DNA of 63,947 nt, counting the filler, from Octopus bimaculoides (lineage: Eukaryota), in NCBI RefSeq assembly GCF_001194135.2. It is 9 parts of 7 records of this genome, joined end to end, with 100 filler letters (N's around TTAATTAATTAA, not from the genome) between each part and the next. Parts side by side here need not be neighbours in the genome. Positions count along the whole stretch, not along the records: positions 1 to 25,320 come from NC_069009.1; 8 more parts are not named here. One strand, written 5' to 3'. The notes below the pieces were generated by a model. That model did not search any database. It was not told the DNA's origin and saw only the letters and a program-made list of their open reading frames with translations. The position numbers and the translations under genes were made by a program. Positions 1 to 63,947 of this stretch are shown piece by piece (the first letter of the stretch is position 1; each line of letters opens with the position of its first letter).

Positions 1-238
1 ATATATATATATATATATATACACATATATAAATTTATATATACTAATACATATATCAGTGTCGTTTTGTATGAGTGAATGTATAAAAGTGTATCTATTT
101 GTGCCTGCATTCCTACCTGTACATCATTTATCTGTGTTTATCTCTACATCAACGCTGATTAACTTCCATAATTCTCCCTTGTAATTGCATATTTAAGAGT
201 ACATTATTATATTTTTGTACCTCGCAACATTTATCAAT

Positions 239-740
239 CTTCTTCTTCTTCTTCTTCTTCTTCTTCTTCTTCTTCTTCTTCTTCTTCTTCTTCTTCTTCT
301 TCTCCTCAACCTTCTTCTTCTTCTTGTCCTCCTCCTCCTCCTCCTTCTTCTTCTTCTCCTCCTCCTCCTTCTTCTTCTTCTTCTTCTTCTTCTCATTCTT
401 CGTCTTCTTCTTCTCCTCCTCCTCCTTCTTCTTCTTCTCCTCCTCCTCCTTCTTCTTCTTCTTCGTCTTCTTCTCATTCTTCTTCTTTTTCTTCTTCTTC
501 TTCTTCTTCTCCTCCTTCCTCTTCTTTTTCTTCTTCTTCTTCTTCTCCTTCTTCTTCTTCTTCTTCTTCCACTTCTTCTTCTCCTCCTTCTTCTTCTTCT
601 TCTTCTTCTTCTTCTTCTTCTTCTTCTTCTTCTTCTTCTTCTACTTCTTCCCCTTCTTCTCCTCCTCCTCCTTCTTCTTCTTCTTCTTCTTCTCCTCCTC
701 CTCCTCCTCCTCCTTCTTCTTCTTCTTCTTCTTCTTTTAT
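239..740. repeat. (CTT)n/(CCT)n polypyrimidine microsatellite
   Basis: Seen directly. It explains the poly-R, poly-L and poly-F ORFs. Related tracts lie at about 8218-8330 and 9847-10040. Confidence 0.97.
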
Positions 741-1181
741 CTTTCTTGTTTTATCTTTCTTCTTTTATCTGTCACTCCTTTTAATTCTTCTAGGGATCTT
801 ATTGGTGTTTCATTGACATCACTTTTTCTACTGATCGTTCTCTTTTTATTTACCTTCTAGATTTAATTGTACTTCATTGGCTTCTATATTTCGCATTCCC
901 GTTCCTCCCTGACCTCTTAATCTTTTATTTTTTGTCGCTCTTGTTGCTATTCTTCTCTCTCATTCTATTTCACTTCCTTCTTCTCTTTGTTTTCCTTCCA
1001 CTCCACTCCCTTCTAACTCTTTTCCATCTTCTTCTTATTCTCTTCCTATCTTTTTTCAAAATTTTAAACCCTTTTCAGTCCATCGTCTCAAAATTCTTTC
1101 ACTCCATGGTTTTCCTGAATTCTTTTTTTTTTCTTTCCTTCACGAATTATCAGTGCTACTTGACTCAATTTTATTTTACAG

Positions 1182-1253
1182 GGATTTGAGTGGTAATGAT
1201 ATCAAGAGTATCAAAGGAGAAACATTCCAAAATATTTACAGTTTAACAACTCT
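1182..1253 (+). CDS. LRR exon 1 in window (72 nt, phase 2-2) of an LRR-LRRCT-Ly6/uPAR-SEA-like extracellular protein
   Basis: Acceptor ttattttacag and donor gtaagt. Translates (L)DLSGNDIKSIKGETFQNIYSLTT(L), one 24-aa typical-class LRR. Confidence 0.93.
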
Positions 1254-1438
1254 GTAAGTTGAATCAGTCTTATTTTATATTATTTCATTAACGATATATT
1301 TCTAAATATGTAATGTCTACCCATACTTCATTTCAATCTCTCTCACTTAACGTTACCTCTCTTATGAATCTCTATCCAAAATGTGTGTTGTTGAGAGTGT
1401 ATCAATATGACAATAGAAGGAGAAAATGTAGTGCATGC

Positions 1439-1508
<70 letters not shown>

Positions 1509-1519
1509 CGAGAGAGAGA

Positions 1520-2100
1520 GAGCCTTCCCCAAACGCATCCCCTTTCTCCTCATTTTCCACCTCTCCTCCCCACTCAACCCGTCAGAAGGTCCTGTAGGCC
1601 TTCCACCCTCTCTATTTCCCCAAACCACCCTTGTCCTCCTTCAAACGCACCCGTAACTTACGCGATCTATTGCTGCGTACCCTCCACCTCCATTCCAACC
1701 CAACCCGGATCATTCCCTTGCTCCAAACCCCGTTGCCGCACCTGTCCTTTCATCATCAACACCACCTCCCTCACTGGATTCAACCAGTACACACTCTACC
1801 TTAAGAACTCTCTGCAATAAAGTTTTCATTGGCTAGGCTGGCCGCTCGCTAGCCGATCGGTTCGCCGATCACCAACGAAATGTTCGTCTACGTAAGAACA
1901 CCCCCGTCGCCCATCATTTCCTCTTGGCGAGCCACTCCACCTCAAATCTCACCATCTTCGGCTTTACCCTACAACATGGATCCACCAGCTCTACACTCTA
2001 ACTTGAACAGCGTTATATTTTCACTCTACATACTCAAACTCTTTTCGGACTCAACATAACACTCTCCTCAGAGATTTTCCCCACTACCGCTTAAAAACAA
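1520..2100 (+). mobile_element. Penelope-like element fragment (linker plus GIY-YIG endonuclease), decayed
   Basis: Translation across stops and frameshifts gives FKRTRNLRDLL, PRCRTCPFI and LCNKVFIG*AGRSLADRFADH...PVAHHF...LEQRYIFTLHTQTLFGLN. Confidence 0.85.
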
Positions 2101-2775
2101 ACAAAAATATTTTTTTCCATCCTTATATTTTATTCGTTATTTTTTATTTTCACATTGTTTATGTATAAATTCGTGTGTTGAAGCCTATTTTATTGTGTCT
2201 GGGAAGAGTTATTCTCTTTCAGTACCTTATTAATTTAACACACCCACTCGTTTATTTTTTACTGAAATTTTCGTTGCGTCTTGCAACCTTTTCAATGGTC
2301 GTTGACTCTGTCCGTTAGCAGAACAGCATTCTTTTTGTGTGCATGTATGATGCATGTGCGTGTGTGCATATATATGCATGCATATGTGCACGGTTGTATG
2401 TATGTACTCTGCATATATGTGTCTGCATTATGGGTGGTGTGTGTATACACGTTTCAGTGTGTCTCTGTATGGGTTTGCGTGTCTATGTATGTGCGCCTGT
2501 TATGTATGGCTGTGTCTCCATAGGTGTCCTTGTGTGAAGTGCTTGTGTGTATATATGCTCATGTGTTTCAGTCTTCGTATGTGCATATGTGTGTGTGTCG
2601 TCTGTCCGTATTTTCTATGTACCTACCTATCTCTATACCTGCCTGTCCATTTACGTATCCACTTACCTATNNNNNNNNNNNNNNNNNNNNNNNNNNNNNN
2701 NNNNNNNNNNNNNNNNNNNNNNNNNNNNNNNNNNNNNNNNNNNNNNNNNNNNNNNNNNNNNNNNNNNNNNNNNNN

Positions 2776-2806
<31 letters not shown>

Positions 2807-2899
2807 TACATGTACACACACATATATTTATATTTATATACATACAGACACAGACACCCACACACACGCCTACATAACGACCTAGTAACAACACTATCC

Positions 2900-3560
2900 G
2901 TGCATATATAAACACTGAGTATTGGAGTATGACACCTATGTATATGTCCTATTTAGTACTGGGGATGTTTCTTTCATGAAGACGTACTTGTACTTGTCTG
3001 AGTGTTGGGTCGTTAGGGTGCTTGGATAAAATGTAGATGTCAAGTTGGCCCAGTGTACCTCCATGATGGTAGAGTATGGAAAATAGTTTTTGTCATCATA
3101 TTGTTTCAAATGTCCATTTTGTCTCTCGATGTTTCGCCTATGTATGTTATGTTCTCGTCTTTGCAAGCATCGTCTATGCACCATGTGCTGTAGACTACAT
3201 TTCTAGTTCTGCAGTTAATGTAATACATACCATACAGTTATCACTGGTGCATGTAGCATTCTCAAGGGGGGGGTGCATGTAGCATTCTCAAGGGGGGGTG
3301 CATCCTACATAGTTGTGATCTGATAGATCTCCTTGACTTTTCAGTGATCTTAATGTTGAGTTTAGCCTCCTACAGTTCTTTCCTAAATCTACGAGCTAGT
3401 TCTCCATGGGCTGTGGCCTTTACAAACATCAGTCCGTGATATTTGTCGGTCTGGTACCACATGTTCAGAATGTTTGGTTTGCTACAATCTCTTTGTATCC
3501 TATTCCAGTTTTTACATCTACATCTAGGGTAAGTTTCATTACTTACAATGCTGTCTAACT
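2900..3560 (-). mobile_element. Penelope-like element fragment (GIY-YIG), decayed
   Basis: The minus strand gives CRTRNVVYSTWCIDDACKDENITYIGETS, with upstream LMFVKATAHGELARRFRKEL. Confidence 0.8.
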
Positions 3561-3814
3561 TTCTCTAGCACCCGTGTATACTCGAACATCATAAATTTAT
3601 GGCCATCAACACTACCATCATATTTTCATCTCCTCCATTTCATAATCATATACACCACCACCACCACCACTACCATTATCTCCATCATCGTCATCCAGTT
3701 CATCATCTAAATCTACTCTGCATCTCTTCCATAATCTAATTGTTTAGACATGACCGTTAATATTCTTTCACAAATCTGATCCATACAAGTTCTTAACTAA
3801 ATTTTATTTTACAG

Positions 3815-3886
3815 AGATTTGGGTGGTAATGATATGAAGGAAATCAACGCAGAACTCTTCCAATATCTTTCCAGCTTAAAAACTCT
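3815..3886 (+). CDS. LRR exon 2 (72 nt, phase 2-2)
   Basis: Acceptor ttattttacag and donor gtaagt. Translates DLGGNDMKEINAELFQYLSSLKT(L). Confidence 0.93.
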
Positions 3887-4124
3887 GTAAGTTGATTAAT
3901 TAATTTGTATTGTATTTTATTGAAGTTATATTTCTAAATATGTAGTGATGCCCATATTTCATTTTAAACTCCCTCGCCATCTCTTCCCTACACTATCACT
4001 CTCCCTCTGTCTTTTCAATGTGTGTCACTAATTGTGAATGATATAAATAATATGAGTGTGGACCCATCCCTAAGAGTTGGTATATATGACGGTGTGTTAC
4101 TTTAGGTAAAGTATGGTTTTATCA

Positions 4125-6159
4125 AAAGACATTCAAATCATACATAGAAATTCCTACCAACAACTATTTCCATACACAGCTTAAATTTCAGAAATGAAAT
4201 TCCATATATGAAACCAGTGAATTGTGGTTATCCCCAGGGGGAATTTCTAAAGGATATTTAAGAACGTGTAGGCTAACCTACGACAAACTCAGAAGTGTGG
4301 GTTTTATCTTAAGCGTTCCGTAGTAACCGTCATTGCCATATATATACAAAAACAAATACGTTCTACACATCTGTATACGTCCCGGTATGATACACAATAG
4401 TTCAGTAATGGTATTATGATAGTTAAGATATAAACATTATCGAGAGGAAAAGAATAGTAGATAAACTTAGTGAATGGGGGAGAATGTTATGCATTTATTG
4501 TTAAGTCGAGAGCAGCTAGACATGACAATTCATCGAGTATATGCCTGTCGATAAGACTACAAATTAATGAAATATATCATATCAAACTCCACCCAACTCA
4601 ATCTAAAATTGCTACATTAATCAATGTTTACGCAAATACACTATTTATACATATCAAGTAAATATACACAGAAATCACATATTGTTGAGTTACCCTCAGA
4701 AAATACAAACAGACACATGCAGAATCACACACATATACATATATATATGTATATATTTTGTCTTATACATATATATATATATATACACATACATATACAT
4801 ACACACACACACACACATACATATGTATATATATATATATATATNNNNNNNNNNNNNNNNNNNNNNNNNNNNNNNNNNNNNNNNNNNNNNNNNNNNNNNN
4901 NNNNNNNNNNNNNNNNNNNNNNNNNNNNNNNNNNNNNNNNNNNNNNNNNNNNNNNNNNNNNNNNNNNNNNNNNNNNNNNNNNNNNNNNNNNNNNNNNNNN
5001 NNNNNNNNNNNNNATATATTGGAAAATAATAACAAGAAATAGGAATAGGAATAAATCGAAATACATTGAATTTAAGAATATTAAAAAGCAATATCAAAAA
5101 CAGGATATGCGAATTGTGGGAAACAATATACTGCTGAGGTCTTCTAATATTTCTAATAAGGTCAGGAATAGGAGTAAAATGATTAGAAAGTATACACCTC
5201 ATATATCCAATAATGGTCGTAAGTGCGGAGGTTATAATGAATCTTCCGATGAAGACGAAGCTGTGTGGTTTATTGTTCCGATCGTTAAGCAGATTAAGGG
5301 TAATGTCGTTGGTGCGTTATGGAAAGTATTTTCGAAATATTTCACAAAAGAGAATGGATACTATGATATTATTAACTCTAGCAGTTTTAGATTCGGTCAT
5401 TCTATATCTAGTCATTTGTACCAGATTATATCATCTATTAACGAGAGAAAATTATATTATTCTTATAATAATTGTAACGGTAGTAAACGCCGTTCTGTTA
5501 ATAGCTGTATAAATAACGTAAGAGAATAGAGTGAAGGTAGGACATCTGATGTACGAAAGGAAGCTATCCTAGTGAAATCTCATCCCAACCTTTTGAATGT
5601 ATGTAAAACGACAAACAATACAAATCTAAATAGTAAAGCTGGGAAAAATATATAATAATGTCGAGGTTACAAATAATACTTTTTGTGATTGCAGGGTTAA
5701 AAGCAAATGTTTGTTTAAGAATTAGTGTAAACGAAAACATGTTGCTTACAAGTATAGTGTATATTCTGAAGGTAGAAAGTACGTTTATATTGGTGCTACG
5801 CAAAATGTTATTCAAAAACGTACTTGTAATCATATTTACACCTTTAATAATAAAATAGGTCCGCCCCCACTAGCCTTAGTAAATTTATTTGGGATATAAG
5901 CGATGCCAAAATAGCTTTTAGGTAGAGTGGTAAATTATAAGCCGCTGGTTATAAACCTGGAAAGTCTCTCTGCTTTCTTTGTTTAGAAGAACTGTATTTG
6001 ATTTTTATTTTGAGATGTCTACGAAACGCAAAGATGGAAATGGGACTTTCTTGTGTCCATACATCAAAATGGATATTTAGGAACTTTTATTTATAATTGC
6101 TTATATTAAAGATATTAACATTTAAATAATATATATGTGTATCTGTGAGTGTGTGTGTG

Positions 6160-6198
<39 letters not shown>

Positions 6199-6790
6199 TT
6201 TCTGTAGGTAAATCTAATATGTGGGCTCTGTTTGTATTTACTTGATACGTATAGACCGTGCGTTTGCGTAAACATTGATTAATTTAGCAATTTTGGATTG
6301 GGTTGGGAGGAGTTTGATCTGATATATTTCGTTAATCTGAATTATTATCGACAGGCATATGCTCCACGAATTGTTGTGTCTCGCTGCTCTCTTCTTAACA
6401 ATTAATCTATAACGTTATCCATTCACTAGTTTTATCTAGTATTCTTTTTCTCTTGATATTGTTTATATCTTAACTATCATAGCACCATCAATGAACTATT
6501 GTGTATCATATTGGCTCGTGTAAGGATATGTAGAACGTTTTGTTTTTGAATATACGACGCAATGATGGTTTCTACGGAACACTTGCGTTAAGAAAAAACA
6601 AACACTTCTGAGTTTGTCGTCGGTTAGCCTACTCTTTGTTAAATTTCCTTTAGAAATATTCCTTAAGGATATACACAATGAACTGGTCTGATTTCGTACA
6701 TGGAATGTTATTTCTGAAATTTAAGAATTGTGTATAGACACAGCTGTTGGTAAGAATGTCTGTGTATAATCTGAATGATTTTAGATAAAA
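4125..6790 (+). mobile_element. Penelope-like element: inverted copy of the 3' region, then RT C-terminus/GIY-YIG and 3' region
   Basis: From 5684: CDCRVKSKCLFKN*CKRKHVAYKYSVYSEGRKYVYIGATQNVIQKRTCNH, then TSLSKFIW and CFLCLEE. About 4125-4790 is a diverged reverse complement of about 6110-6790 (perfect 21-mer at 4616-4636 and 6263-6283). Confidence 0.82.
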
Positions 6791-6998
6791 ACAAATCAGC
6801 TGTATGTAAATTTTCCCCCTTTTCTTCATTTTCTAATGTTCATTTAAATACCTATACTTTTCGGTGATAAACATATATACTTGGTTTTCTCTTAACGCTG
6901 GTATAAACCGCTGCACTAGGATACTCGCACCGAGGGATTTTAGTTCCTAGACTTATTAAACACACACACACACACATTATATATAGATTAATAATTAA

Positions 6999-7447
6999 GG
7001 GTACTACAGGCAGTTCCGGCATTCTGAGACAGCAGTCGAAATGACCCAAATCACAAGTTTTCACTTAAGCACAAAAGTGAAGGCAGGCAAATGAACAAAA
7101 TCCCTAAGACTCCGAACCAATAATAAAAATAATCGAAAAGTGAAAAGCTCAGACACACCCGTATTGCCGTGATTTCGAACTTTTAAAATTTGCAGCAGCA
7201 TAAGAAACGTTCATGGCAAACATTTGTTGGGATGAACAAGTTCAGAGTCAGTAAGACGCGCTGAGTATGGGGTATTTTCTCAAAGTTCGAAATTACGGTG
7301 ATAAGGATATGTCTAACTTTTTCAGTATTTGATTATGTTCGGGGTCTTAGGGATTTTGTTCATTTGCCCACCTTGTGCTTAAGTGAAAACTTGTGGTTTG
7401 GTTATTTCTGACTGCTATTTTAGCATGCTGGTACTGCCTTACTACCC
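6999..7447. mobile_element. MITE with long inverted arms and TTAA on both sides (Kolobok-like)
   Basis: TTAA|GGGTACTACAGGCAG ... CTGCCTTACTACCC|TTAA, with arms complementary over about 180 bp. GG...CC ends plus a TTAA target fit Kolobok rather than piggyBac (CC...GG). Confidence 0.75.
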
Positions 7448-7681
7448 TTAATTATTTATTGATAATTTTACCCTAAGGCGTTTTACGCATGTTAAGCGTT
7501 AAGCCACTGATAACCCTGATATTATAAAAAATAATATCGCCTCTTCTCATTTCTCATGCCCCTCATCATTATCATCTCCACTTACATTCCTTGTCTTATA
7601 TCTATTCTTTTTTCGCCATAGTATGTAATATCATCACAAGTCTTTTCTATATATTTTCATAAACTCAATTTTATGTTACAG

Positions 7682-7753
7682 ATATCTGCATAACAATAGC
7701 ATTACATATATTCAACGTGGTATCTTCGAAAGCCTTCCAAATTTAGAAAGCTT
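7682..7753 (+). CDS. LRR exon 3 (72 nt, phase 2-2)
   Basis: Acceptor ttatgttacag and donor gtgagt. Translates YLHNNSITYIQRGIFESLPNLES(L). Confidence 0.93.
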
Positions 7754-9265
7754 GTGAGTTCGGTCACTTTTGTTCGTACTATTTATTTCTCCATACATCT
7801 TCTCCAGTTTCACTGTCTCTGTTGGCCTCTCTCTAACATCCTTACTCTCACTCTCTCTTTCCATTGTTTTCTCTGAGTGTATCCATGTGAACATGATGAT
7901 CTTCTTTCTCACTTTCTTCTCATACATATCCATGTTCTTGTTATCGTGTTAATCGTAATATTTTTTCATTTATCATTCATGCTCTTTGTTTTCTAAACAT
8001 TCGTTTACCTAATATTCAAACACACATTATTCAACTCCATTTCCTAGTTTATTTTCTGTTTGTTTTCTTCTTTGTTCTATTTTTAAATTTTATCACATAA
8101 TGTTCTTCATACATTTCTTTTTCGTTTTGTTCTTCCTTTTCAACTTCATTTTCAGCAGATTCTATTTTTGTCCTTCTTTATATTCTTTTCTTCTTTTTCT
8201 TCTTTTTCTCCTCATTTGCTTCTTCTTCTTCTTCTTCTTCTTCTTCTTCTTCTTCTTCTTCTTCTTCTTCTTCTTCTTCTTCTTCTTCTTCTTCTTCTTC
8301 TTCTTCTTCTTCTTCTTCTTCTTCTTCTTCGTCTCCTCTTATTTATTTTCATTCCTTTTCCTTATTTCTTTCTTTTCACTTCTTTTAATTCTACTCGATA
8401 TTTTACTTCTGTTTCCTTATCCTCATTCTCTTCTTCATGTTCCACTCATCTTTCTTTATGAGTTTCTTTCAGATTTCATCGCACTTCATCCGCTTTTACT
8501 TTCGCATTTCTGTTCCCCATCATCTGTTGTTGCTGTTCTTTATCCGTGTTCTCTTTTTCTCTTCTTCCTTAACTTCGTTCTCCTTCTACTCTACACCGCT
8601 GTGCCCCTCGGTATCTTTTTCGTTTTCTTTTTGTTCTCCTCCTCTTCCTTCACCAGTTTCTTCCAAATATTAAATACTTTTTCCTTCGTCATCTCAAATT
8701 TCTTTCACATCATGTTTTCCTGTTTTTTTTAAATATTTTCTATCGACAGACTTATCGTATTCATCACCATCATCGACATTACCATCATCACAATTTTCTG
8801 CACCAACTCTCACACACTTAATTTTATCGTCATCAACATAATCATTATGATCCTCAGCAGAAACAGCATCAACTTCAAGTCGTCATCAACATCAGCATCA
8901 ACATTATAAATGTCTTCATCATTATCGTTATCAAAAACTTCATCACCATCATTAGTAACAACCGTGTCTTTATCAATACTAGCACCATCCTTGTCGCCAG
9001 CCTCTTCCTCACATTCACACCACCGACACCTCCAACAGTATACACCTCCACTTCATCATCAATACACTTATCAAGCTCATGCTCATCCCCTTATCGTCTC
9101 CTCCATCAAATAATTGTCTCACCATAATGTTTTACCTTTTATCATAACACATTTCTAGACATTTTCTAATCTAAAAGTTTATTTTATAGACATTTCGGTC
9201 ATAATAATATTTTACAATAAAACTCCTCTCTATCTTATCTTATCAACTAATATTTTATGTTACAG

Positions 9266-9337
9266 ATATTTGTATGAAAATAATATCGAGAAGATCCAAG
9301 TAGGAACCTTCGATAATCTACCCAGTTTAATATATCT
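9266..9337 (+). CDS. LRR exon 4 (72 nt, phase 2-2)
   Basis: Acceptor ttatgttacag and donor gtaagt. Translates YLYENNIEKIQVGTFDNLPSLIY(L). Confidence 0.93.
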
Positions 9338-9526
9338 GTAAGTCTTGTTGATAATACTTCATTAACAATATATCACTCTATATTCAAAATTTTCCCATTT
9401 TGTTTCGCGTCCTGTCCTTCTCTCTCTTTACATTCTCGTTTTTCTTTCGATATGTGAATGTCTGTAAATATGTGTGTCTGTGAGTAATGTGAATATAAAT
9501 GTGTGTTGGCATGTTAACAATTTGAG

Positions 9527-9575
<49 letters not shown>

Positions 9576-9579
9576 ATAT

Positions 9580-9635
<56 letters not shown>

Positions 9636-10139
9636 GTATATATATATCTGTATATCTGGGCAATTGTGTATGAGTAAATGTATGAGAGGGTAACGACTTA
9701 TGTTTGTATTTCTATCTGTATATCTTTTACTGTGTTTATCTCTAGACCAACGCTGATTACCATCCATGACTCTCCCTTGTAATTGCATATTTAAGATTAT
9801 ATTGTTATTATTAAATGTTTCTACACCTTACAACTTTTATTGATTTTCTTCTTCTTCTTCTTCTTCTTTTTTTCTTCTTCTTCTTCTTCTTCTTCTTCTT
9901 CTTCTTCTTCTTCTTCTTCTTCTACTACTTCTCCTTCTTCTTCTTCTTCTTCTTCTTCTTCTTCTTCTTCTTCTTCTTCTTCTTCTTCTTCTTCTTCTTC
10001 TTCTTCTTTTTTTTCTTCTTCTTCTTCTTCTTCTTCTTTCCTAATTAATTCGCCTGATAAATTTTACGGATATATTTCCATATCTTGCATCTCTCCCCAA
10101 GCTTCTCACTAAATCACATTCATTCTCTCGCCATGTGTA

Positions 10140-11250
10140 TGTATGTCCACCATAGTATCCGAAGAAATACCAGAGAACTAAGATTGCAAGAACTTATGAA
10201 TGTACTCCATGACAGACAGTACCCAACTCAACTCACAAATCAAGGAACTAAACGTGCAAAATCGATTGATATTAAAACATTAAAAAAGCCAAATACAACA
10301 CATATACCCACAAAGCAGCACTTGGTTATATCTCCACATACAACACCAGGAACAAAGAAACATTCAATATCATCATCCAAAATACTCCAATACTCTATAA
10401 AGACCCCAGACTTAAGGAACTCCTACGTAACCATAAATTCATCAAGAGCTGCAAACAGCCTAAGATATTGAAGAAAATTTTCATTAGTGCCAAGTTCTCT
10501 AGAACAACAAACGCAAGTGTCGTAAAGTGTGGTCACCCTAATTTCGGAACATGTCTCAATATGTTGGAACGATCGGAATTCCATTTCAGACAAGGGCAAA
10601 TATTCAAAATGAAATCTAATATCACTTGCGCCTCCCAAAACCTCATTTACGTAATCAGATGCTCGGGCTGCCTGCGAAACCCTATTGGCTCGACGGGAAA
10701 TTCGATGTGAAAGAGATGTACGGTCCATAGACAACAAATTTCCTCCCCACAATATCGCCAAATATCCCTCAGTCAACACATTGAAGCATTTTCAGAATTA
10801 TTACAACCACAATTCGTAATTTTCCCATTCTATCAACTTGCCTTCTGGACCTCAACACAAGTAAGATTGACTAAAGGAACGACATTTATCCAAAAATATA
10901 CACCAAAATTAAATACGAAACCCATATTAAAAAAAGGACTTACCCCATCTAATGGGAATAAAATAGAAAACACAGAAAAAAATTAAAATTAGATTTACCT
11001 TCCCTTTACTGCAAAATGAATGACTGAACAATTATCTCCCCTTTTTCAACTCTCAGCTTGAGGAGCAATGCGAAACCGGTCCTTACTTCAATTAAGTTGA
11101 AAGAACAAAACCTCATTTTGTACAAAATTGTATAATATCTTTATTATCATGGCTCTAATATACTATTATATGTTGTGAAACAAATCTGTGTGTCTTTTCA
11201 TTTTTTCTCTTTGTATATGTATCCACCGCATGTGTTCCACACTAAAGTAT
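10140..11250 (+). mobile_element. Penelope-like element fragment (RT thumb, GIY-YIG, 3' region)
   Basis: KSNITCASQNLIYVIRCSGCLRNPIGSTGNSM*KRCTVHRQQI...SLSQHIE...FIQKYTPKLN. Confidence 0.87.
11041..11103 (+). ncRNA. Degenerate minimal hammerhead-ribozyme-like motif in the Penelope 3' region
   Basis: C(T)TGAGGA-GCAATGC-GAAA-CCGG-TC, closed by tttcaact/agttgaaa pairing. The core has one deviation and proximal stem I is poor. Confidence 0.45.
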
Positions 11251-11859
11251 GTTCTACCTTCAACACACACACACATGCACTCACATATATACATATACAT
11301 TACATATATATCCGTGTGCATGTTTGTGTGTTTGTGCGCGTGTGTCTGCTTGTGTTTGTGTGTTTGTGCGCGTGTGTCTGCTTGTGTTTGTGTGTGTGTG
11401 TGTGCGTGTAGTTGTTCGTGCTTCTGGTATGAGACTGAATCACCTTGAGTGCAGAATGATATCAGCTTATTAGCGATAAATATTAAAAAATCACTCTCCC
11501 TTCTAATTGCATATTGAGGACGACATTATGATATTTATCGTTTTCTTCGTATTTTCTTCCTTCTTCAAATGTTCCACTTTCACTTTTTATTTCTCTTTCT
11601 TTTTCAACTATTTATATCTTCTGCTTCTCTCTCTTACTGTTATTTTCTCGTCCTCATTCCCTTCTTTAAATCTAACCCCATATCTCACGACTTCCGTTAT
11701 TTCATTATAACCATCAACATCAACTTTCTTATCACCACCACCATCATCATCATCATAGTGGTCGTCGTCATCATCATCAACATCATCATCACCATAATGA
11801 TCAACATCATCTTGATCATCATCATCTTGATCATCATCATGAACATCATTTTCTAGAGC

Positions 11860-12100
11860 TTCCTTACATGTGGAAAACATCCCAAAATGCTAACAGAAAG
11901 TATATTGATAAAGGCTGACGTAGAAAAGGATCTAAATATTACAGGTACACATCACTAGCCTCACATGTTAGGAAAGTCTTGAGATACGTTGCCAGAAAGT
12001 CGTTGGTTACGTTCCAAGAACAAAACTTGCTCACTTACCTGCAGCATGGCTTCTGTTCAGGATGGAGTTGCCTTCCACAGCTAATACTACGTGACTGAGT
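11860..12100 (+). mobile_element. CR1/L2-type LINE reverse transcriptase fragment
   Basis: YYRYTSLASHVRKVL...QNLLTYLQHGFCSGWSCLPQL matches the NYRPISLTS...QHGF..GRSC..QL motif. Confidence 0.85.
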
Positions 12101-13190
12101 ACTGAAATAACAGATGACGTTTTCAATTATTGATCATATATACACTATACCAACATCAGTCATCTTTTATTAATCTTCAATTAGAATGTTAGTGTTTTTA
12201 ATTTGTTGCGAAGTGTTTCAATGTGCGTAAATTTGTAATATTAACAGAATGTTTTCTTGCAGTCAGAACCTTGTGCTGATGATGAAATATATATTATATC
12301 ATGATTGTCAGAGTAGAAGCTTCATTACTACGTTATGTGATTTGGAAGAGCACCTGTTAATGAAACAATGTAGACATTAGTTTGTTCTATATGATGCATA
12401 TTTTTGTCATTAAGCGAATGCTACAAAGATTTTGACCAAAAGCAGTATTGTATATTGTATACTTAGAATTTACTTTGAAAATAAGTTGTATTCAGGATCA
12501 GTAAATGAGTATGATTATGTTGGTATTCAGGATCAGTAAATGCATCATGCATAACTAGTGTAATTTACGGTACTTTATGACACTACATAGCAGTTTGCTC
12601 GTTTTTCGAATTTTCTAGACTTTGAATAAAACATTAAAATATTATTTGCCATATACAGTAATCGAATGTCTATGAATTGACGCTATGAATGATATGTATA
12701 GTTATTCGACAAAAGTATAAAGATGAACATTAATTCATAAATATACTTTGAATAAGACTTAAAGTTGGGAACTGTTCTTAAGATAATTATTCATGATTTA
12801 TTTTTCACGCAATGTTGTCATTACATTGACACTACAGTATATACGGAGAATATGGATTTCACATAACGTCCATATTTATTGTACAAATATGTGAAATCCA
12901 TATTGGACACACTAAAGTCTCATTGTTCTTGTGTTATTCTTATAGCTTATCTTCCATCTTTTGTTAAACGGGTATCGCAGGAGATTTTTGCTTCCCTCAG
13001 GATATCTAAGTTAGGTTGATGGAAACTACTCCTGTCCAAAATATGGACAGAAAAATCATAGAGAAATATACAACTTTGCTGTAAACAGAAGCTCTTATTC
13101 CGTTAGTTTAGACAGTATATGAAAAAAAGAAAACAGATTTATTAACTTCTACATATTCTAACTTCTAAATTATTTGTTTCTTTCTTCCAG

Positions 13191-13262
13191 AGATTTGAGC
13201 AAGAACCGAATAAAAACCTATGAGGATGGCGTTTTCTTATTCCTGCCCAGTATAACTTTTAT
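13191..13262 (+). CDS. LRR exon 5 (72 nt, phase 2-2)
   Basis: Acceptor tttcttccag and donor gtatgt. Translates DLSKNRIKTYEDGVFLFLPSITF(I). Confidence 0.92.
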
Positions 13263-14889
13263 GTATGTACAACACATATTTGTTTATCGGAAAACGAAAT
13301 GTCTTCGTAAACACACAGAATGATGTCGACAAACTAAAATCATAAACAGATGTCATAAAATTCAAAATTATTTAAGACAATTGATAAGAAATAGCAATAT
13401 GTCGGATTTAAATTTAGTGGTTGGCGGGTTAGTAACTATAGTGAAAGAGAATTACCCAAAGCCCCAGGCATTCGGAACAAATTTAAAATAACCGCTGCTA
13501 ATTTCTTAACCACACAGCTTTGTCCGTCACAAATGTAATCTTGCTTACGTAGAACCAACGCCCCCAATTCGTATTCTGATAGGAAGTTTTATATGTACAT
13601 ACTTTTAACTGGTTTCCTATGAGGAACGTGGAATTGTGTCGCAAAATGGACCTAAAAACAATTTGCTTTTATAGAAAGAGTGTGTCTAAAATCTCTATCA
13701 ATTAACGTACAGATTGATTCGTTGAGGATGGTCACGTGGTGTGGTAAGAGTATCTTTGAGCAGTTATCTCTTATGGCCATGTATTAAAAGCTTGTGACAT
13801 TCACGTCCAGGAGTCACGTCAAAGGTTTAGTCCAGTAGATTTGTCAGTTAACAGCCAGAACAATAACCATGAATGCGCCCAAATTTAGAGCTGTCTTAGC
13901 CTGATGCTTGTAACAAGCAGCTGTGTGAGAATGCAGCTATTGTCATATTTATCCAAGGCGTAATGACTGCTTGGTGCAGCTTTAATGAATGATTCAATCC
14001 TTCGTTCCATCTTCCAAATGTGATCAAAAGAGTCGAAAATATACATTACTCTTAAACTGTCTGGAGATTATAACGAATTCGAATCGTTTGTAAAACTCAG
14101 TGTAAAGCATGAATTATTTACGCACGTAAAAGTCACGTCAAACTTTTAATCCGGTAGAGATGTCATATGGCAGTCAGTAGCTATGAAAGATAAAAGCCAC
14201 ATCTGAATCTAGGTCTGTTTCAACTTTTGGTTGTCTCCAGTAGCTGTGTGAGCAGCTGTTATCTTATTTCACCAATGCGTGTTGACATTGTTTGTGTTAC
14301 ACAAACTCTTTTAGTGAATGATTTAGTCTCCCTCACCAAACGCGATGAAATAGGTGAAAAAGTAATGTAACTTTTAAACAGAGTTAGAAATTGCTGAAAA
14401 CTATCAGGTGAATAAAATAGTTCCGTCTTAACAGACAGGTGGTAAGTTGATCTAGTCGTATGTCAACACTATCTTCTTTCAAACGGGTTATAAAAATGTA
14501 AAACAGAAAAATTTAATCCATAATTATATACATAAACAAAAATACAATAAAAATTAATGTAAAAGTTAATACAAAGGAAATTCCACATATATAAAATTTT
14601 AAAAAAATCTTGTTCTTGTAAAAAAAAAGTGTAACTGAAAATAAATTTTTAATCTTCACAGTCTTGTTCTTAGACTGAAGTAGATGGGTTTTTTTTTTAG
14701 GAACATGGTGAGCTTTGTTTGGTTTTACGATTATTTTACGGTAACAACGCACAGCATCTTGAATGATATGTTTATTTTTTGTGGTCGTAAGTGGGGATGG
14801 TCGTAAGTCGAGGTGAAGGTGTATTTAGTTCTTAAAGTTTTACAATATCTATTTAAACATCTAGTATTTATATATTAAATATAAATATA

Positions 14890-15400
14890 GTATGTCATCA
14901 ACATTTTGTATATCATCTATATTTTGTATATCACCTATGTCTAGTATTTCATCCATAGTAAATATATCATCTTCGTCATGCATATCATCTACGTCTAGTA
15001 TGCCCTCTGTATATCGTATGCCATCTACATTTTGAATATCATCTATATTTTGTATTTCACCTGTACCTAGTATATCATCTATAGTAAATATATAATCTAG
15101 TATGCTATCTACATCATGCATGTCATCTACCTCTAGTATACTGTCAGTATATCGTATGTTATCTACATTTTATATCTTTTCTATATCCACCACGTCATCC
15201 TTACTATATATGTCATCTATATACAGTATGCATTTATAATCAGTATGTCATCAATATCCACCATGCCATCTATATCATGTATATCATCTATATTCAATAT
15301 GTTATCTATATCGTATATCCCACCCTTATCCAGCATATCATCAATATATCGTATGTCATCTATATTTCATATGTCCTCTATATCTCTGCATATCAACTCT
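14890..15400. repeat. Degenerate 18-bp minisatellite with about 126-bp higher-order structure
   Basis: Recurrent atcatctatattttgtat-like units. The long unit recurs near 14897 and 15021. Confidence 0.8.
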
Positions 15401-15679
15401 TTCGAATATGTCAGCTATCTACTCGATACAGTTTATATCACATCTGTCTTTATTAGTTTCCAAGCTATATCATCTAAAGAAGTAGGATCTTAACTTATTT
15501 TCGGCTTCCATGAGAAACCATTTCACTTTATTGCAATTCTTAACATCTTTTGGAACAAAACATGAATGTCATTACTTCTATACTCTTGCTGGAATTATAG
15601 CATCCTTCTTTCTTACCAAATACATCAGGGGCTTCTCTATACCTCTAAAGTACATTCACTGTTCTGTTTATAATTGCAG

Positions 15680-15849
15680 CGACCTCAGAAACAATACAGA
15701 TATGATGTGTGGATGTCATCTGCCAGCCTTGGTGAATTATACGAACTCAAAGTTCGGCAGAGTTGTGGATGTCCAGGGCGAGTGTCAGACAAATTCAGCC
15801 AATAACCAGATCCAAGTAATACCAATAATGGAATACTCGCAATGTCAAA
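15680..15849 (+). CDS. Last LRR plus LRR C-terminal cap exon (170 nt, phase 2-1)
   Basis: Acceptor taattgcag and donor gttagt. Translates DLRNNTDMMCGCHLPALVNYTNSKFGRVVDVQGECQTNSANNQIQVIPIMEYSQCQ, with the 4-Cys CxC...C...C LRRCT pattern. In phase with exon 5. Confidence 0.88.
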
Positions 15850-16224
15850 GTTAGTAAATTCTTCTTTGTTTTTGTTATTTTATTATTAGAACAAACAACG
15901 TCGGGGAGTTAGCACAATCGTTGGCATGCCGGACAAAATGCTCAGCAATATTTCGTGCAACTGTAGACTGGTCCGCTAATATTGTTAGACCAGGAGCCTT
16001 CACCGTAAGCGCAGGTAAAGCAGCAGTGGAGTTACTTTTTAAAGTTACGGATAAATTTTTGTTGTTACAACTCTTCCATGAACCAACCAGAAATAACTAT
16101 TAAAAGTGAAACTAAACAAAGCTGAAACTCTTATATCACATTACAATAGAGATGTTATTGCTTCACCTTTGACACGTAACACAGAAACAGTCTAGGAGAT
16201 TGATCTAGGCTCACATTAGAGACC

Positions 16225-16685
16225 TTATTGATTATACACATGATGAGACCCGTAGTAATATAATAGCTTCCTACATGTGAGCACGGGATAAAAATCTAAT
16301 TTCCGTTGTTTACATCGTTGTCCGGGTGATGAGATATTCTAACTCGACCCTATTCTCGGCTAAACATAATCAGCATTTTCTGCTCCTATTAAAACAAGGC
16401 TCACAAGTCTCCAGGTTTTTTCAGTACTCTGTAATGCATTTCTTTAACAGTCACATATGCCTAGCCCGGACTGTGACATTGCGATTCTCTAGGATACTTA
16501 AGAAAGAGTTATAGTTATTATATCCAGTCTAGAAAGGACTTTCATATCGCCTCCTTTGACATCGTTTCCTCCTTTTTTTCTCAGCATTTCCGATTCTGAG
16601 TTGACATTTTCACCCGCATTAACAGAGATCAGTATTTTGTTTTCCATACCTGTCTGATATGAAGAACACGTAGTGTTACTTAGAA
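16225..16685. repeat. Direct repeat A (second copy at about 18270-18700)
   Basis: Shared colinear blocks such as attgattatacacat, gtagtaatataat, gctaaacataatc and caagtctccagg. Confidence 0.85.
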
Positions 16686-16998
16686 TTATTTCCCTTTATT
16701 TGAGTTATTGCACAATTTTCGCCCTTATTTTGAGAGCAGAATACAAATAGAAAATGCCATCAATTAGCTTTCGTAGCTTTCTTAGTTTAGTTTGTGACAA
16801 AACTGAAACAATTGCAAGTGGATATCGTAACATACTCTTGTAGTTTTCATTAATTATTTTCTTTAAATGCCTCACATGTATTGATTCCAGCATTAACACT
16901 TTTACATTTGCTTTACACCACAATGTGATTATTTTCTCTTATTCCTATACATTACTTATTTGGTTCCTAAATATGGATATTTTTCTTGTATTGTATAG

Positions 16999-17090
16999 AT
17001 TACTCGTTATTTCAACGGAATTTGCAGTGTCAAACATGCTCAGGGATTTTGTGCAATGAAGGAGAAGTGACGAACTGTACAGGCGATGAG
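16999..17090 (+). CDS. Ly6/uPAR-like domain, first exon (92 nt, phase 1-0)
   Basis: Acceptor ttttcttgtattgtatag and donor gtaagc. Translates (N)YSLFQRNLQCQTCSGILCNEGEVTNCTGDE, containing the LxCxxC start of a three-finger domain. Confidence 0.88.
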
Positions 17091-17117
17091 GTAAGCTGAA
17101 ATGTTACTTTCTTCCTT

Positions 17118-18065
17118 TTGATATACACTTAAACCACACTTAAAGCCAGTATGGCTACGTAACTTCTACCAAGATTTCACAAATTGTTTTAGATGCCCAT
17201 GTAATCATAAGTCGATACAAACATCTTCTCGGTCTTCTAATCCTTGACTCAGCAGAACAAGGAGTAGACATTTGAAATGAGAGATGGTTGACCAGCATTA
17301 AGCCGGTATTCATTTTCAGCTGAACTGACTGGAGCAACGTAAAATGAAGTGCTGCTTTGTTCAAGAACACAAGATGTCATTCGGTTCAGGAATCGAAGCC
17401 ACGATCCCATGTGTGTCATATTCCCTTTTCCTTCACCGACAAAAATAACTGCACTTAATATTCCGCTATCGTAGAATTTTTGTTTGAATGATGGCTATGT
17501 TATCCGGCAAATCACTGAATTTCAAAGTCTGGGCAGTCGTCCTGGACATCAGTGGTACCAAATGCTCCACAGTGATGTTCTGAAAGGAACACATTCGTAC
17601 AATGAAGGTGGTGTTCCTAGGTTAGTAGTTGCATGACACCACTGTGTCAAGGGGGCTGAATTTCCCCTGACATCAGAAAGGCTTCCTGCGGAACCCTCGA
17701 TCTCAACTTGGTGAATTAGGAACTTCGCTTTATAAACAAGGTGGGATTGTGTGAGAGTAAAGCAAAGAACGGTCGATAAAGAACATTAAAATCCTGCTTA
17801 AAATTACGTGCGGTCTGTAGGTTTCCGACTGGATTTTTCCTGATGTAACTCTACACACAGGGAGCATCCAGGATTGGTCATTTCGATCGTATCTTAAAAG
17901 AATGTGTTAGGCCAGCAGATGAGTATAGTACAAAATATCTTTAGTTGAAAGTGATTAGCTACACAGATCATATATTTTATTTTATTTGGTTGGTAAACTT
18001 AAATTGGAACCATTGTCAGGGACCCAGTTCCTGGAAGTTGGACGTGTCTCTACGAACTTGCAAAC
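17118..18065. repeat. Intronic duplicated block B (second copy at 22673 to about 23690)
   Basis: Both copies start ttgatatacacttaaa.cacacttaaagccagtatggctacgtaactt and stay colinear through a SINE remnant and a LINE RT remnant. Confidence 0.9.
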
Positions 18066-19149
18066 ATTACAGGAATTAGACTAATGAATTTGTGAGGCAA
18101 TAGTTGAGAGGAATTATTATTCACAACCAGTGGCAGTGCGTCCTTAAAGGGACGAAGAGGACGATTAACTTCGAGAGCGTTTAGCGAAGTGCTACTAACA
18201 GGCTCCTAGCATATATGTGAAGCGAATGGTCTATAAAATTTTACGAATGATATATAAAGCGTTAGAGAAACTATTGATTATACACATGGCGAGGCCCGTA
18301 GTAATATAATATATAACTTCTGTCATGTAAGCATGGGATAAAAATCTAATCTCCCTGCTTACATCGTTGTCCGGCTTCTGAGAATATTCTGACTCGATCC
18401 TATTCTTGGCTAAACATAATCTGCATTTTCTGCAGCAATTAAAACAATGCTTGCAAGTCTCCAGGCTTTTTCAGTTAAAGTACTCTGTAACGCATTTCTG
18501 TAACAGTCACATATGCCTAGCATTGACTCTGACATTGCGATCCCCTAGGATACTTAAGAAAGAGTTATAGCTATTCTATCTGGTCTCTTTGTTTTCCTCA
18601 GCCTCCCCGAACCTGATGTGACATTTTCAGCCTCATTAACAGAGAACAATATTTTGTTTTCCATACCTGCTTGAACTGAAGAACACATGGTGTTACTTAA
18701 CCACACTGTTATCCAATATCCGATTACACTTTGAAACACGAGTTTTGTCCTTGATTAGCAACTGTCATTTCCTTACACCTAAAAAGTATGAAACGTGACT
18801 AATATTTCCTTCAAAATTTTGCTTTTGTTACATTTATTCACACCCCAAAGAATCCTTCTCAACACATAGCTATCATACTCTCCACTACCCCTGTTGCGTT
18901 CAAAGATAATCACATTGTCAGCCAAGTGGTTAAGTTCAAGCAACTTGTAAGCAAATTTGGGGCATTGAAAAGAATATTTGCTATAGTGATATTTGTGCTT
19001 CAACAACTCAGCGATGAATCTGTCTGAAATGTAATAGGAAGTAGGTCAGTGTGAAAACATTGATATCCAGGTCACATAAGTAATTTGTTCGGGACAGACA
19101 ATGGGTCGGAGACGGTAGTGGTCTGCGGTACTTACATTGATGAACTATC

Positions 19150-19760
19150 GGCAGTTGTGAGGTGTAGCGAGAAGCCGATTACAGCATTTGAAATATTGAG
19201 AGCAATGAACTCTCGCACAAGGCGCAAATAGTTCGGTTTGTATGGTCTGCCTTCTGAGTTTTAGTAATACATGCCAGACGAAATCATCCTGCAGGTATTC
19301 GTTCAATGTCCGGGCATTGCTGATTTGTGGAGTTATGATAAACAACGTCTGTCTGACGGGGGACGGTTCTGGCTATCAAACGAGTACATCATGATGAATG
19401 CTCCGCTGCCAACCTTTATCAGAGTAGGGAAAGTAGTTTTCCTCTGTGCGGCGACTATAACGAATGGGGTTGTGTTGAAGATGTTGAAATTTATAAGGAC
19501 TAAGATATTCCCCTCTGGTCGAGGCCTCATCGCCCTCTTCAAGTTTCAAATGAGAAATTAATTGTGTGGGGAGAGGGAGGTGCTGTCCCCAAGTGAATTT
19601 ATTGAAAGGTTGGTGAAAGCGTTTAAGGACACAAGAACGAATGTATAGACCTGTGTAACGGAGTACAGTAATTGGAGAGGGCAATTGCCCTTAATGTTCA
19701 AGGTGAGGTTGAATGGTGGGGTTCTTTGATTGGTTCTAGAGGTCCACCTCTATTACGAGG
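19150..19760 (-). mobile_element. Decayed non-LTR retrotransposon 3' ORF fragment
   Basis: The minus-strand translation has LINE C-terminal-like segments (RKTTFPTLIKVGSG resembles TLAQLRSG, followed by a Cys/His region). The clade is uncertain. Confidence 0.5.
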
Positions 19761-20209
19761 ATCACATAGCTACTACCTTTAAACTCGTATACCATTCGCT
19801 TTTATATTGTATACCATGCATGCTTATTTCTATATATTTATAATTCCATTCCACTGGCAAAATACAAGAACAATTATTATAATCATTATTATTGGGTTAT
19901 AGATCGAAAGTTACAAGGAAGAATTACTCTATGATTTTTTGAAGTTTATAAATTCTTATGAGGTTAGAAACAAAATTTTCGCTGATCAGAAATAAGTTTT
20001 CTATAACGGGTAGAGAGAGATTCGAAGGATTGCTTTGGTTCGGAGGTAGAACACCGGTCATGTTTACAGGGGGTCTGGATTAGAATTCCACGGGCAACCT
20101 CCTACATCTTTTTACCCAAAGGGTTTTCTAAACCAATATTTACACGCTATCATTTATAGCTTGCCTACTTCAAGATCCAACGTCTCAATAAAGAATTATC
20201 CTTTCCTAG

Positions 20210-20412
20210 TCTAGGTACAAGGCCCGAAATTTTTGTTGAGGAGAGCAGTCGATTAGATCGACTCCAGTATGCAACTGGTACTTAATTTATCGACCCCTAA
20301 AGGATGAAAGGTAAAGTCGACCTCGGCGGAATTTGAACTCAGAACGTAAAGACAGACGAAATACTGCTAAGCATTCCGCCCGGAGTGCTAACGTTTCTGC
20401 CAGCTCGCTGCC
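20210..20412 (-). mobile_element. tRNA-headed SINE, family 1 (GGCGAGCTGGCAGAA...)
   Basis: A- and B-box-like head (GTTCAAATTCC) and GTCGAC/GGGTCGAT body. Other copies: about 34893-35085(+), 35100-35340(+), 45871-46103(+), 54900-55060(+), 55082-55295(+), 55330-55530(-), 26690-26790(-). Confidence 0.85.
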
Positions 20413-21126
20413 TTTCAAGATAGAATTATTAACAAGATTGTTGGTCTTCAGTGATTCGTCTGGATCTTGGATATTTTCTCTCCAAATTTTATGCGAATAT
20501 AGTGTATATTCATTTTATTGCAATAGAATATGCATGTCGATGAGAAACATATACTATACCTTTTGTATCCATTTATGCATTTTCTGTTTTATTTGCAAAA
20601 CCTGAGTGTTTAAGTCCAGTCCTTTATTTCATTATCCTCATTTACGACAGTTACCGTTGCGCTTGTTTCTGTTGTTGCTGAGGTTCACACGTAAGATATT
20701 TCGTACACTTAATTTCTATGACGAATTCACACTGCAGTACTCAACAAGTTTCGATTAAATAAGGTTTCCAATAGAATTTATGGGGTTTTTTTCTACCCTT
20801 GTAAATGGGTGGCAGATCGGTGTGGTGTTCATATTCAACGTGTTTTGATATATAACACATAATTTACAAGCGATAAATATCAGTAAAGCTCAAAGAACCT
20901 TACTTATGCAGTTGTCTTTCAACATTTTATCGGTTTGTATCGATCTAATTCGTTGCTTTTCGATATTTTTTTGAGTAAGGATTCATTCAACTTCCTCGTA
21001 TACTGAATATTCCCCGTTGTCGTTGCTTGTAGTAGCAGCAACAGTAGTAGTAGTAGTCGTAGTAGTAGTAGCAGCAGCAGTAACAGAGGTGGTAGTCGTA
21101 TATGATTTTTGTATTTATTGCAACAG

Positions 21127-21310
21127 CCTGTATGTGAAAATAAGATAACGACGAATGGCGTTACACTGAAGTTTGAAAAATCCTGCAGCACATACAGAAA
21201 TTGTCTTGTAGCTCTGAGAAGCAATACATTTAAATGCAATAAATGGACCAGTGGCGTGTCTTGTGTCAGTTGTTGCACAGGAAACTTGTGTAAGAGGAAC
21301 GATTCCATTG
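21127..21310 (+). CDS. Ly6/uPAR-like domain, second exon (184 nt, phase 0-1)
   Basis: Acceptor tttattgcaacag and donor gtaagt. Translates PVCENKITTNGVTLKFEKSCSTYRNCLVALRSNTFKCNKWTSGVSCVSCCTGNLCKRNDSI(G), ending in a CCxxxxC motif. Confidence 0.9.
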
Positions 21311-22101
21311 GTAAGTTGTGTTTATTTTCTTATATAATTTCACTTCATTTATTAGACATGAAAGTTTAATAAGAAAATTGTATAATAGTTAATATATTAA
21401 AAAGTATAATCGCCGTACTGAATTTACAAAATTTATCGCGTTGACATCAGAGGTGCGCACATCACTTGGCCATTCCCAGATAAACAGATAACGCAGCTGT
21501 TTATATAAACAAATATTCTTGTAACTTCAGACACCCGGAGCCATTAATTTGTATACATATTACTATATAACACTATATATAAAATCAGCACCCTGTCAGC
21601 AGGTATGCCAGTCCACAATATATATATACACACACACGTACAAACACGAGTATGCACAGACACACATAAACACACGAACATATAACATATATATATATAT
21701 ATATATATATACATACATATATATATATATANNNNNNNNNNNNNNNNNNNNNNNNNNNNNNNNNNNNNNNNNNNNNNNNNNNNNNNNNNNNNNNNNNNNN
21801 NNNNNNNNNNNNNNNNNNNNNNNNNNNNNNNNNNNNNNNNNNNNNNNNNNNNNNNNNNNNNNNNNNNNNNNNNNNNNNNNNNNNNNNNNNNNNNNNNNNN
21901 NNNNNNNNNNNNNNNNNNNNNNNNNNNNNNNNNNNNNNNNNNNNNNNNNNNNNNNNNNNNNNNNNNNNNNNNNNNNNNNNNNNNNNNNNNNNNNNNNNNN
22001 NNNNNNNNNNNNNNNNNNNNNNNNNNNNNNNNNNNNNNNNNNNNNNNNNNNNNNNNNNNNNNNNNNNNNNNNNNNNNNNNNNNNNNNNNNNNNNNNNNNN
22101 N

Positions 22102-22134
<33 letters not shown>

Positions 22135-24079
22135 GTATATGTACATGTATATATACACATAAGCTAATTCGAACACGCGTTGTTAGTTCAGGGGACGGCT
22201 GCGTTCGAAGTTTAAGAGAATATATTCTTAATGCGCTTGATGTTAAAAACATCTAAAAGTAAATCAAAGGTGAGGCGTCTCACATCAGGTCCTTTTTCTG
22301 AGCGACAGACATCGATGTATGGTCATTGATATGACGTTTCAATGTCACGTACCGAACAAGACCTGCTGCAAGATATATCGCCGACTATGACTACATGTTA
22401 AATGACTTAAACTCTAATCCATAATTGAATTTTTTTCTGTGGTGTGAAATGTTGTGAAATGCGAATAGGATTTTAAACTTCATATTAAAAATATAAAATG
22501 GCGACAAATTACCTATCGTACACTGTACATATTTTGGACTCACAGTAAGTCTGAGAAAAACCAAGGTAATGTNNNNNNNNNNNNNNNNNNNNNNNNNNNN
22601 NNNNNNNNNNNNNNNNNNNNNNNNNNNNNNNNNNNNNNNNNNNNNNNNNNNNNNNNNNNNNNNNNNNNNNNNTTGATATACACTTAAACTACACTTAAAG
22701 CCAGTATGGCTACGTAACTTGTTTTAGAAATCCATGTAACTTGTTTTAGAAATCCATGTAACTATAAGTAGATACAGGCACCTTCTTGGTCTTTCAATCC
22801 TTGACTCAGCAGAACAAGGATTAGACATTTGAAGTAAGAGAGGGGTGACCAGCATTAGGCTGGTATTCATTTTCAGCTGAGCTGACTGGAGCAACGTAAA
22901 ATGAAGTGCTGCTTTGTTCAAGAACACAAGGTGCCATTCGGATCAAGAACCGATCCCACGATCTCATGTATGACCTCTTCCCTTTTCCTTCCCCGATAAA
23001 AATAAGTGCACTTAAAGTGAGATGTGTGAATATACGTGTCTTGGAGTCAGCTTGGAAACAAGGTCCGTTGTTCAACGACCTACGAGTTATGAGATATTCC
23101 TGTATCTTAGAAGTTTCGTTTGAACGATGTTATCCAGCTATGTCATCCGCAAGTCACTGAATTTCAAAGTCTGGCCAGTCGCTCTGGAGATCAGTGGTAC
23201 TAGATGCTCCACAGTGGTGTTCTGAAAGCAACACATTCGTACAGTTTAGTAGTTGTGTGGCACCACTTTGTGAAGGAGGCTCGATTTCCCATGACATCAG
23301 AAAGGTTTCCTAGGGAACTTTCGATCTCAACTAGGTGTATTAGGAACTGTGTTTAATAAACAAGGTGGGATTGTGTTAAAGTAATTCAAAGAAGGGGCTA
23401 CAAATAACATCGAAACCCTGCTTAATAGTTCCAGCGGTCTATATGTTTCCGACTGGATTTTCCTGATGTAAATGTGCAGACACGGAGCATCGACGCATTG
23501 TCATCTTGATCGTATCTTAAAAGAGTGTTAGGCCAGAAGATGAGGATAGTGTAGGATATCCTTAGTTTAAAGTGGTCAGCTACACAGACCACATTTTTTT
23601 TTACACGGTAAACTTAAATTTGACCCATAAGCAAGAACCCAGTTCCTGGACGTTGGACGTACCTCCACGAACTTGCAAACAATACAGGGATTAGATTAAT
23701 GAAAGTTAGTGATAGCGATTGAAGTCGCAAGAGCGAATGGCACTTCTCTAAAAGTATAGACCTGTGTGACGGACTACAGTAATTGGAGAGGGTACTTGCC
23801 CTTGGTGTTCAGAATGAGGTTAGATGGCTGGGTTCTTCGATTGNNNNNNNNNNNNNNNNNNNNNNNNNNNNNNNNNNNNNNNNNNNNNNNNNNNNNNNNN
23901 NNNNNNNNNNNNNNNNNNNNNNNNNNNNNNNNNNNNNNNNNNNATCTTGTTTGTTGTTAACACAACGTTTCGGCTGATATATCCTCCAGCCTTGGGGAAA
24001 TTTTTTTGAACCTGGGTTCTCATTCCTAACGATGTTACTATCATTATTATTATTATAATTATTATTATTATTATTATTA

Positions 24080-24158
24080 ATCAGGTGGCTACCGTGAATC
24101 GAACTCGTAATCTTGGGGTTAGTAGCCCGCGCTCTAAACCGCTACGCCATATGCCCGT
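24080..24158 (-). mobile_element. tRNA-derived SINE head
   Basis: The minus strand reads ggcgtagcggtttagagcgcgggctactaaccccaagattacgagttcgattc. It has A and B boxes but no complete cloverleaf. Confidence 0.6.
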
Positions 24159-24314
24159 CGGCATATACATAAATAAAACTTTCTATACAACTCACAACAG
24201 TGTTATTATAGAGATATTTATGTTTATATGTTTATTTTAACACTCAGTATAGCTCTACCCTGTGTCTCATTTATATGTATAATGATTCTCTTCTATTTAT
24301 GCATCTTTTTATAG

Positions 24315-24409
24315 GCTGGACGAATTCCTTTCTATTTCATCTGATTTACAATTCGACATTTAAGAATATCATAAAAGATATAAAAACTGCTGAAAACGTA
24401 TCTAGAGCT
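24315..24409 (+). CDS. Following extracellular exon, SEA-like N-terminal part (95 nt, phase 1-0)
   Basis: Acceptor tctttttatag and donor gtgagt. Translates (G)WTNSFLFHLIYNSTFKNIIKDIKTAENVSRA. The phase matches the previous exon. The SEA assignment rests on the hydrophobic pattern only. Confidence 0.78.
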
Positions 24410-24762
24410 GTGAGTAGCTATGTAATCTTTGACTCTCATAATCTGTTTAACTGACTCTCATAATCTGTTTAACTCTCTCTCTCCCTTTCTCTCTTCTCTT
24501 CACATAGATACACACACATATACCTATACACACACACAGACACAGACACATACACATATATATCTTTATTCTTATGCTTGTAAGTAGGATAACAAATTGC
24601 ATACGACATATTCTGATTAATTCTTCTAGTATACATGAACAATTTTCATACCCGGGCAACGCCAGGTGCCTCTGCTAGCAATAAATTAATCTGTACTCTT
24701 ACTTCATTATAGAGTCCTCTTTTTTCATTTCCGTAACAATAATGTATATATAACTATTGCAG

Positions 24763-24815
24763 ATGGAGTATGAATTATCAAACTTGACAGGAGTGTTTGA
24801 AGTTGAATATTGTGG
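24763..24815 (+). CDS. Next exon, SEA-like continuation (53 nt, phase 0-2)
   Basis: Acceptor actattgcag and donor gtaagc. Translates MEYELSNLTGVFEVEYC(G), in frame with the previous exon. Confidence 0.72.
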
Positions 24816-25320
24816 GTAAGCAAAATACATTCAACGTTTATTAAAATTTCGATGTATACGGGATCAAAATATGCCATGGATCTAAGTTTTGGATATGTAT
24901 TAATATTTACAAAAAGAATGGTGTACGTTTGAAACATAATACAGAAGTTTAAACATTCAATCAACCGTTCATGTGTATTGTATAAAGGGAAATCAACTCT
25001 CATATGTATGTATATATATATATATATATATATTTCGTATGTGTATTTCGTGTGCAAGATTCTTGATGTGGATACGTGTGTTGAAAGAAATACAATTAAA
25101 CCTTGGGAGAGGCATTATGCCGGTAATAAACACACGCACTGGTTCAGTCCTTTATTAATTTATATAGTTTTTTGTTAAATTATTTCATTGCACTCTTGCA
25201 ATCTCTTCAGTAACTTGTCTCTCCACTTCCATTTATTTTGAATATATGATCTGGCGTTGTTTTGGCGTTGTTTCGAAACTGTTTGGTATGAGCATGTGAG
25301 TGTGTGCAAGCTCGTATGTG

Positions 25321-25420
25321 NNNNNNNNNNNNNNNNNNNNNNNNNNNNNNNNNNNNNNNNNNNNTTAATTAATTAANNNNNNNNNNNNNNNNNNNNNNNN
25401 NNNNNNNNNNNNNNNNNNNN
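25321..25420. other. Artificial scaffold spacer: 44 N + TTAATTAATTAA + 44 N
   Basis: The identical construct occurs eight times (12-mer at 25365, 29222, 31142, 37090, 52578, 59691, 61334 and 62536). The 12-mer gives stop codons in all six frames. Confidence 0.95.
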
Positions 25421-25512
25421 TATATATATATATATATATATATATGTGCATATATATGCATATATATATATATGCATATATATATATATGTATATGTGTA
25501 TCTATATATGCA

Positions 25513-25573
<61 letters not shown>

Positions 25574-27759
25574 CATATATAAAATACACTGCTTTACTTT
25601 GAGTTTGCTAGTGTTAACGATACACGCAAATAAAATACATATATACACGAACACACACGCACGCACACATGCATATATATGGCTAGATACTTTCATAGTT
25701 ACATAGATAATAGAATACCAACACACATTTATACGTATGAGATGTGTCTCGGTATTAAGGAAGTTACACCTGATATATATATGGGCGTATGTGTTTTAAT
25801 ATTTGTATATTGCTATAATTTATTCTCTTCTCAGCACGATACAATTAAAATTTAATTAACAACATAAGCGTAGCTTCGTGGTAAGATGTTTGCATCCCGA
25901 CCACATGGACTTCATTCAGTCCCACTGCGTGACGTCTTGGGCAAGTGTTTTCTCTGTGTCATACGAAGAGAGTTCAAGAAGTAACTCTTACAGGTACACG
26001 TATGATAGTGCCATTGCACGGCATCTTCGGGATTTATCTTCTAATACAGCCACCAGTTGACCAAAGACTTTCGAGTGAATTTGATAGGCAGAAGCTGATT
26101 AAACACCCGTGATATAGAAGTATATATTGACTCATATCGACTGAAAACCTGTGCCACTTTGATTATAGCCTGTAATATGGTTGTTCGGAAAAAAGCAGAT
26201 CTGTAGAATAATAACCAAACAATAAAAGTAATAATACCGGAGTCTCTTAAAGCTTTTAAGGTGATATCGCAGAATGGCTGTAGACCATTAACTGAAAAAA
26301 ATTAAAGAATAAAAGAATATATAGATAGTGATCTCTGTCGCCGTATACATTGAAAAACAAACAGCGTGAGACAAGAAAAGGAAATGAAAAGAAAGGAAAA
26401 GAGAAAAATGTGGAATAGCCCTAACAATGCTTTTAACTCTTGGTGGGGATTTAGAGGACACAGTCGCTATATGTGGGGTGTTGGGGATTTGTTTAAACTT
26501 TGCAAAAACCATTTTCCTCCTGGTCTGACCACAGCCAATTTCTTCTAGAAAAGAGTGAGAGAGGGAGAGAGGAAGAGATAAATAGATAGAGGGAGAGAGA
26601 GCTAGAAAGAGGTGGAGGGAGGGGAGGGAGAGAGAGAGAGAGAAAGAGGGGGGAAGAGTTGGAGAGAGAAAGACGTGAATGGAGAGACCAACCAACTCCA
26701 GTCCTGATATTTTATTTATCTGCCACGAAAGGGTGAAAGAACAAAGTTGACCTCGGTAGGATTTGAAATCAAAGGGGAGAGAATACAGTATGGCAATATA
26801 TTCAATGCTAAAATGATTCATTTAGCCACACACCATCCAGGTTTGTCGATAAACTTTAATAGTGTGAGCTCTATGAAAGCCATCTGAGGCCGCCACAGAA
26901 CCCGTATATAATACAACTCTATGATCGAATGTTAAAACAATACAAGAAAGAAAGAGAAAAAAGAAAGTGAGAAGAAAACATAAAGAAAAGGAACGAAAAG
27001 AAAAATACTCTTGAGTTTTATAGTATCTCACTTGTAATCAGCAGCTACATTTGTACTGTGTCAGTTAACCAGCCAGCATTGAGGCCGTTTCCCTATAGGG
27101 TTAAAATGGCCCACCACGATGTAGCTGTTTCATATTTTACAAATCGTCTTAGATCGAGCCAATTTCTATTGAAGTACAACTCGATATATGTTCCTGGGGT
27201 GGGGAAAATCTGTTTGTGGGAATCGATGTATTTGACAGTTGAAATAACACTAAAATGATTTAATCTGTTCGATATTCATACATTTATACATCGACAACGT
27301 AATGACTCATTAATAAAGAAAGATGTTGATGAAGCTCTGCTGAGAGAAAGATGTTTTTTTGCACTACGCCAGGAGAGAACAATTATTATCCAGGGAAATG
27401 TGCTCAATATGTCTAGATGTGTGTTCGATATTCAGAAAGGTGCTTCAAGAGAAGTGTGATTATTATGTAAAGAAGTATCTTAAACATTCAGAGGCGAGTG
27501 TTTAATATATAGTGGAGTGTGTTTATTACCCAGAGGACTATGTTTCATATGTAGAGAAAGATGTATAATAAGCTATGCCCAGGGAGGATAGTATATATTT
27601 ATTATTTTTTAAATAAAGGTGCTTTATATTTATAATTCTTTATAATGAAATAATTCTTCATATGGTTACGCTTAAAGAAAAAGCTGGAAAGTCGTTGTTA
27701 TTATTTAACTCCAGGTCAATCTCGATCAATAATCAATCAAATCACTGGAGTCCACGTAT

Positions 27760-28416
27760 GGGATCTTTTTGGTTTGACGGGCAACATTTTTCATTTATGT
27801 TTTATGTAGTGTTTTTGGTACCGAAACACTTTCAAACTTCGTATACTTGTATATTTTGTGTTATAGAACAGATAAAAAATTTTGTATTCGAAGTTATTTC
27901 ATGTAAAAAGTTGTCGTATTTCGGTAATTTCAACCAATCACTGACGTCTATTGAGGTGAAAACAATTACTACCGTGGAATGTAAACAACGGTGTCATAGG
28001 ATCTTTTCCCTTGAATAAAATTAGTGCCGTTGTTTGTCAACAACAACTAACCGTGTTACTCTTATTTATGACATCGTTCGTGCGTTTGTACTGGTTTNNN
28101 NNNNNNNNNAACCCTAAAACCCTAAACCCTTACTAGGGAATAATGATATAATTAAACAGGGAATAACACTCTTGATACCGGTAAAAATTATTGTTTATAA
28201 AAAGAGCACTAACTGTATTCAGCTGAATAGACGTCAGTGATTGGTTGAAATTACAGAAATACGACAACTTTAACATGAAATAACTTATTAAGAACTAATT
28301 TTTGTTAAGAAGGCTAAAAGAAAAAGATGTTTTATATGACACATTCTACCAGTATCCCAAGTTTGAAAGTGTTTCGTTAAGAAAACAAGTGTTGCCCGTC
28401 AAACCAAAAAGATCCC
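27760..28416. mobile_element. MITE-like foldback element with about 200-bp inverted arms and a central CCCTAA-like run
   Basis: Perfect 27-bp inverted repeat at 27760-27786 and 28390-28416, internal inverted blocks at 27931-27950 and 28226-28250, and accctaaaaccctaaaccct beside the central gap. Confidence 0.8.
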
Positions 28417-28730
28417 AGGTATGATCATCAAAGATATTTTTATCAGGCGCAACTCATTGTTCTGAGTTTCGGATATACAGATAACGTTCTAATTAATTAT
28501 AAACATGCAGGTATGTTGCTAATTCATTATATATATATATATATACACATACCTTACCAATTAATTATCTATATAGATATATTGCTAATCTTTTATCAAT
28601 AAATACACTTGTTGATAACTAAATATAGATAAACGGGATGTGTTATTTATTACTGATATACAGATATGTTGTTAATTATTATAGATTTAGAAATGTGTTG
28701 CTAATTAGTTATAGATATACAGCTTTGCAC

Positions 28731-28830
28731 CTAATTAATTATAAATATACAAATGTATTGCTAATTAATTATAAATATACAAATGTATTGCTAATTAATT
28801 ATAAATATACAAATGTATTGCTAATTAATT
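28731..28830. repeat. 30-bp tandem repeat (three perfect units plus degenerate upstream units)
   Basis: ctaattaattataaatatacaaatgtattg at 28731, 28761 and 28791. Confidence 0.95.
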
Positions 28831-29135
28831 ATAAATTTAATCTAGGGTGTTTATGTTAGAAAGTTATTTGAGGAATATTTCAGCTTGATATTTAGTGGAA
28901 AGGTGGAAAAGCGTTTCTAACCTCATTCTATTAATATCAACCAATCACAATTAAACACGTCGTGTTGAAAGAAGGTAATGGTTTATTTATGCAAAATTTG
29001 ACACCAGGTGGTGAGGATTTCGTAAATTTTCTGATTGGCTATTGTTCTCTGGTTGCCCTACTCTCTTTCTCTCTCTTTGTCAGTGGCTCATACATACACA
29101 CACACGTATGTAACTACATACACATAAAAATATAA

Positions 29136-29177
<42 letters not shown>

Positions 29178-29299
29178 NNNNNNNNNNNNNNNNNNNNNNN
29201 NNNNNNNNNNNNNNNNNNNNNTTAATTAATTAANNNNNNNNNNNNNNNNNNNNNNNNNNNNNNNNNNNNNNNNNNNNATATACATACATACATACATAC

Positions 29300-29670
29300 A
29301 AAATGACTTTGAATGTCGTATCATATCCCTTCGGCAACATCTTTTCACCACCAAGTGTCCAAGTGCATCCCTTGACCAAGTTTGTATACATGAGGCAGAT
29401 AACATCATAAGACTTGGAAGGCTGCTCCTTGAGAAACATTCTTTGTCTGACAACCTAGATTAAATGATCAAAGAAGTCACGTGACTCTACCACAACGTAT
29501 CATCAGATGAAAGGATGAGTCTATGTGAGCAGAAGACTATGCATGGATATGTTACAAGAAGGCCCCGTGATGATAGTAATATCGATCATCAAAGCAGTTT
29601 ATCATGGACCAATAGCCGGATTACTATCTCCCACTTTAAAGGGTATGCATTTGCAATCCAGGAACAGGCN
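29300..29670 (+). mobile_element. R4/Dong-like non-LTR retrotransposon fragment running into a gap
   Basis: KTMHGYVTRRPRDDSNIDHQSSLSW...FKGYAFAIQEQ resembles the HG...ID...S..W...EG...AIQEQ post-RT motif of R4-type elements. Confidence 0.7.
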
Positions 29671-30516
29671 NNNNNNNNNNNNNNNNNNNNNNNNNNNNNN
29701 NNNNNNNNNNNNNNNNNNNNNNNNNNNNNNNNNNNNNNNNNNNNNNNNNNNNNNNNNNNNNNNNNNNNNNNNNNNNNNNNNNNNNNNNNNNNNNNNNNNN
29801 NNNNNNNNNNNNNNNNNNNNNNNNNNNNNNNNNNNNNNNNNNNNNNNNNNNNNNNNNNNNNNNNNNNNNNNNNNNNNNNNNNNNNNNNNNNNNNNNNNNN
29901 NNNNNNNNNNNNNNNNNNNNNNNNNNNNNNNNNNNNNNNNNNNNNNNNNNNNNNNNNNNNNNNNNNNNNNNNNNNNNNNNNNNNNNNNNNNNNNNNNNNN
30001 NNNNNNNNNNNNNNNNNNNNNNNNNNNNNNNNNNNNNNNNNNNNNNNNNNNNNNNNNNNNNNNNNNNNNNNNNNNNNNNNNNNNNNNNNNNNNNNNNNNN
30101 NNNNNNNNNNNNNNNNNNNNNNNNNNNNNNNNNNNNNNNNNNNNNNNNNNNNNNNNNNNNNNNNNNNNNNNNNNNNNNNNNNNNNNNNNNNNNNNNNNNN
30201 NNNNNNNNNNNNNNNNNNNNNNNNNNNNNNNNNNNNNNNNNNNNNNNNNNNNNNNNNNNNNNNNNNNNNNNNNNNNNNNNNNNNNNNNNNNNNNNNNNNN
30301 NNNNNNNNNNNNNNNNNNNNNNNNNNNNNNNNNNNNNNNNNNNNNNNNNNNNNNNNNNNNNNNNNNNNNNNNNNNNNNNNNNNNNNNNNNNNNNNNNNNN
30401 NNNNNNNNNNNNNNNNCAGAAGTTTATCATTAAATATATATGAGCCTGTCTAGATATGCAACTATATGCATGAGAATATATACATAAAACAAAATATACA
30501 AATCTGCACACATACA

Positions 30517-30548
<32 letters not shown>

Positions 30549-31197
30549 GCACATAAATACATATGCATGCATCTAGACATAAAAACGCATCCATAAAACA
30601 AACATACAAATCTGCGCATACACTAACACCAAATACTGCACACACACACACACACATATGCACAAATACCTAGATGATGTTGATAAAAGTTCCAATGAAG
30701 GAGCCTTGAATCTATGTTAGAGTCCGGCTCTTTCTCTATGGACAAGAAATACAGAAATGAAACTGATTGATAACATACATACATATTCGAGTGTGTCTCC
30801 TAATGTAGCTGATCCTGTAGCGAAGACTGCGGAATACATCAAACACAAAGCCATTTTAAAATTACAATTCGCAAAAACTTTTGCTACTTTCTCGAAGCTT
30901 TCATTGACCAACAAACTATTCGCAACAAGAGTGAGAAGAAATCCGACTGATCTAATGTTTAGAGTTATCGACGGTGTTACTGGAGAGCACATGGACTCAT
31001 GTGATGTTAATTACTGGAATATAAATACACTTATACACACAGTCGCTATTACGGATCTTTTTTAAAACGGGGGCCACATTTTTCATTAACGAAACACNNN
31101 NNNNNNNNNNNNNNNNNNNNNNNNNNNNNNNNNNNNNNNNNTTAATTAATTAANNNNNNNNNNNNNNNNNNNNNNNNNNNNNNNNNNNNNNNNNNNN

Positions 31198-31240
<43 letters not shown>

Positions 31241-32475
31241 GCGAAAGAATGTGTGGTGGTGAAATTGCGAGGTGAGTTGAATATTCAACGTTTCTGACAA
31301 TTTCCGTCCTCAGAGTAAAGTTGACGGGTAATTTCACTTACACTCTTTCTGTCGCTTTTTTCTTTTCTTTTCTTTTTTTTTCAAATAATGCAAGTCTTGC
31401 TGATGCAAACAGCCACAAGTCTGCTTGCGTTCTGCTTTATCTGATATTATAATTTCAATTAATTAAAACCGATTTCTAGCACACAAATACGTTAATACTA
31501 AGCTTGGCATATAGGGTATAATTTAACATACTTATATCATTAGATATTTGACGTTATAATGACGATTTTTTTTTTTCAGTTTATGTATTCATTTATTTTT
31601 TCTTGTACATTCGTTATGGCGTTCCTTCATCTACAATGGTATTTCAGAAATTTCATCATTTTGAGGTCGATAAAATGAGTACCAGTTAAACACTTGGATC
31701 GATGTAATCGATCAGTCACCTCTGCTAAAATGTCAGAACGTCTGCGTTTAGTTTTCTTTCCTCAGTCAAGTACCAGATTATCTTCGCAATTTCGGCTGAT
31801 AATACTCGAGATTGCTCCAATCCGGCCAGCCCCAAGGAAAAACTAAGCTAAGAGTATTAGATTCCTTGGAAGAAAGTAGCGAATGTATACGAAAACAAGG
31901 ACGGGAAAAAAATAAACAATGTTACACAAATGCAATAAAAATAATAACAGGACATAACAACAGGTGTCTTTCGTCTAAGGAGGAATTATATTAAGCTGGC
32001 GAGTGTGGAAATAAAGCCTTACGGAAGGGATACAAGATTTCACAGGCACAGGGAGGAATATCGATGTTGCACGGACAACGGCCGGCCAAGAAAGAAAGAT
32101 CACGTGAAAAGAGACCTTTAGTCGAACAAATGGACCCCGAGACTTATTCTTTGTAAGCCTAATACTTATTCTATCGGTCTCTTTTGCCGAACCGCTAAGT
32201 GACGGGGATGTAAACACACCAGCATAGGTTGTCAAGCGATGGTGGGGGACAAACACAGACAAATAACAAATACACACATACATATATATACATGTATATA
32301 TACGACGGGCTTCTTTCAGTATCCGTCTACCAAATCCACTCACAAGACCTTTGTCGGCCTGAGGCTATAGTAGAAAACACTTGCCCAAGGTGCCACGCAG
32401 TGGGACCGAACCTGGAACCATGTGGTTGGGAAGCAAGCTTATATGTGTGTGTATAATATATAATATATATGTGTG

Positions 32476-32507
<32 letters not shown>

Positions 32508-32979
32508 CATACATAGGCAAAACCGTTCCACACAGTTTCCGTCTATCGAATCCACGCACAAAGCATCGGTCATCTCGGGGCTATAAGTAGAAGGACACTT
32601 GCCCAAGGTGCCGCGCAGTGGGATCGCACTCGAAATCATGTGGTTGCAAAGCGAACTTCGAAGCCGTGCAATCATATCTGCGTTTCTCACAATATATACA
32701 AATGCCACTGGCTCGGAAAATAAAATGCAGTCTTTGTATGTATTAGTCGAGTTTGAACGAGGAATCTGCGTATATTTAATTAAATCAATTTCTTCCTAAA
32801 TTCCTAAATACCCCCAGAGAACCCAGCGGTGTTAAAAATAATCACATAAGTTTTTATAGGGATTAAGAGGCATATTAATGGATTATAATTCATTCTCAAG
32901 AGTTTTGTAGCTGAGTTTAATGCTTCTCACAAGAGAACTTCAGAAAAACATAACGACACACAGCTTTCGGGTACACCGC

Positions 32980-33555
32980 ATCAAACTATACTATATACAT
33001 CTATCCTTGTTTATCACGGGCTCTGGTTACAGTAAAGCATGCTAAATAAATCACAGAAACTATAGTATATACATCTGTTCTTGTTTATCACGGGGGGATT
33101 CCAGTAAAACAGTGATAAATGAATCATAAAACCTATATTATATACATATATCCTTGTTTATTACGGAGATTTGGTTCCAGTAAAATAGTGAATAAATGAA
33201 TCATAGAAACTATGCAATAGACATCTGTCCTTGTTTATCACGGTGTTCCAGTAAAGCGGTGATATATGAATCACAGAAACTATACTATATACATCTGTCC
33301 TTGTTTACCACGGTGTTCCAGTAAAGCAGTGATAAATGGATCACAGAAACTCTACTATATACATCTGTCCTTGTTTATCACATTTTCCTGTAAAGCAGTG
33401 ATAAATGAATCACAGCAACCATACTATATACCTCTGTCCTTGTTTACCACGGTGTTCCAGTAAAGCAGTGATAAATGAATCACAGAAACTATACTATATA
33501 AATCTGTCCTTGTTTATCACAGGGTTCCAGTAAAGCAGTGATAAATGAATCACTG
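32980..33555. repeat. About 70-bp minisatellite, about 8 units
   Basis: gtaaagcagtgataaatgaatcacagaaactatactatatacatctgtccttgtttatcacggtgttcca-like units start near 33032, 33104, 33180, 33251, 33321, 33390, 33460 and 33530. Confidence 0.95.
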
Positions 33556-33676
33556 AAAAGAAATGATTTTTCACGGACTCTGCAAATGGAATGAATAGCA
33601 GATTCACGGCCTACATCAACGAAGTTTCCACAGCCGCGTATTTTCTTGATTATCAGCCGCGTATTTTCCTGTTGAG

Positions 33677-34866
33677 CAGTGGTTCGCAACCGGGATCCAT
33701 ATGGCCCTTGGGGGCCCATTTAAGATTTTGTCGTTAATATTTATGTGCAATAAATTGTTTATATTTCTACAGTACATTTTTTTCAAATACAATTCTGGAT
33801 CTTTTCTGTTTGGCTGCACCTTTGGAAATTTTTAAGTGTTGTGAAAATTCCGAAATTTGGTGTATTGATGTAATTTTCCATGCTGAATCTCAGGAGATAA
33901 TTCACTTTTTCCAGAAAAAATTTTTTTTTAAAGTTGCAGAGGCTTGAAGTTTGATCATTTTTACCCATTCACAAAACAGGATTTGGAAGCTGTCATTTCG
34001 TGCATGGCAGCACGTATTGTCAGCTGTAAACAAATGAAATATTGGCGGAAATTCTGCTTTAAGCATGACATATAACCCCTCATAACTTTTTTTTATATTT
34101 AGAATTTTCATAAAATTTTAGCGAATTCTACAAACGGAAATTCATGCGATTATGCAAAAACAAAAGCAAAATGAAAATTTTTGTGCTTGATTTCAGGCCT
34201 ATTTAGCTGTTATTTTTAGCACATCTCATGACCACCTCATAGTGCATGTGTTTTAAGCATTTAATAAGCGACAAAAAGAACATGTGGTAAACAGCTTGGT
34301 TTGTTATTATGGAAACAGGCACCTATATGTCTGTAGCTTTCGATTGGTTAAAATTACCCGAAATTTGCTAACTTTAAAAGCTATTAACTCTTTATTGATT
34401 TATGGCGAGAATGAATTTCATGTCAATGATTACCATACAAAACCACACCAATACACCAAAACAGAAATTGAAGAAAGTGGAAAGAGGCAGCCAAACAGAA
34501 AAGATCCACCATACTCAATGATTTTTAATTTTAAACATAGTACGGAATTTTGTCAGTGAACAGGTCGCGGTTTCAAAAGTGACGAAAATACTTTAACAAA
34601 TTAAATTTAAATGTTGAAGTAAATCTAACAGTTTTTGTGTGATTTTAAATGGCTTATAAACACCTTCCACGCTGCAATTGTTATTGTTTTAGCACACGAT
34701 CTCGGATCAAGTCACTTGCTTTGCAAATACATCTCTATAAGTCACACGCTATGCAAATACATCTCCGTAATATAAACATACAGCAAGATATTTAATTATA
34801 CACTGAGCGTCTACATAAAATAGTGTATCACAGGAGTCCATAGGTAAAAACGGCTGAGGACCACTG
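33677..34866. mobile_element. Non-autonomous hAT element with an 8-bp target-site duplication and an internal inverted-repeat element
   Basis: Ends CAGTGGTTCGCAACC ... GGCTGAGGACCACTG, flanked by ctgttgag and ttgttgag. Internal perfect 21-bp inverted repeat at 33797-33817 and 34487-34507. Confidence 0.82.
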
Positions 34867-35369
34867 TTGTTGAGACTATACGTGTCTGCGAGGGCAGCGA
34901 GCTGGCAGAAAAGTTAGCACGCTGGGCAAAATACTTGACGTTACGTTCTGAGTTCAAATCCCGCCGAAGTCGACTTTGCCTTTCATCTTTTCTATAAAGT
35001 AAGTACCAGTTGCGTACTGGGGTCGACCTAATCGACTTCCCCCCTCCCCCAAAATTTCGGGCCTTGTGCCTAGATTAGAAAAGAATATATTACATTTCTA
35101 GGGCGACGAGCTGGCAGAGTGATTAGCACGCCGGAAAAAATGCTTAACGGTATTTCGTCTACCGTTATGTTCTGAGTTCAAATTCCGCCGAGGTCGACTT
35201 TGCCTTTCATCTTTTCGAGGTCGATTAAATAAGTACCAGGTACGTACGCACTGGGATCGATGTAATCGACTTAATCCCTTTGTCTGTCCTTGTTTATCCC
35301 CTCTATATTTAGCTCCCTGTGGGCAATAAAGAAATAAATATACGCGTCTGCGTCGTTTGTTCGGAGGAG

Positions 35370-35490
35370 GCACCTTCGCATTGGAATGAATGATAAATTC
35401 ATTGACACCAAACTCGCGGCTCATTGCAGTGAAGCTTCCACCTTCACACAGTTTCCTGATCATATCTACCTTTTCTTAAAGAGAATACAC
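35370..35490 (-). mobile_element. pogo/Tigger-type transposase N-terminal HTH remnant
   Basis: KKVDMIRKLCEGGSFTAMSREFGVNEFII resembles the HTH_psq/CENP-B-type motif (xAxxFGVxESTI). Confidence 0.6.
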
Positions 35491-36697
35491 TCGCCTGAGT
35501 CATTAGCTACGATCAGGCGCCTTCTTATTTTATTTTCTATTCAGTGGTCCCGTTTCGATAGCGTAGGAGTATGTAAATCCGTGTAAAAAAAGAAGAAAAA
35601 AATACGCAACTTCGAAGCACAGTCATGTAAATAGAAGCAATAGGCAGTGCATTCTGGGTAGCGGGGCATTGTGGGTGGTCGCTGGGATGCATTTTTATTT
35701 TTTATTACTTTTTTTTTTTTGCGATACAAGCAGAATTTTTGACTGATCGCTGACACGTGTTATCATAGATTTAACATGATTCACAACTGAGCGTACTGCG
35801 TTATCTCAGAGCAGTGATAAATGAATCAGTGATTAAACTACATGTACTTCTCACGAAACAACTCCAGAAATACCTCACAGATGTCTTTCGCCTACGCCAC
35901 ACTATGTTGTAACTATATATGATGTGGCACTTGTTAAACTTCTTTCGACCATTTGAAGTATTTAAAATTCTCACCAAATTATTTTGAAAAATGTAGCTTT
36001 TGATGTAGTTTTGCGCGCTNNNNNNNNNNNNNNNNNNNNNNNNNNNNNNNNNNNNNNNNNNNNNNNNNNNNNNNNNNNNNNNNNNNNNNNNNNNNNNNNN
36101 NNNNNNNNNNNNNNNNNNNNNNNNNNNNNNNNNNNNNNNNNNNNNNNNNNNNNNNNNNNNNNNNNNNNNNNNNNNNNNNNNNNNNNNNNNNNNNNNNNNN
36201 NNNNNNNNNNNNNNNNNNNNNNNNNNNNNNNNNNNNNNNNNNNNNNNNNNNNNNNNNNNNNNNNNNNNNNNNNNNNNNNNNNNNNNNNNNNNNNNNNNNN
36301 NNNNNNNNNNNNNNNNNNNNNNNNNNNNNNNNNNNNNNNNNNNNNNNNNNNNNNNNNNNNNNNNNNNNNNNNNNNNNNNNNNNNNNNNNNNNNNNNNNNN
36401 NNNNNNNNNNNNNNNNNNNNNNNNNNNNNNNNNNNNNNNNNNNNNNNNNNNNNNNNNNNNNNNNNNNNNNNNNNNNNNNNNNNNNNNNNNNNNNNNNNNN
36501 NNNNNNNNNNNNNNNNNNNNNNNNNNNNNNNNNNNNNNNNNNNNNNNNNNNNNNNNNNNNNNNNNNNNNNNNNNNNNNNNGGTGGTGGTGGTGGTGGTCT
36601 TGTTGGTGGTTGTAGTGGTGGTGATGTAATAGCAATGGTGGTGGTGGTGGTGGTGGTGATAACGGTGGTATGGTGGTGATGGTGGAGAGGTTATCAC

Positions 36698-36728
<31 letters not shown>

Positions 36729-36959
36729 GTCATTATCTTCATCATCGCCGTCGTCATCAACATCAGCTTCACCGACATTGCCACAATCACTTCCGTCTTC
36801 CACTACGAATACCTCAACCAACAACAACAACAACAGTGAGATGATTCACCTGCTGACGACTGAAAGTGATTTGAGGGAGATTTCGCTATTATTTCCGGCA
36901 AATCCAGCTACTGCGCAGTCGCTTGATGTTAGATCGTCGTATCATCGTCATCATTGTCA

Positions 36960-36996
<37 letters not shown>

Positions 36997-37716
36997 CGAC
37001 GAATGAATCGACCCAAGTATTTATTTTTTTTTTTTTTTTAAGACTNNNNNNNNNNNNNNNNNNNNNNNNNNNNNNNNNNNNNNNNNNNNTTAATTAATTA
37101 ANNNNNNNNNNNNNNNNNNNNNNNNNNNNNNNNNNNNNNNNNNNNGGTCATAACTTTCAGAAAAATGAATTTTTTTTAATACATTAAAAAAATTCATTTT
37201 TCTGAAAGTTATGACCTCCCAAAGTCTGGGGGGTAAAACCCTGTAGTTATCCCAGCACGATGTACCCATTTGTTGATAGATATAGATATGTTAAAATTCA
37301 CTTACCAATACACTTACGTAGATATGTACACACACGTGGTGGATAGTTTCGCCAAATTGAGTCCTTGAGTCTTAAATTCTTGTTATATACTTCGGTTCTT
37401 TAAGTGGGTATATATGTGTGTGTGTGTGTGTGTGTGTTTCTTCGACTTGACGTACAACAGCCACAAACGTCGGTCAACGGTCGTACAAAAACGAAATTAA
37501 TTTTTCTGAAGAAAATGAAACTAAATTGAGGTAGAAATCGGAAATGACAACAACGACACATCAAAATTCCTAAAAACATGTTTAATATCAGATGGTTGGG
37601 CTTCCTACGTGCTCATAAAGTTGAATTTGTTAATCATTCTCTAAATTTCGTTGATCTAAAATCGATGCACGAACTAGAGAAGAAACTCGGGCGAAATAAT
37701 GTGAAAATAATGATGT

Positions 37717-37895
37717 TGTTGGCACTCCGTCGCTTGCGACGTCGAGGGTTCCAGTTGATCCGATCAACGGAGCAGCCTGCTCATGAAATTAACGTGCAAG
37801 TGGCTGAGTACTCCACAGACACCCTTATCTCGGAGATATTACAGGCACAACAGAAACAGGAAGTAAGAGTGAGAGAAAGTTGTGGTGGAAGAGTA
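37717..37895 (+). mobile_element. Interspersed repeat, family 3 (second copy at about 54273-54500)
   Basis: Both copies share ttggcactccgtcgctt.cgacgtcgagggttccagttgatccgatcaacgga. Confidence 0.8.
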
Positions 37896-39999
37896 CAGCA
37901 GGGTTCGCCACCATCCCCTGCCGGAGCCTCGTGGAGCTTTAGGTGTTTTCGCTCAATAAACACTCACAACGCCCGGTCTGGGAATCAAAACCGCGATCCT
38001 ATGACCGCGAGTCCGCTGCCCTAACCACTGGGCCATTGCACCTCCACGGAAATAGCGATATATTGACATCATATTTTCATAAGCATATGTGGCGAAACAA
38101 ATTCAGAGATCGTGAAAAACTATTTATGAATCTCATTTCGGTCATGAATAGGTGATATATTTTGCCTTAAATGTGAATATTTTCATCTCATATAAAATAT
38201 GTACGATTTCCATGTTATATTAAATCTATTTAATGATAATATTCTTTTATTCTTTTACTTGTTTCAGTCATTTGACTGCTGCTATGTGGGGTATTCATAA
38301 GTAGGTTGGTTACACCCACTAGCATAGGCCATGGGCCATGGTCTCATTTGGCTTGTCGGGTCTTCTCAAGCACAACATATCTCCAAAGGTCTCAGTCACT
38401 AGTCATTGCCTCAGTAAGGCCCAATGTTCAAAGGCCGTGCTTCTTTCAGTCTCCGTCTACCAAATCCACTCACAAGGTGTTGGTGGCACGCAGTGGGACT
38501 GAACCCGGAACCATGTGGTTGGGAAGCAAGTTTCTTATCACACAGCCATGCCTGTGCTTATGTTTATATTATTTTACAGTTGCAAAACTGTAAAATAATA
38601 TAATAATAATCTGATCTGGCAACTGTAAGATAATATAAGTAAATATTGATGCTAAGGATGGAGTCATAGTGAATCCATCAACACCATCCCTACGGATGTG
38701 TTGCTGTTATTTATGTATGCATGTATGCTGACCAAATCCTTGTGAGTGGATGTGGTAGACAAAAACCAACAGAAGCCTGTCATATAGATGTCTATATGTG
38801 TTTGTCCTCCGCCTCTGCTTGACAACTGGTGTTGGTTTGTTTACATCTCTGTAACTTAGAAGCCATTAGAACAAGTACCAGGATTTAAAAAAGAAAACAA
38901 GTATTGGGGGTCGATGCGTTTGGCTAAATGCTCTTCATGAGAGCACCCTCAGCAAGGCCACAGTCCAAATGATTGAAACGAGTAAAAGATAAAAGATACC
39001 AATATATATTTAGATAGATACCCCTTGGGTCGTGAATGACCATAGAATTGCACATAGAAAGTTCTTCTCCAAGGCACAAGTCCAGGCAAGGTTGTTTATA
39101 GAAAACCAGCAGTCGCCCATGCATACCAGCTGCCTGTATCTTTGTGTCCCCCACCAGCATTTGGCAACCAGTGTTAGGGTGCTTACATCCCGATAACTTA
39201 GCACTAAGGCGAAAGAAATCAATAGAATAAGTACCTGACTTTAAAAAATAGAATATATACACACACACATATTAGGTATGGTAATGCAAACAGGAAAACA
39301 GAACTTAAAATATGTATATGTGTATATTTTTATTAAATATATCATCATCATCATCATTTAACGTCTGCTTTCTATGCTGGCATGGGTTGGACAGTTTGAC
39401 TGAGGTCTAGCAAGCCAGGAGGCTGCACAATGCTCCAGTCTAATCTGGCAATGATCTGGATGCCCTTCCTAATGCCAACCAAATTCGGATAGTGCATTTT
39501 ACATGCCACTGGAACGGGAGCCAGTCAAGGGGCACTGGCATTGATCATGTTCAGATGGTGCATTTTATGTGCCACCAGCATGGGAGCCAGTCAGGGGACA
39601 CAGGCATCAACCACGTTCAGATAGTGCATTTTACATGCCACTGGCATTGACCATGTTTGGATGGTGCTTTTTACATGTCACTGGCACAAGAACCAGTCAA
39701 GGGGCACTAGCATTGATCATGTTCAGATGGTGCATTTTATGTGCCACCAGCATGGAAGCTGGTCGGGCGGCACTAGCCACGGATACGATTTCCATTTTAC
39801 TTGACTCAACAGATCTTCTCAAGCCTATCCTATTGCCAGATGCTTCAAGGGTGCTTTTAAATGGGCCACTCCTGCAACACTGGCATCAGTCATGGCTGCA
39901 ATCTTATTTTAGTTGCCTGGTCTTCTCAATCACAGCATATCTCCAAAGGTCGCGGTCTCTTGTCATTGCCTCAGTGAGGCCCAACGTTTGAAGGTCATG

Positions 40000-40410
40000 C
40001 TTCACCACCTCATCCCATGTCTTCCTGGGTCTACCTCTTCCACAGGTTCCTTCCACTGTTGGGGTGTATCACTTCCTCACACAGCTGTCCTCATCCATAT
40101 GCAACCCATGCCCATACCAGCGCAGTTGTCTCTCTTGCATCACACATTTGATGCTTCTTATGTCCAACTTTTCTCTCGGGGTGCTTACACTCTGTCGTGT
40201 ATGCACACTGACATTACACATCCAGTGGATCATACTAGCTTCATTTTTTGCAAGCCTACGCATGTCCTCAGCAGTCATGGCTCATGTTTCACTGCCGTGT
40301 AGCATGGCGGTTTGCACACATGCATCATATAGTCTACCTTTCACCCTGAGCGAGAGGCCCTTAACTGCCAGCAGAAGTAGGAGCTCTCTGAACTTTGCTC
40401 AGGCTATTCT
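40000..40410 (-). mobile_element. RTE-clade LINE 3' ORF fragment
   Basis: MTAEDMRRLAKNEASMIHWMCNVSV...QLRWYGH...DEDSCVRK. Confidence 0.88.
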
Positions 40411-41312
40411 TATTCAGCTTACACTGGGTACATCTTATGGAATTCCTACCTATGCCTTTTCTACAGATCGAGCAAGGTTATTTACCTGAAAGGGTTACAC
40501 ACACACACGCATATTGACACATAAATAGGTTCATGTATAAGTACTTGACTTTATGTTTATCTGTTTTTAATAGCTTCATAGATATAGAGAATTGGTGATA
40601 ATGACCTGTATGTTATCTGTTTAATGAGTTGAGAGCAGATGAGTAAGAAATAACCCTGAGATTTTTTCACTGCTTACACAGAATGTTCTACACTGTTTAT
40701 CCTGTAAAGGTGACAACACATTTCATGGGCTGGAGAAGGGGAGGAGAATTGCACTGCCTAGAGCAGAGAACCTTTTGATTAACGTTGGTACATTAAACAG
40801 TGAAGTAGGTGAATCACTGCTAATTAAAGTAAACTGGCCTTCGTTCAAAGATTGCTCACATGGCTGTGTGGTAAGAAGTTTGCTTCCCAACCACGTGGTT
40901 CAGGGTTCAGTCCTACTGCATGGCACCTTGGACAAATGTCTTCTAAATGTCTGACCAAAGCCTTGTGAGTGGATATGGTAGATGAAAACTGAAAGAAGCC
41001 CATCATATGTGTGTTTGTGTGTGTGTGTGTGTGTGTCTCTTCGTGTCTGCAATTGAGTCCCACCACTGTTTGACAACTAGTCTCTAAAGAAACTGATATA
41101 ACAGGGACCGAGGAGACCCCCTTCGGTCATGAATGACCATGGGATTGCACCTAGAAAGTTACCCTCCGAGGTACAAGTCCGGGCAAGGTTGTTTGTGGAA
41201 AACCAGCAGTCGCCCATGCATACCAACCTGCCCTCTCCACACCACCGATGTTATCCAAGGGAAAGGCAAAGGGGCCAATACAGCTTGGCACCAGTGATAT
41301 CGCAACTCATTT

Positions 41313-41460
41313 CTGCAGCTGAGTTAACTAGAGCAACGTGAAATAAAGTGTCTTACTCAAGAACACAACACACAGCCCGGTCCGGGAATCGAACTCACAA
41401 CCTCAAGATCGTAAGCTCGACGCCCTAACCACTGAGCCATGCACCTTCACAACAGGTGCC
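41313..41460 (-). mobile_element. tRNA-headed SINE, family 4 (near-identical inverted copy at about 43075-43270)
   Basis: Head ggctcagtggttag...gagttcgattcc followed by gtgttcttgagcaagacactttatttcacgttgctccag. Remnants also at about 17310, 22860, 37945, 45740 and 52640. Confidence 0.8.
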
Positions 41461-42037
41461 ACACTTTACAGAAAATGATATGTATTGGAGTCAATTTGTT
41501 CCACTAAATTTCTTCAAGTTGGTGCCCCAGCATGGCCACAGTCTAATGACTGAAACAAGTAAAAGATAAAAAATATATATATATATGGCTTGGCTGTATG
41601 GTAAGAAGCTTGCTTCCCAACCACATGATTCCCAGCTCAGTCCCACTGTGTGGTACCTTGGACAAGTATCTTCTACTATAGCCTTCTGAATGGATTTGGT
41701 AGATGGAAACTGAAAGAAACCTGTCATATGTATGTATATATGTGTGTATGCATATATCTATGTGTGTGTTTTGTGTTTGTCCCCCCGTCACTGTTTGGCA
41801 ACTGGTAGCGAGGACATAAGTACTGGGGTCGATATATTTTTCTATTTTCAACCACATTGTTTAAAGAGATGTATTCATATACAAAACATCGCAACCTGGC
41901 TCTAATTTCTATAGAAAATCTGTAGAGATAACTTTTAAAAGTGATTGAATTGCACTGCTGACACAGGCAGGTGACAGTATTAACTTATAAAAGCCTTTAA
42001 TATTTTGGGAGTATACTATCATCATCATTATCATCAT

Positions 42038-42430
42038 CGTTTAACATCCGCTTTCCATGCTAGCATGGGTTGGACAATTTGACTGAGGACTGGTGAACCA
42101 GATGGCTACACCAGGCTCCAATCTGATTTGGCAGAATTTCTATAGCTGGGTGCTTTTACGTGCCACCGGCACGAAGGCCGGTCAGGAGGTGCTGGCAACG
42201 GCCATGCTAGAAATGGTGTATTTTACATGCCAACTGGCAACGAACTCGCTCAAATGTCTTTTCACATTCCACTGGCACAAGTGCCAGGAAGGCGACATTG
42301 GTAATGGTCACATGAAAGCGAGACAGCTGGTGCTCTGGCAACGATCATGCTCGGACAGTGCTCTTAGTGATCTACTGGTACAGGTGCCATCACGATTTGG
42401 CTTTCGCTTGCCCCAACAGGTCTTCACAAG
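42038..42430 (-). mobile_element. RTE-related 3' tail element ending in (GAT)n
   Basis: catcatcgtttaacatccgctttccatgctagcatgggttggac. Related copies at about 39350-39950, 42830-43010, 43895-44075, 47820-48050, 53550-54130 and 61625-61780. Confidence 0.75.
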
Positions 42431-45400
42431 CCGAGTTTAGTGTTCAAATACAGTATTAAAATATATATACCAGCAATTAATAAGTACTGGTCTCTGTGTT
42501 TAGTATGTAAATTGGTGTATCTAACAGTGTTAAATCTGTAAACTTAGTGGGTAGTTAAGCAATTTGTTTGTGAATCGTTAAGGAATTGGATGTGGTGATG
42601 AAGAAAGATCAAGAACTGAAATATGCATATATGTTCATTAAATATTTTTCTTTGATTGCATTGTTTACGTTAGACATATTCATATATGAAATGTCATAAC
42701 TTTCAGTGCTGTCTCTAATTTCTACCAAAAATCTGTTGAGATAACTTTTAAAACTGATTGAATCACACTGCTAACACAGGCAGGAGACAGTATTAACTGA
42801 TAAAGCCTTTAATATACTTTGAAGTACATTCATCATCATCATTGAACATCCATTGTCCATGCTGGCATGGGTTGGATGGTTTAACAGGAGCTTGCAAGCT
42901 GGAGAGCTGCACCAGGCCCCAGTCTGAGTTGGTATCTATGGCTGGATGCCCTTCTTAATACCAACCACCTCGCAGGATGTGCTGGGTGCTCTTATGTGGC
43001 ACCAGCACACAACTCTTTCGGGTCAATCCTCTTCACCAGGGGAACAGCATATCATTTTCTGTAAAGTGTGGCACCTGTTGTGAAGGTGCATGGCTCAGTG
43101 GTTAGAGCGTCGAGCTTACGATCTTGAGGTTGTGAGTTCGATTCCCGGACCGGGCNNNNNNNNNNTTACGATCTTGAGGTTGTGAGTTCGATTCCCGGAC
43201 CGGGCTGTGTGTTGTGTTCTTGAGCAAGACACTTTATTTCACGTTGCTCCAGTTAACTCAGCTGTAGAAATGACAAGAGGCCATATGAAGTCCTATCCTA
43301 AGTACCTGACAATGATCTACTTAACTACATAAATGCTTATTGTCAGATAGAGTAAGGATAGATATTACTGGCATGGCATTGTGAAGCAGGCTCGTGTCTC
43401 ACTTGCTGCTAATTCAATGATAGAAGGAAATAAACGCTTATAAACTAAGAGCTTGTCTATGAAGCTCCATATATGGTGTGATCTTTTATTCTTTTAATCT
43501 TTTACTTGTTTCTTTCATCAGCCTGGTAATTATTCTGTCGGCCTCTTTTACTAAATCGCTAAGTTACAGGGATGTAAACACACCAATACTGGTTGTCAAG
43601 TGGTGTGGTGTGTGTGTGTGGGGGGGGGACAAACAAAAATATACACGCACACATATACATATACATATATATCTATATCTATCTATCTATTCGCCATGAT
43701 AAATCGCTAGCAACTAAACCTTTTTCTATTTTCTCTCCCTGTTTATTTCTGTGTTCCTTTCTGTCGAAGAGCGTAGGCTCAAAACGTGAAAGACTTTCCC
43801 TATTCCCGAGCATTAAACTAATACATCTATTTGTTGTTTACACACCCGTCCTCATCTTTTGTGGTTTTGTAAATTCTCACTATATATATATATATATGGC
43901 CAACCACTCCGAAAGTACCCACTACACTCTCGGTGTGGTTGGCATTAGGAAGGGCATCCAGCTGTAGAAACTCTGCCAGATCTGATTGGAGCCTGGCGCA
44001 GCCATCTGGTTCATCAGTCCTCAGTCAAATCATCCAACCCATACCAGCATGGAAAGCGGACGTTAAACGATGATGATGATAATGATATATATATATTGCT
44101 AAAGCAAATAGTCACATCAAAGTGGAAAAGTAATATTCGTAGTCACTTTAACATGGCTGTCCTGTTCGCAATTTTATCGGATGCAGTTGTGCATCATTAA
44201 CCAGCTAGAGATGTCCTCTTGGGGTTAAAAAATCACAGTAGAGTCCGCTCAAATGGACAGCCATGTTAAAGTGACTACGAATATTACTTTTNNNNNNNNN
44301 NATATATCCTTCTCTTTCTCTCGGAGAGGCACAAACACATACACAGACATATACACATGCGACAGTAACTTCCACCTACCAAATTCAATCACAAAGCTTC
44401 AGTCGGCCTGGGGCTATAGCAGAAGACACTTGCTCAAGGGAGTGAACCTGGAACCATGTGGTTAGGAGGCAAGCTTCTTACCATGCAGCCATGCCTGTAC
44501 ATGGCCAAAGAAAATGTAAATAAACACTAGGGTTCAATTTGTTTGACTAAATTCTTCAGGCCAGTGCCCCAGCATAGCTACAGTCTGATGACTGACCCAG
44601 AATAATAGCAGCTAAAAAAGAAACACACAAACGCTCATATAGTGTGTGTGTGTCTGAGTGTTGGCTGAGGATCGTGGTGGGGGAGAAGGTTACAGAGGTA
44701 TGTTGGTGTAATGGTAGTACACTTGTCACAAAAACAAAGGGCTCTGGATTCGAGTCCTACGCATACAAAAAAAACCCTACTTTTTCTGTTGAAGGTTTAT
44801 ACACCCCAATTTTAGACTATTGGGTGCTGGTGTGGTGTGGCTGTGTGGTAAGACCAACCAAAGACATATAAGTGGATATAGTGTATGAAAACTGAATGAA
44901 GCCCATCACACACACACACACACACATATTTATAAAAGAAGTGAGGACCGAAATCCTTCAAAGGGATGTCAAACATCCAAGTGTATTTGGTAAATGAAAA
45001 CTGAAAGAAGCCCATTGCAATTTTTTTTTCTATATATATATATTATATATAAAGAAGCATTGGTTATATAACAAACATTAAATTTGGGTCAATGACTTTA
45101 CATACAACACCACGCCTCAAACATTTAATCATATATAAAAATCACCATGGTTTTCAAACTCATAAAAAATAATACATATACATAAAATCACAGAAGGTAA
45201 AAATATAATTGCATAAAATACAAAAAGAAGGCCTATCAAAAAGTTAAATATACACGACTAAAAATTCATAAACTACCAAAAAACCTAATAGACAAATATA
45301 AAATAAATATAGATAAAAATAAGATGTACACCGACTAAAAAAGAGAATTTTTATCAGCCTCTCCCCTTTACAGAATTTCCCACTAAAATTTCCCAGCATC

Positions 45401-47139
45401 TTATTTCTTGACCTGATGTAAGTGGAACAACTTATGTATTTTCTTTCACAGTCATCACCACCACTGCCGCCATTACTGTCACCACTATCATCATCATCAT
45501 CATTACCACCACCATCACCATGACTGCTGTAACACAAGTGATGGAAATAACATGGTGGAGAGAGGATGTTGTCCTACTTTTCAGCTTTCAGTGTTTGGTG
45601 GTGTTGTTGATGGTGGTGGTGATGATGTTTATGGTGGAGGTGGTGCTGATGGTGGCAATAGTGGTACTGATGATGCTTATGGTGTTGGTAGTGAAGGCAC
45701 TAAATAAAAAATGGTGTCCGCCAAATCAGAAAGATCCCATGGCTTGGTGGTTAGGGTATTCGGCCCACAATCATAAGATCATCAGTTTGTTTCCCAGCAG
45801 TGCATTGTTTCCTTCAGCAAGACACTTTATTTCATGTTCCTCCAGACCACTCAGCTGGCAGAAATTGGTAGGCGGTGAGCTGGCAGAAGCGTTAGCACGT
45901 CGGGCGAAATGCATAGCGGTATTTTGTCCGCGGTTACGTTCTGAGTTCAAATTACGCCGAGGTCAACTTTGCCTTTCATCCTTTCGGGGTCGATAAATAA
46001 AGCACCAGTTACCCACTGGAGTCGATATAATCGACTTAATCCGTTTGTCTGTCTTTGTTTGTCCCCTCTATGTTTAGCCCCTTGTGGGCAATAAAGAAAT
46101 AAGAAATTGGTAGTACCTGTATTTCAAAGGCCCAGCTTTGTCACATTCTAAGTCACACTGAATCTCTCTGAGATCAGAGTTAAAGATACATGTGTCTGTG
46201 GAATACTCAACCACTTGCACATTAATTTCACCAGCAGGCTATTCTATTGATCACGTCAACTGTAACTCCTATTGTCATAACTGATTAAATGCCAGGTTTT
46301 AGTGAAGGCACTGGGCTTAAAATAAGAAATACTGGGGTTGATTTGCTTGACTAAGATTCTTTGAGGCAGAGCCCCAGCATGGCCAAAAGTCTGTGCCTGG
46401 AAAAATGATTTTTCTTTTTTAGAAAGTTCCAGGTGTAGATGTGTCTGTGTGGTAAGAAGCTTGCTTTATGGCCAATTTTCATGAAATAAAGAAGCTTGCC
46501 TCCCAGCCACATGGTTCCAGGTTGAGTCCCACTGCGTGGCACTTGGGCAGGTGTCTTCTACTATAGCCTCAGGCCAAACAACAAAGCCTTGTGAGTGGAT
46601 TTGGTAGACGGAAACTGAAAAAGGCCCGTTGTGTGTGTGTGTGTATTGTTGTGTCTGGGGTGAGTCATTCTCATATATATATATATATATATAGATATAT
46701 ATGTATATGTATGTATACAATTATGTGTGTTGGTGTGTTTACATCCCTATACCATAGCAGTTTGGCAAAAGAGACTGATTGAATAAGTACAAGTCTTACA
46801 AAGAATAAGTCCTAGGGTCGATTTCTTCAACTAAAACTCTTTAAGGCGGTGCTCCAGCATGGTCGCAGTCAAATAACTGAAATAAGTAAAAGAGTAAATT
46901 ATTTTTAATGGTGGAACTTGGAGGAGATAGAGCTATAAAGAATAGCATGTAGAACATAGATGCAGGTATGGCTGTGTGGTTAAGAAGCTTGCTTTCTAAT
47001 CATGTGGCTCTGGTTTCAGTCCCACTGCATGGCACCTTGGGAAAAGTGTCTTCTATTATAGCCTTGGGCTGAGCAAAGTCTTGTGAGTGGATTTGATAGA
47101 TAGAAAGTGAAAGTAGCCTGTCGTCACCGCTTTGTTTTG

Positions 47140-47800
47140 GATACATAAGAGGCATAGTGCTATCACAAGAAGGTTAATGGAGAAAATAGCCTGTGTGTGT
47201 GGCAAATGTGTTGGTACAATAAGCACTAAAAATGGGGGGGATCATTAGAAATAGTAGACAGCTTCTGTTACCTAGGTGACCAAGTTAGCAGTGGAGGAAC
47301 AAGTTCTAAATGTGTAACTGCTAGAAGAACAGGTTGAGCAAAGTTCAGGGAGCTCCTACCTTTGTTGGTAACTAAGGGCCTCTCTCTCAAAGTGAAAGAC
47401 AGATTGTATGATGCCTGTGTACATATAGCTATGCTACATGGCAGTGAAACATGGGCTTTGACTATGGAGGACTTGTGAAGGCTTGAAAGAAATGAAGCCA
47501 GCATGCTCCACTGGATGGGTAATGTCAGTGTGCATGACAGGTTTAAGAGGAAAACTGGGTATAAGAGGCATCAGATGTTGTGTGCCAGAGAGAAGGCTGT
47601 GCTGGTTTGGTCATGTGATGCATTTGGATGACAGCTGCATAAAGAAGTGTCGAGCTCTAATTGTGGGGGAACCTGTGGAAGGAGTAGACTCAGGAAGACA
47701 TAAGATGAAGTGATGAGAAAGGATCTTCAGACTCTGGACCTCACTGAGGAAATGACAAGGGACTGGGAGTTGTGGCAATTTGCTGTACTTGAGAAGAGAT
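47140..47800 (+). mobile_element. RTE-clade LINE 3' ORF fragment
   Basis: LEIVDSFCYLGD...KFRELLPLL..KGLSLKVKDRLYDACV..AMLHGSETW...LCWFGHV. Confidence 0.9.
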
Positions 47801-48637
47801 GTGAAGCTAAGTAAAACTGCTGTCATCCATACATACATAAAATGCCCTTGTGCGAGTGTTGCATAAGCGCACCTGTTTCAGTGGCATGTAAAAAGCAGCC
47901 AGCACACTCTGTAAACTGGTTGGTATTACGAAGGGCATCCAGCTGTAGAAACCATGCCACAACAGGCAATTGGAACCTGGCCAGCTCCATGTCAAGCCAT
48001 CCAACCCATGCCAATATGGAAATTGGGTGTTAAACAATGATGATGATGGTGACATTCAGTCTCACTGCGTGGAACTTTTGGGCAAATGTCTTCTACTATA
48101 ACCCCGAGACAAGCAAAGTCTTGTGAGTGGTTTTGGTAGACAGAAAGTGTAAGTCCCGTCGTGTGTATATATATGTTGGTTCGTTTATGCTCCTGTAACT
48201 GCCCCATGAGGGCAAAAGAGACATCAAGAATAGATACTACACTTTAACATAAGTCCTGGTGGTCGATTTGTTTGACTAAGACCCTTCAAGGTAGTGCCCC
48301 AGCATGACCACAGTCCAATGACTGAAATCAAAGATAAAAGATACATATACAATCAGCTCACTCTTTAGCAAGGCACCTATCTTTTATTTCCTTTATTTTT
48401 AAACTCTATATATGTATATACATTCATATATACATGCATATGTTTGTGTTGGTTTGTTTACATCCCCATAACTCCGTAACTGTGCAGATTGGCAAAAGAG
48501 ACATCGGAATAGATACCACACTTAAAAAATAAGTAGTGGGGAGGGTGATTGATTTGTTCGACTAAAACCCTTCAAGGTGGTGCCTCAGCATGACTGCAAT
48601 CCAATGGCTGAAACAAGAAAAAGATAAATGATTTTTA

Positions 48638-49878
48638 AGGCGCAGGCGTGGCTGTGTGGTAAGTAGCTTGCTTACCAACCACATGGTTCCGGGTTCAGTC
48701 CCACTGCGTGGCACCTTGGGCAAGTGTCTTCTTCTATAGCCTCAGGCTAACCAAAGCCTTTGTAATAAATTGACTGTGCGAACCAAAGGAGAATGGCGAC
48801 GAGACGGAAAAGGCTCCTTTTAACCATGTCGTACGGTCGAACACAAAACAAGATAATATACAACATAGAAGGCTCGTCGTGAGAGATACAAGCCAAGTGC
48901 CAGTAGATGAGAATGAGAGTGACAGACACAACCGTTAGAGATATAAAGAGAGTAAGTTTATTAACATAGTGAAACTGTAGTGCGTGCATGCGGCATATAT
49001 AAATAACACAGTAAATAAGTTAGGCCTTCGTGTACAAGAGTATCTATGCAACATTATGAAATAACGGACAGTCGTATAAGCAATAGTGTGTGTACAATAT
49101 GTGAGTGTACAAGTGTGTGTGTGAGTGAGAGGAACACAGAACATAGAAAGAGTGTCTGTAACATAGACTGTAAAAAGTCTTCAAACACTGAGATAGAGAA
49201 AACCAGTTCGTATAAGAGTTACACAAGGAGATAGATGTTCATACGCAGGAAGTTGTGGCCAAGGAGCAGAGCTGTGGTATCACAATATGTGTGTTGAGCG
49301 TCGAATGCTGTGACCGGTTACCTGATACGGAATATTCTCGCAGGTTAGTTCTGACTGTTGCTCGTGGTGGGAATAATCCACTCATACAGTGTAGATATAA
49401 AACCGAGTTTGTTGATATTGGTGTGTACTCTGGTGGTGGTGTTGCTGGTGACAACATTGTGGTAGTCAGTACATAGGTGGTGAAGACATCGACGCTGTAA
49501 ACTGCCTGGAGCTGTGTTCTGTATATGTGTGTGGTCAGCGACCAAACCTGTGAGAGATCTGAAATCAAAGACGACTGGCGTCGTTGGATCGGGCTTATTT
49601 ATAGATGAAATAGGGCTCACTGGAAACAAAGAAAAACTCTCTCATGTGACCTTATTATAAGGCCACGATTGGATGGAATGCACCCTGGCGCGAAGCAGAA
49701 CTGGGGACAATTGCCGCGCAAATGAGAACCAATCAGGGTGGTGAACACAAGGGTCCAAGGCAGCCGAAGGCTAGATGTTAGCCCTTTCGTTATCATTTAT
49801 GATTGAATGCTCGAGAGAGAGGTTTCACTACACCTTGTGAGTGGATTTGGTAGACGGAAACTGAAAAGAAGCCCATCG

Positions 49879-49929
<51 letters not shown>

Positions 49930-50130
49930 CTGTGTTTGTCCCCACCACCATCACTTGACAACCGATGCTGGTGTGTTTATCTCGCCGTAACTTAACGGTT
50001 CGGCAGAAAGGGACCGATAGAATGAGTACTAGGCTTACAAAGAATAAGTCCTGGTGTCGATTTGCTCGACTAAAGTCGGTGCTCCAGCATGGCCGCAGCC
50101 AAATGACTGAAACAAGTAAAAGAGAAATGC
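48638..50130 (+). mobile_element. tRNA-headed SINE, family 2 (GGCGCAGGCGTGGCTGTGTGGTAAG...), split by a solo LTR
   Basis: The two halves rejoin to match the uninterrupted copy at 52345-52533. Further copies at about 25865, 31990-32440(-), 38250-38545(-), 40855, 41585, 44310(-), 46440-46900, 46965, 52835 and 59120(-). Confidence 0.88.
48761..49832 (-). mobile_element. Solo LTR (1072 bp), probably Gypsy-type
   Basis: TGTA...TACA ends and a 4-bp duplication CCTT on both sides, inside a SINE. On the minus strand, TATAAAT lies at 49597-49603 and AATAAA at 48957-48962. Confidence 0.85.
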
Positions 50131-50272
50131 TTTTACGTGGGGAGGAAAAAACCATTCTAATTTGATTGTGAAACGTAGTTTATTTTTTCGTTTTCTTTGT
50201 TCTCGTTAACCAACCTTAAAACAACTGAAATAACAGAAAGTTGAGATAAACAGGAAGTTGGGTGTGTGTTTG

Positions 50273-50307
<35 letters not shown>

Positions 50308-51832
50308 CTATGTATATCTGTCTTCTGTGTATGTGTGTGAGTGTATTTCCTATCTTTATGTGTGTGAGTGTGTCTTCTCTGTTGTACTTTCCTCTGCGGT
50401 TGTGTGTGTGTTTAAATTTCTCTCTCTTTCTATGTGTACGTGTGTGTGAATTTGTATGCGCATGTGTTTTCTCCCTATGTTGGTGTGTGTGTGTGTGTGT
50501 GTGTGTGTGGATGCGCGGATTTTCTGTGTGCATGTGAGTGTGTAAATGTGTGTATGTGTCTCCTCTCTCTCTTTCTCTTTCTTGTGTGTAATTATTCATG
50601 TCTCTATACAAGATGTGTATGTATGAATTGTTTCAATATCTGTGTGCGTTTCTCTCTTTCTCTCTCTCTCTCTCTCTTTGGGAAATTCCCAGTTAATTGA
50701 CCAAGTGCTAACGAATTCGGCTGTTGTTTTGGTGGTAGTTTTGTAACGGCCAAAATGTGATGGTGGTTGTTATTGATGGGATTTTGGTTGCTGTTGAAAT
50801 AGTTGTGGTGGAAATAGAATAGGAGTGGTGGTGATATGACCTGTGTGCTTGTCTCTCCTTTTGTTCTACGATATANNNNNNNNNNNNNNNNNNNNNNNNN
50901 NNNNNNNNNNNNNNNNNNNNNNNNNNNNNNNNNNNNNNNNNNNNNNNNNNNNNNNNNNNNNNNNNNNNNNNNNNNNNNNNNNNNNNNNNNNNNNNNNNNN
51001 NNNNNNNNNNNNNNNNNNNNNNNNNNNNNNNNNNNNNNNNNNNNNNNNNNNNNNNNNNNNNNNNNNNNNNNNNNNNNNNNNNNNNNNNNNNNNNNNNNNN
51101 NNNNNNNNNNNNNNNNNNNNNNNNNNNNNNNNNNNNNNNNNNNNNNNNNNNNNNNNNNNNNNNNNNNNNNNNNNNNNNNNNNNNNNNNNNNNNNNNNNNN
51201 NNNNNNNNNNNNNNNNNNNNNNNNNNNNNNNNNNNNNNNNNNNNNNNNNNNNNNNNNNNNNNNNNNNNNNNNNNNNNNNNNNNNNNNNNNNNNNNNNNNN
51301 NNNNNNNNNNNNNNNNNNNNNNNNNNNNNNNNNNNNNNNNNNNNNNNNNNNNNNNNNNNNNNNNNNNNNNNNNNNNNNNNNNNNNNNNNNNNNNNNNNNN
51401 NNNNNNNNNNNNNNNNNNNNNNNNNNNNNNNNNNNNNNNNNNNNNNNNNNNNNNNNNNNNNNNNNNNNNNNNNNNNNNNNNNNNNNNNNNNNNNNNNNNN
51501 NNNNNNNNNNNNNNNNNNNNNNNNNNNNNNNNNNNNNNNNNNNNNNNNNNNNNNNNNNNNNNNNNNNNNNNNNNNNNNNNNNNNNNNNNNNNNNNNNNNN
51601 NNNNNNNNNNNNNNNNNNNNNNNNNNNNNNNNNNNNNNNNNNNNNNNNNNNNNNNNNNNNNNNNNNNNNNNNNNNNNNNNNNNNNNNNNNNNNNNNNNNN
51701 NNNNNNNNNNNNNNNNNNNNNNNNNNNNNNNNNNNNNNNNNNNNNNNNNNNNNNNNNNNNNNNNNNNNNNNNNNNNNNNNNNNNNNNNNNNNNNNNNNNN
51801 NNNNNNNNNNNNNNNNNNNNNNNNNNNNNNNN

Positions 51833-51867
<35 letters not shown>

Positions 51868-53265
51868 GTGTGCGTATATATAATAGTGATGTAGCTGGCG
51901 TTGTGAGATTTTTTTCGTAATGGTGGTGGCAGTAGGCTCATGTTTTGTAGTGGTTTATTTGTAGTACTGATGTTGGCTGCGGCGGTGGTGGTGGTAGTTT
52001 TGTTGGAAGTCACTGAACTGACATGTCAAACGCCCACCAACACGTTTCTACTCCTGCTATCATAGTTGTGCCTGTGACAATGACAATTATCGTTTGTAAC
52101 AATGGGCAACTGACTGTTAATCCCAAATCTGTGGACATTTATGGGAAATCCCTAAGACGTGGGTGTTTAGGCTATCATTAGACTTATTGATGTTGTTTCT
52201 ATACACATACACATACCAATATGTATACATACATTACGCCATGTCTCCCTCCCCACCATGATTTTCAAGCAACATGTGTCTCTCCCTCTCTTTCTCCCTC
52301 CCTCTCTCTCTTCCCCTTTTTCGGATATATGATTCACTGACGATATAGTGGCTGTGTGGTAAGTAGCTTGCTTACCAACCACATGGTTCCGGGTTCAGTC
52401 CCACTGCGTGGCATCTTGGGCAAGTGTCTTCTACTATAGCCTCGGGCCGACCAAAGCCTTGTGAGTGGATTTGGTAGACGGAAACTGAAAGAAGCCCGTC
52501 CTATATATGTATGTGTTTGTCTGCCTGTGTTTGNNNNNNNNNNNNNNNNNNNNNNNNNNNNNNNNNNNNNNNNNNNNTTAATTAATTAANNNNNNNNNNN
52601 NNNNNNNNNNNNNNNNNNNNNNNNNNNNNNNNNCACAATGCACTTCCATTTACAGCCAAGTAGACTGTAGTAACATGAAATGGAGGGTTTTGCTCAAGAA
52701 CACAATGCGTCGGTCAGTCTAGGAATCGAACTCAAGACCTAGTGATTGTGAGTACAACACTAACCGCTACGCCACACACACACAACTGAATAAATTATAC
52801 ATTTCATACTGCAGCCTTCAAAAGTTTTGAGCAGGCATGGCTGTGTGGTAAGAAGCTTGCTTCTCAACCACATGGTTCTGAGTTCAGTCCTATTGCGTGG
52901 CATCTTGGGCAAGTGACTTCTATAGCCTTGAGCCAAGCAAAACCTTGCGAGTGGATTTGGTAGACGGAAACTGAAAGAAGCCCATCGTCTGTGTTTGTTT
53001 CCCACTGCCACTTGACAACGAATGTTGGTGTGTTAACTTAGCGATTCGGTAAAAGAAACCGATAGAATAAGTACTAGCCATTAAAAGAATAAGTCCTGAG
53101 ATCAATTTCTTAGACTAAAATTCTTCAAGATGGTGCCCCAGGACTGATGCAAGATAAAAAAAATAAAATTCATGGAACTCCAACACTACCTCTCTGAGCC
53201 AAAAGCAGGGGTCATGGACTCCAAGTAAGGAACCAGTACACCATCCTTTTCAAAGAAAAGGGCTA

Positions 53266-53538
53266 CAGGGGTTTTCAAACTGTGGTCCACAGACCACAGT
53301 GGGTCCGTGGACAGCAAATACTTTTTATGGGCAATTTGATTTTATACATGTTTTTTAATCGAAATCTTTTAATTGACAATAAACCTATTTGTTAAATACT
53401 GTTAAATAAATAAATGTAAAAATATATGTTATTTTAAGCAAATATTTATGTATAAATTTCATAAGCGTTTATAAGGGGGTCCCTAAGGTAAAGCCTGAAA
53501 TATAAAGGGGTCCGCAAGTCAAAAAGTTTGAAAACCTG
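53266..53538. mobile_element. Short hAT-type MITE
   Basis: Ends caggggttttcaaact ... agtttgaaaacctg. No clear target-site duplication remains. Confidence 0.65.
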
Positions 53539-55531
53539 AGATAGTCTTCCTATGGATGCCTCAGCTGTCACATGCAACGGAACATGGTTTGGTATCAACA
53601 TTGTGCTGTGCATGAGAAGACCCAACAAGCCATGTGAAAATAGATGCATGGCCAATGCTAGTGCCACATAACTGGCACCCATGCTGGTGGCACGTAAAGA
53701 GCACCCTTCAAACGTTGGGTGATATGCTCTACTTGAGAAGACCTGTCAACCCATGTGAAATCATAGGTATGGCTGATGCCAGGGTTACACAAAAATCACC
53801 CTTCAAACGTTGGGTGATATGCTGTGCTAGAGAAGACCTGTCAAGCCACATGAAATCATGTCAGTGTCACGTAACTGGCATGAGAAAAGCACCCTTTGAT
53901 CTTTGGGCCTCAAGGATGCAGTGACAAGTGAGTGAGACCTTTGGCATTATACCATGCTTGAGAAGACCTGTCAAGCCAAGTGAGACCACAGTTGTGGTCA
54001 GTGCTTTGTGACTGGCATCCATGTTGGTGGCATGTAAAAAGCACGGGCTACACTTTTGGAGTGGTTGGCATTAGGAAGGGCATCCAGCTGTAGAAATCAT
54101 GTCAAATCGGATTGGAACCTGGTGCAGCTTACCGGTTTTCAGGATGTAAAAGCTTGAGGGAGAAGGAACTACACTAATACTGCACTGCTAGTTTACCAAC
54201 CCTAAAAGGTAAAGTCCATCACAGAAGGATTTGAATTCAAAGTGTAAAAATCAAGTACTAATATTTTTTTTTGTTGGCACTCCGTCGCTTACGACGTCGA
54301 GGGTTCCAGTTGATCCGATCAACGGAACAGCCTGCTCGTGAAATTAACGTGCAAGTGGCTGAGCACTCCACAGACACGTGTGCCTTTAACGTAGTTCTGG
54401 GGGATATTCAGCGTGACACAGTGTGACGAAGCTGACCCTTTGAAATACAGGCACAACAGAAACAGGAAGTAAGAGTGAGAGAAAGTTGTGGTGAATGAGT
54501 GCAGCAGGGTTCGTAGATACTCCCTCCTTGGCTCCTATTATTAGCCCTAGTATACTTCTTTTGACTATCAACAAGACTATCTACATGATTCAGTGCCTAG
54601 AACACCACTGGTATTTATCTCGTAAAGTAGCCTCTATGACTGGGTTGCTAGATATAACAGCCAAATCCCTCTAGTATGACACATCCATCCATCTTAAAAG
54701 TGGGGCAAAGATCTCATTGAATAATAATAGTCCTAGATACACTTGTCTAACAGGAAAAGAGAGAAAAGAAACCTGCCAATGTTTTGGACTTTGGAATGCA
54801 GAATATTTTGATGAATCTAGCTTGGTGCTTTGACTACTCGACATCTTCGCTACCATCACGACGGTTCTAAAAGATCAAAATTCTACAAAGAATAATTATC
54901 ATTACACCATTCTGAGCTCAAATTCTGTCGAGGTCGACTCTGCCTTTCCATCGTTTCGGGGAATCGATAAAATAATTACCAGTTCAACACTGGGGGTCGA
55001 TGTAATCAATTTATCCCCATCTCCCCTGAAGTCGCTGGCCCTGTGCCATAAATTCGAAACCACTATTGTCATGATTTCTAAAGCGGCGAGCTGACAGGAT
55101 CGTTAGTTAGCACGTTGGACGAAATGCTTAGCAGTATTTCGCCCGTCGCTACGTCCCGAGTTCAAACTCCGCCGAAGTCGACTTTGCCTTTCATCCTTTC
55201 GAGGTGGATAAAATAGGTACCAGTTAAGCACTGGGGTCGATATGATCGACTAGCCCCTTCTCCCAAAGTTTCAGGCCTTGTACCTATAGCAAAAAGCATT
55301 ATTATTATTATTATTATTATTTCTACAATGTAAGGCACAAGTCTTGAAATTTTGTGGGCGGGTTAAGTTGATTACATAGACTCGGTTGGTAATTATCTTC
55401 TCGACTCCGAAAGGATGAAAGGCAAAGTCGACCTAAGCGGAATTTGAACTCAGAGCGTTAAGACCCGCGTTAAGACGGACGAAATGCCGTTAAGTATTTT
55501 GCTTGGCGTGCTAATAATTCTGACAGCTCGC

Positions 55532-55574
<43 letters not shown>

Positions 55575-56679
55575 TAACAATAAAGGTTTTTCACACTTCA
55601 ATCGTCGTTCAGCCACATGTCAAGTATCTGTGACAGTTGTGAAAATTTANNNNNNNNNNAAAATGAACAAAAAAATCTTTCAAATGCGGTGGCGGTGGAG
55701 GAGGTGATAGAAACGTTTTTTCTATTAATTTAAAAAAAAAGCTAACCCTAGACAGGTGCTCTCTGCGTTAATTAGGGTCGGTTTGGGAGAAGAAATTAAT
55801 TAACGGAACGTGACACGGGCGATTCCAAAGATCGAATCTTCGGCAACGTGACAGTGAGATTGGTGATTACATAAGTCTGGGGTGATGAATCAAAGAACGA
55901 CCAATTCCATTTTATATTTTCCTTCAAATATTTCTTTCGTACTTTCACATACATGTCGTTGTTACTGCTGTTGTTAACCCGCTAAACGAAGACATTCCAA
56001 ACGTGACAACCGAGCCTTATTATAATATATACATATATATATAAAATCACAGAAGTGGCGTGCAATGTCGAACGGTTTCACCAACAATATTCCGCCACCT
56101 TCCTGCAGTCTTATTTCCACTGTCATATATACATATAGCGGTGGTGGCCATGGTTGGGTAGCCTCCCACAAAGACACACATCTGAGATTAGCAGCCCCGA
56201 TCGAGCTGACCTTTAGGATCAAATAAAATGCATTCTAGTTTTACACAAACCCATCCAATCGCTACTATTTCTAGCACTTCCTAGTGTGTTATTTTTTAAT
56301 AAATTATTCCTTCATCTGACGAGCACGAATGACAGGCGCATCATACACACACATTCCGCGTTAATTATAGTAATTTATACAATATTATCTACCAAGGCTA
56401 ATTAAGAGAATAAAAATTGCTGTTCCTCACAGAAATACGGTGACTGAACGAGAAGACATCAAAGACGGAACCACATAGGAGGTGGTCGCTCAATCTAAAT
56501 TCAAATTACCCCCTCATTTCGCACTTTATCATCTAAAAAGGACAGATACACACTGTGTGGATAATAGTCCGCGATGACACAACTCCAAAATAAAACGAGA
56601 TGGCCATAGATGGAACGCTATGATTATAGGTTTATCTGATCAGAGCTAGCCTGGTATTAAACAACGGTGGAAGATTAAT

Positions 56680-57355
56680 ACAGGGCATGACTACAGTTTG
56701 ATGCTCCCATAAATTAGTTTCCACATAATTTTCTAAAAGATGTGTATTTTTTAAAGAAATTTTGCAGCGATACGTTTTCAAGGGTGGAGATTACAATTCT
56801 ATTGATAATATTAAAAACAAAAAATGTTTTCAAGGAATTCCGGATCATTCTCCTCTCTCCTCGACTTTGTCTCTTCACAACTTTTTAAAATTCACATTTT
56901 TAAAGGAAATTTTGTAAAAAAAAATGTTTTTGAGAGTGAAGATTACTTAATGTTGATATTTCAAGTATATAAATCTAGAAAAAACAACATTAAGTTATAA
57001 AATCATGGAAATTGATGATTGAGAGGAAAAGCGATCTGAAACTCCTAAAAATATACAATTTTTTAGATTTTATCAGCATAATTATAATCTACATCCTCGA
57101 AAATGTATTTCTGTAAAATGTCATTTAAAAATACACCATTTGAAGAGAATTATAAGGAAACAAAGACAAGAGTGGGAACAGAATGATCCAAAAACTCATT
57201 CATAAATACTTCTTTTGATAAATGTTAATATTATCCACATAATCGTAAGCTACACCCTAGAAAACATACATGTACAAAATTTCATTTTAAAATATACATC
57301 CTTGAGAGAGTTATGGGAGAAATAAATGGTGTAGCATCAAAGTGTAGGTATGCTT
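56680..57355. mobile_element. Diverged palindromic MITE
   Basis: ctacagtttgatgct (56691) pairs with agcatcaaagtgtag (ending 57347), and complementarity continues inward for well over 100 bp. Confidence 0.7.
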
Positions 57356-57759
57356 GCTTAACTAACATCCTTGTCCATAAACACAATTAGTTCTGAAGAG
57401 ATTTCGTCCGAGGATTCCCAGCCGTTGCTTCATTTAAATAATTCCTTGGAAACACGACACCCGTAGAAGATAATTAAATCGCACCTTGGCACGACATTTT
57501 GGTGTTACATTATATCAACATTGGCTCAGGAAGGGTGAACAATAAAGTTTGATGTGGTATTGAAACCGTGTCGAACAAAAAGCGAGAAGTGACAGTGCAA
57601 CGGTAGTGAGATGGCGGAACCAGTGAAATATTTAATACACTTTCTTTTTATAATGAAACCATTTATAGCATTTGATAATGAAAAGAGAAGAAAAAAAAGC
57701 AGAAAGGTTAAATATCAGTCAGTGATACGTGAATGGTGTGAATGTGTGTGCGTGTTAAA

Positions 57760-57802
<43 letters not shown>

Positions 57803-58789
57803 CATCAAAGAGTAACAAAATTTGATACAGCCACACACACACACATATATATATAATCTTAAAGTATCTGTGGGCGTGTGTGATTATATATATATATATA
57901 CTTTCTATATATATGAAGTAGCGGTATAGAAGCTAAGTCGGTGGGTGGGTGTATGTATGTGCATATACATTTATTTATTACACACACCAGTATGTATAGA
58001 GCAGTTATGTATATATAGGCAAAAAAGAACAACGAATGAATATATATATATATATATATATAATGCAAGAGAGTTAGGGGTTGAGGATTCAACCCACTAA
58101 GGGATAATATCTATCCAATATACTGCTGGGAGGGTACCCAATTATTGTTAAACTAGTGTTATACCAAGTGTAATAAGTGGGTGCGGGTAAAAGGCGGGTT
58201 ATACACACACACACACANNNNNNNNNNNNNNNNNNNNNNNNNNNNNNNNNNNNNNNNNNNNNNNNNNNNNNNNNNNNNNNNNNNNNNNNNNNNNNNNNNN
58301 NNNNNNNNNNNNNNNNNNNNNNNNNNNNNNNNNNNNNNNNNNNNNNNNNNNNNNNNNNNNNNNNNNNNNNNNNNNNNNNNNNNNNNNNNNNNNNNNNNNN
58401 NNNNNNNNNNNNNNNNNNNNNNNNNNNNNNNNNNNNNNNNNNNNNNNNNNNNNNNNNNNNNNNNNNNNNNNNNNNNNNNNNNNNNNNNNNNNNNNNNNNN
58501 NNNNNNNNNNNNNNNNNNNNNNNNNNNNNNNNNNNNNNNNNNNNNNNNNNNNNNNNNNNNNNNNNNNNNNNNNNNNNNNNNNNNNNNNNNNNNNNNNNNN
58601 NNNNNNNNNNNNNNNNNNNNNNNNNNNNNNNNNNNNNNNNNNNNNNNNNNNNNNNNNNNNNNNNNNNNNNNNNNNNNNNNNNNNNNNNNNNNNNNNNNNN
58701 NNNNNNNNNNNNNNNNNNNNNNNNNNNNNNNNNNNNNNNNNNNNNNNNNNNNATATATATATATATATATATATAATATATGTGTGCAT

Positions 58790-59120
58790 GTCTATCTGTC
58801 TATCTATATATCTATCTATCCGTCTATCTATATCTGTCTGTCTATCTATCTATCTAACTGTCTATCTATCTGTCTGTCTATCTATTTATCATCTAACTGT
58901 CTATCTATCTATCTCTATCTATCTGTCTATCTATTATCTGTTTGTCTGTCTATTTATCATCTAACTGTCTATCTATCTATTTATCATCTAACTGTCTATC
59001 TATCTGTCTGTCTATCTATCTATTTATCATCTAACTGTCTATCTATCTATCTGTCTATCTATTATCTGTTTGTCTGTCTATTTATCATTTAACTGTCTAT
59101 CTATCTATCTATCTATCTCT
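58790..59120. repeat. Degenerate (TCTA)n/(TCTG)n microsatellite
   Basis: Seen directly. Confidence 0.95.
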
Positions 59121-60940
59121 GATCTTTTACTTGTTTCAGTCATTGCACTGCGGCAATGCTAGGGGCACCGCCTTTAAGGGTTTTAAACGAACACAAATGG
59201 GCACAAGGGCGATCTTGTCTTATACTTGTTCTATCATTCAATTTTGCCGAACCGCTAATTTACTGATATGTAAACAAATCAACACTAATTGTCAAGTGAC
59301 AGTGTGTAGGAGACGGAAACAAACAGAAAAACTCACGGTTATATATATATATATATATATATATATCAGTTAATGCACGCAGGTCATTTTCTCATTCGGG
59401 ATTATATAATCCGAGGCATTCTACTGGTTTAATCTCTATTATATAATGCGAAAGTCGTTGGTTTGATAGGAATTATTGAAATGATAAATATTGGGGGGAA
59501 AAACAAGAAATGGATGTATGAAAAATTTTAGAAAATTCTTTTAAAAATATATATTTTTTATTTTATATTATATTTTAATTTTATTCTATTTATTTTTATT
59601 TCATTTTTTTATTTTATTTTAAATAAATAAAATATAAAACGAGCACNNNNNNNNNNNNNNNNNNNNNNNNNNNNNNNNNNNNNNNNNNNNTTAATTAATT
59701 AANNNNNNNNNNNNNNNNNNNNNNNNNNNNNNNNNNNNNNNNNNNNTATATATATATATAAACGCGTGTGTATGTGTGTGCATGTGTGTGTGTGTGTTCT
59801 AGAAAGGTTTAAAACAAATGGATTCCTTTAATCCCACGCCCCTCACCTCCAGCATCAGAAAATAAGGCAAGAAAAAAAATTGGAAAATTTTTCCTTTGAT
59901 CCTTCTAATTAATGTGTTTGTATGTTATGTATAATGCGGCAGGGCGCGGTGCGGTGTTGTACGTATGTGAGGTGCGGAGCGGTGCTGTATGTGCGTGTGC
60001 ATGGATATGTGGTGGGGGTTTCGTATCAAATTCCCTGTAGGGAAACATGTAAGTCTTCGAGATCTTTACAGGAAACTAGAATTTCTTCTTCAAAGTTTCT
60101 CGATCTGATTCCTTCGTGTGTTTACTGCTGCTGTAGCGGTTGTTGCTGGCGGTGGCGGTGTTTCGATATTGGTGGCGGCGTTTTATGAGTGATGGTTGTG
60201 TTGTGTTGTTGTTGTTGTTGCTGTTCGTGGTGGTATTGGTGGTGCTGGCGGCGGTAGCTGAGGTGAAGTTAATGACGACTATGGGAACGCTGGTGATTGC
60301 GTTGGCAATCGTGGTGGCGGTGGTGTTGCTAGTAGTGCATGGTATTGTTAATGATGCTGGGTGGTAGCAACCTTGTTTTAGATGTTGTGTCTACGGCGGT
60401 AGTTGTAACTGAAGTGGTGGTAATGGTGGTGGTGGTGGTGGTGGTGGTAGTTGTAGTTTATGGTAGCGATAATGATACTGGGTGACAGCAATGTTGATTT
60501 AGGTGTTGATTTAGGTGTTGTGGCTACGGTGGTAGTTGTAACTGAAAGCGATGTGTTGATGTTGTGGTGAAATGGTGTTGAAGCATCGATGGTTTGGTGG
60601 GAGCAGCGGTGTCGCTGGTGGTCGTTGTCATGGCGGTCTGAGTGACGGTGGTGCTGGTAGTGGTCGTGATGGTAGTGGTGATTATGGTGATGGAGATGGT
60701 GGTGGGGGTGGTGTTGTATGCAGGTGACACTTATGGGAGTCGTGACAGCGACGGTGACGGTGGCCGCAGTAGTAGTAGTAGTAGTAGTAGTAATAGCAGT
60801 GATGGTGGTGGTGGTGGTGGTGGTGGTAGTAGTACTAGTCGTAGCAGAGCTCACAGTTGTGGTAACAGTAGCAGGTGGTGATGTTCCCGTATATTAATTT
60901 ATTTCTTTATACTATCTCCATACATGTTTCTTTCAAAGTC

Positions 60941-60984
<44 letters not shown>

Positions 60985-61210
60985 ACACACTCACACACAT
61001 ACAGACCCGTACAAACGTATGCACACACAAAAGGGTACAAACGTACAAGTACATACACACAGACACACAAAACGCATACTAAATTACTTGAATAGATGTA
61101 CACTAACGCCGAGTCACATACACACATCTTGACCTATATACACACATCTTGACCTATATACACACGCATAATGCTGTATGTGTACACGCCCATCTACTCC
61201 AAACATGGAT

Positions 61211-61242
<32 letters not shown>

Positions 61243-62444
61243 GTACACAAAAACATATACGTATACATACACATATATGTATGCATATGNNNNNNNNNNN
61301 NNNNNNNNNNNNNNNNNNNNNNNNNNNNNNNNNTTAATTAATTAANNNNNNNNNNNNNNNNNNNNNNNNNNNNNNNNNNNNNNNNNNNNGTAAAAAAAAA
61401 AAAAAGAATAAAAGAATATGTGGGAGAATTCACACACAAAAAAAACAAAGGACGAAGACAGGTGGTGTAGACAACAGATGTATTAGTATAATGCTCAGGA
61501 AGTGAAAAAGTCTTTAACGTTTCGAGTCTACGCTCTTCCACAGAAAGAAACAGGGAGAGAAAATAAAGAATGTGTAGTGGCTAGCGATCTATCATGGCGA
61601 ATATATATATATATATATATATATATCCTCATCATCATCATCAGCACTCAACGCCTGTTTTCCATGCTGGCATGGTTTGGATGGTTTGTCATTATCTGGA
61701 GAGCTGCAGGGCTGCATCGAGTTCCAGGCATGATTTCTGCAGCTGGATGTCCTTCCTAACGCTAATCAGAGTGTACTCTGGCGTTTTTTTTTTGCTTTTT
61801 TTTTTCATGCCATCGACGGTATTGAGGTTGCCAACTAACTTACATGACAAGAAAAAAAAATTAAAATAACAGGAAAAAGGAAAAAAAACATAACTAAGTG
61901 AGAGGGTGAGTATTTTGAGAGGAAGAGGTGGCTTTAAGCCAGTTGTTGGAAGGTTAAAATATGACAGAGGGACAAGCATGGGTGTTTTGCTATGGAGGAG
62001 ATACACGACTATTTCACATTATATAAAGTTGGATGAGTAGCTGGAAAGAAGATAAAGATAGTAGTAATGGGGTACCAGAACAAATTCTCACAGTACATGA
62101 TAAATTTGCGTGTGTGTGTGTGTGTGTACAATTTAGATCTTAGTCATCCACTCTCTGTTACCAATCTTTTTAATGACTATTAATAATAGCTGCTAATGAC
62201 TGTTTGCAATAACTTGTTAATGATTATCTATAACAGCTTGACAATGAATGATGGGACAAAATAGTAAATCATTTGGTGACACACCTTACTCTTTTAAGCT
62301 ATGGATATGAAAAACAAAGAATTGCACAAACGTTCTTTCAGAAGCACAGAGCTGACACAAGTTTATCCAAGCAGGACTGATAAACACACCCAAACTTTTC
62401 TATCAGAGGTAAAACTTTAGAGCAACCACTCTTGACAGCGGCAC

Positions 62445-62490
<46 letters not shown>

Positions 62491-62924
62491 TNNNNNNNNN
62501 NNNNNNNNNNNNNNNNNNNNNNNNNNNNNNNNNNNTTAATTAATTAANNNNNNNNNNNNNNNNNNNNNNNNNNNNNNNNNNNNNNNNNNNNCGGGAGAGT
62601 GAGGTGGCACCGATACAGTCGTCGATATACCGACCGTATATCTGTGTGTCTGTACACAATTTAGGTTTCAGCAAGTATTGCTTCACAATACACCTAAAAT
62701 TCGAAATAGCAGCCAAAATAGGACTCCAGTATTATATGGATTGCACAGCTCTTACTAACCTAGTTTCCTCATTGACTACCAGATAAGGGATATACATATA
62801 TATACATATATATATATTACACATATATTATATATGTATAATATACATATATATATATATATTACATATATGTATTATATATAATATATGCATTTTACAC
62901 ATATATGCTACTGATAAAATTGTT

Positions 62925-63947
62925 CCCAGTTGTGTGTGACAGCACAGAGGACCTCCTCTGCAGATTCAGTGAGTGCAATCATGCCCACGACTTGACTGAC
63001 TGCATAATAGGCCGTATGGACGTAGTGTCCGTATACCCATCCATTGATATTGATTTTGCTGTGGAGAATTTTGTGGAGTTGATCAGCGAGAGTGATGTGG
63101 GGTTCCGTTGTTTTGACACTGAAGAACTAGGCCTCCTCTGGAGACTGACATGCGACAACGATTACTGAGATAAACATAACCGTAGTTGTTTCTGCCTCAC
63201 AGATCGTTAAGAGGCAGAACCCCCATCACTATGGCTTTTATGGCCAAGAAGACCCCCAAAGAAAGCTGGAAGGAGTGGACCCTCGAAATAATGATCAGTT
63301 TAAAAACATGGTCGCACATACTGTGCTTGCGAGTACCAAGACCACTCTCAAGGGCCATATGTTTAAGTTTAATAACAAGATATATACCCAAGAAAAAGGT
63401 GCAGCCATTGGCGTCAGTATTGCTGGCGATGTGGCTATTAATTGAGGCTCCATGTTCTGCTTGAGCATGTTGGTAGAGCATAAATATTGGACTTATGAGA
63501 GTGACGGATCTGGAACTTACCGTTCTTCGTTTCTAGTCAGGGTTCAGTGTCTAAAACGGGAAATCTATAGTTAAGGTGCTTACTAGGGTAGTCTATCGTT
63601 ATTTCTCTACTCTGCTACACGGAGTTAGCTATCTGCTGGATGCTGTCCATAGTGTTAGCTTCTAGAGCATCAACATTGTTTTGTAGGGGTGCTCTGGCTA
63701 CTGTGTTGATATCAACCACGTAGCGGGAGTATATGGTTAGGTTTATGAACATTGACGAAAACTCAAAGAAGGGAAAAGCTCGTCAGTGCTCTACCAACAT
63801 GCTCAGGCAGAACATGGAGCCTCAATTAATAGCATAGAGGTTAAAGTTCTATCGATGCATAGAACTGACACGACACTTAGATTACAGAAGCTACACGCAT
63901 AACAGTAGACAGACTGAGCCTCAATAGAAAACATGAATGGAACAGTA
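62925..63947 (+). mobile_element. Rearranged Penelope-like element (RT on both strands plus endonuclease C-terminus)
   Basis: On +: IIGRMDVVSVYPSID and FKFNNKIYTQEKGAAIGVSIAGDVA. On -: IYSRYVVDIN...ITIDYPSKH...FPVLD. On + again: LYQHAQAEHGASINSIEVKVL. Confidence 0.85.

Follow-up and report, generated by a model that had tools for sequence, protein, structure and literature searches.

The window, a stretch of 63,947 nucleotides of Octopus bimaculoides DNA made of parts joined end to end, probably (at about 0.8) contains ten exons from the interior of an octopod adhesion GPCR (aGPCR) gene, which would encode the middle of the receptor's ectodomain and are cut at both edges. There are no 7TM, GPS or HormR exons in the window, and membership in the aGPCRs was assigned through homology and colinearity. 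We infer that more of the gene lies upstream, encoding a signal peptide, an LRRNT and possibly further LRRs, and that downstream exons encode the rest of a SEA domain, HormR, GAIN/GPS and 7TM.

Exon structure and reading frame

Splice-site and frame analysis delimited ten AG/GT-bounded exons between 1182 and 24815 on the + strand, which splice into a 317-aa product with zero stops. An AG and a pyrimidine-rich tract lie upstream of each exon, the donor sites are GTAAGT, GTGAGT, GTATGT, GTTAGT or GTAAGC, and the phases run 2-2 (five times), 2-1, 1-0, 0-1, 1-0 and 0-2. The hidden spliced gene put forward in the initial annotation, with ten GT-AG exons, these phases and a stop-free frame, was reproduced, and tblastn with octopus proteins as queries recovered the same exons in order. 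When 166 family and related proteins were searched against the window, E values for single exons were 1e-23 to 1e-35 and one spurious match was the only one outside the ten exons.

1182..1253, + strand: LRR exon 1, 72 nt, phase 2-2, bounded by AG and GTAAGT; P0001 residues 17-39 (tblastn)
3815..3886, + strand: LRR exon 2, 72 nt, phase 2-2; P0001 residues 41-66, 77% identity (tblastn)
7682..7753, + strand: LRR exon 3, 72 nt, phase 2-2; P0001 residues 64-87, 75% identity (tblastn)
9266..9337, + strand: LRR exon 4, 72 nt, phase 2-2; tblastn, colinear with paralogue L003
13191..13262, + strand: LRR exon 5, 72 nt, phase 2-2; final repeat preceding the cap, colinear with L003
15680..15849, + strand: LRR C-terminal cap exon, phase 2-1; four Cys, CxC...C...C; tblastn E=9e-23
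16999..17090, + strand: LU domain exon 1, phase 1-0; Cys 1-4; tblastn, splice sites
21127..21310, + strand: LU domain exon 2, phase 0-1; Cys 5-12, CCTGNLCK at its end
22673..23843, + strand: small contig, non-coding, in intron 8; diverged copy of intron 7, 82-87% identity
24315..24409, + strand: SEA-like exon 1 (exon 9), phase 1-0; strand 1 and helix 1; splice sites, tblastn
24763..24815, + strand: SEA-like exon 2 (exon 10), phase 0-2; strand 2, VEYCG at its end; 83% identity to P0001

The exon matches are colinear with residues 17-332 of the Octopus sinensis protein P0001, with no residue missing, and the product aligns to this protein over 100% of its own length (67% identity, E=4.9e-138). 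The predicted junctions match the family consensus (SQCQ/NYSLFQ, GDE/PVC, IG/WTNSF and SRA/MEYEL, the slash marking the junction). The gene does not begin with LRR exon 1. This exon shares 83% identity with LRR exon 2, intron flanks included (repeat family D9), and exon 2 is its tandem duplicate. As the LRR exons are all 72 nt long and in phase 2-2, duplication or skipping of one never breaks the frame, which explains both this near-identical pair and the widely varying number of LRRs in paralogues. LRR exon 5 was matched by 22 family proteins (tblastn).

All eight N-glycosylation sequons listed initially are present among the nine N-x-S/T sequons of the product, a number not clearly in excess of the expectation from composition (5.5 +/- 2.0 in shuffles, p about 0.07).

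Domain identities and relatives

The domain order read initially, i.e. LRR, C-terminal cap, LU and SEA-like, proved correct, with domain calls that hold through family profiles and not through Pfam thresholds. HMMER/Pfam matched LRR_8 on the splice product (E=8.6e-49), LRR exon 1 included, and gave zero matches to LRRCT, UPAR_LY6 or SEA on the same product, even at E<=10. In the AF2 model of P0001 the LRR and cap region is of high confidence (pLDDT > 90), and Foldseek matched it to the Nogo receptor, LRRTM2, Slit2 D2 and LGR4; for the first three, the alignments exceed 200 columns, which bears on the cap exon. With the LU+SEA model, Foldseek returned weak generic ferredoxin-like matches only and none to a three-finger protein. 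The cap exon is conserved in L002 and L003, two of the loci described below.

The LU assignment draws on the family profile (A7), which matched LYPD1 (E=2.5e-7) and LYPD6 (5e-4) in the PDB, followed by candoxin, SLURP-1, ACVR1 and CD59; all matches are three-finger proteins, and 12 of 12 Cys align with human LYPD1/Lynx2. Pfam matches of this region in family members fall exclusively in the uPAR/Ly6/toxin group, the closest LU relative carries the NCBI name 'LYPD1-like', and LU exon 1 is conserved in L001, L002 and L003. LU exon 2 is 83% identical to O. sinensis P0129, 'ly6/PLAUR domain-containing protein 1-like' (tblastn, E=1.5e-35). LU genes have a symmetrical phase 1-1 exon set as a rule (PMC6600238), and the domain here is a phase 1-1 exon pair that matches this rule and is consistent with a gain of LU via exon shuffling. 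For the SEA part, the evidence comes from relatives and not from the window's own product: Pfam SEA was found in 3 of 13 family members (best 1.1e-6) and in Haliotis P0144 (5.5e-5), the SEA of ADGRF1 is the best PDB match, and the predicted topology is beta-alpha-beta-beta-alpha-beta. The window holds the first half of this SEA-like domain.

A similarity search with the product found 26 Octopus proteins (E down to 5e-138). When HMMER was run exhaustively against 1.84 billion representatives, the LU+SEA profile found 41 proteins only. About 40 relatives are in public databases, labelled for instance 'adhesion GPCR G6-like', 'adhesion GPCR A3', 'SLIT and NTRK-like 4' and 'ly6/PLAUR domain-containing protein 1-like'; P0135 (Argonauta), a partial sequence outside the Pfam-scanned set, is also named 'adhesion GPCR G6-like'. 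In full-length relatives from bivalves, gastropods and octopods, HormR and GAIN/GPS come next, with a family-B 7TM after them. LRR_8, GPS and 7tm_2 occur together (Pfam) in P0125, P0130, P0133, P0142 (Nucella), P0144 (Haliotis) and P0146 (Dreissena); some full-length members have HRM, GAIN or SEA matches, and P0125 has a Death domain.

Two O. sinensis loci, L001 and L002, align to window 13520-22489 with 73-85% nucleotide identity, introns included, and carry HormR and GAIN exons downstream on the same strand. At L001 a called gene with GPS and 7tm_2 comes next; at L002 the next called gene has a weak GAIN_ADGRA3 match only, and then the locus ends. Both lack SEA exons, and neither has an LRR exon in the 10 kb before its cap; family members therefore do lose modules. 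In L003, an O. bimaculoides paralogue, colinearity with the window extends over the exons between LRR exon 4 and SEA exon 9, both included, and HormR and GAIN exons come after them. At L004, three consecutive gene models cover LRR, LU+SEA and GAIN+GPS+7tm_2, where annotation evidently splits a single receptor gene. In relatives and colinear loci, the family ectodomain begins with a signal peptide and an LRRNT, has 24-residue LRRs in varying number, and continues with cap, LU, SEA-like, HormR and GAIN with GPS, before the family-B 7TM.

Scaffold continuity and alternative readings

The gene region has five gaps, all intronic and none touching an exon. The first three are located in (TA)n microsatellites. 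Gap 3 spans 21732-22101, and its flanks adjoin in L002 (window 21702 corresponds to 17934 and window 22177 to 17947) and alike in L001; the sequence is therefore continuous and no exon is concealed there. None of the loci compared bridges gaps 1 and 2, which could hide an extra 72-nt LRR exon of phase 2-2 with the frame intact; the P0001 alignment has no missing residue there. Gaps 4 and 5, of 100 N each, lie on either side of the 1171-nt contig 22673-23843, which has the repeat families D7, D8, D11, D12, D15 and D16 and matches intron 7 of L001 and L002. This 1.2-kb contig is suspicious as to assembly. Three gaps and the contig intervene between exon 8 and exons 9-10, and because gaps 4 and 5 bracket an intron-7-like sequence, this join rests on scaffolding.

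The scaffold might thus be chimeric, with exons 1-8 from one paralogue and the exon 9-10 contig (23944-25320), the contig 22673-23843 or both from another. Besides the diverged intron-7 copy between two 100-N gaps, this would account for L001 and L002 having no SEA exons and nothing matching 23944-25320, and for the best-matching protein changing from exon to exon (tblastn). However, exon order, orientation and phases agree with the family, and in L003 LU exon 2 and SEA exon 9 follow in the same order with a gap-free spacing of 2.2 kb and intron similarity around the exon (window 24182-24437 aligns to L003 6971-7206). The colinear L003 and the scaffolding together support the exon 8 to exon 9 link, and we regard a chimera as unlikely.

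The initial annotation had proposed a self-contained surface or secreted LRR-LU-SEA protein, either encoded by a gene of its own or made as a soluble or decoy isoform lacking the 7TM. NCBI models that end after SEA or LU (P0001, 382 aa; P0003, 525 aa; P0025, 211 aa; P0129, 151 aa), the scallop P0141 (285 aa, LU+SEA alone) and the 114-aa single LU protein P0149 of Babylonia would favour it, and several short database relatives with LRR-LU-SEA alone may be genuine secreted isoforms, or duplicates that were truncated, instead of annotation fragments. Many short models, however, start mid-domain or without a signal peptide, and at L001, L002 and L004 they are directly followed on the same strand by HormR/GAIN models, with GPS and 7tm_2 too in L001 and L004, and they therefore look like parts of single receptor genes. 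Moreover, exon 10 leaves the frame open (phase 2) at 24815, so that it must run on past this piece; tblastn found no additional family exon in 24816-25320. A self-contained protein is thus improbable. In another reading, the locus is a partial duplicate or decaying pseudogene whose ectodomain exons are intact but which no longer works as a whole gene. The recent expansion of the family, its tandem clusters and loss of modules, the repeat-rich introns and a possibly unannotated locus (identity to any database protein is at most 83% per exon, none being identical) might point to this, but it is highly improbable given the open frame, canonical splice sites in ten of ten exons and retention of all 16 structural cysteines of cap and LU and of the family-invariant residues.

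Comparison with known receptors

As in the present family, the ectodomain of ADGRA2/ADGRA3 (GPR124/GPR125) is tipped by LRRs that close with a C-terminal cap, followed by one small module and then HormR, GAIN and 7TM. The likeness is one of architecture, and ADGRA has an Ig next to the cap where the octopus family has LU plus SEA-like. With ADGRG6/GPR126, of the vertebrate aGPCR subfamily G, the family shares the membrane-proximal SEA, HormR, GAIN/GPS and 7TM, and many members are named 'G6-like' by NCBI; the ADGRG6 N-terminus consists of CUB and pentraxin, in contrast to LRRNT-LRR-cap-LU. ADGRG6 is also the best solved structure for the 7TM and GAIN of P0130 (E=1.5e-67), together with ADGRG2 and ADGRG4 and with no ADGRA structure among the matches, whereas GAIN_ADGRA3 is among the precomputed Pfam matches on relatives, and the family may belong with either ADGRG or ADGRA.

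The LU domain resembles LYPD1/Lynx2 Cys for Cys in its 12-Cys pattern, in its CCxxxLCN ending and in its phase 1-1 exon set (PMC6600238), but Lynx2 is a small GPI-anchored protein, and the octopus LU is built into a large receptor, where it stands between LRR cap and SEA. The earlier claim that no characterised family joins LRRs to LU stands for the literature searched; an LU on predicted aGPCRs is already described at the N-terminus of starfish LyAr2/LyAp2 (PMC9410279, PMC11595613). By description, these also have a Lynx2/LYPD6-type LU in an invertebrate aGPCR ectodomain, and they are absent from the exhaustive LU+SEA profile scan (1.84 billion representatives, E<=1e-3).

On homology, the gene appears to belong to 'group 3' of Ritschard et al. 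2019 (PMC6408891), an octopus-specific aGPCR expansion whose members have LRRs and, in one case, a Death domain, exemplified by O. bimaculoides XP_014788728 'GPR126-like' (P0125) and XP_014773211 'adhesion GPCR A3' (P0133 cluster). These are direct homologues of the window's product, with N-terminal LRRs, GPS and family-B 7TM, and form tandem clusters of recent duplicates, one with a Death domain as published. LU and SEA-like modules set the present family apart from the published domain list (LRR, GPS, 7TM and Death only), and no description of them was found in the literature searched.

By analogy with aGPCRs already characterised, the concave LRR face of such a receptor, and perhaps the LU fingers, would recognise a protein partner that belongs to the matrix or to another cell. 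The GAIN domain would cleave itself at HL/T (relatives carry HLTNFALLMD), and force or ligand acting on the N-terminal fragment would expose the tethered agonist TNFALLMD, which would activate the 7TM and G proteins. The surface-recognition role suggested initially, neuronal or chemosensory, fits the tissues in which the family is published to be expressed, namely axial nerve cord, suckers and skin (PMC6408891).

A new system, as had been proposed, it is not, with about 40 database relatives and an octopus LRR expansion published in 2019; judged by its sequence, the gene is almost certainly a further member of an existing aGPCR family and not a separate novel surface protein. The family in databases and its expansion in octopus are already known, and what is under-described is its three-finger and SEA architecture.

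The ten-exon gene and its LRR region

Positions 1-25320 are AT-rich eukaryotic DNA (35% G+C, five N runs), for which a bacterial-style ORF list holds low-complexity or repeat-derived frames only. A six-frame scan for the second half of the LRR motif returned five matches on the + strand, each of them a 72-nt segment with TTTTACAG ahead and GTAAGT, GTGAGT or GTATGT behind. The coordinates and phases of the ten-exon hidden gene proposed in the initial annotation (2-2 five times, then 2-1, 1-0, 0-1, 1-0, 0-2) were reproduced, with AG/GT bounds at all ten exons and a spliced, stop-free frame open over 317 residues.

Exons of the gene
1182-1253, + strand, exon 1, LRR
3815-3886, + strand, exon 2, LRR
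7682-7753, + strand, exon 3, LRR
9266-9337, + strand, exon 4, LRR
13191-13262, + strand, exon 5, LRR
15680-15849, + strand, exon 6, cap
16999-17090, + strand, exon 7, LU
21127-21310, + strand, exon 8, LU
24315-24409, + strand, exon 9, SEA-like domain, first half
24763-24815, + strand, exon 10, SEA-like domain, first half

In a search of 5.8 billion proteins, the product matched the Octopus sinensis protein P0001 with 67% identity over 100% (E=4.9e-138), followed by about 25 more Octopus proteins. When these Octopus proteins were compared with the window by tblastn, the same ten exons were found independently and in order, P0001 residues 17-332 being covered with zero residues missing, and the family consensus was reproduced across every predicted exon junction. 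A tblastn of 166 proteins against both strands of the window found nothing beyond the ten exons except one spurious match. We conclude that the gene fragment is real and its splicing correct. The highest identity of any exon to a database protein is 83%, suggesting that this copy of the gene may be unannotated. Many N-glycosylation sequons had also been noted in the frame; nine N-x-S/T sites are indeed present, but same-composition shuffles give 5.5 +/- 2.0 (p ~0.07), so that the sequons add little as evidence and their enrichment was dropped as an argument. A second gene on the minus strand was rejected, as none of the minus-strand ORFs had family or Pfam support, and no tRNA or Rfam family was found within the window.

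Pfam recognises LRR_8 in four stretches of the product (E=8.6e-49), which contains five 24-residue LRRs, one per exon, with the LxxLxLxxNxI tandem repeats of typical extracellular LRRs. The cap exon carries a conserved four-Cys pattern, CxC...C...C. For the structure, P0001, at 67% identity to the product, stood in for the window protein: its AlphaFold model has pLDDT >90 over LRRs and cap, and Foldseek aligns >200 columns of this part to the Nogo receptor, LRRTM2, Slit2 D2, variable lymphocyte receptors and LGR4. Since Pfam on the spliced product, run at E<=10, returned LRR families only, and no LRRCT, UPAR_LY6 or SEA, the remaining domain calls were made through family profiles. The proposed reading of the domains is essentially right, with LRRs, cap and LU, and the first half of a SEA-like domain.

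Over exons 1 and 2 together with about 23 nt of the intron upstream (1159-1262 versus 3792-3895), identity is 83%, and the likeness extends about 100 nt into the downstream intron (alignment A6), pointing to a recent duplication of the exon in tandem. Exons 3 and 4 have a common acceptor context, TTTTATGTTACAG. With one symmetric 72-nt phase 2-2 exon per LRR, duplication or skipping keeps the frame; the LRR count ranges from about 2 to 12 across paralogues.

The LU and SEA-like domains

The LU exons encode 12 Cys in the spacing C-x2-C-x4-C-x7-C-x6-C-x16-C-x5-C-x10-C-x8-C-x2-CC-x4-C. This gives the LU framework (C-x2-C ... CC-x4-CN, ~90 residues), with 10 of the 12 Cys invariant across molluscan relatives and all 12 aligned with the 12 Cys of LYPD1; the window domain ends in CCTGNLCK, at a place where relatives have CN. 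Compared alone with 177,635 PDB sequences, the window LU matched LYPD1 (E=0.0024) and LYPD6 only. The family LU profile A7, built from molluscan relatives, matched LYPD1 over its full length (2.5e-7), then LYPD6 (4.7e-4), candoxin, SLURP-1, ACVR1, TGF-beta receptor 1 and CD59, and nothing in PDB outside the three-finger superfamily. Pfam matches among family members all fell below threshold: Toxin_TOLIP in 7 of 14, Activin_recp at best 6.6e-4, UPAR_LY6 at 0.015, and also UPAR_LY6_2 and CD59. The closest relative of the two exons is named 'ly6/PLAUR domain-containing protein 1-like' by NCBI. Furthermore, exon 7 starts and exon 8 ends in phase 1, and such phase-1 outer boundaries are typical of LU genes (PMC6600238).

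In an AF2 model of the LU-SEA region only, the LU part (pLDDT 60-83) has a central hairpin, a helix in finger 3 and a C-terminal strand, and is better than the low-confidence LU part of the full-length P0001 model. Foldseek against PDB with the domain-only model gave no three-finger match, only weak generic ferredoxin-like ones. Membership in the LU family is therefore shown at the level of sequence, and not confirmed by fold. Two word-indexed profile searches, with LU and with LU+SEA, reached octopus proteins and one whelk protein only, and no other phyla.

Exons 9 and 10 encode only strand 1, helix 1 and strand 2 of the next domain, and the window ends at VEYC(G). Residues 285-380 of P0001 have the predicted topology beta-alpha-beta-beta-alpha-beta (AF2 model), which is the order of the SEA sandwich. 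A SEA profile matched neither the 48-residue window fragment nor P0001, while Pfam SEA was detected in 3 of 13 relatives (best 1.1e-6) and also, just below threshold, in the Haliotis protein P0144 (5.5e-5, 23.7 bits against a cutoff of 26.4). Against PDB, the family profile had the SEA domain of ADGRF1 as its top match (E=0.04), with that of MUC16 at 0.46. The autoproteolysis motif G|SVVV was not found between strands 2 and 3, where relatives have VEYCG followed by polar inserts (YDDRE, SNRNK); this motif is not obligatory for SEA domains. 'SEA-like' is a fair label for a domain of which the window holds the first half only.

Related loci, assembly gaps and intronic repeats

Related genes were compared at two loci of O. 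sinensis (L001 and L002) and two of O. bimaculoides (L003 and L004).

Loci with accessions
L001, O. sinensis, VCDQ01001849.1
L002, O. sinensis, CM016866.1
L004, O. bimaculoides, CM046630.1

Window positions 13520-22489 are colinear with L001 and L002, introns included, at 73-85% identity, and in both loci HormR and GAIN exons then follow on the same strand. The next model in L001 has GPS and 7tm_2; in L002 it has a weak GAIN_ADGRA3 match only, after which the locus ends. L003 shares with the window, in colinear order and at 70-81% identity, LRR exons 4-5, the cap, the LU exon pair and SEA exon 9. Neither L001 (8426-12659) nor L002 (17541-22688) has SEA exons, the second LU exon leading straight to the HormR exons, and in L002 the 10 kb before the cap exon contain no LRR exon. 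Close paralogues or orthologues evidently differ by gain or loss of modules, and the lack of SEA exons in L001 and L002 indicates that module loss occurs in the family.

At L004, three successive models contain LRRs, LU+SEA and GAIN+GPS+7tm_2, clearly a single receptor split by annotation. The receptors of L001, L002 and L004 are divided into 2-3 models with unrelated names (SLITRK4-like, slit-like, decorin-like, LRRC15-like, LYPD1-like, ADGRG6-like, ADGRA3). Because annotation splits these loci, counts and domain inventories of the octopus adhesion GPCR expansion are unreliable. L001 has its GAIN-region exons twice (15952-16791 and 18174-19026, 2.2 kb apart, 79-100% protein identity to P0026), owing either to tandem duplication or to an artefact of assembly where two gene models meet.

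All five gaps are intronic, and gaps 1-3 lie within (TA)n microsatellites. Gap 3 is spanned by L002 (window 21702 corresponds to 17934 and window 22177 to 17947) and likewise by L001, so its flanks are continuous and nothing coding is hidden in it. Gaps 1 (2671-2775) and 2 (4845-5013) are unbridged by the data used, and the P0001 alignment lacks no residue there; LRR number varies within the family, and either gap could harbour an extra 72-nt phase 2-2 LRR exon, which would leave the frame intact. Gaps 4 (22573-22672) and 5 (23844-23943), of 100 N each, flank a contig of 1171 nt (22673-23843) that is an 82-87% copy of intron 7 (17110-18223 and 19640-19732) starting 20 nt past exon 7. It could be a paralogue contig mis-placed by the scaffolder, or a local duplication, in which case gap 4 could hide a second LU exon 7, whose splicing between exons 8 and 9 would break the frame. 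Given the two gaps and this suspect contig, the link from exon 8 to exons 9-10 rests on scaffolding. The exon 8-9 link is supported by L003, where 2.2 kb of gap-free sequence separates the second LU exon from SEA exon 9. A low-stringency blastn of window 23944-25320 against L001 gave microsatellite matches only.

The introns are rich in repeats. Long polypyrimidine (CT/CTT-type) tracts on the + strand (132-900, 8100-8460 and 9815-10050) create poly-Leu, poly-Ser and poly-Phe pseudo-ORFs, and the + strand is skewed over the whole piece (T 8719 versus A 7125, C 4784 versus G 3860). A minisatellite at 14867-15380, with at least 18 copies of an 18-nt unit that are 60-88% alike, sits 300 nt before the cap exon, within intron 5. 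An inverted repeat pair in intron 2 (4208-4683 versus 6216-6692, 81-84%) and a direct repeat pair in introns 6/7 (16334-16682 versus 18384-18699, 83-89%) are presumably transposable-element fragments; neither gave a tRNA, Rfam or Pfam signal. Two + strand frames, around 1700-2000 and 10560-10720, show Cys-x-Cys and then ...IYVIRCSGC...IG.TG... or ...VFIG.AGRSLADRF..H, a tentative likeness to the GIY-YIG module of Penelope-like retroelements. Pfam found no match in these frames or in other intronic ORFs on either strand.

A probable adhesion GPCR ectodomain

An exhaustive HMMER scan of 1.84 billion representatives with the LU+SEA profile retrieved 41 proteins only, the long ones coming from O. 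bimaculoides, Argonauta, an unnamed transcriptome, Nucella, Haliotis and Dreissena. In six of these long members, scanned with Pfam, LRRs occur together with GPS and 7tm_2; the sequence from Argonauta is partial and is not one of the six. HRM, GAIN or SEA matches occur in some members and a Death domain in one, and Pfam GPS was present in all eight long relatives scanned. The profile matched P0125 (O. bimaculoides), P0130 and P0133, all three with GPS and 7tm_2, at E values of 1e-30 to 1e-65, and the window product is homologous to the ectodomains of family members. The sequence HLTNFALLMD is found in P0130 and in the Nucella, Haliotis and Dreissena proteins P0142, P0144 and P0146. Both the 7tm_2 domain and the GAIN domain with its GPS (HL|T) lie outside the piece: the former is present in full-length relatives and in the models directly downstream in L001 and L004, and GAIN exons come after the LU exons in L001, L002 and L003. 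We put at roughly 80% the probability that the exons of the window are internal ones of an adhesion GPCR and encode part of its ectodomain. Upstream of the piece there would then be the signal peptide, LRRNT and perhaps further LRRs, and downstream the rest of SEA, HormR, GAIN and 7TM.

The 7TM and GAIN of P0130 are closest to the solved ADGRG6, ADGRG2 and ADGRG4, whereas precomputed Pfam matches to GAIN_ADGRA3 and the NCBI name 'adhesion GPCR A3' occur among relatives, so that assignment to either subfamily would be tentative. Neither architecture is the same: ADGRG6 has an N-terminal CUB and pentraxin, for which full-length relatives give no match, with LRRs in that place, and ADGRA has an Ig between cap and HormR, for which relatives give no match and have LU and the SEA-like domain instead. 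Six Octopus gene models (P0007, P0008, P0010, P0012, P0020 and P0121) contain, downstream of HormR, a further partial SEA-like segment (WTKSFAFRLILKSFNEYKKPAENISRAMEHEF...), which either is a genuine repeat of the module or results from the fusion of neighbouring tandem paralogues in the annotation.

The initial annotation had seen in this gene a lineage-specific recognition protein and a candidate for a new system. Instead, it joins a known, published receptor family. A previous study described an octopus-specific adhesion GPCR expansion, 'group 3', in which almost every member has GPS and 7TM, 5 of 22 have LRRs and one has a Death domain; the genes of this group are co-localised, with expression in axial nerve cord, suckers and skin, and neither LU nor SEA is mentioned for them (Ritschard et al. 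2019, PMC6408891). These two domains give the family a defined architecture. The pairing of LU with adhesion GPCRs has precedent in starfish, where LyAr2 and LyAp2 have LU within predicted adhesion GPCRs and group with Lynx2/LYPD6 (PMC9410279, PMC11595613); as far as searched, the literature does not describe the LRR-LU-SEA arrangement in molluscs. LU reviews regard an LU domain inside a multidomain receptor as rare, and the 2019 review lists secreted, GPI-anchored and TGF-beta-receptor contexts, with LU at most a 'proto-module'; the family is a clear case of LU as such an internal module. With odds that we judge a little short of even, LRRNT-LRR-cap-LU-SEA-HormR-GAIN-7TM may define a distinct, undescribed adhesion GPCR subfamily conserved across Mollusca (cephalopods, gastropods and bivalves), possibly kin to the starfish LU receptors and massively duplicated in octopuses, with LU an exon-shuffled mobile module, contrary to the 'proto-module' view.

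By analogy with what is established for adhesion GPCRs, a partner would be bound by the LRR solenoid and perhaps by the LU fingers, GAIN would self-cleave at HL|T, and displacement of the N-terminal fragment would expose TNFALLMD as a tethered agonist for the 7TM. Lynx2 is a modulator of nicotinic receptors. Given a Lynx2-type LU and the expression of the family in suckers and axial nerve cord, this domain could, if the subfamily is real, link adhesion GPCR signalling with the nicotinic-receptor-like chemotactile receptors of octopus arms. Encoding each LRR in one exon also offers this family, with its expression in suckers and the arm nervous system, a simple route to altered ligand-binding surfaces, and such exon-based change bears on the origin of the octopus repertoire for peripheral sensing and wiring.
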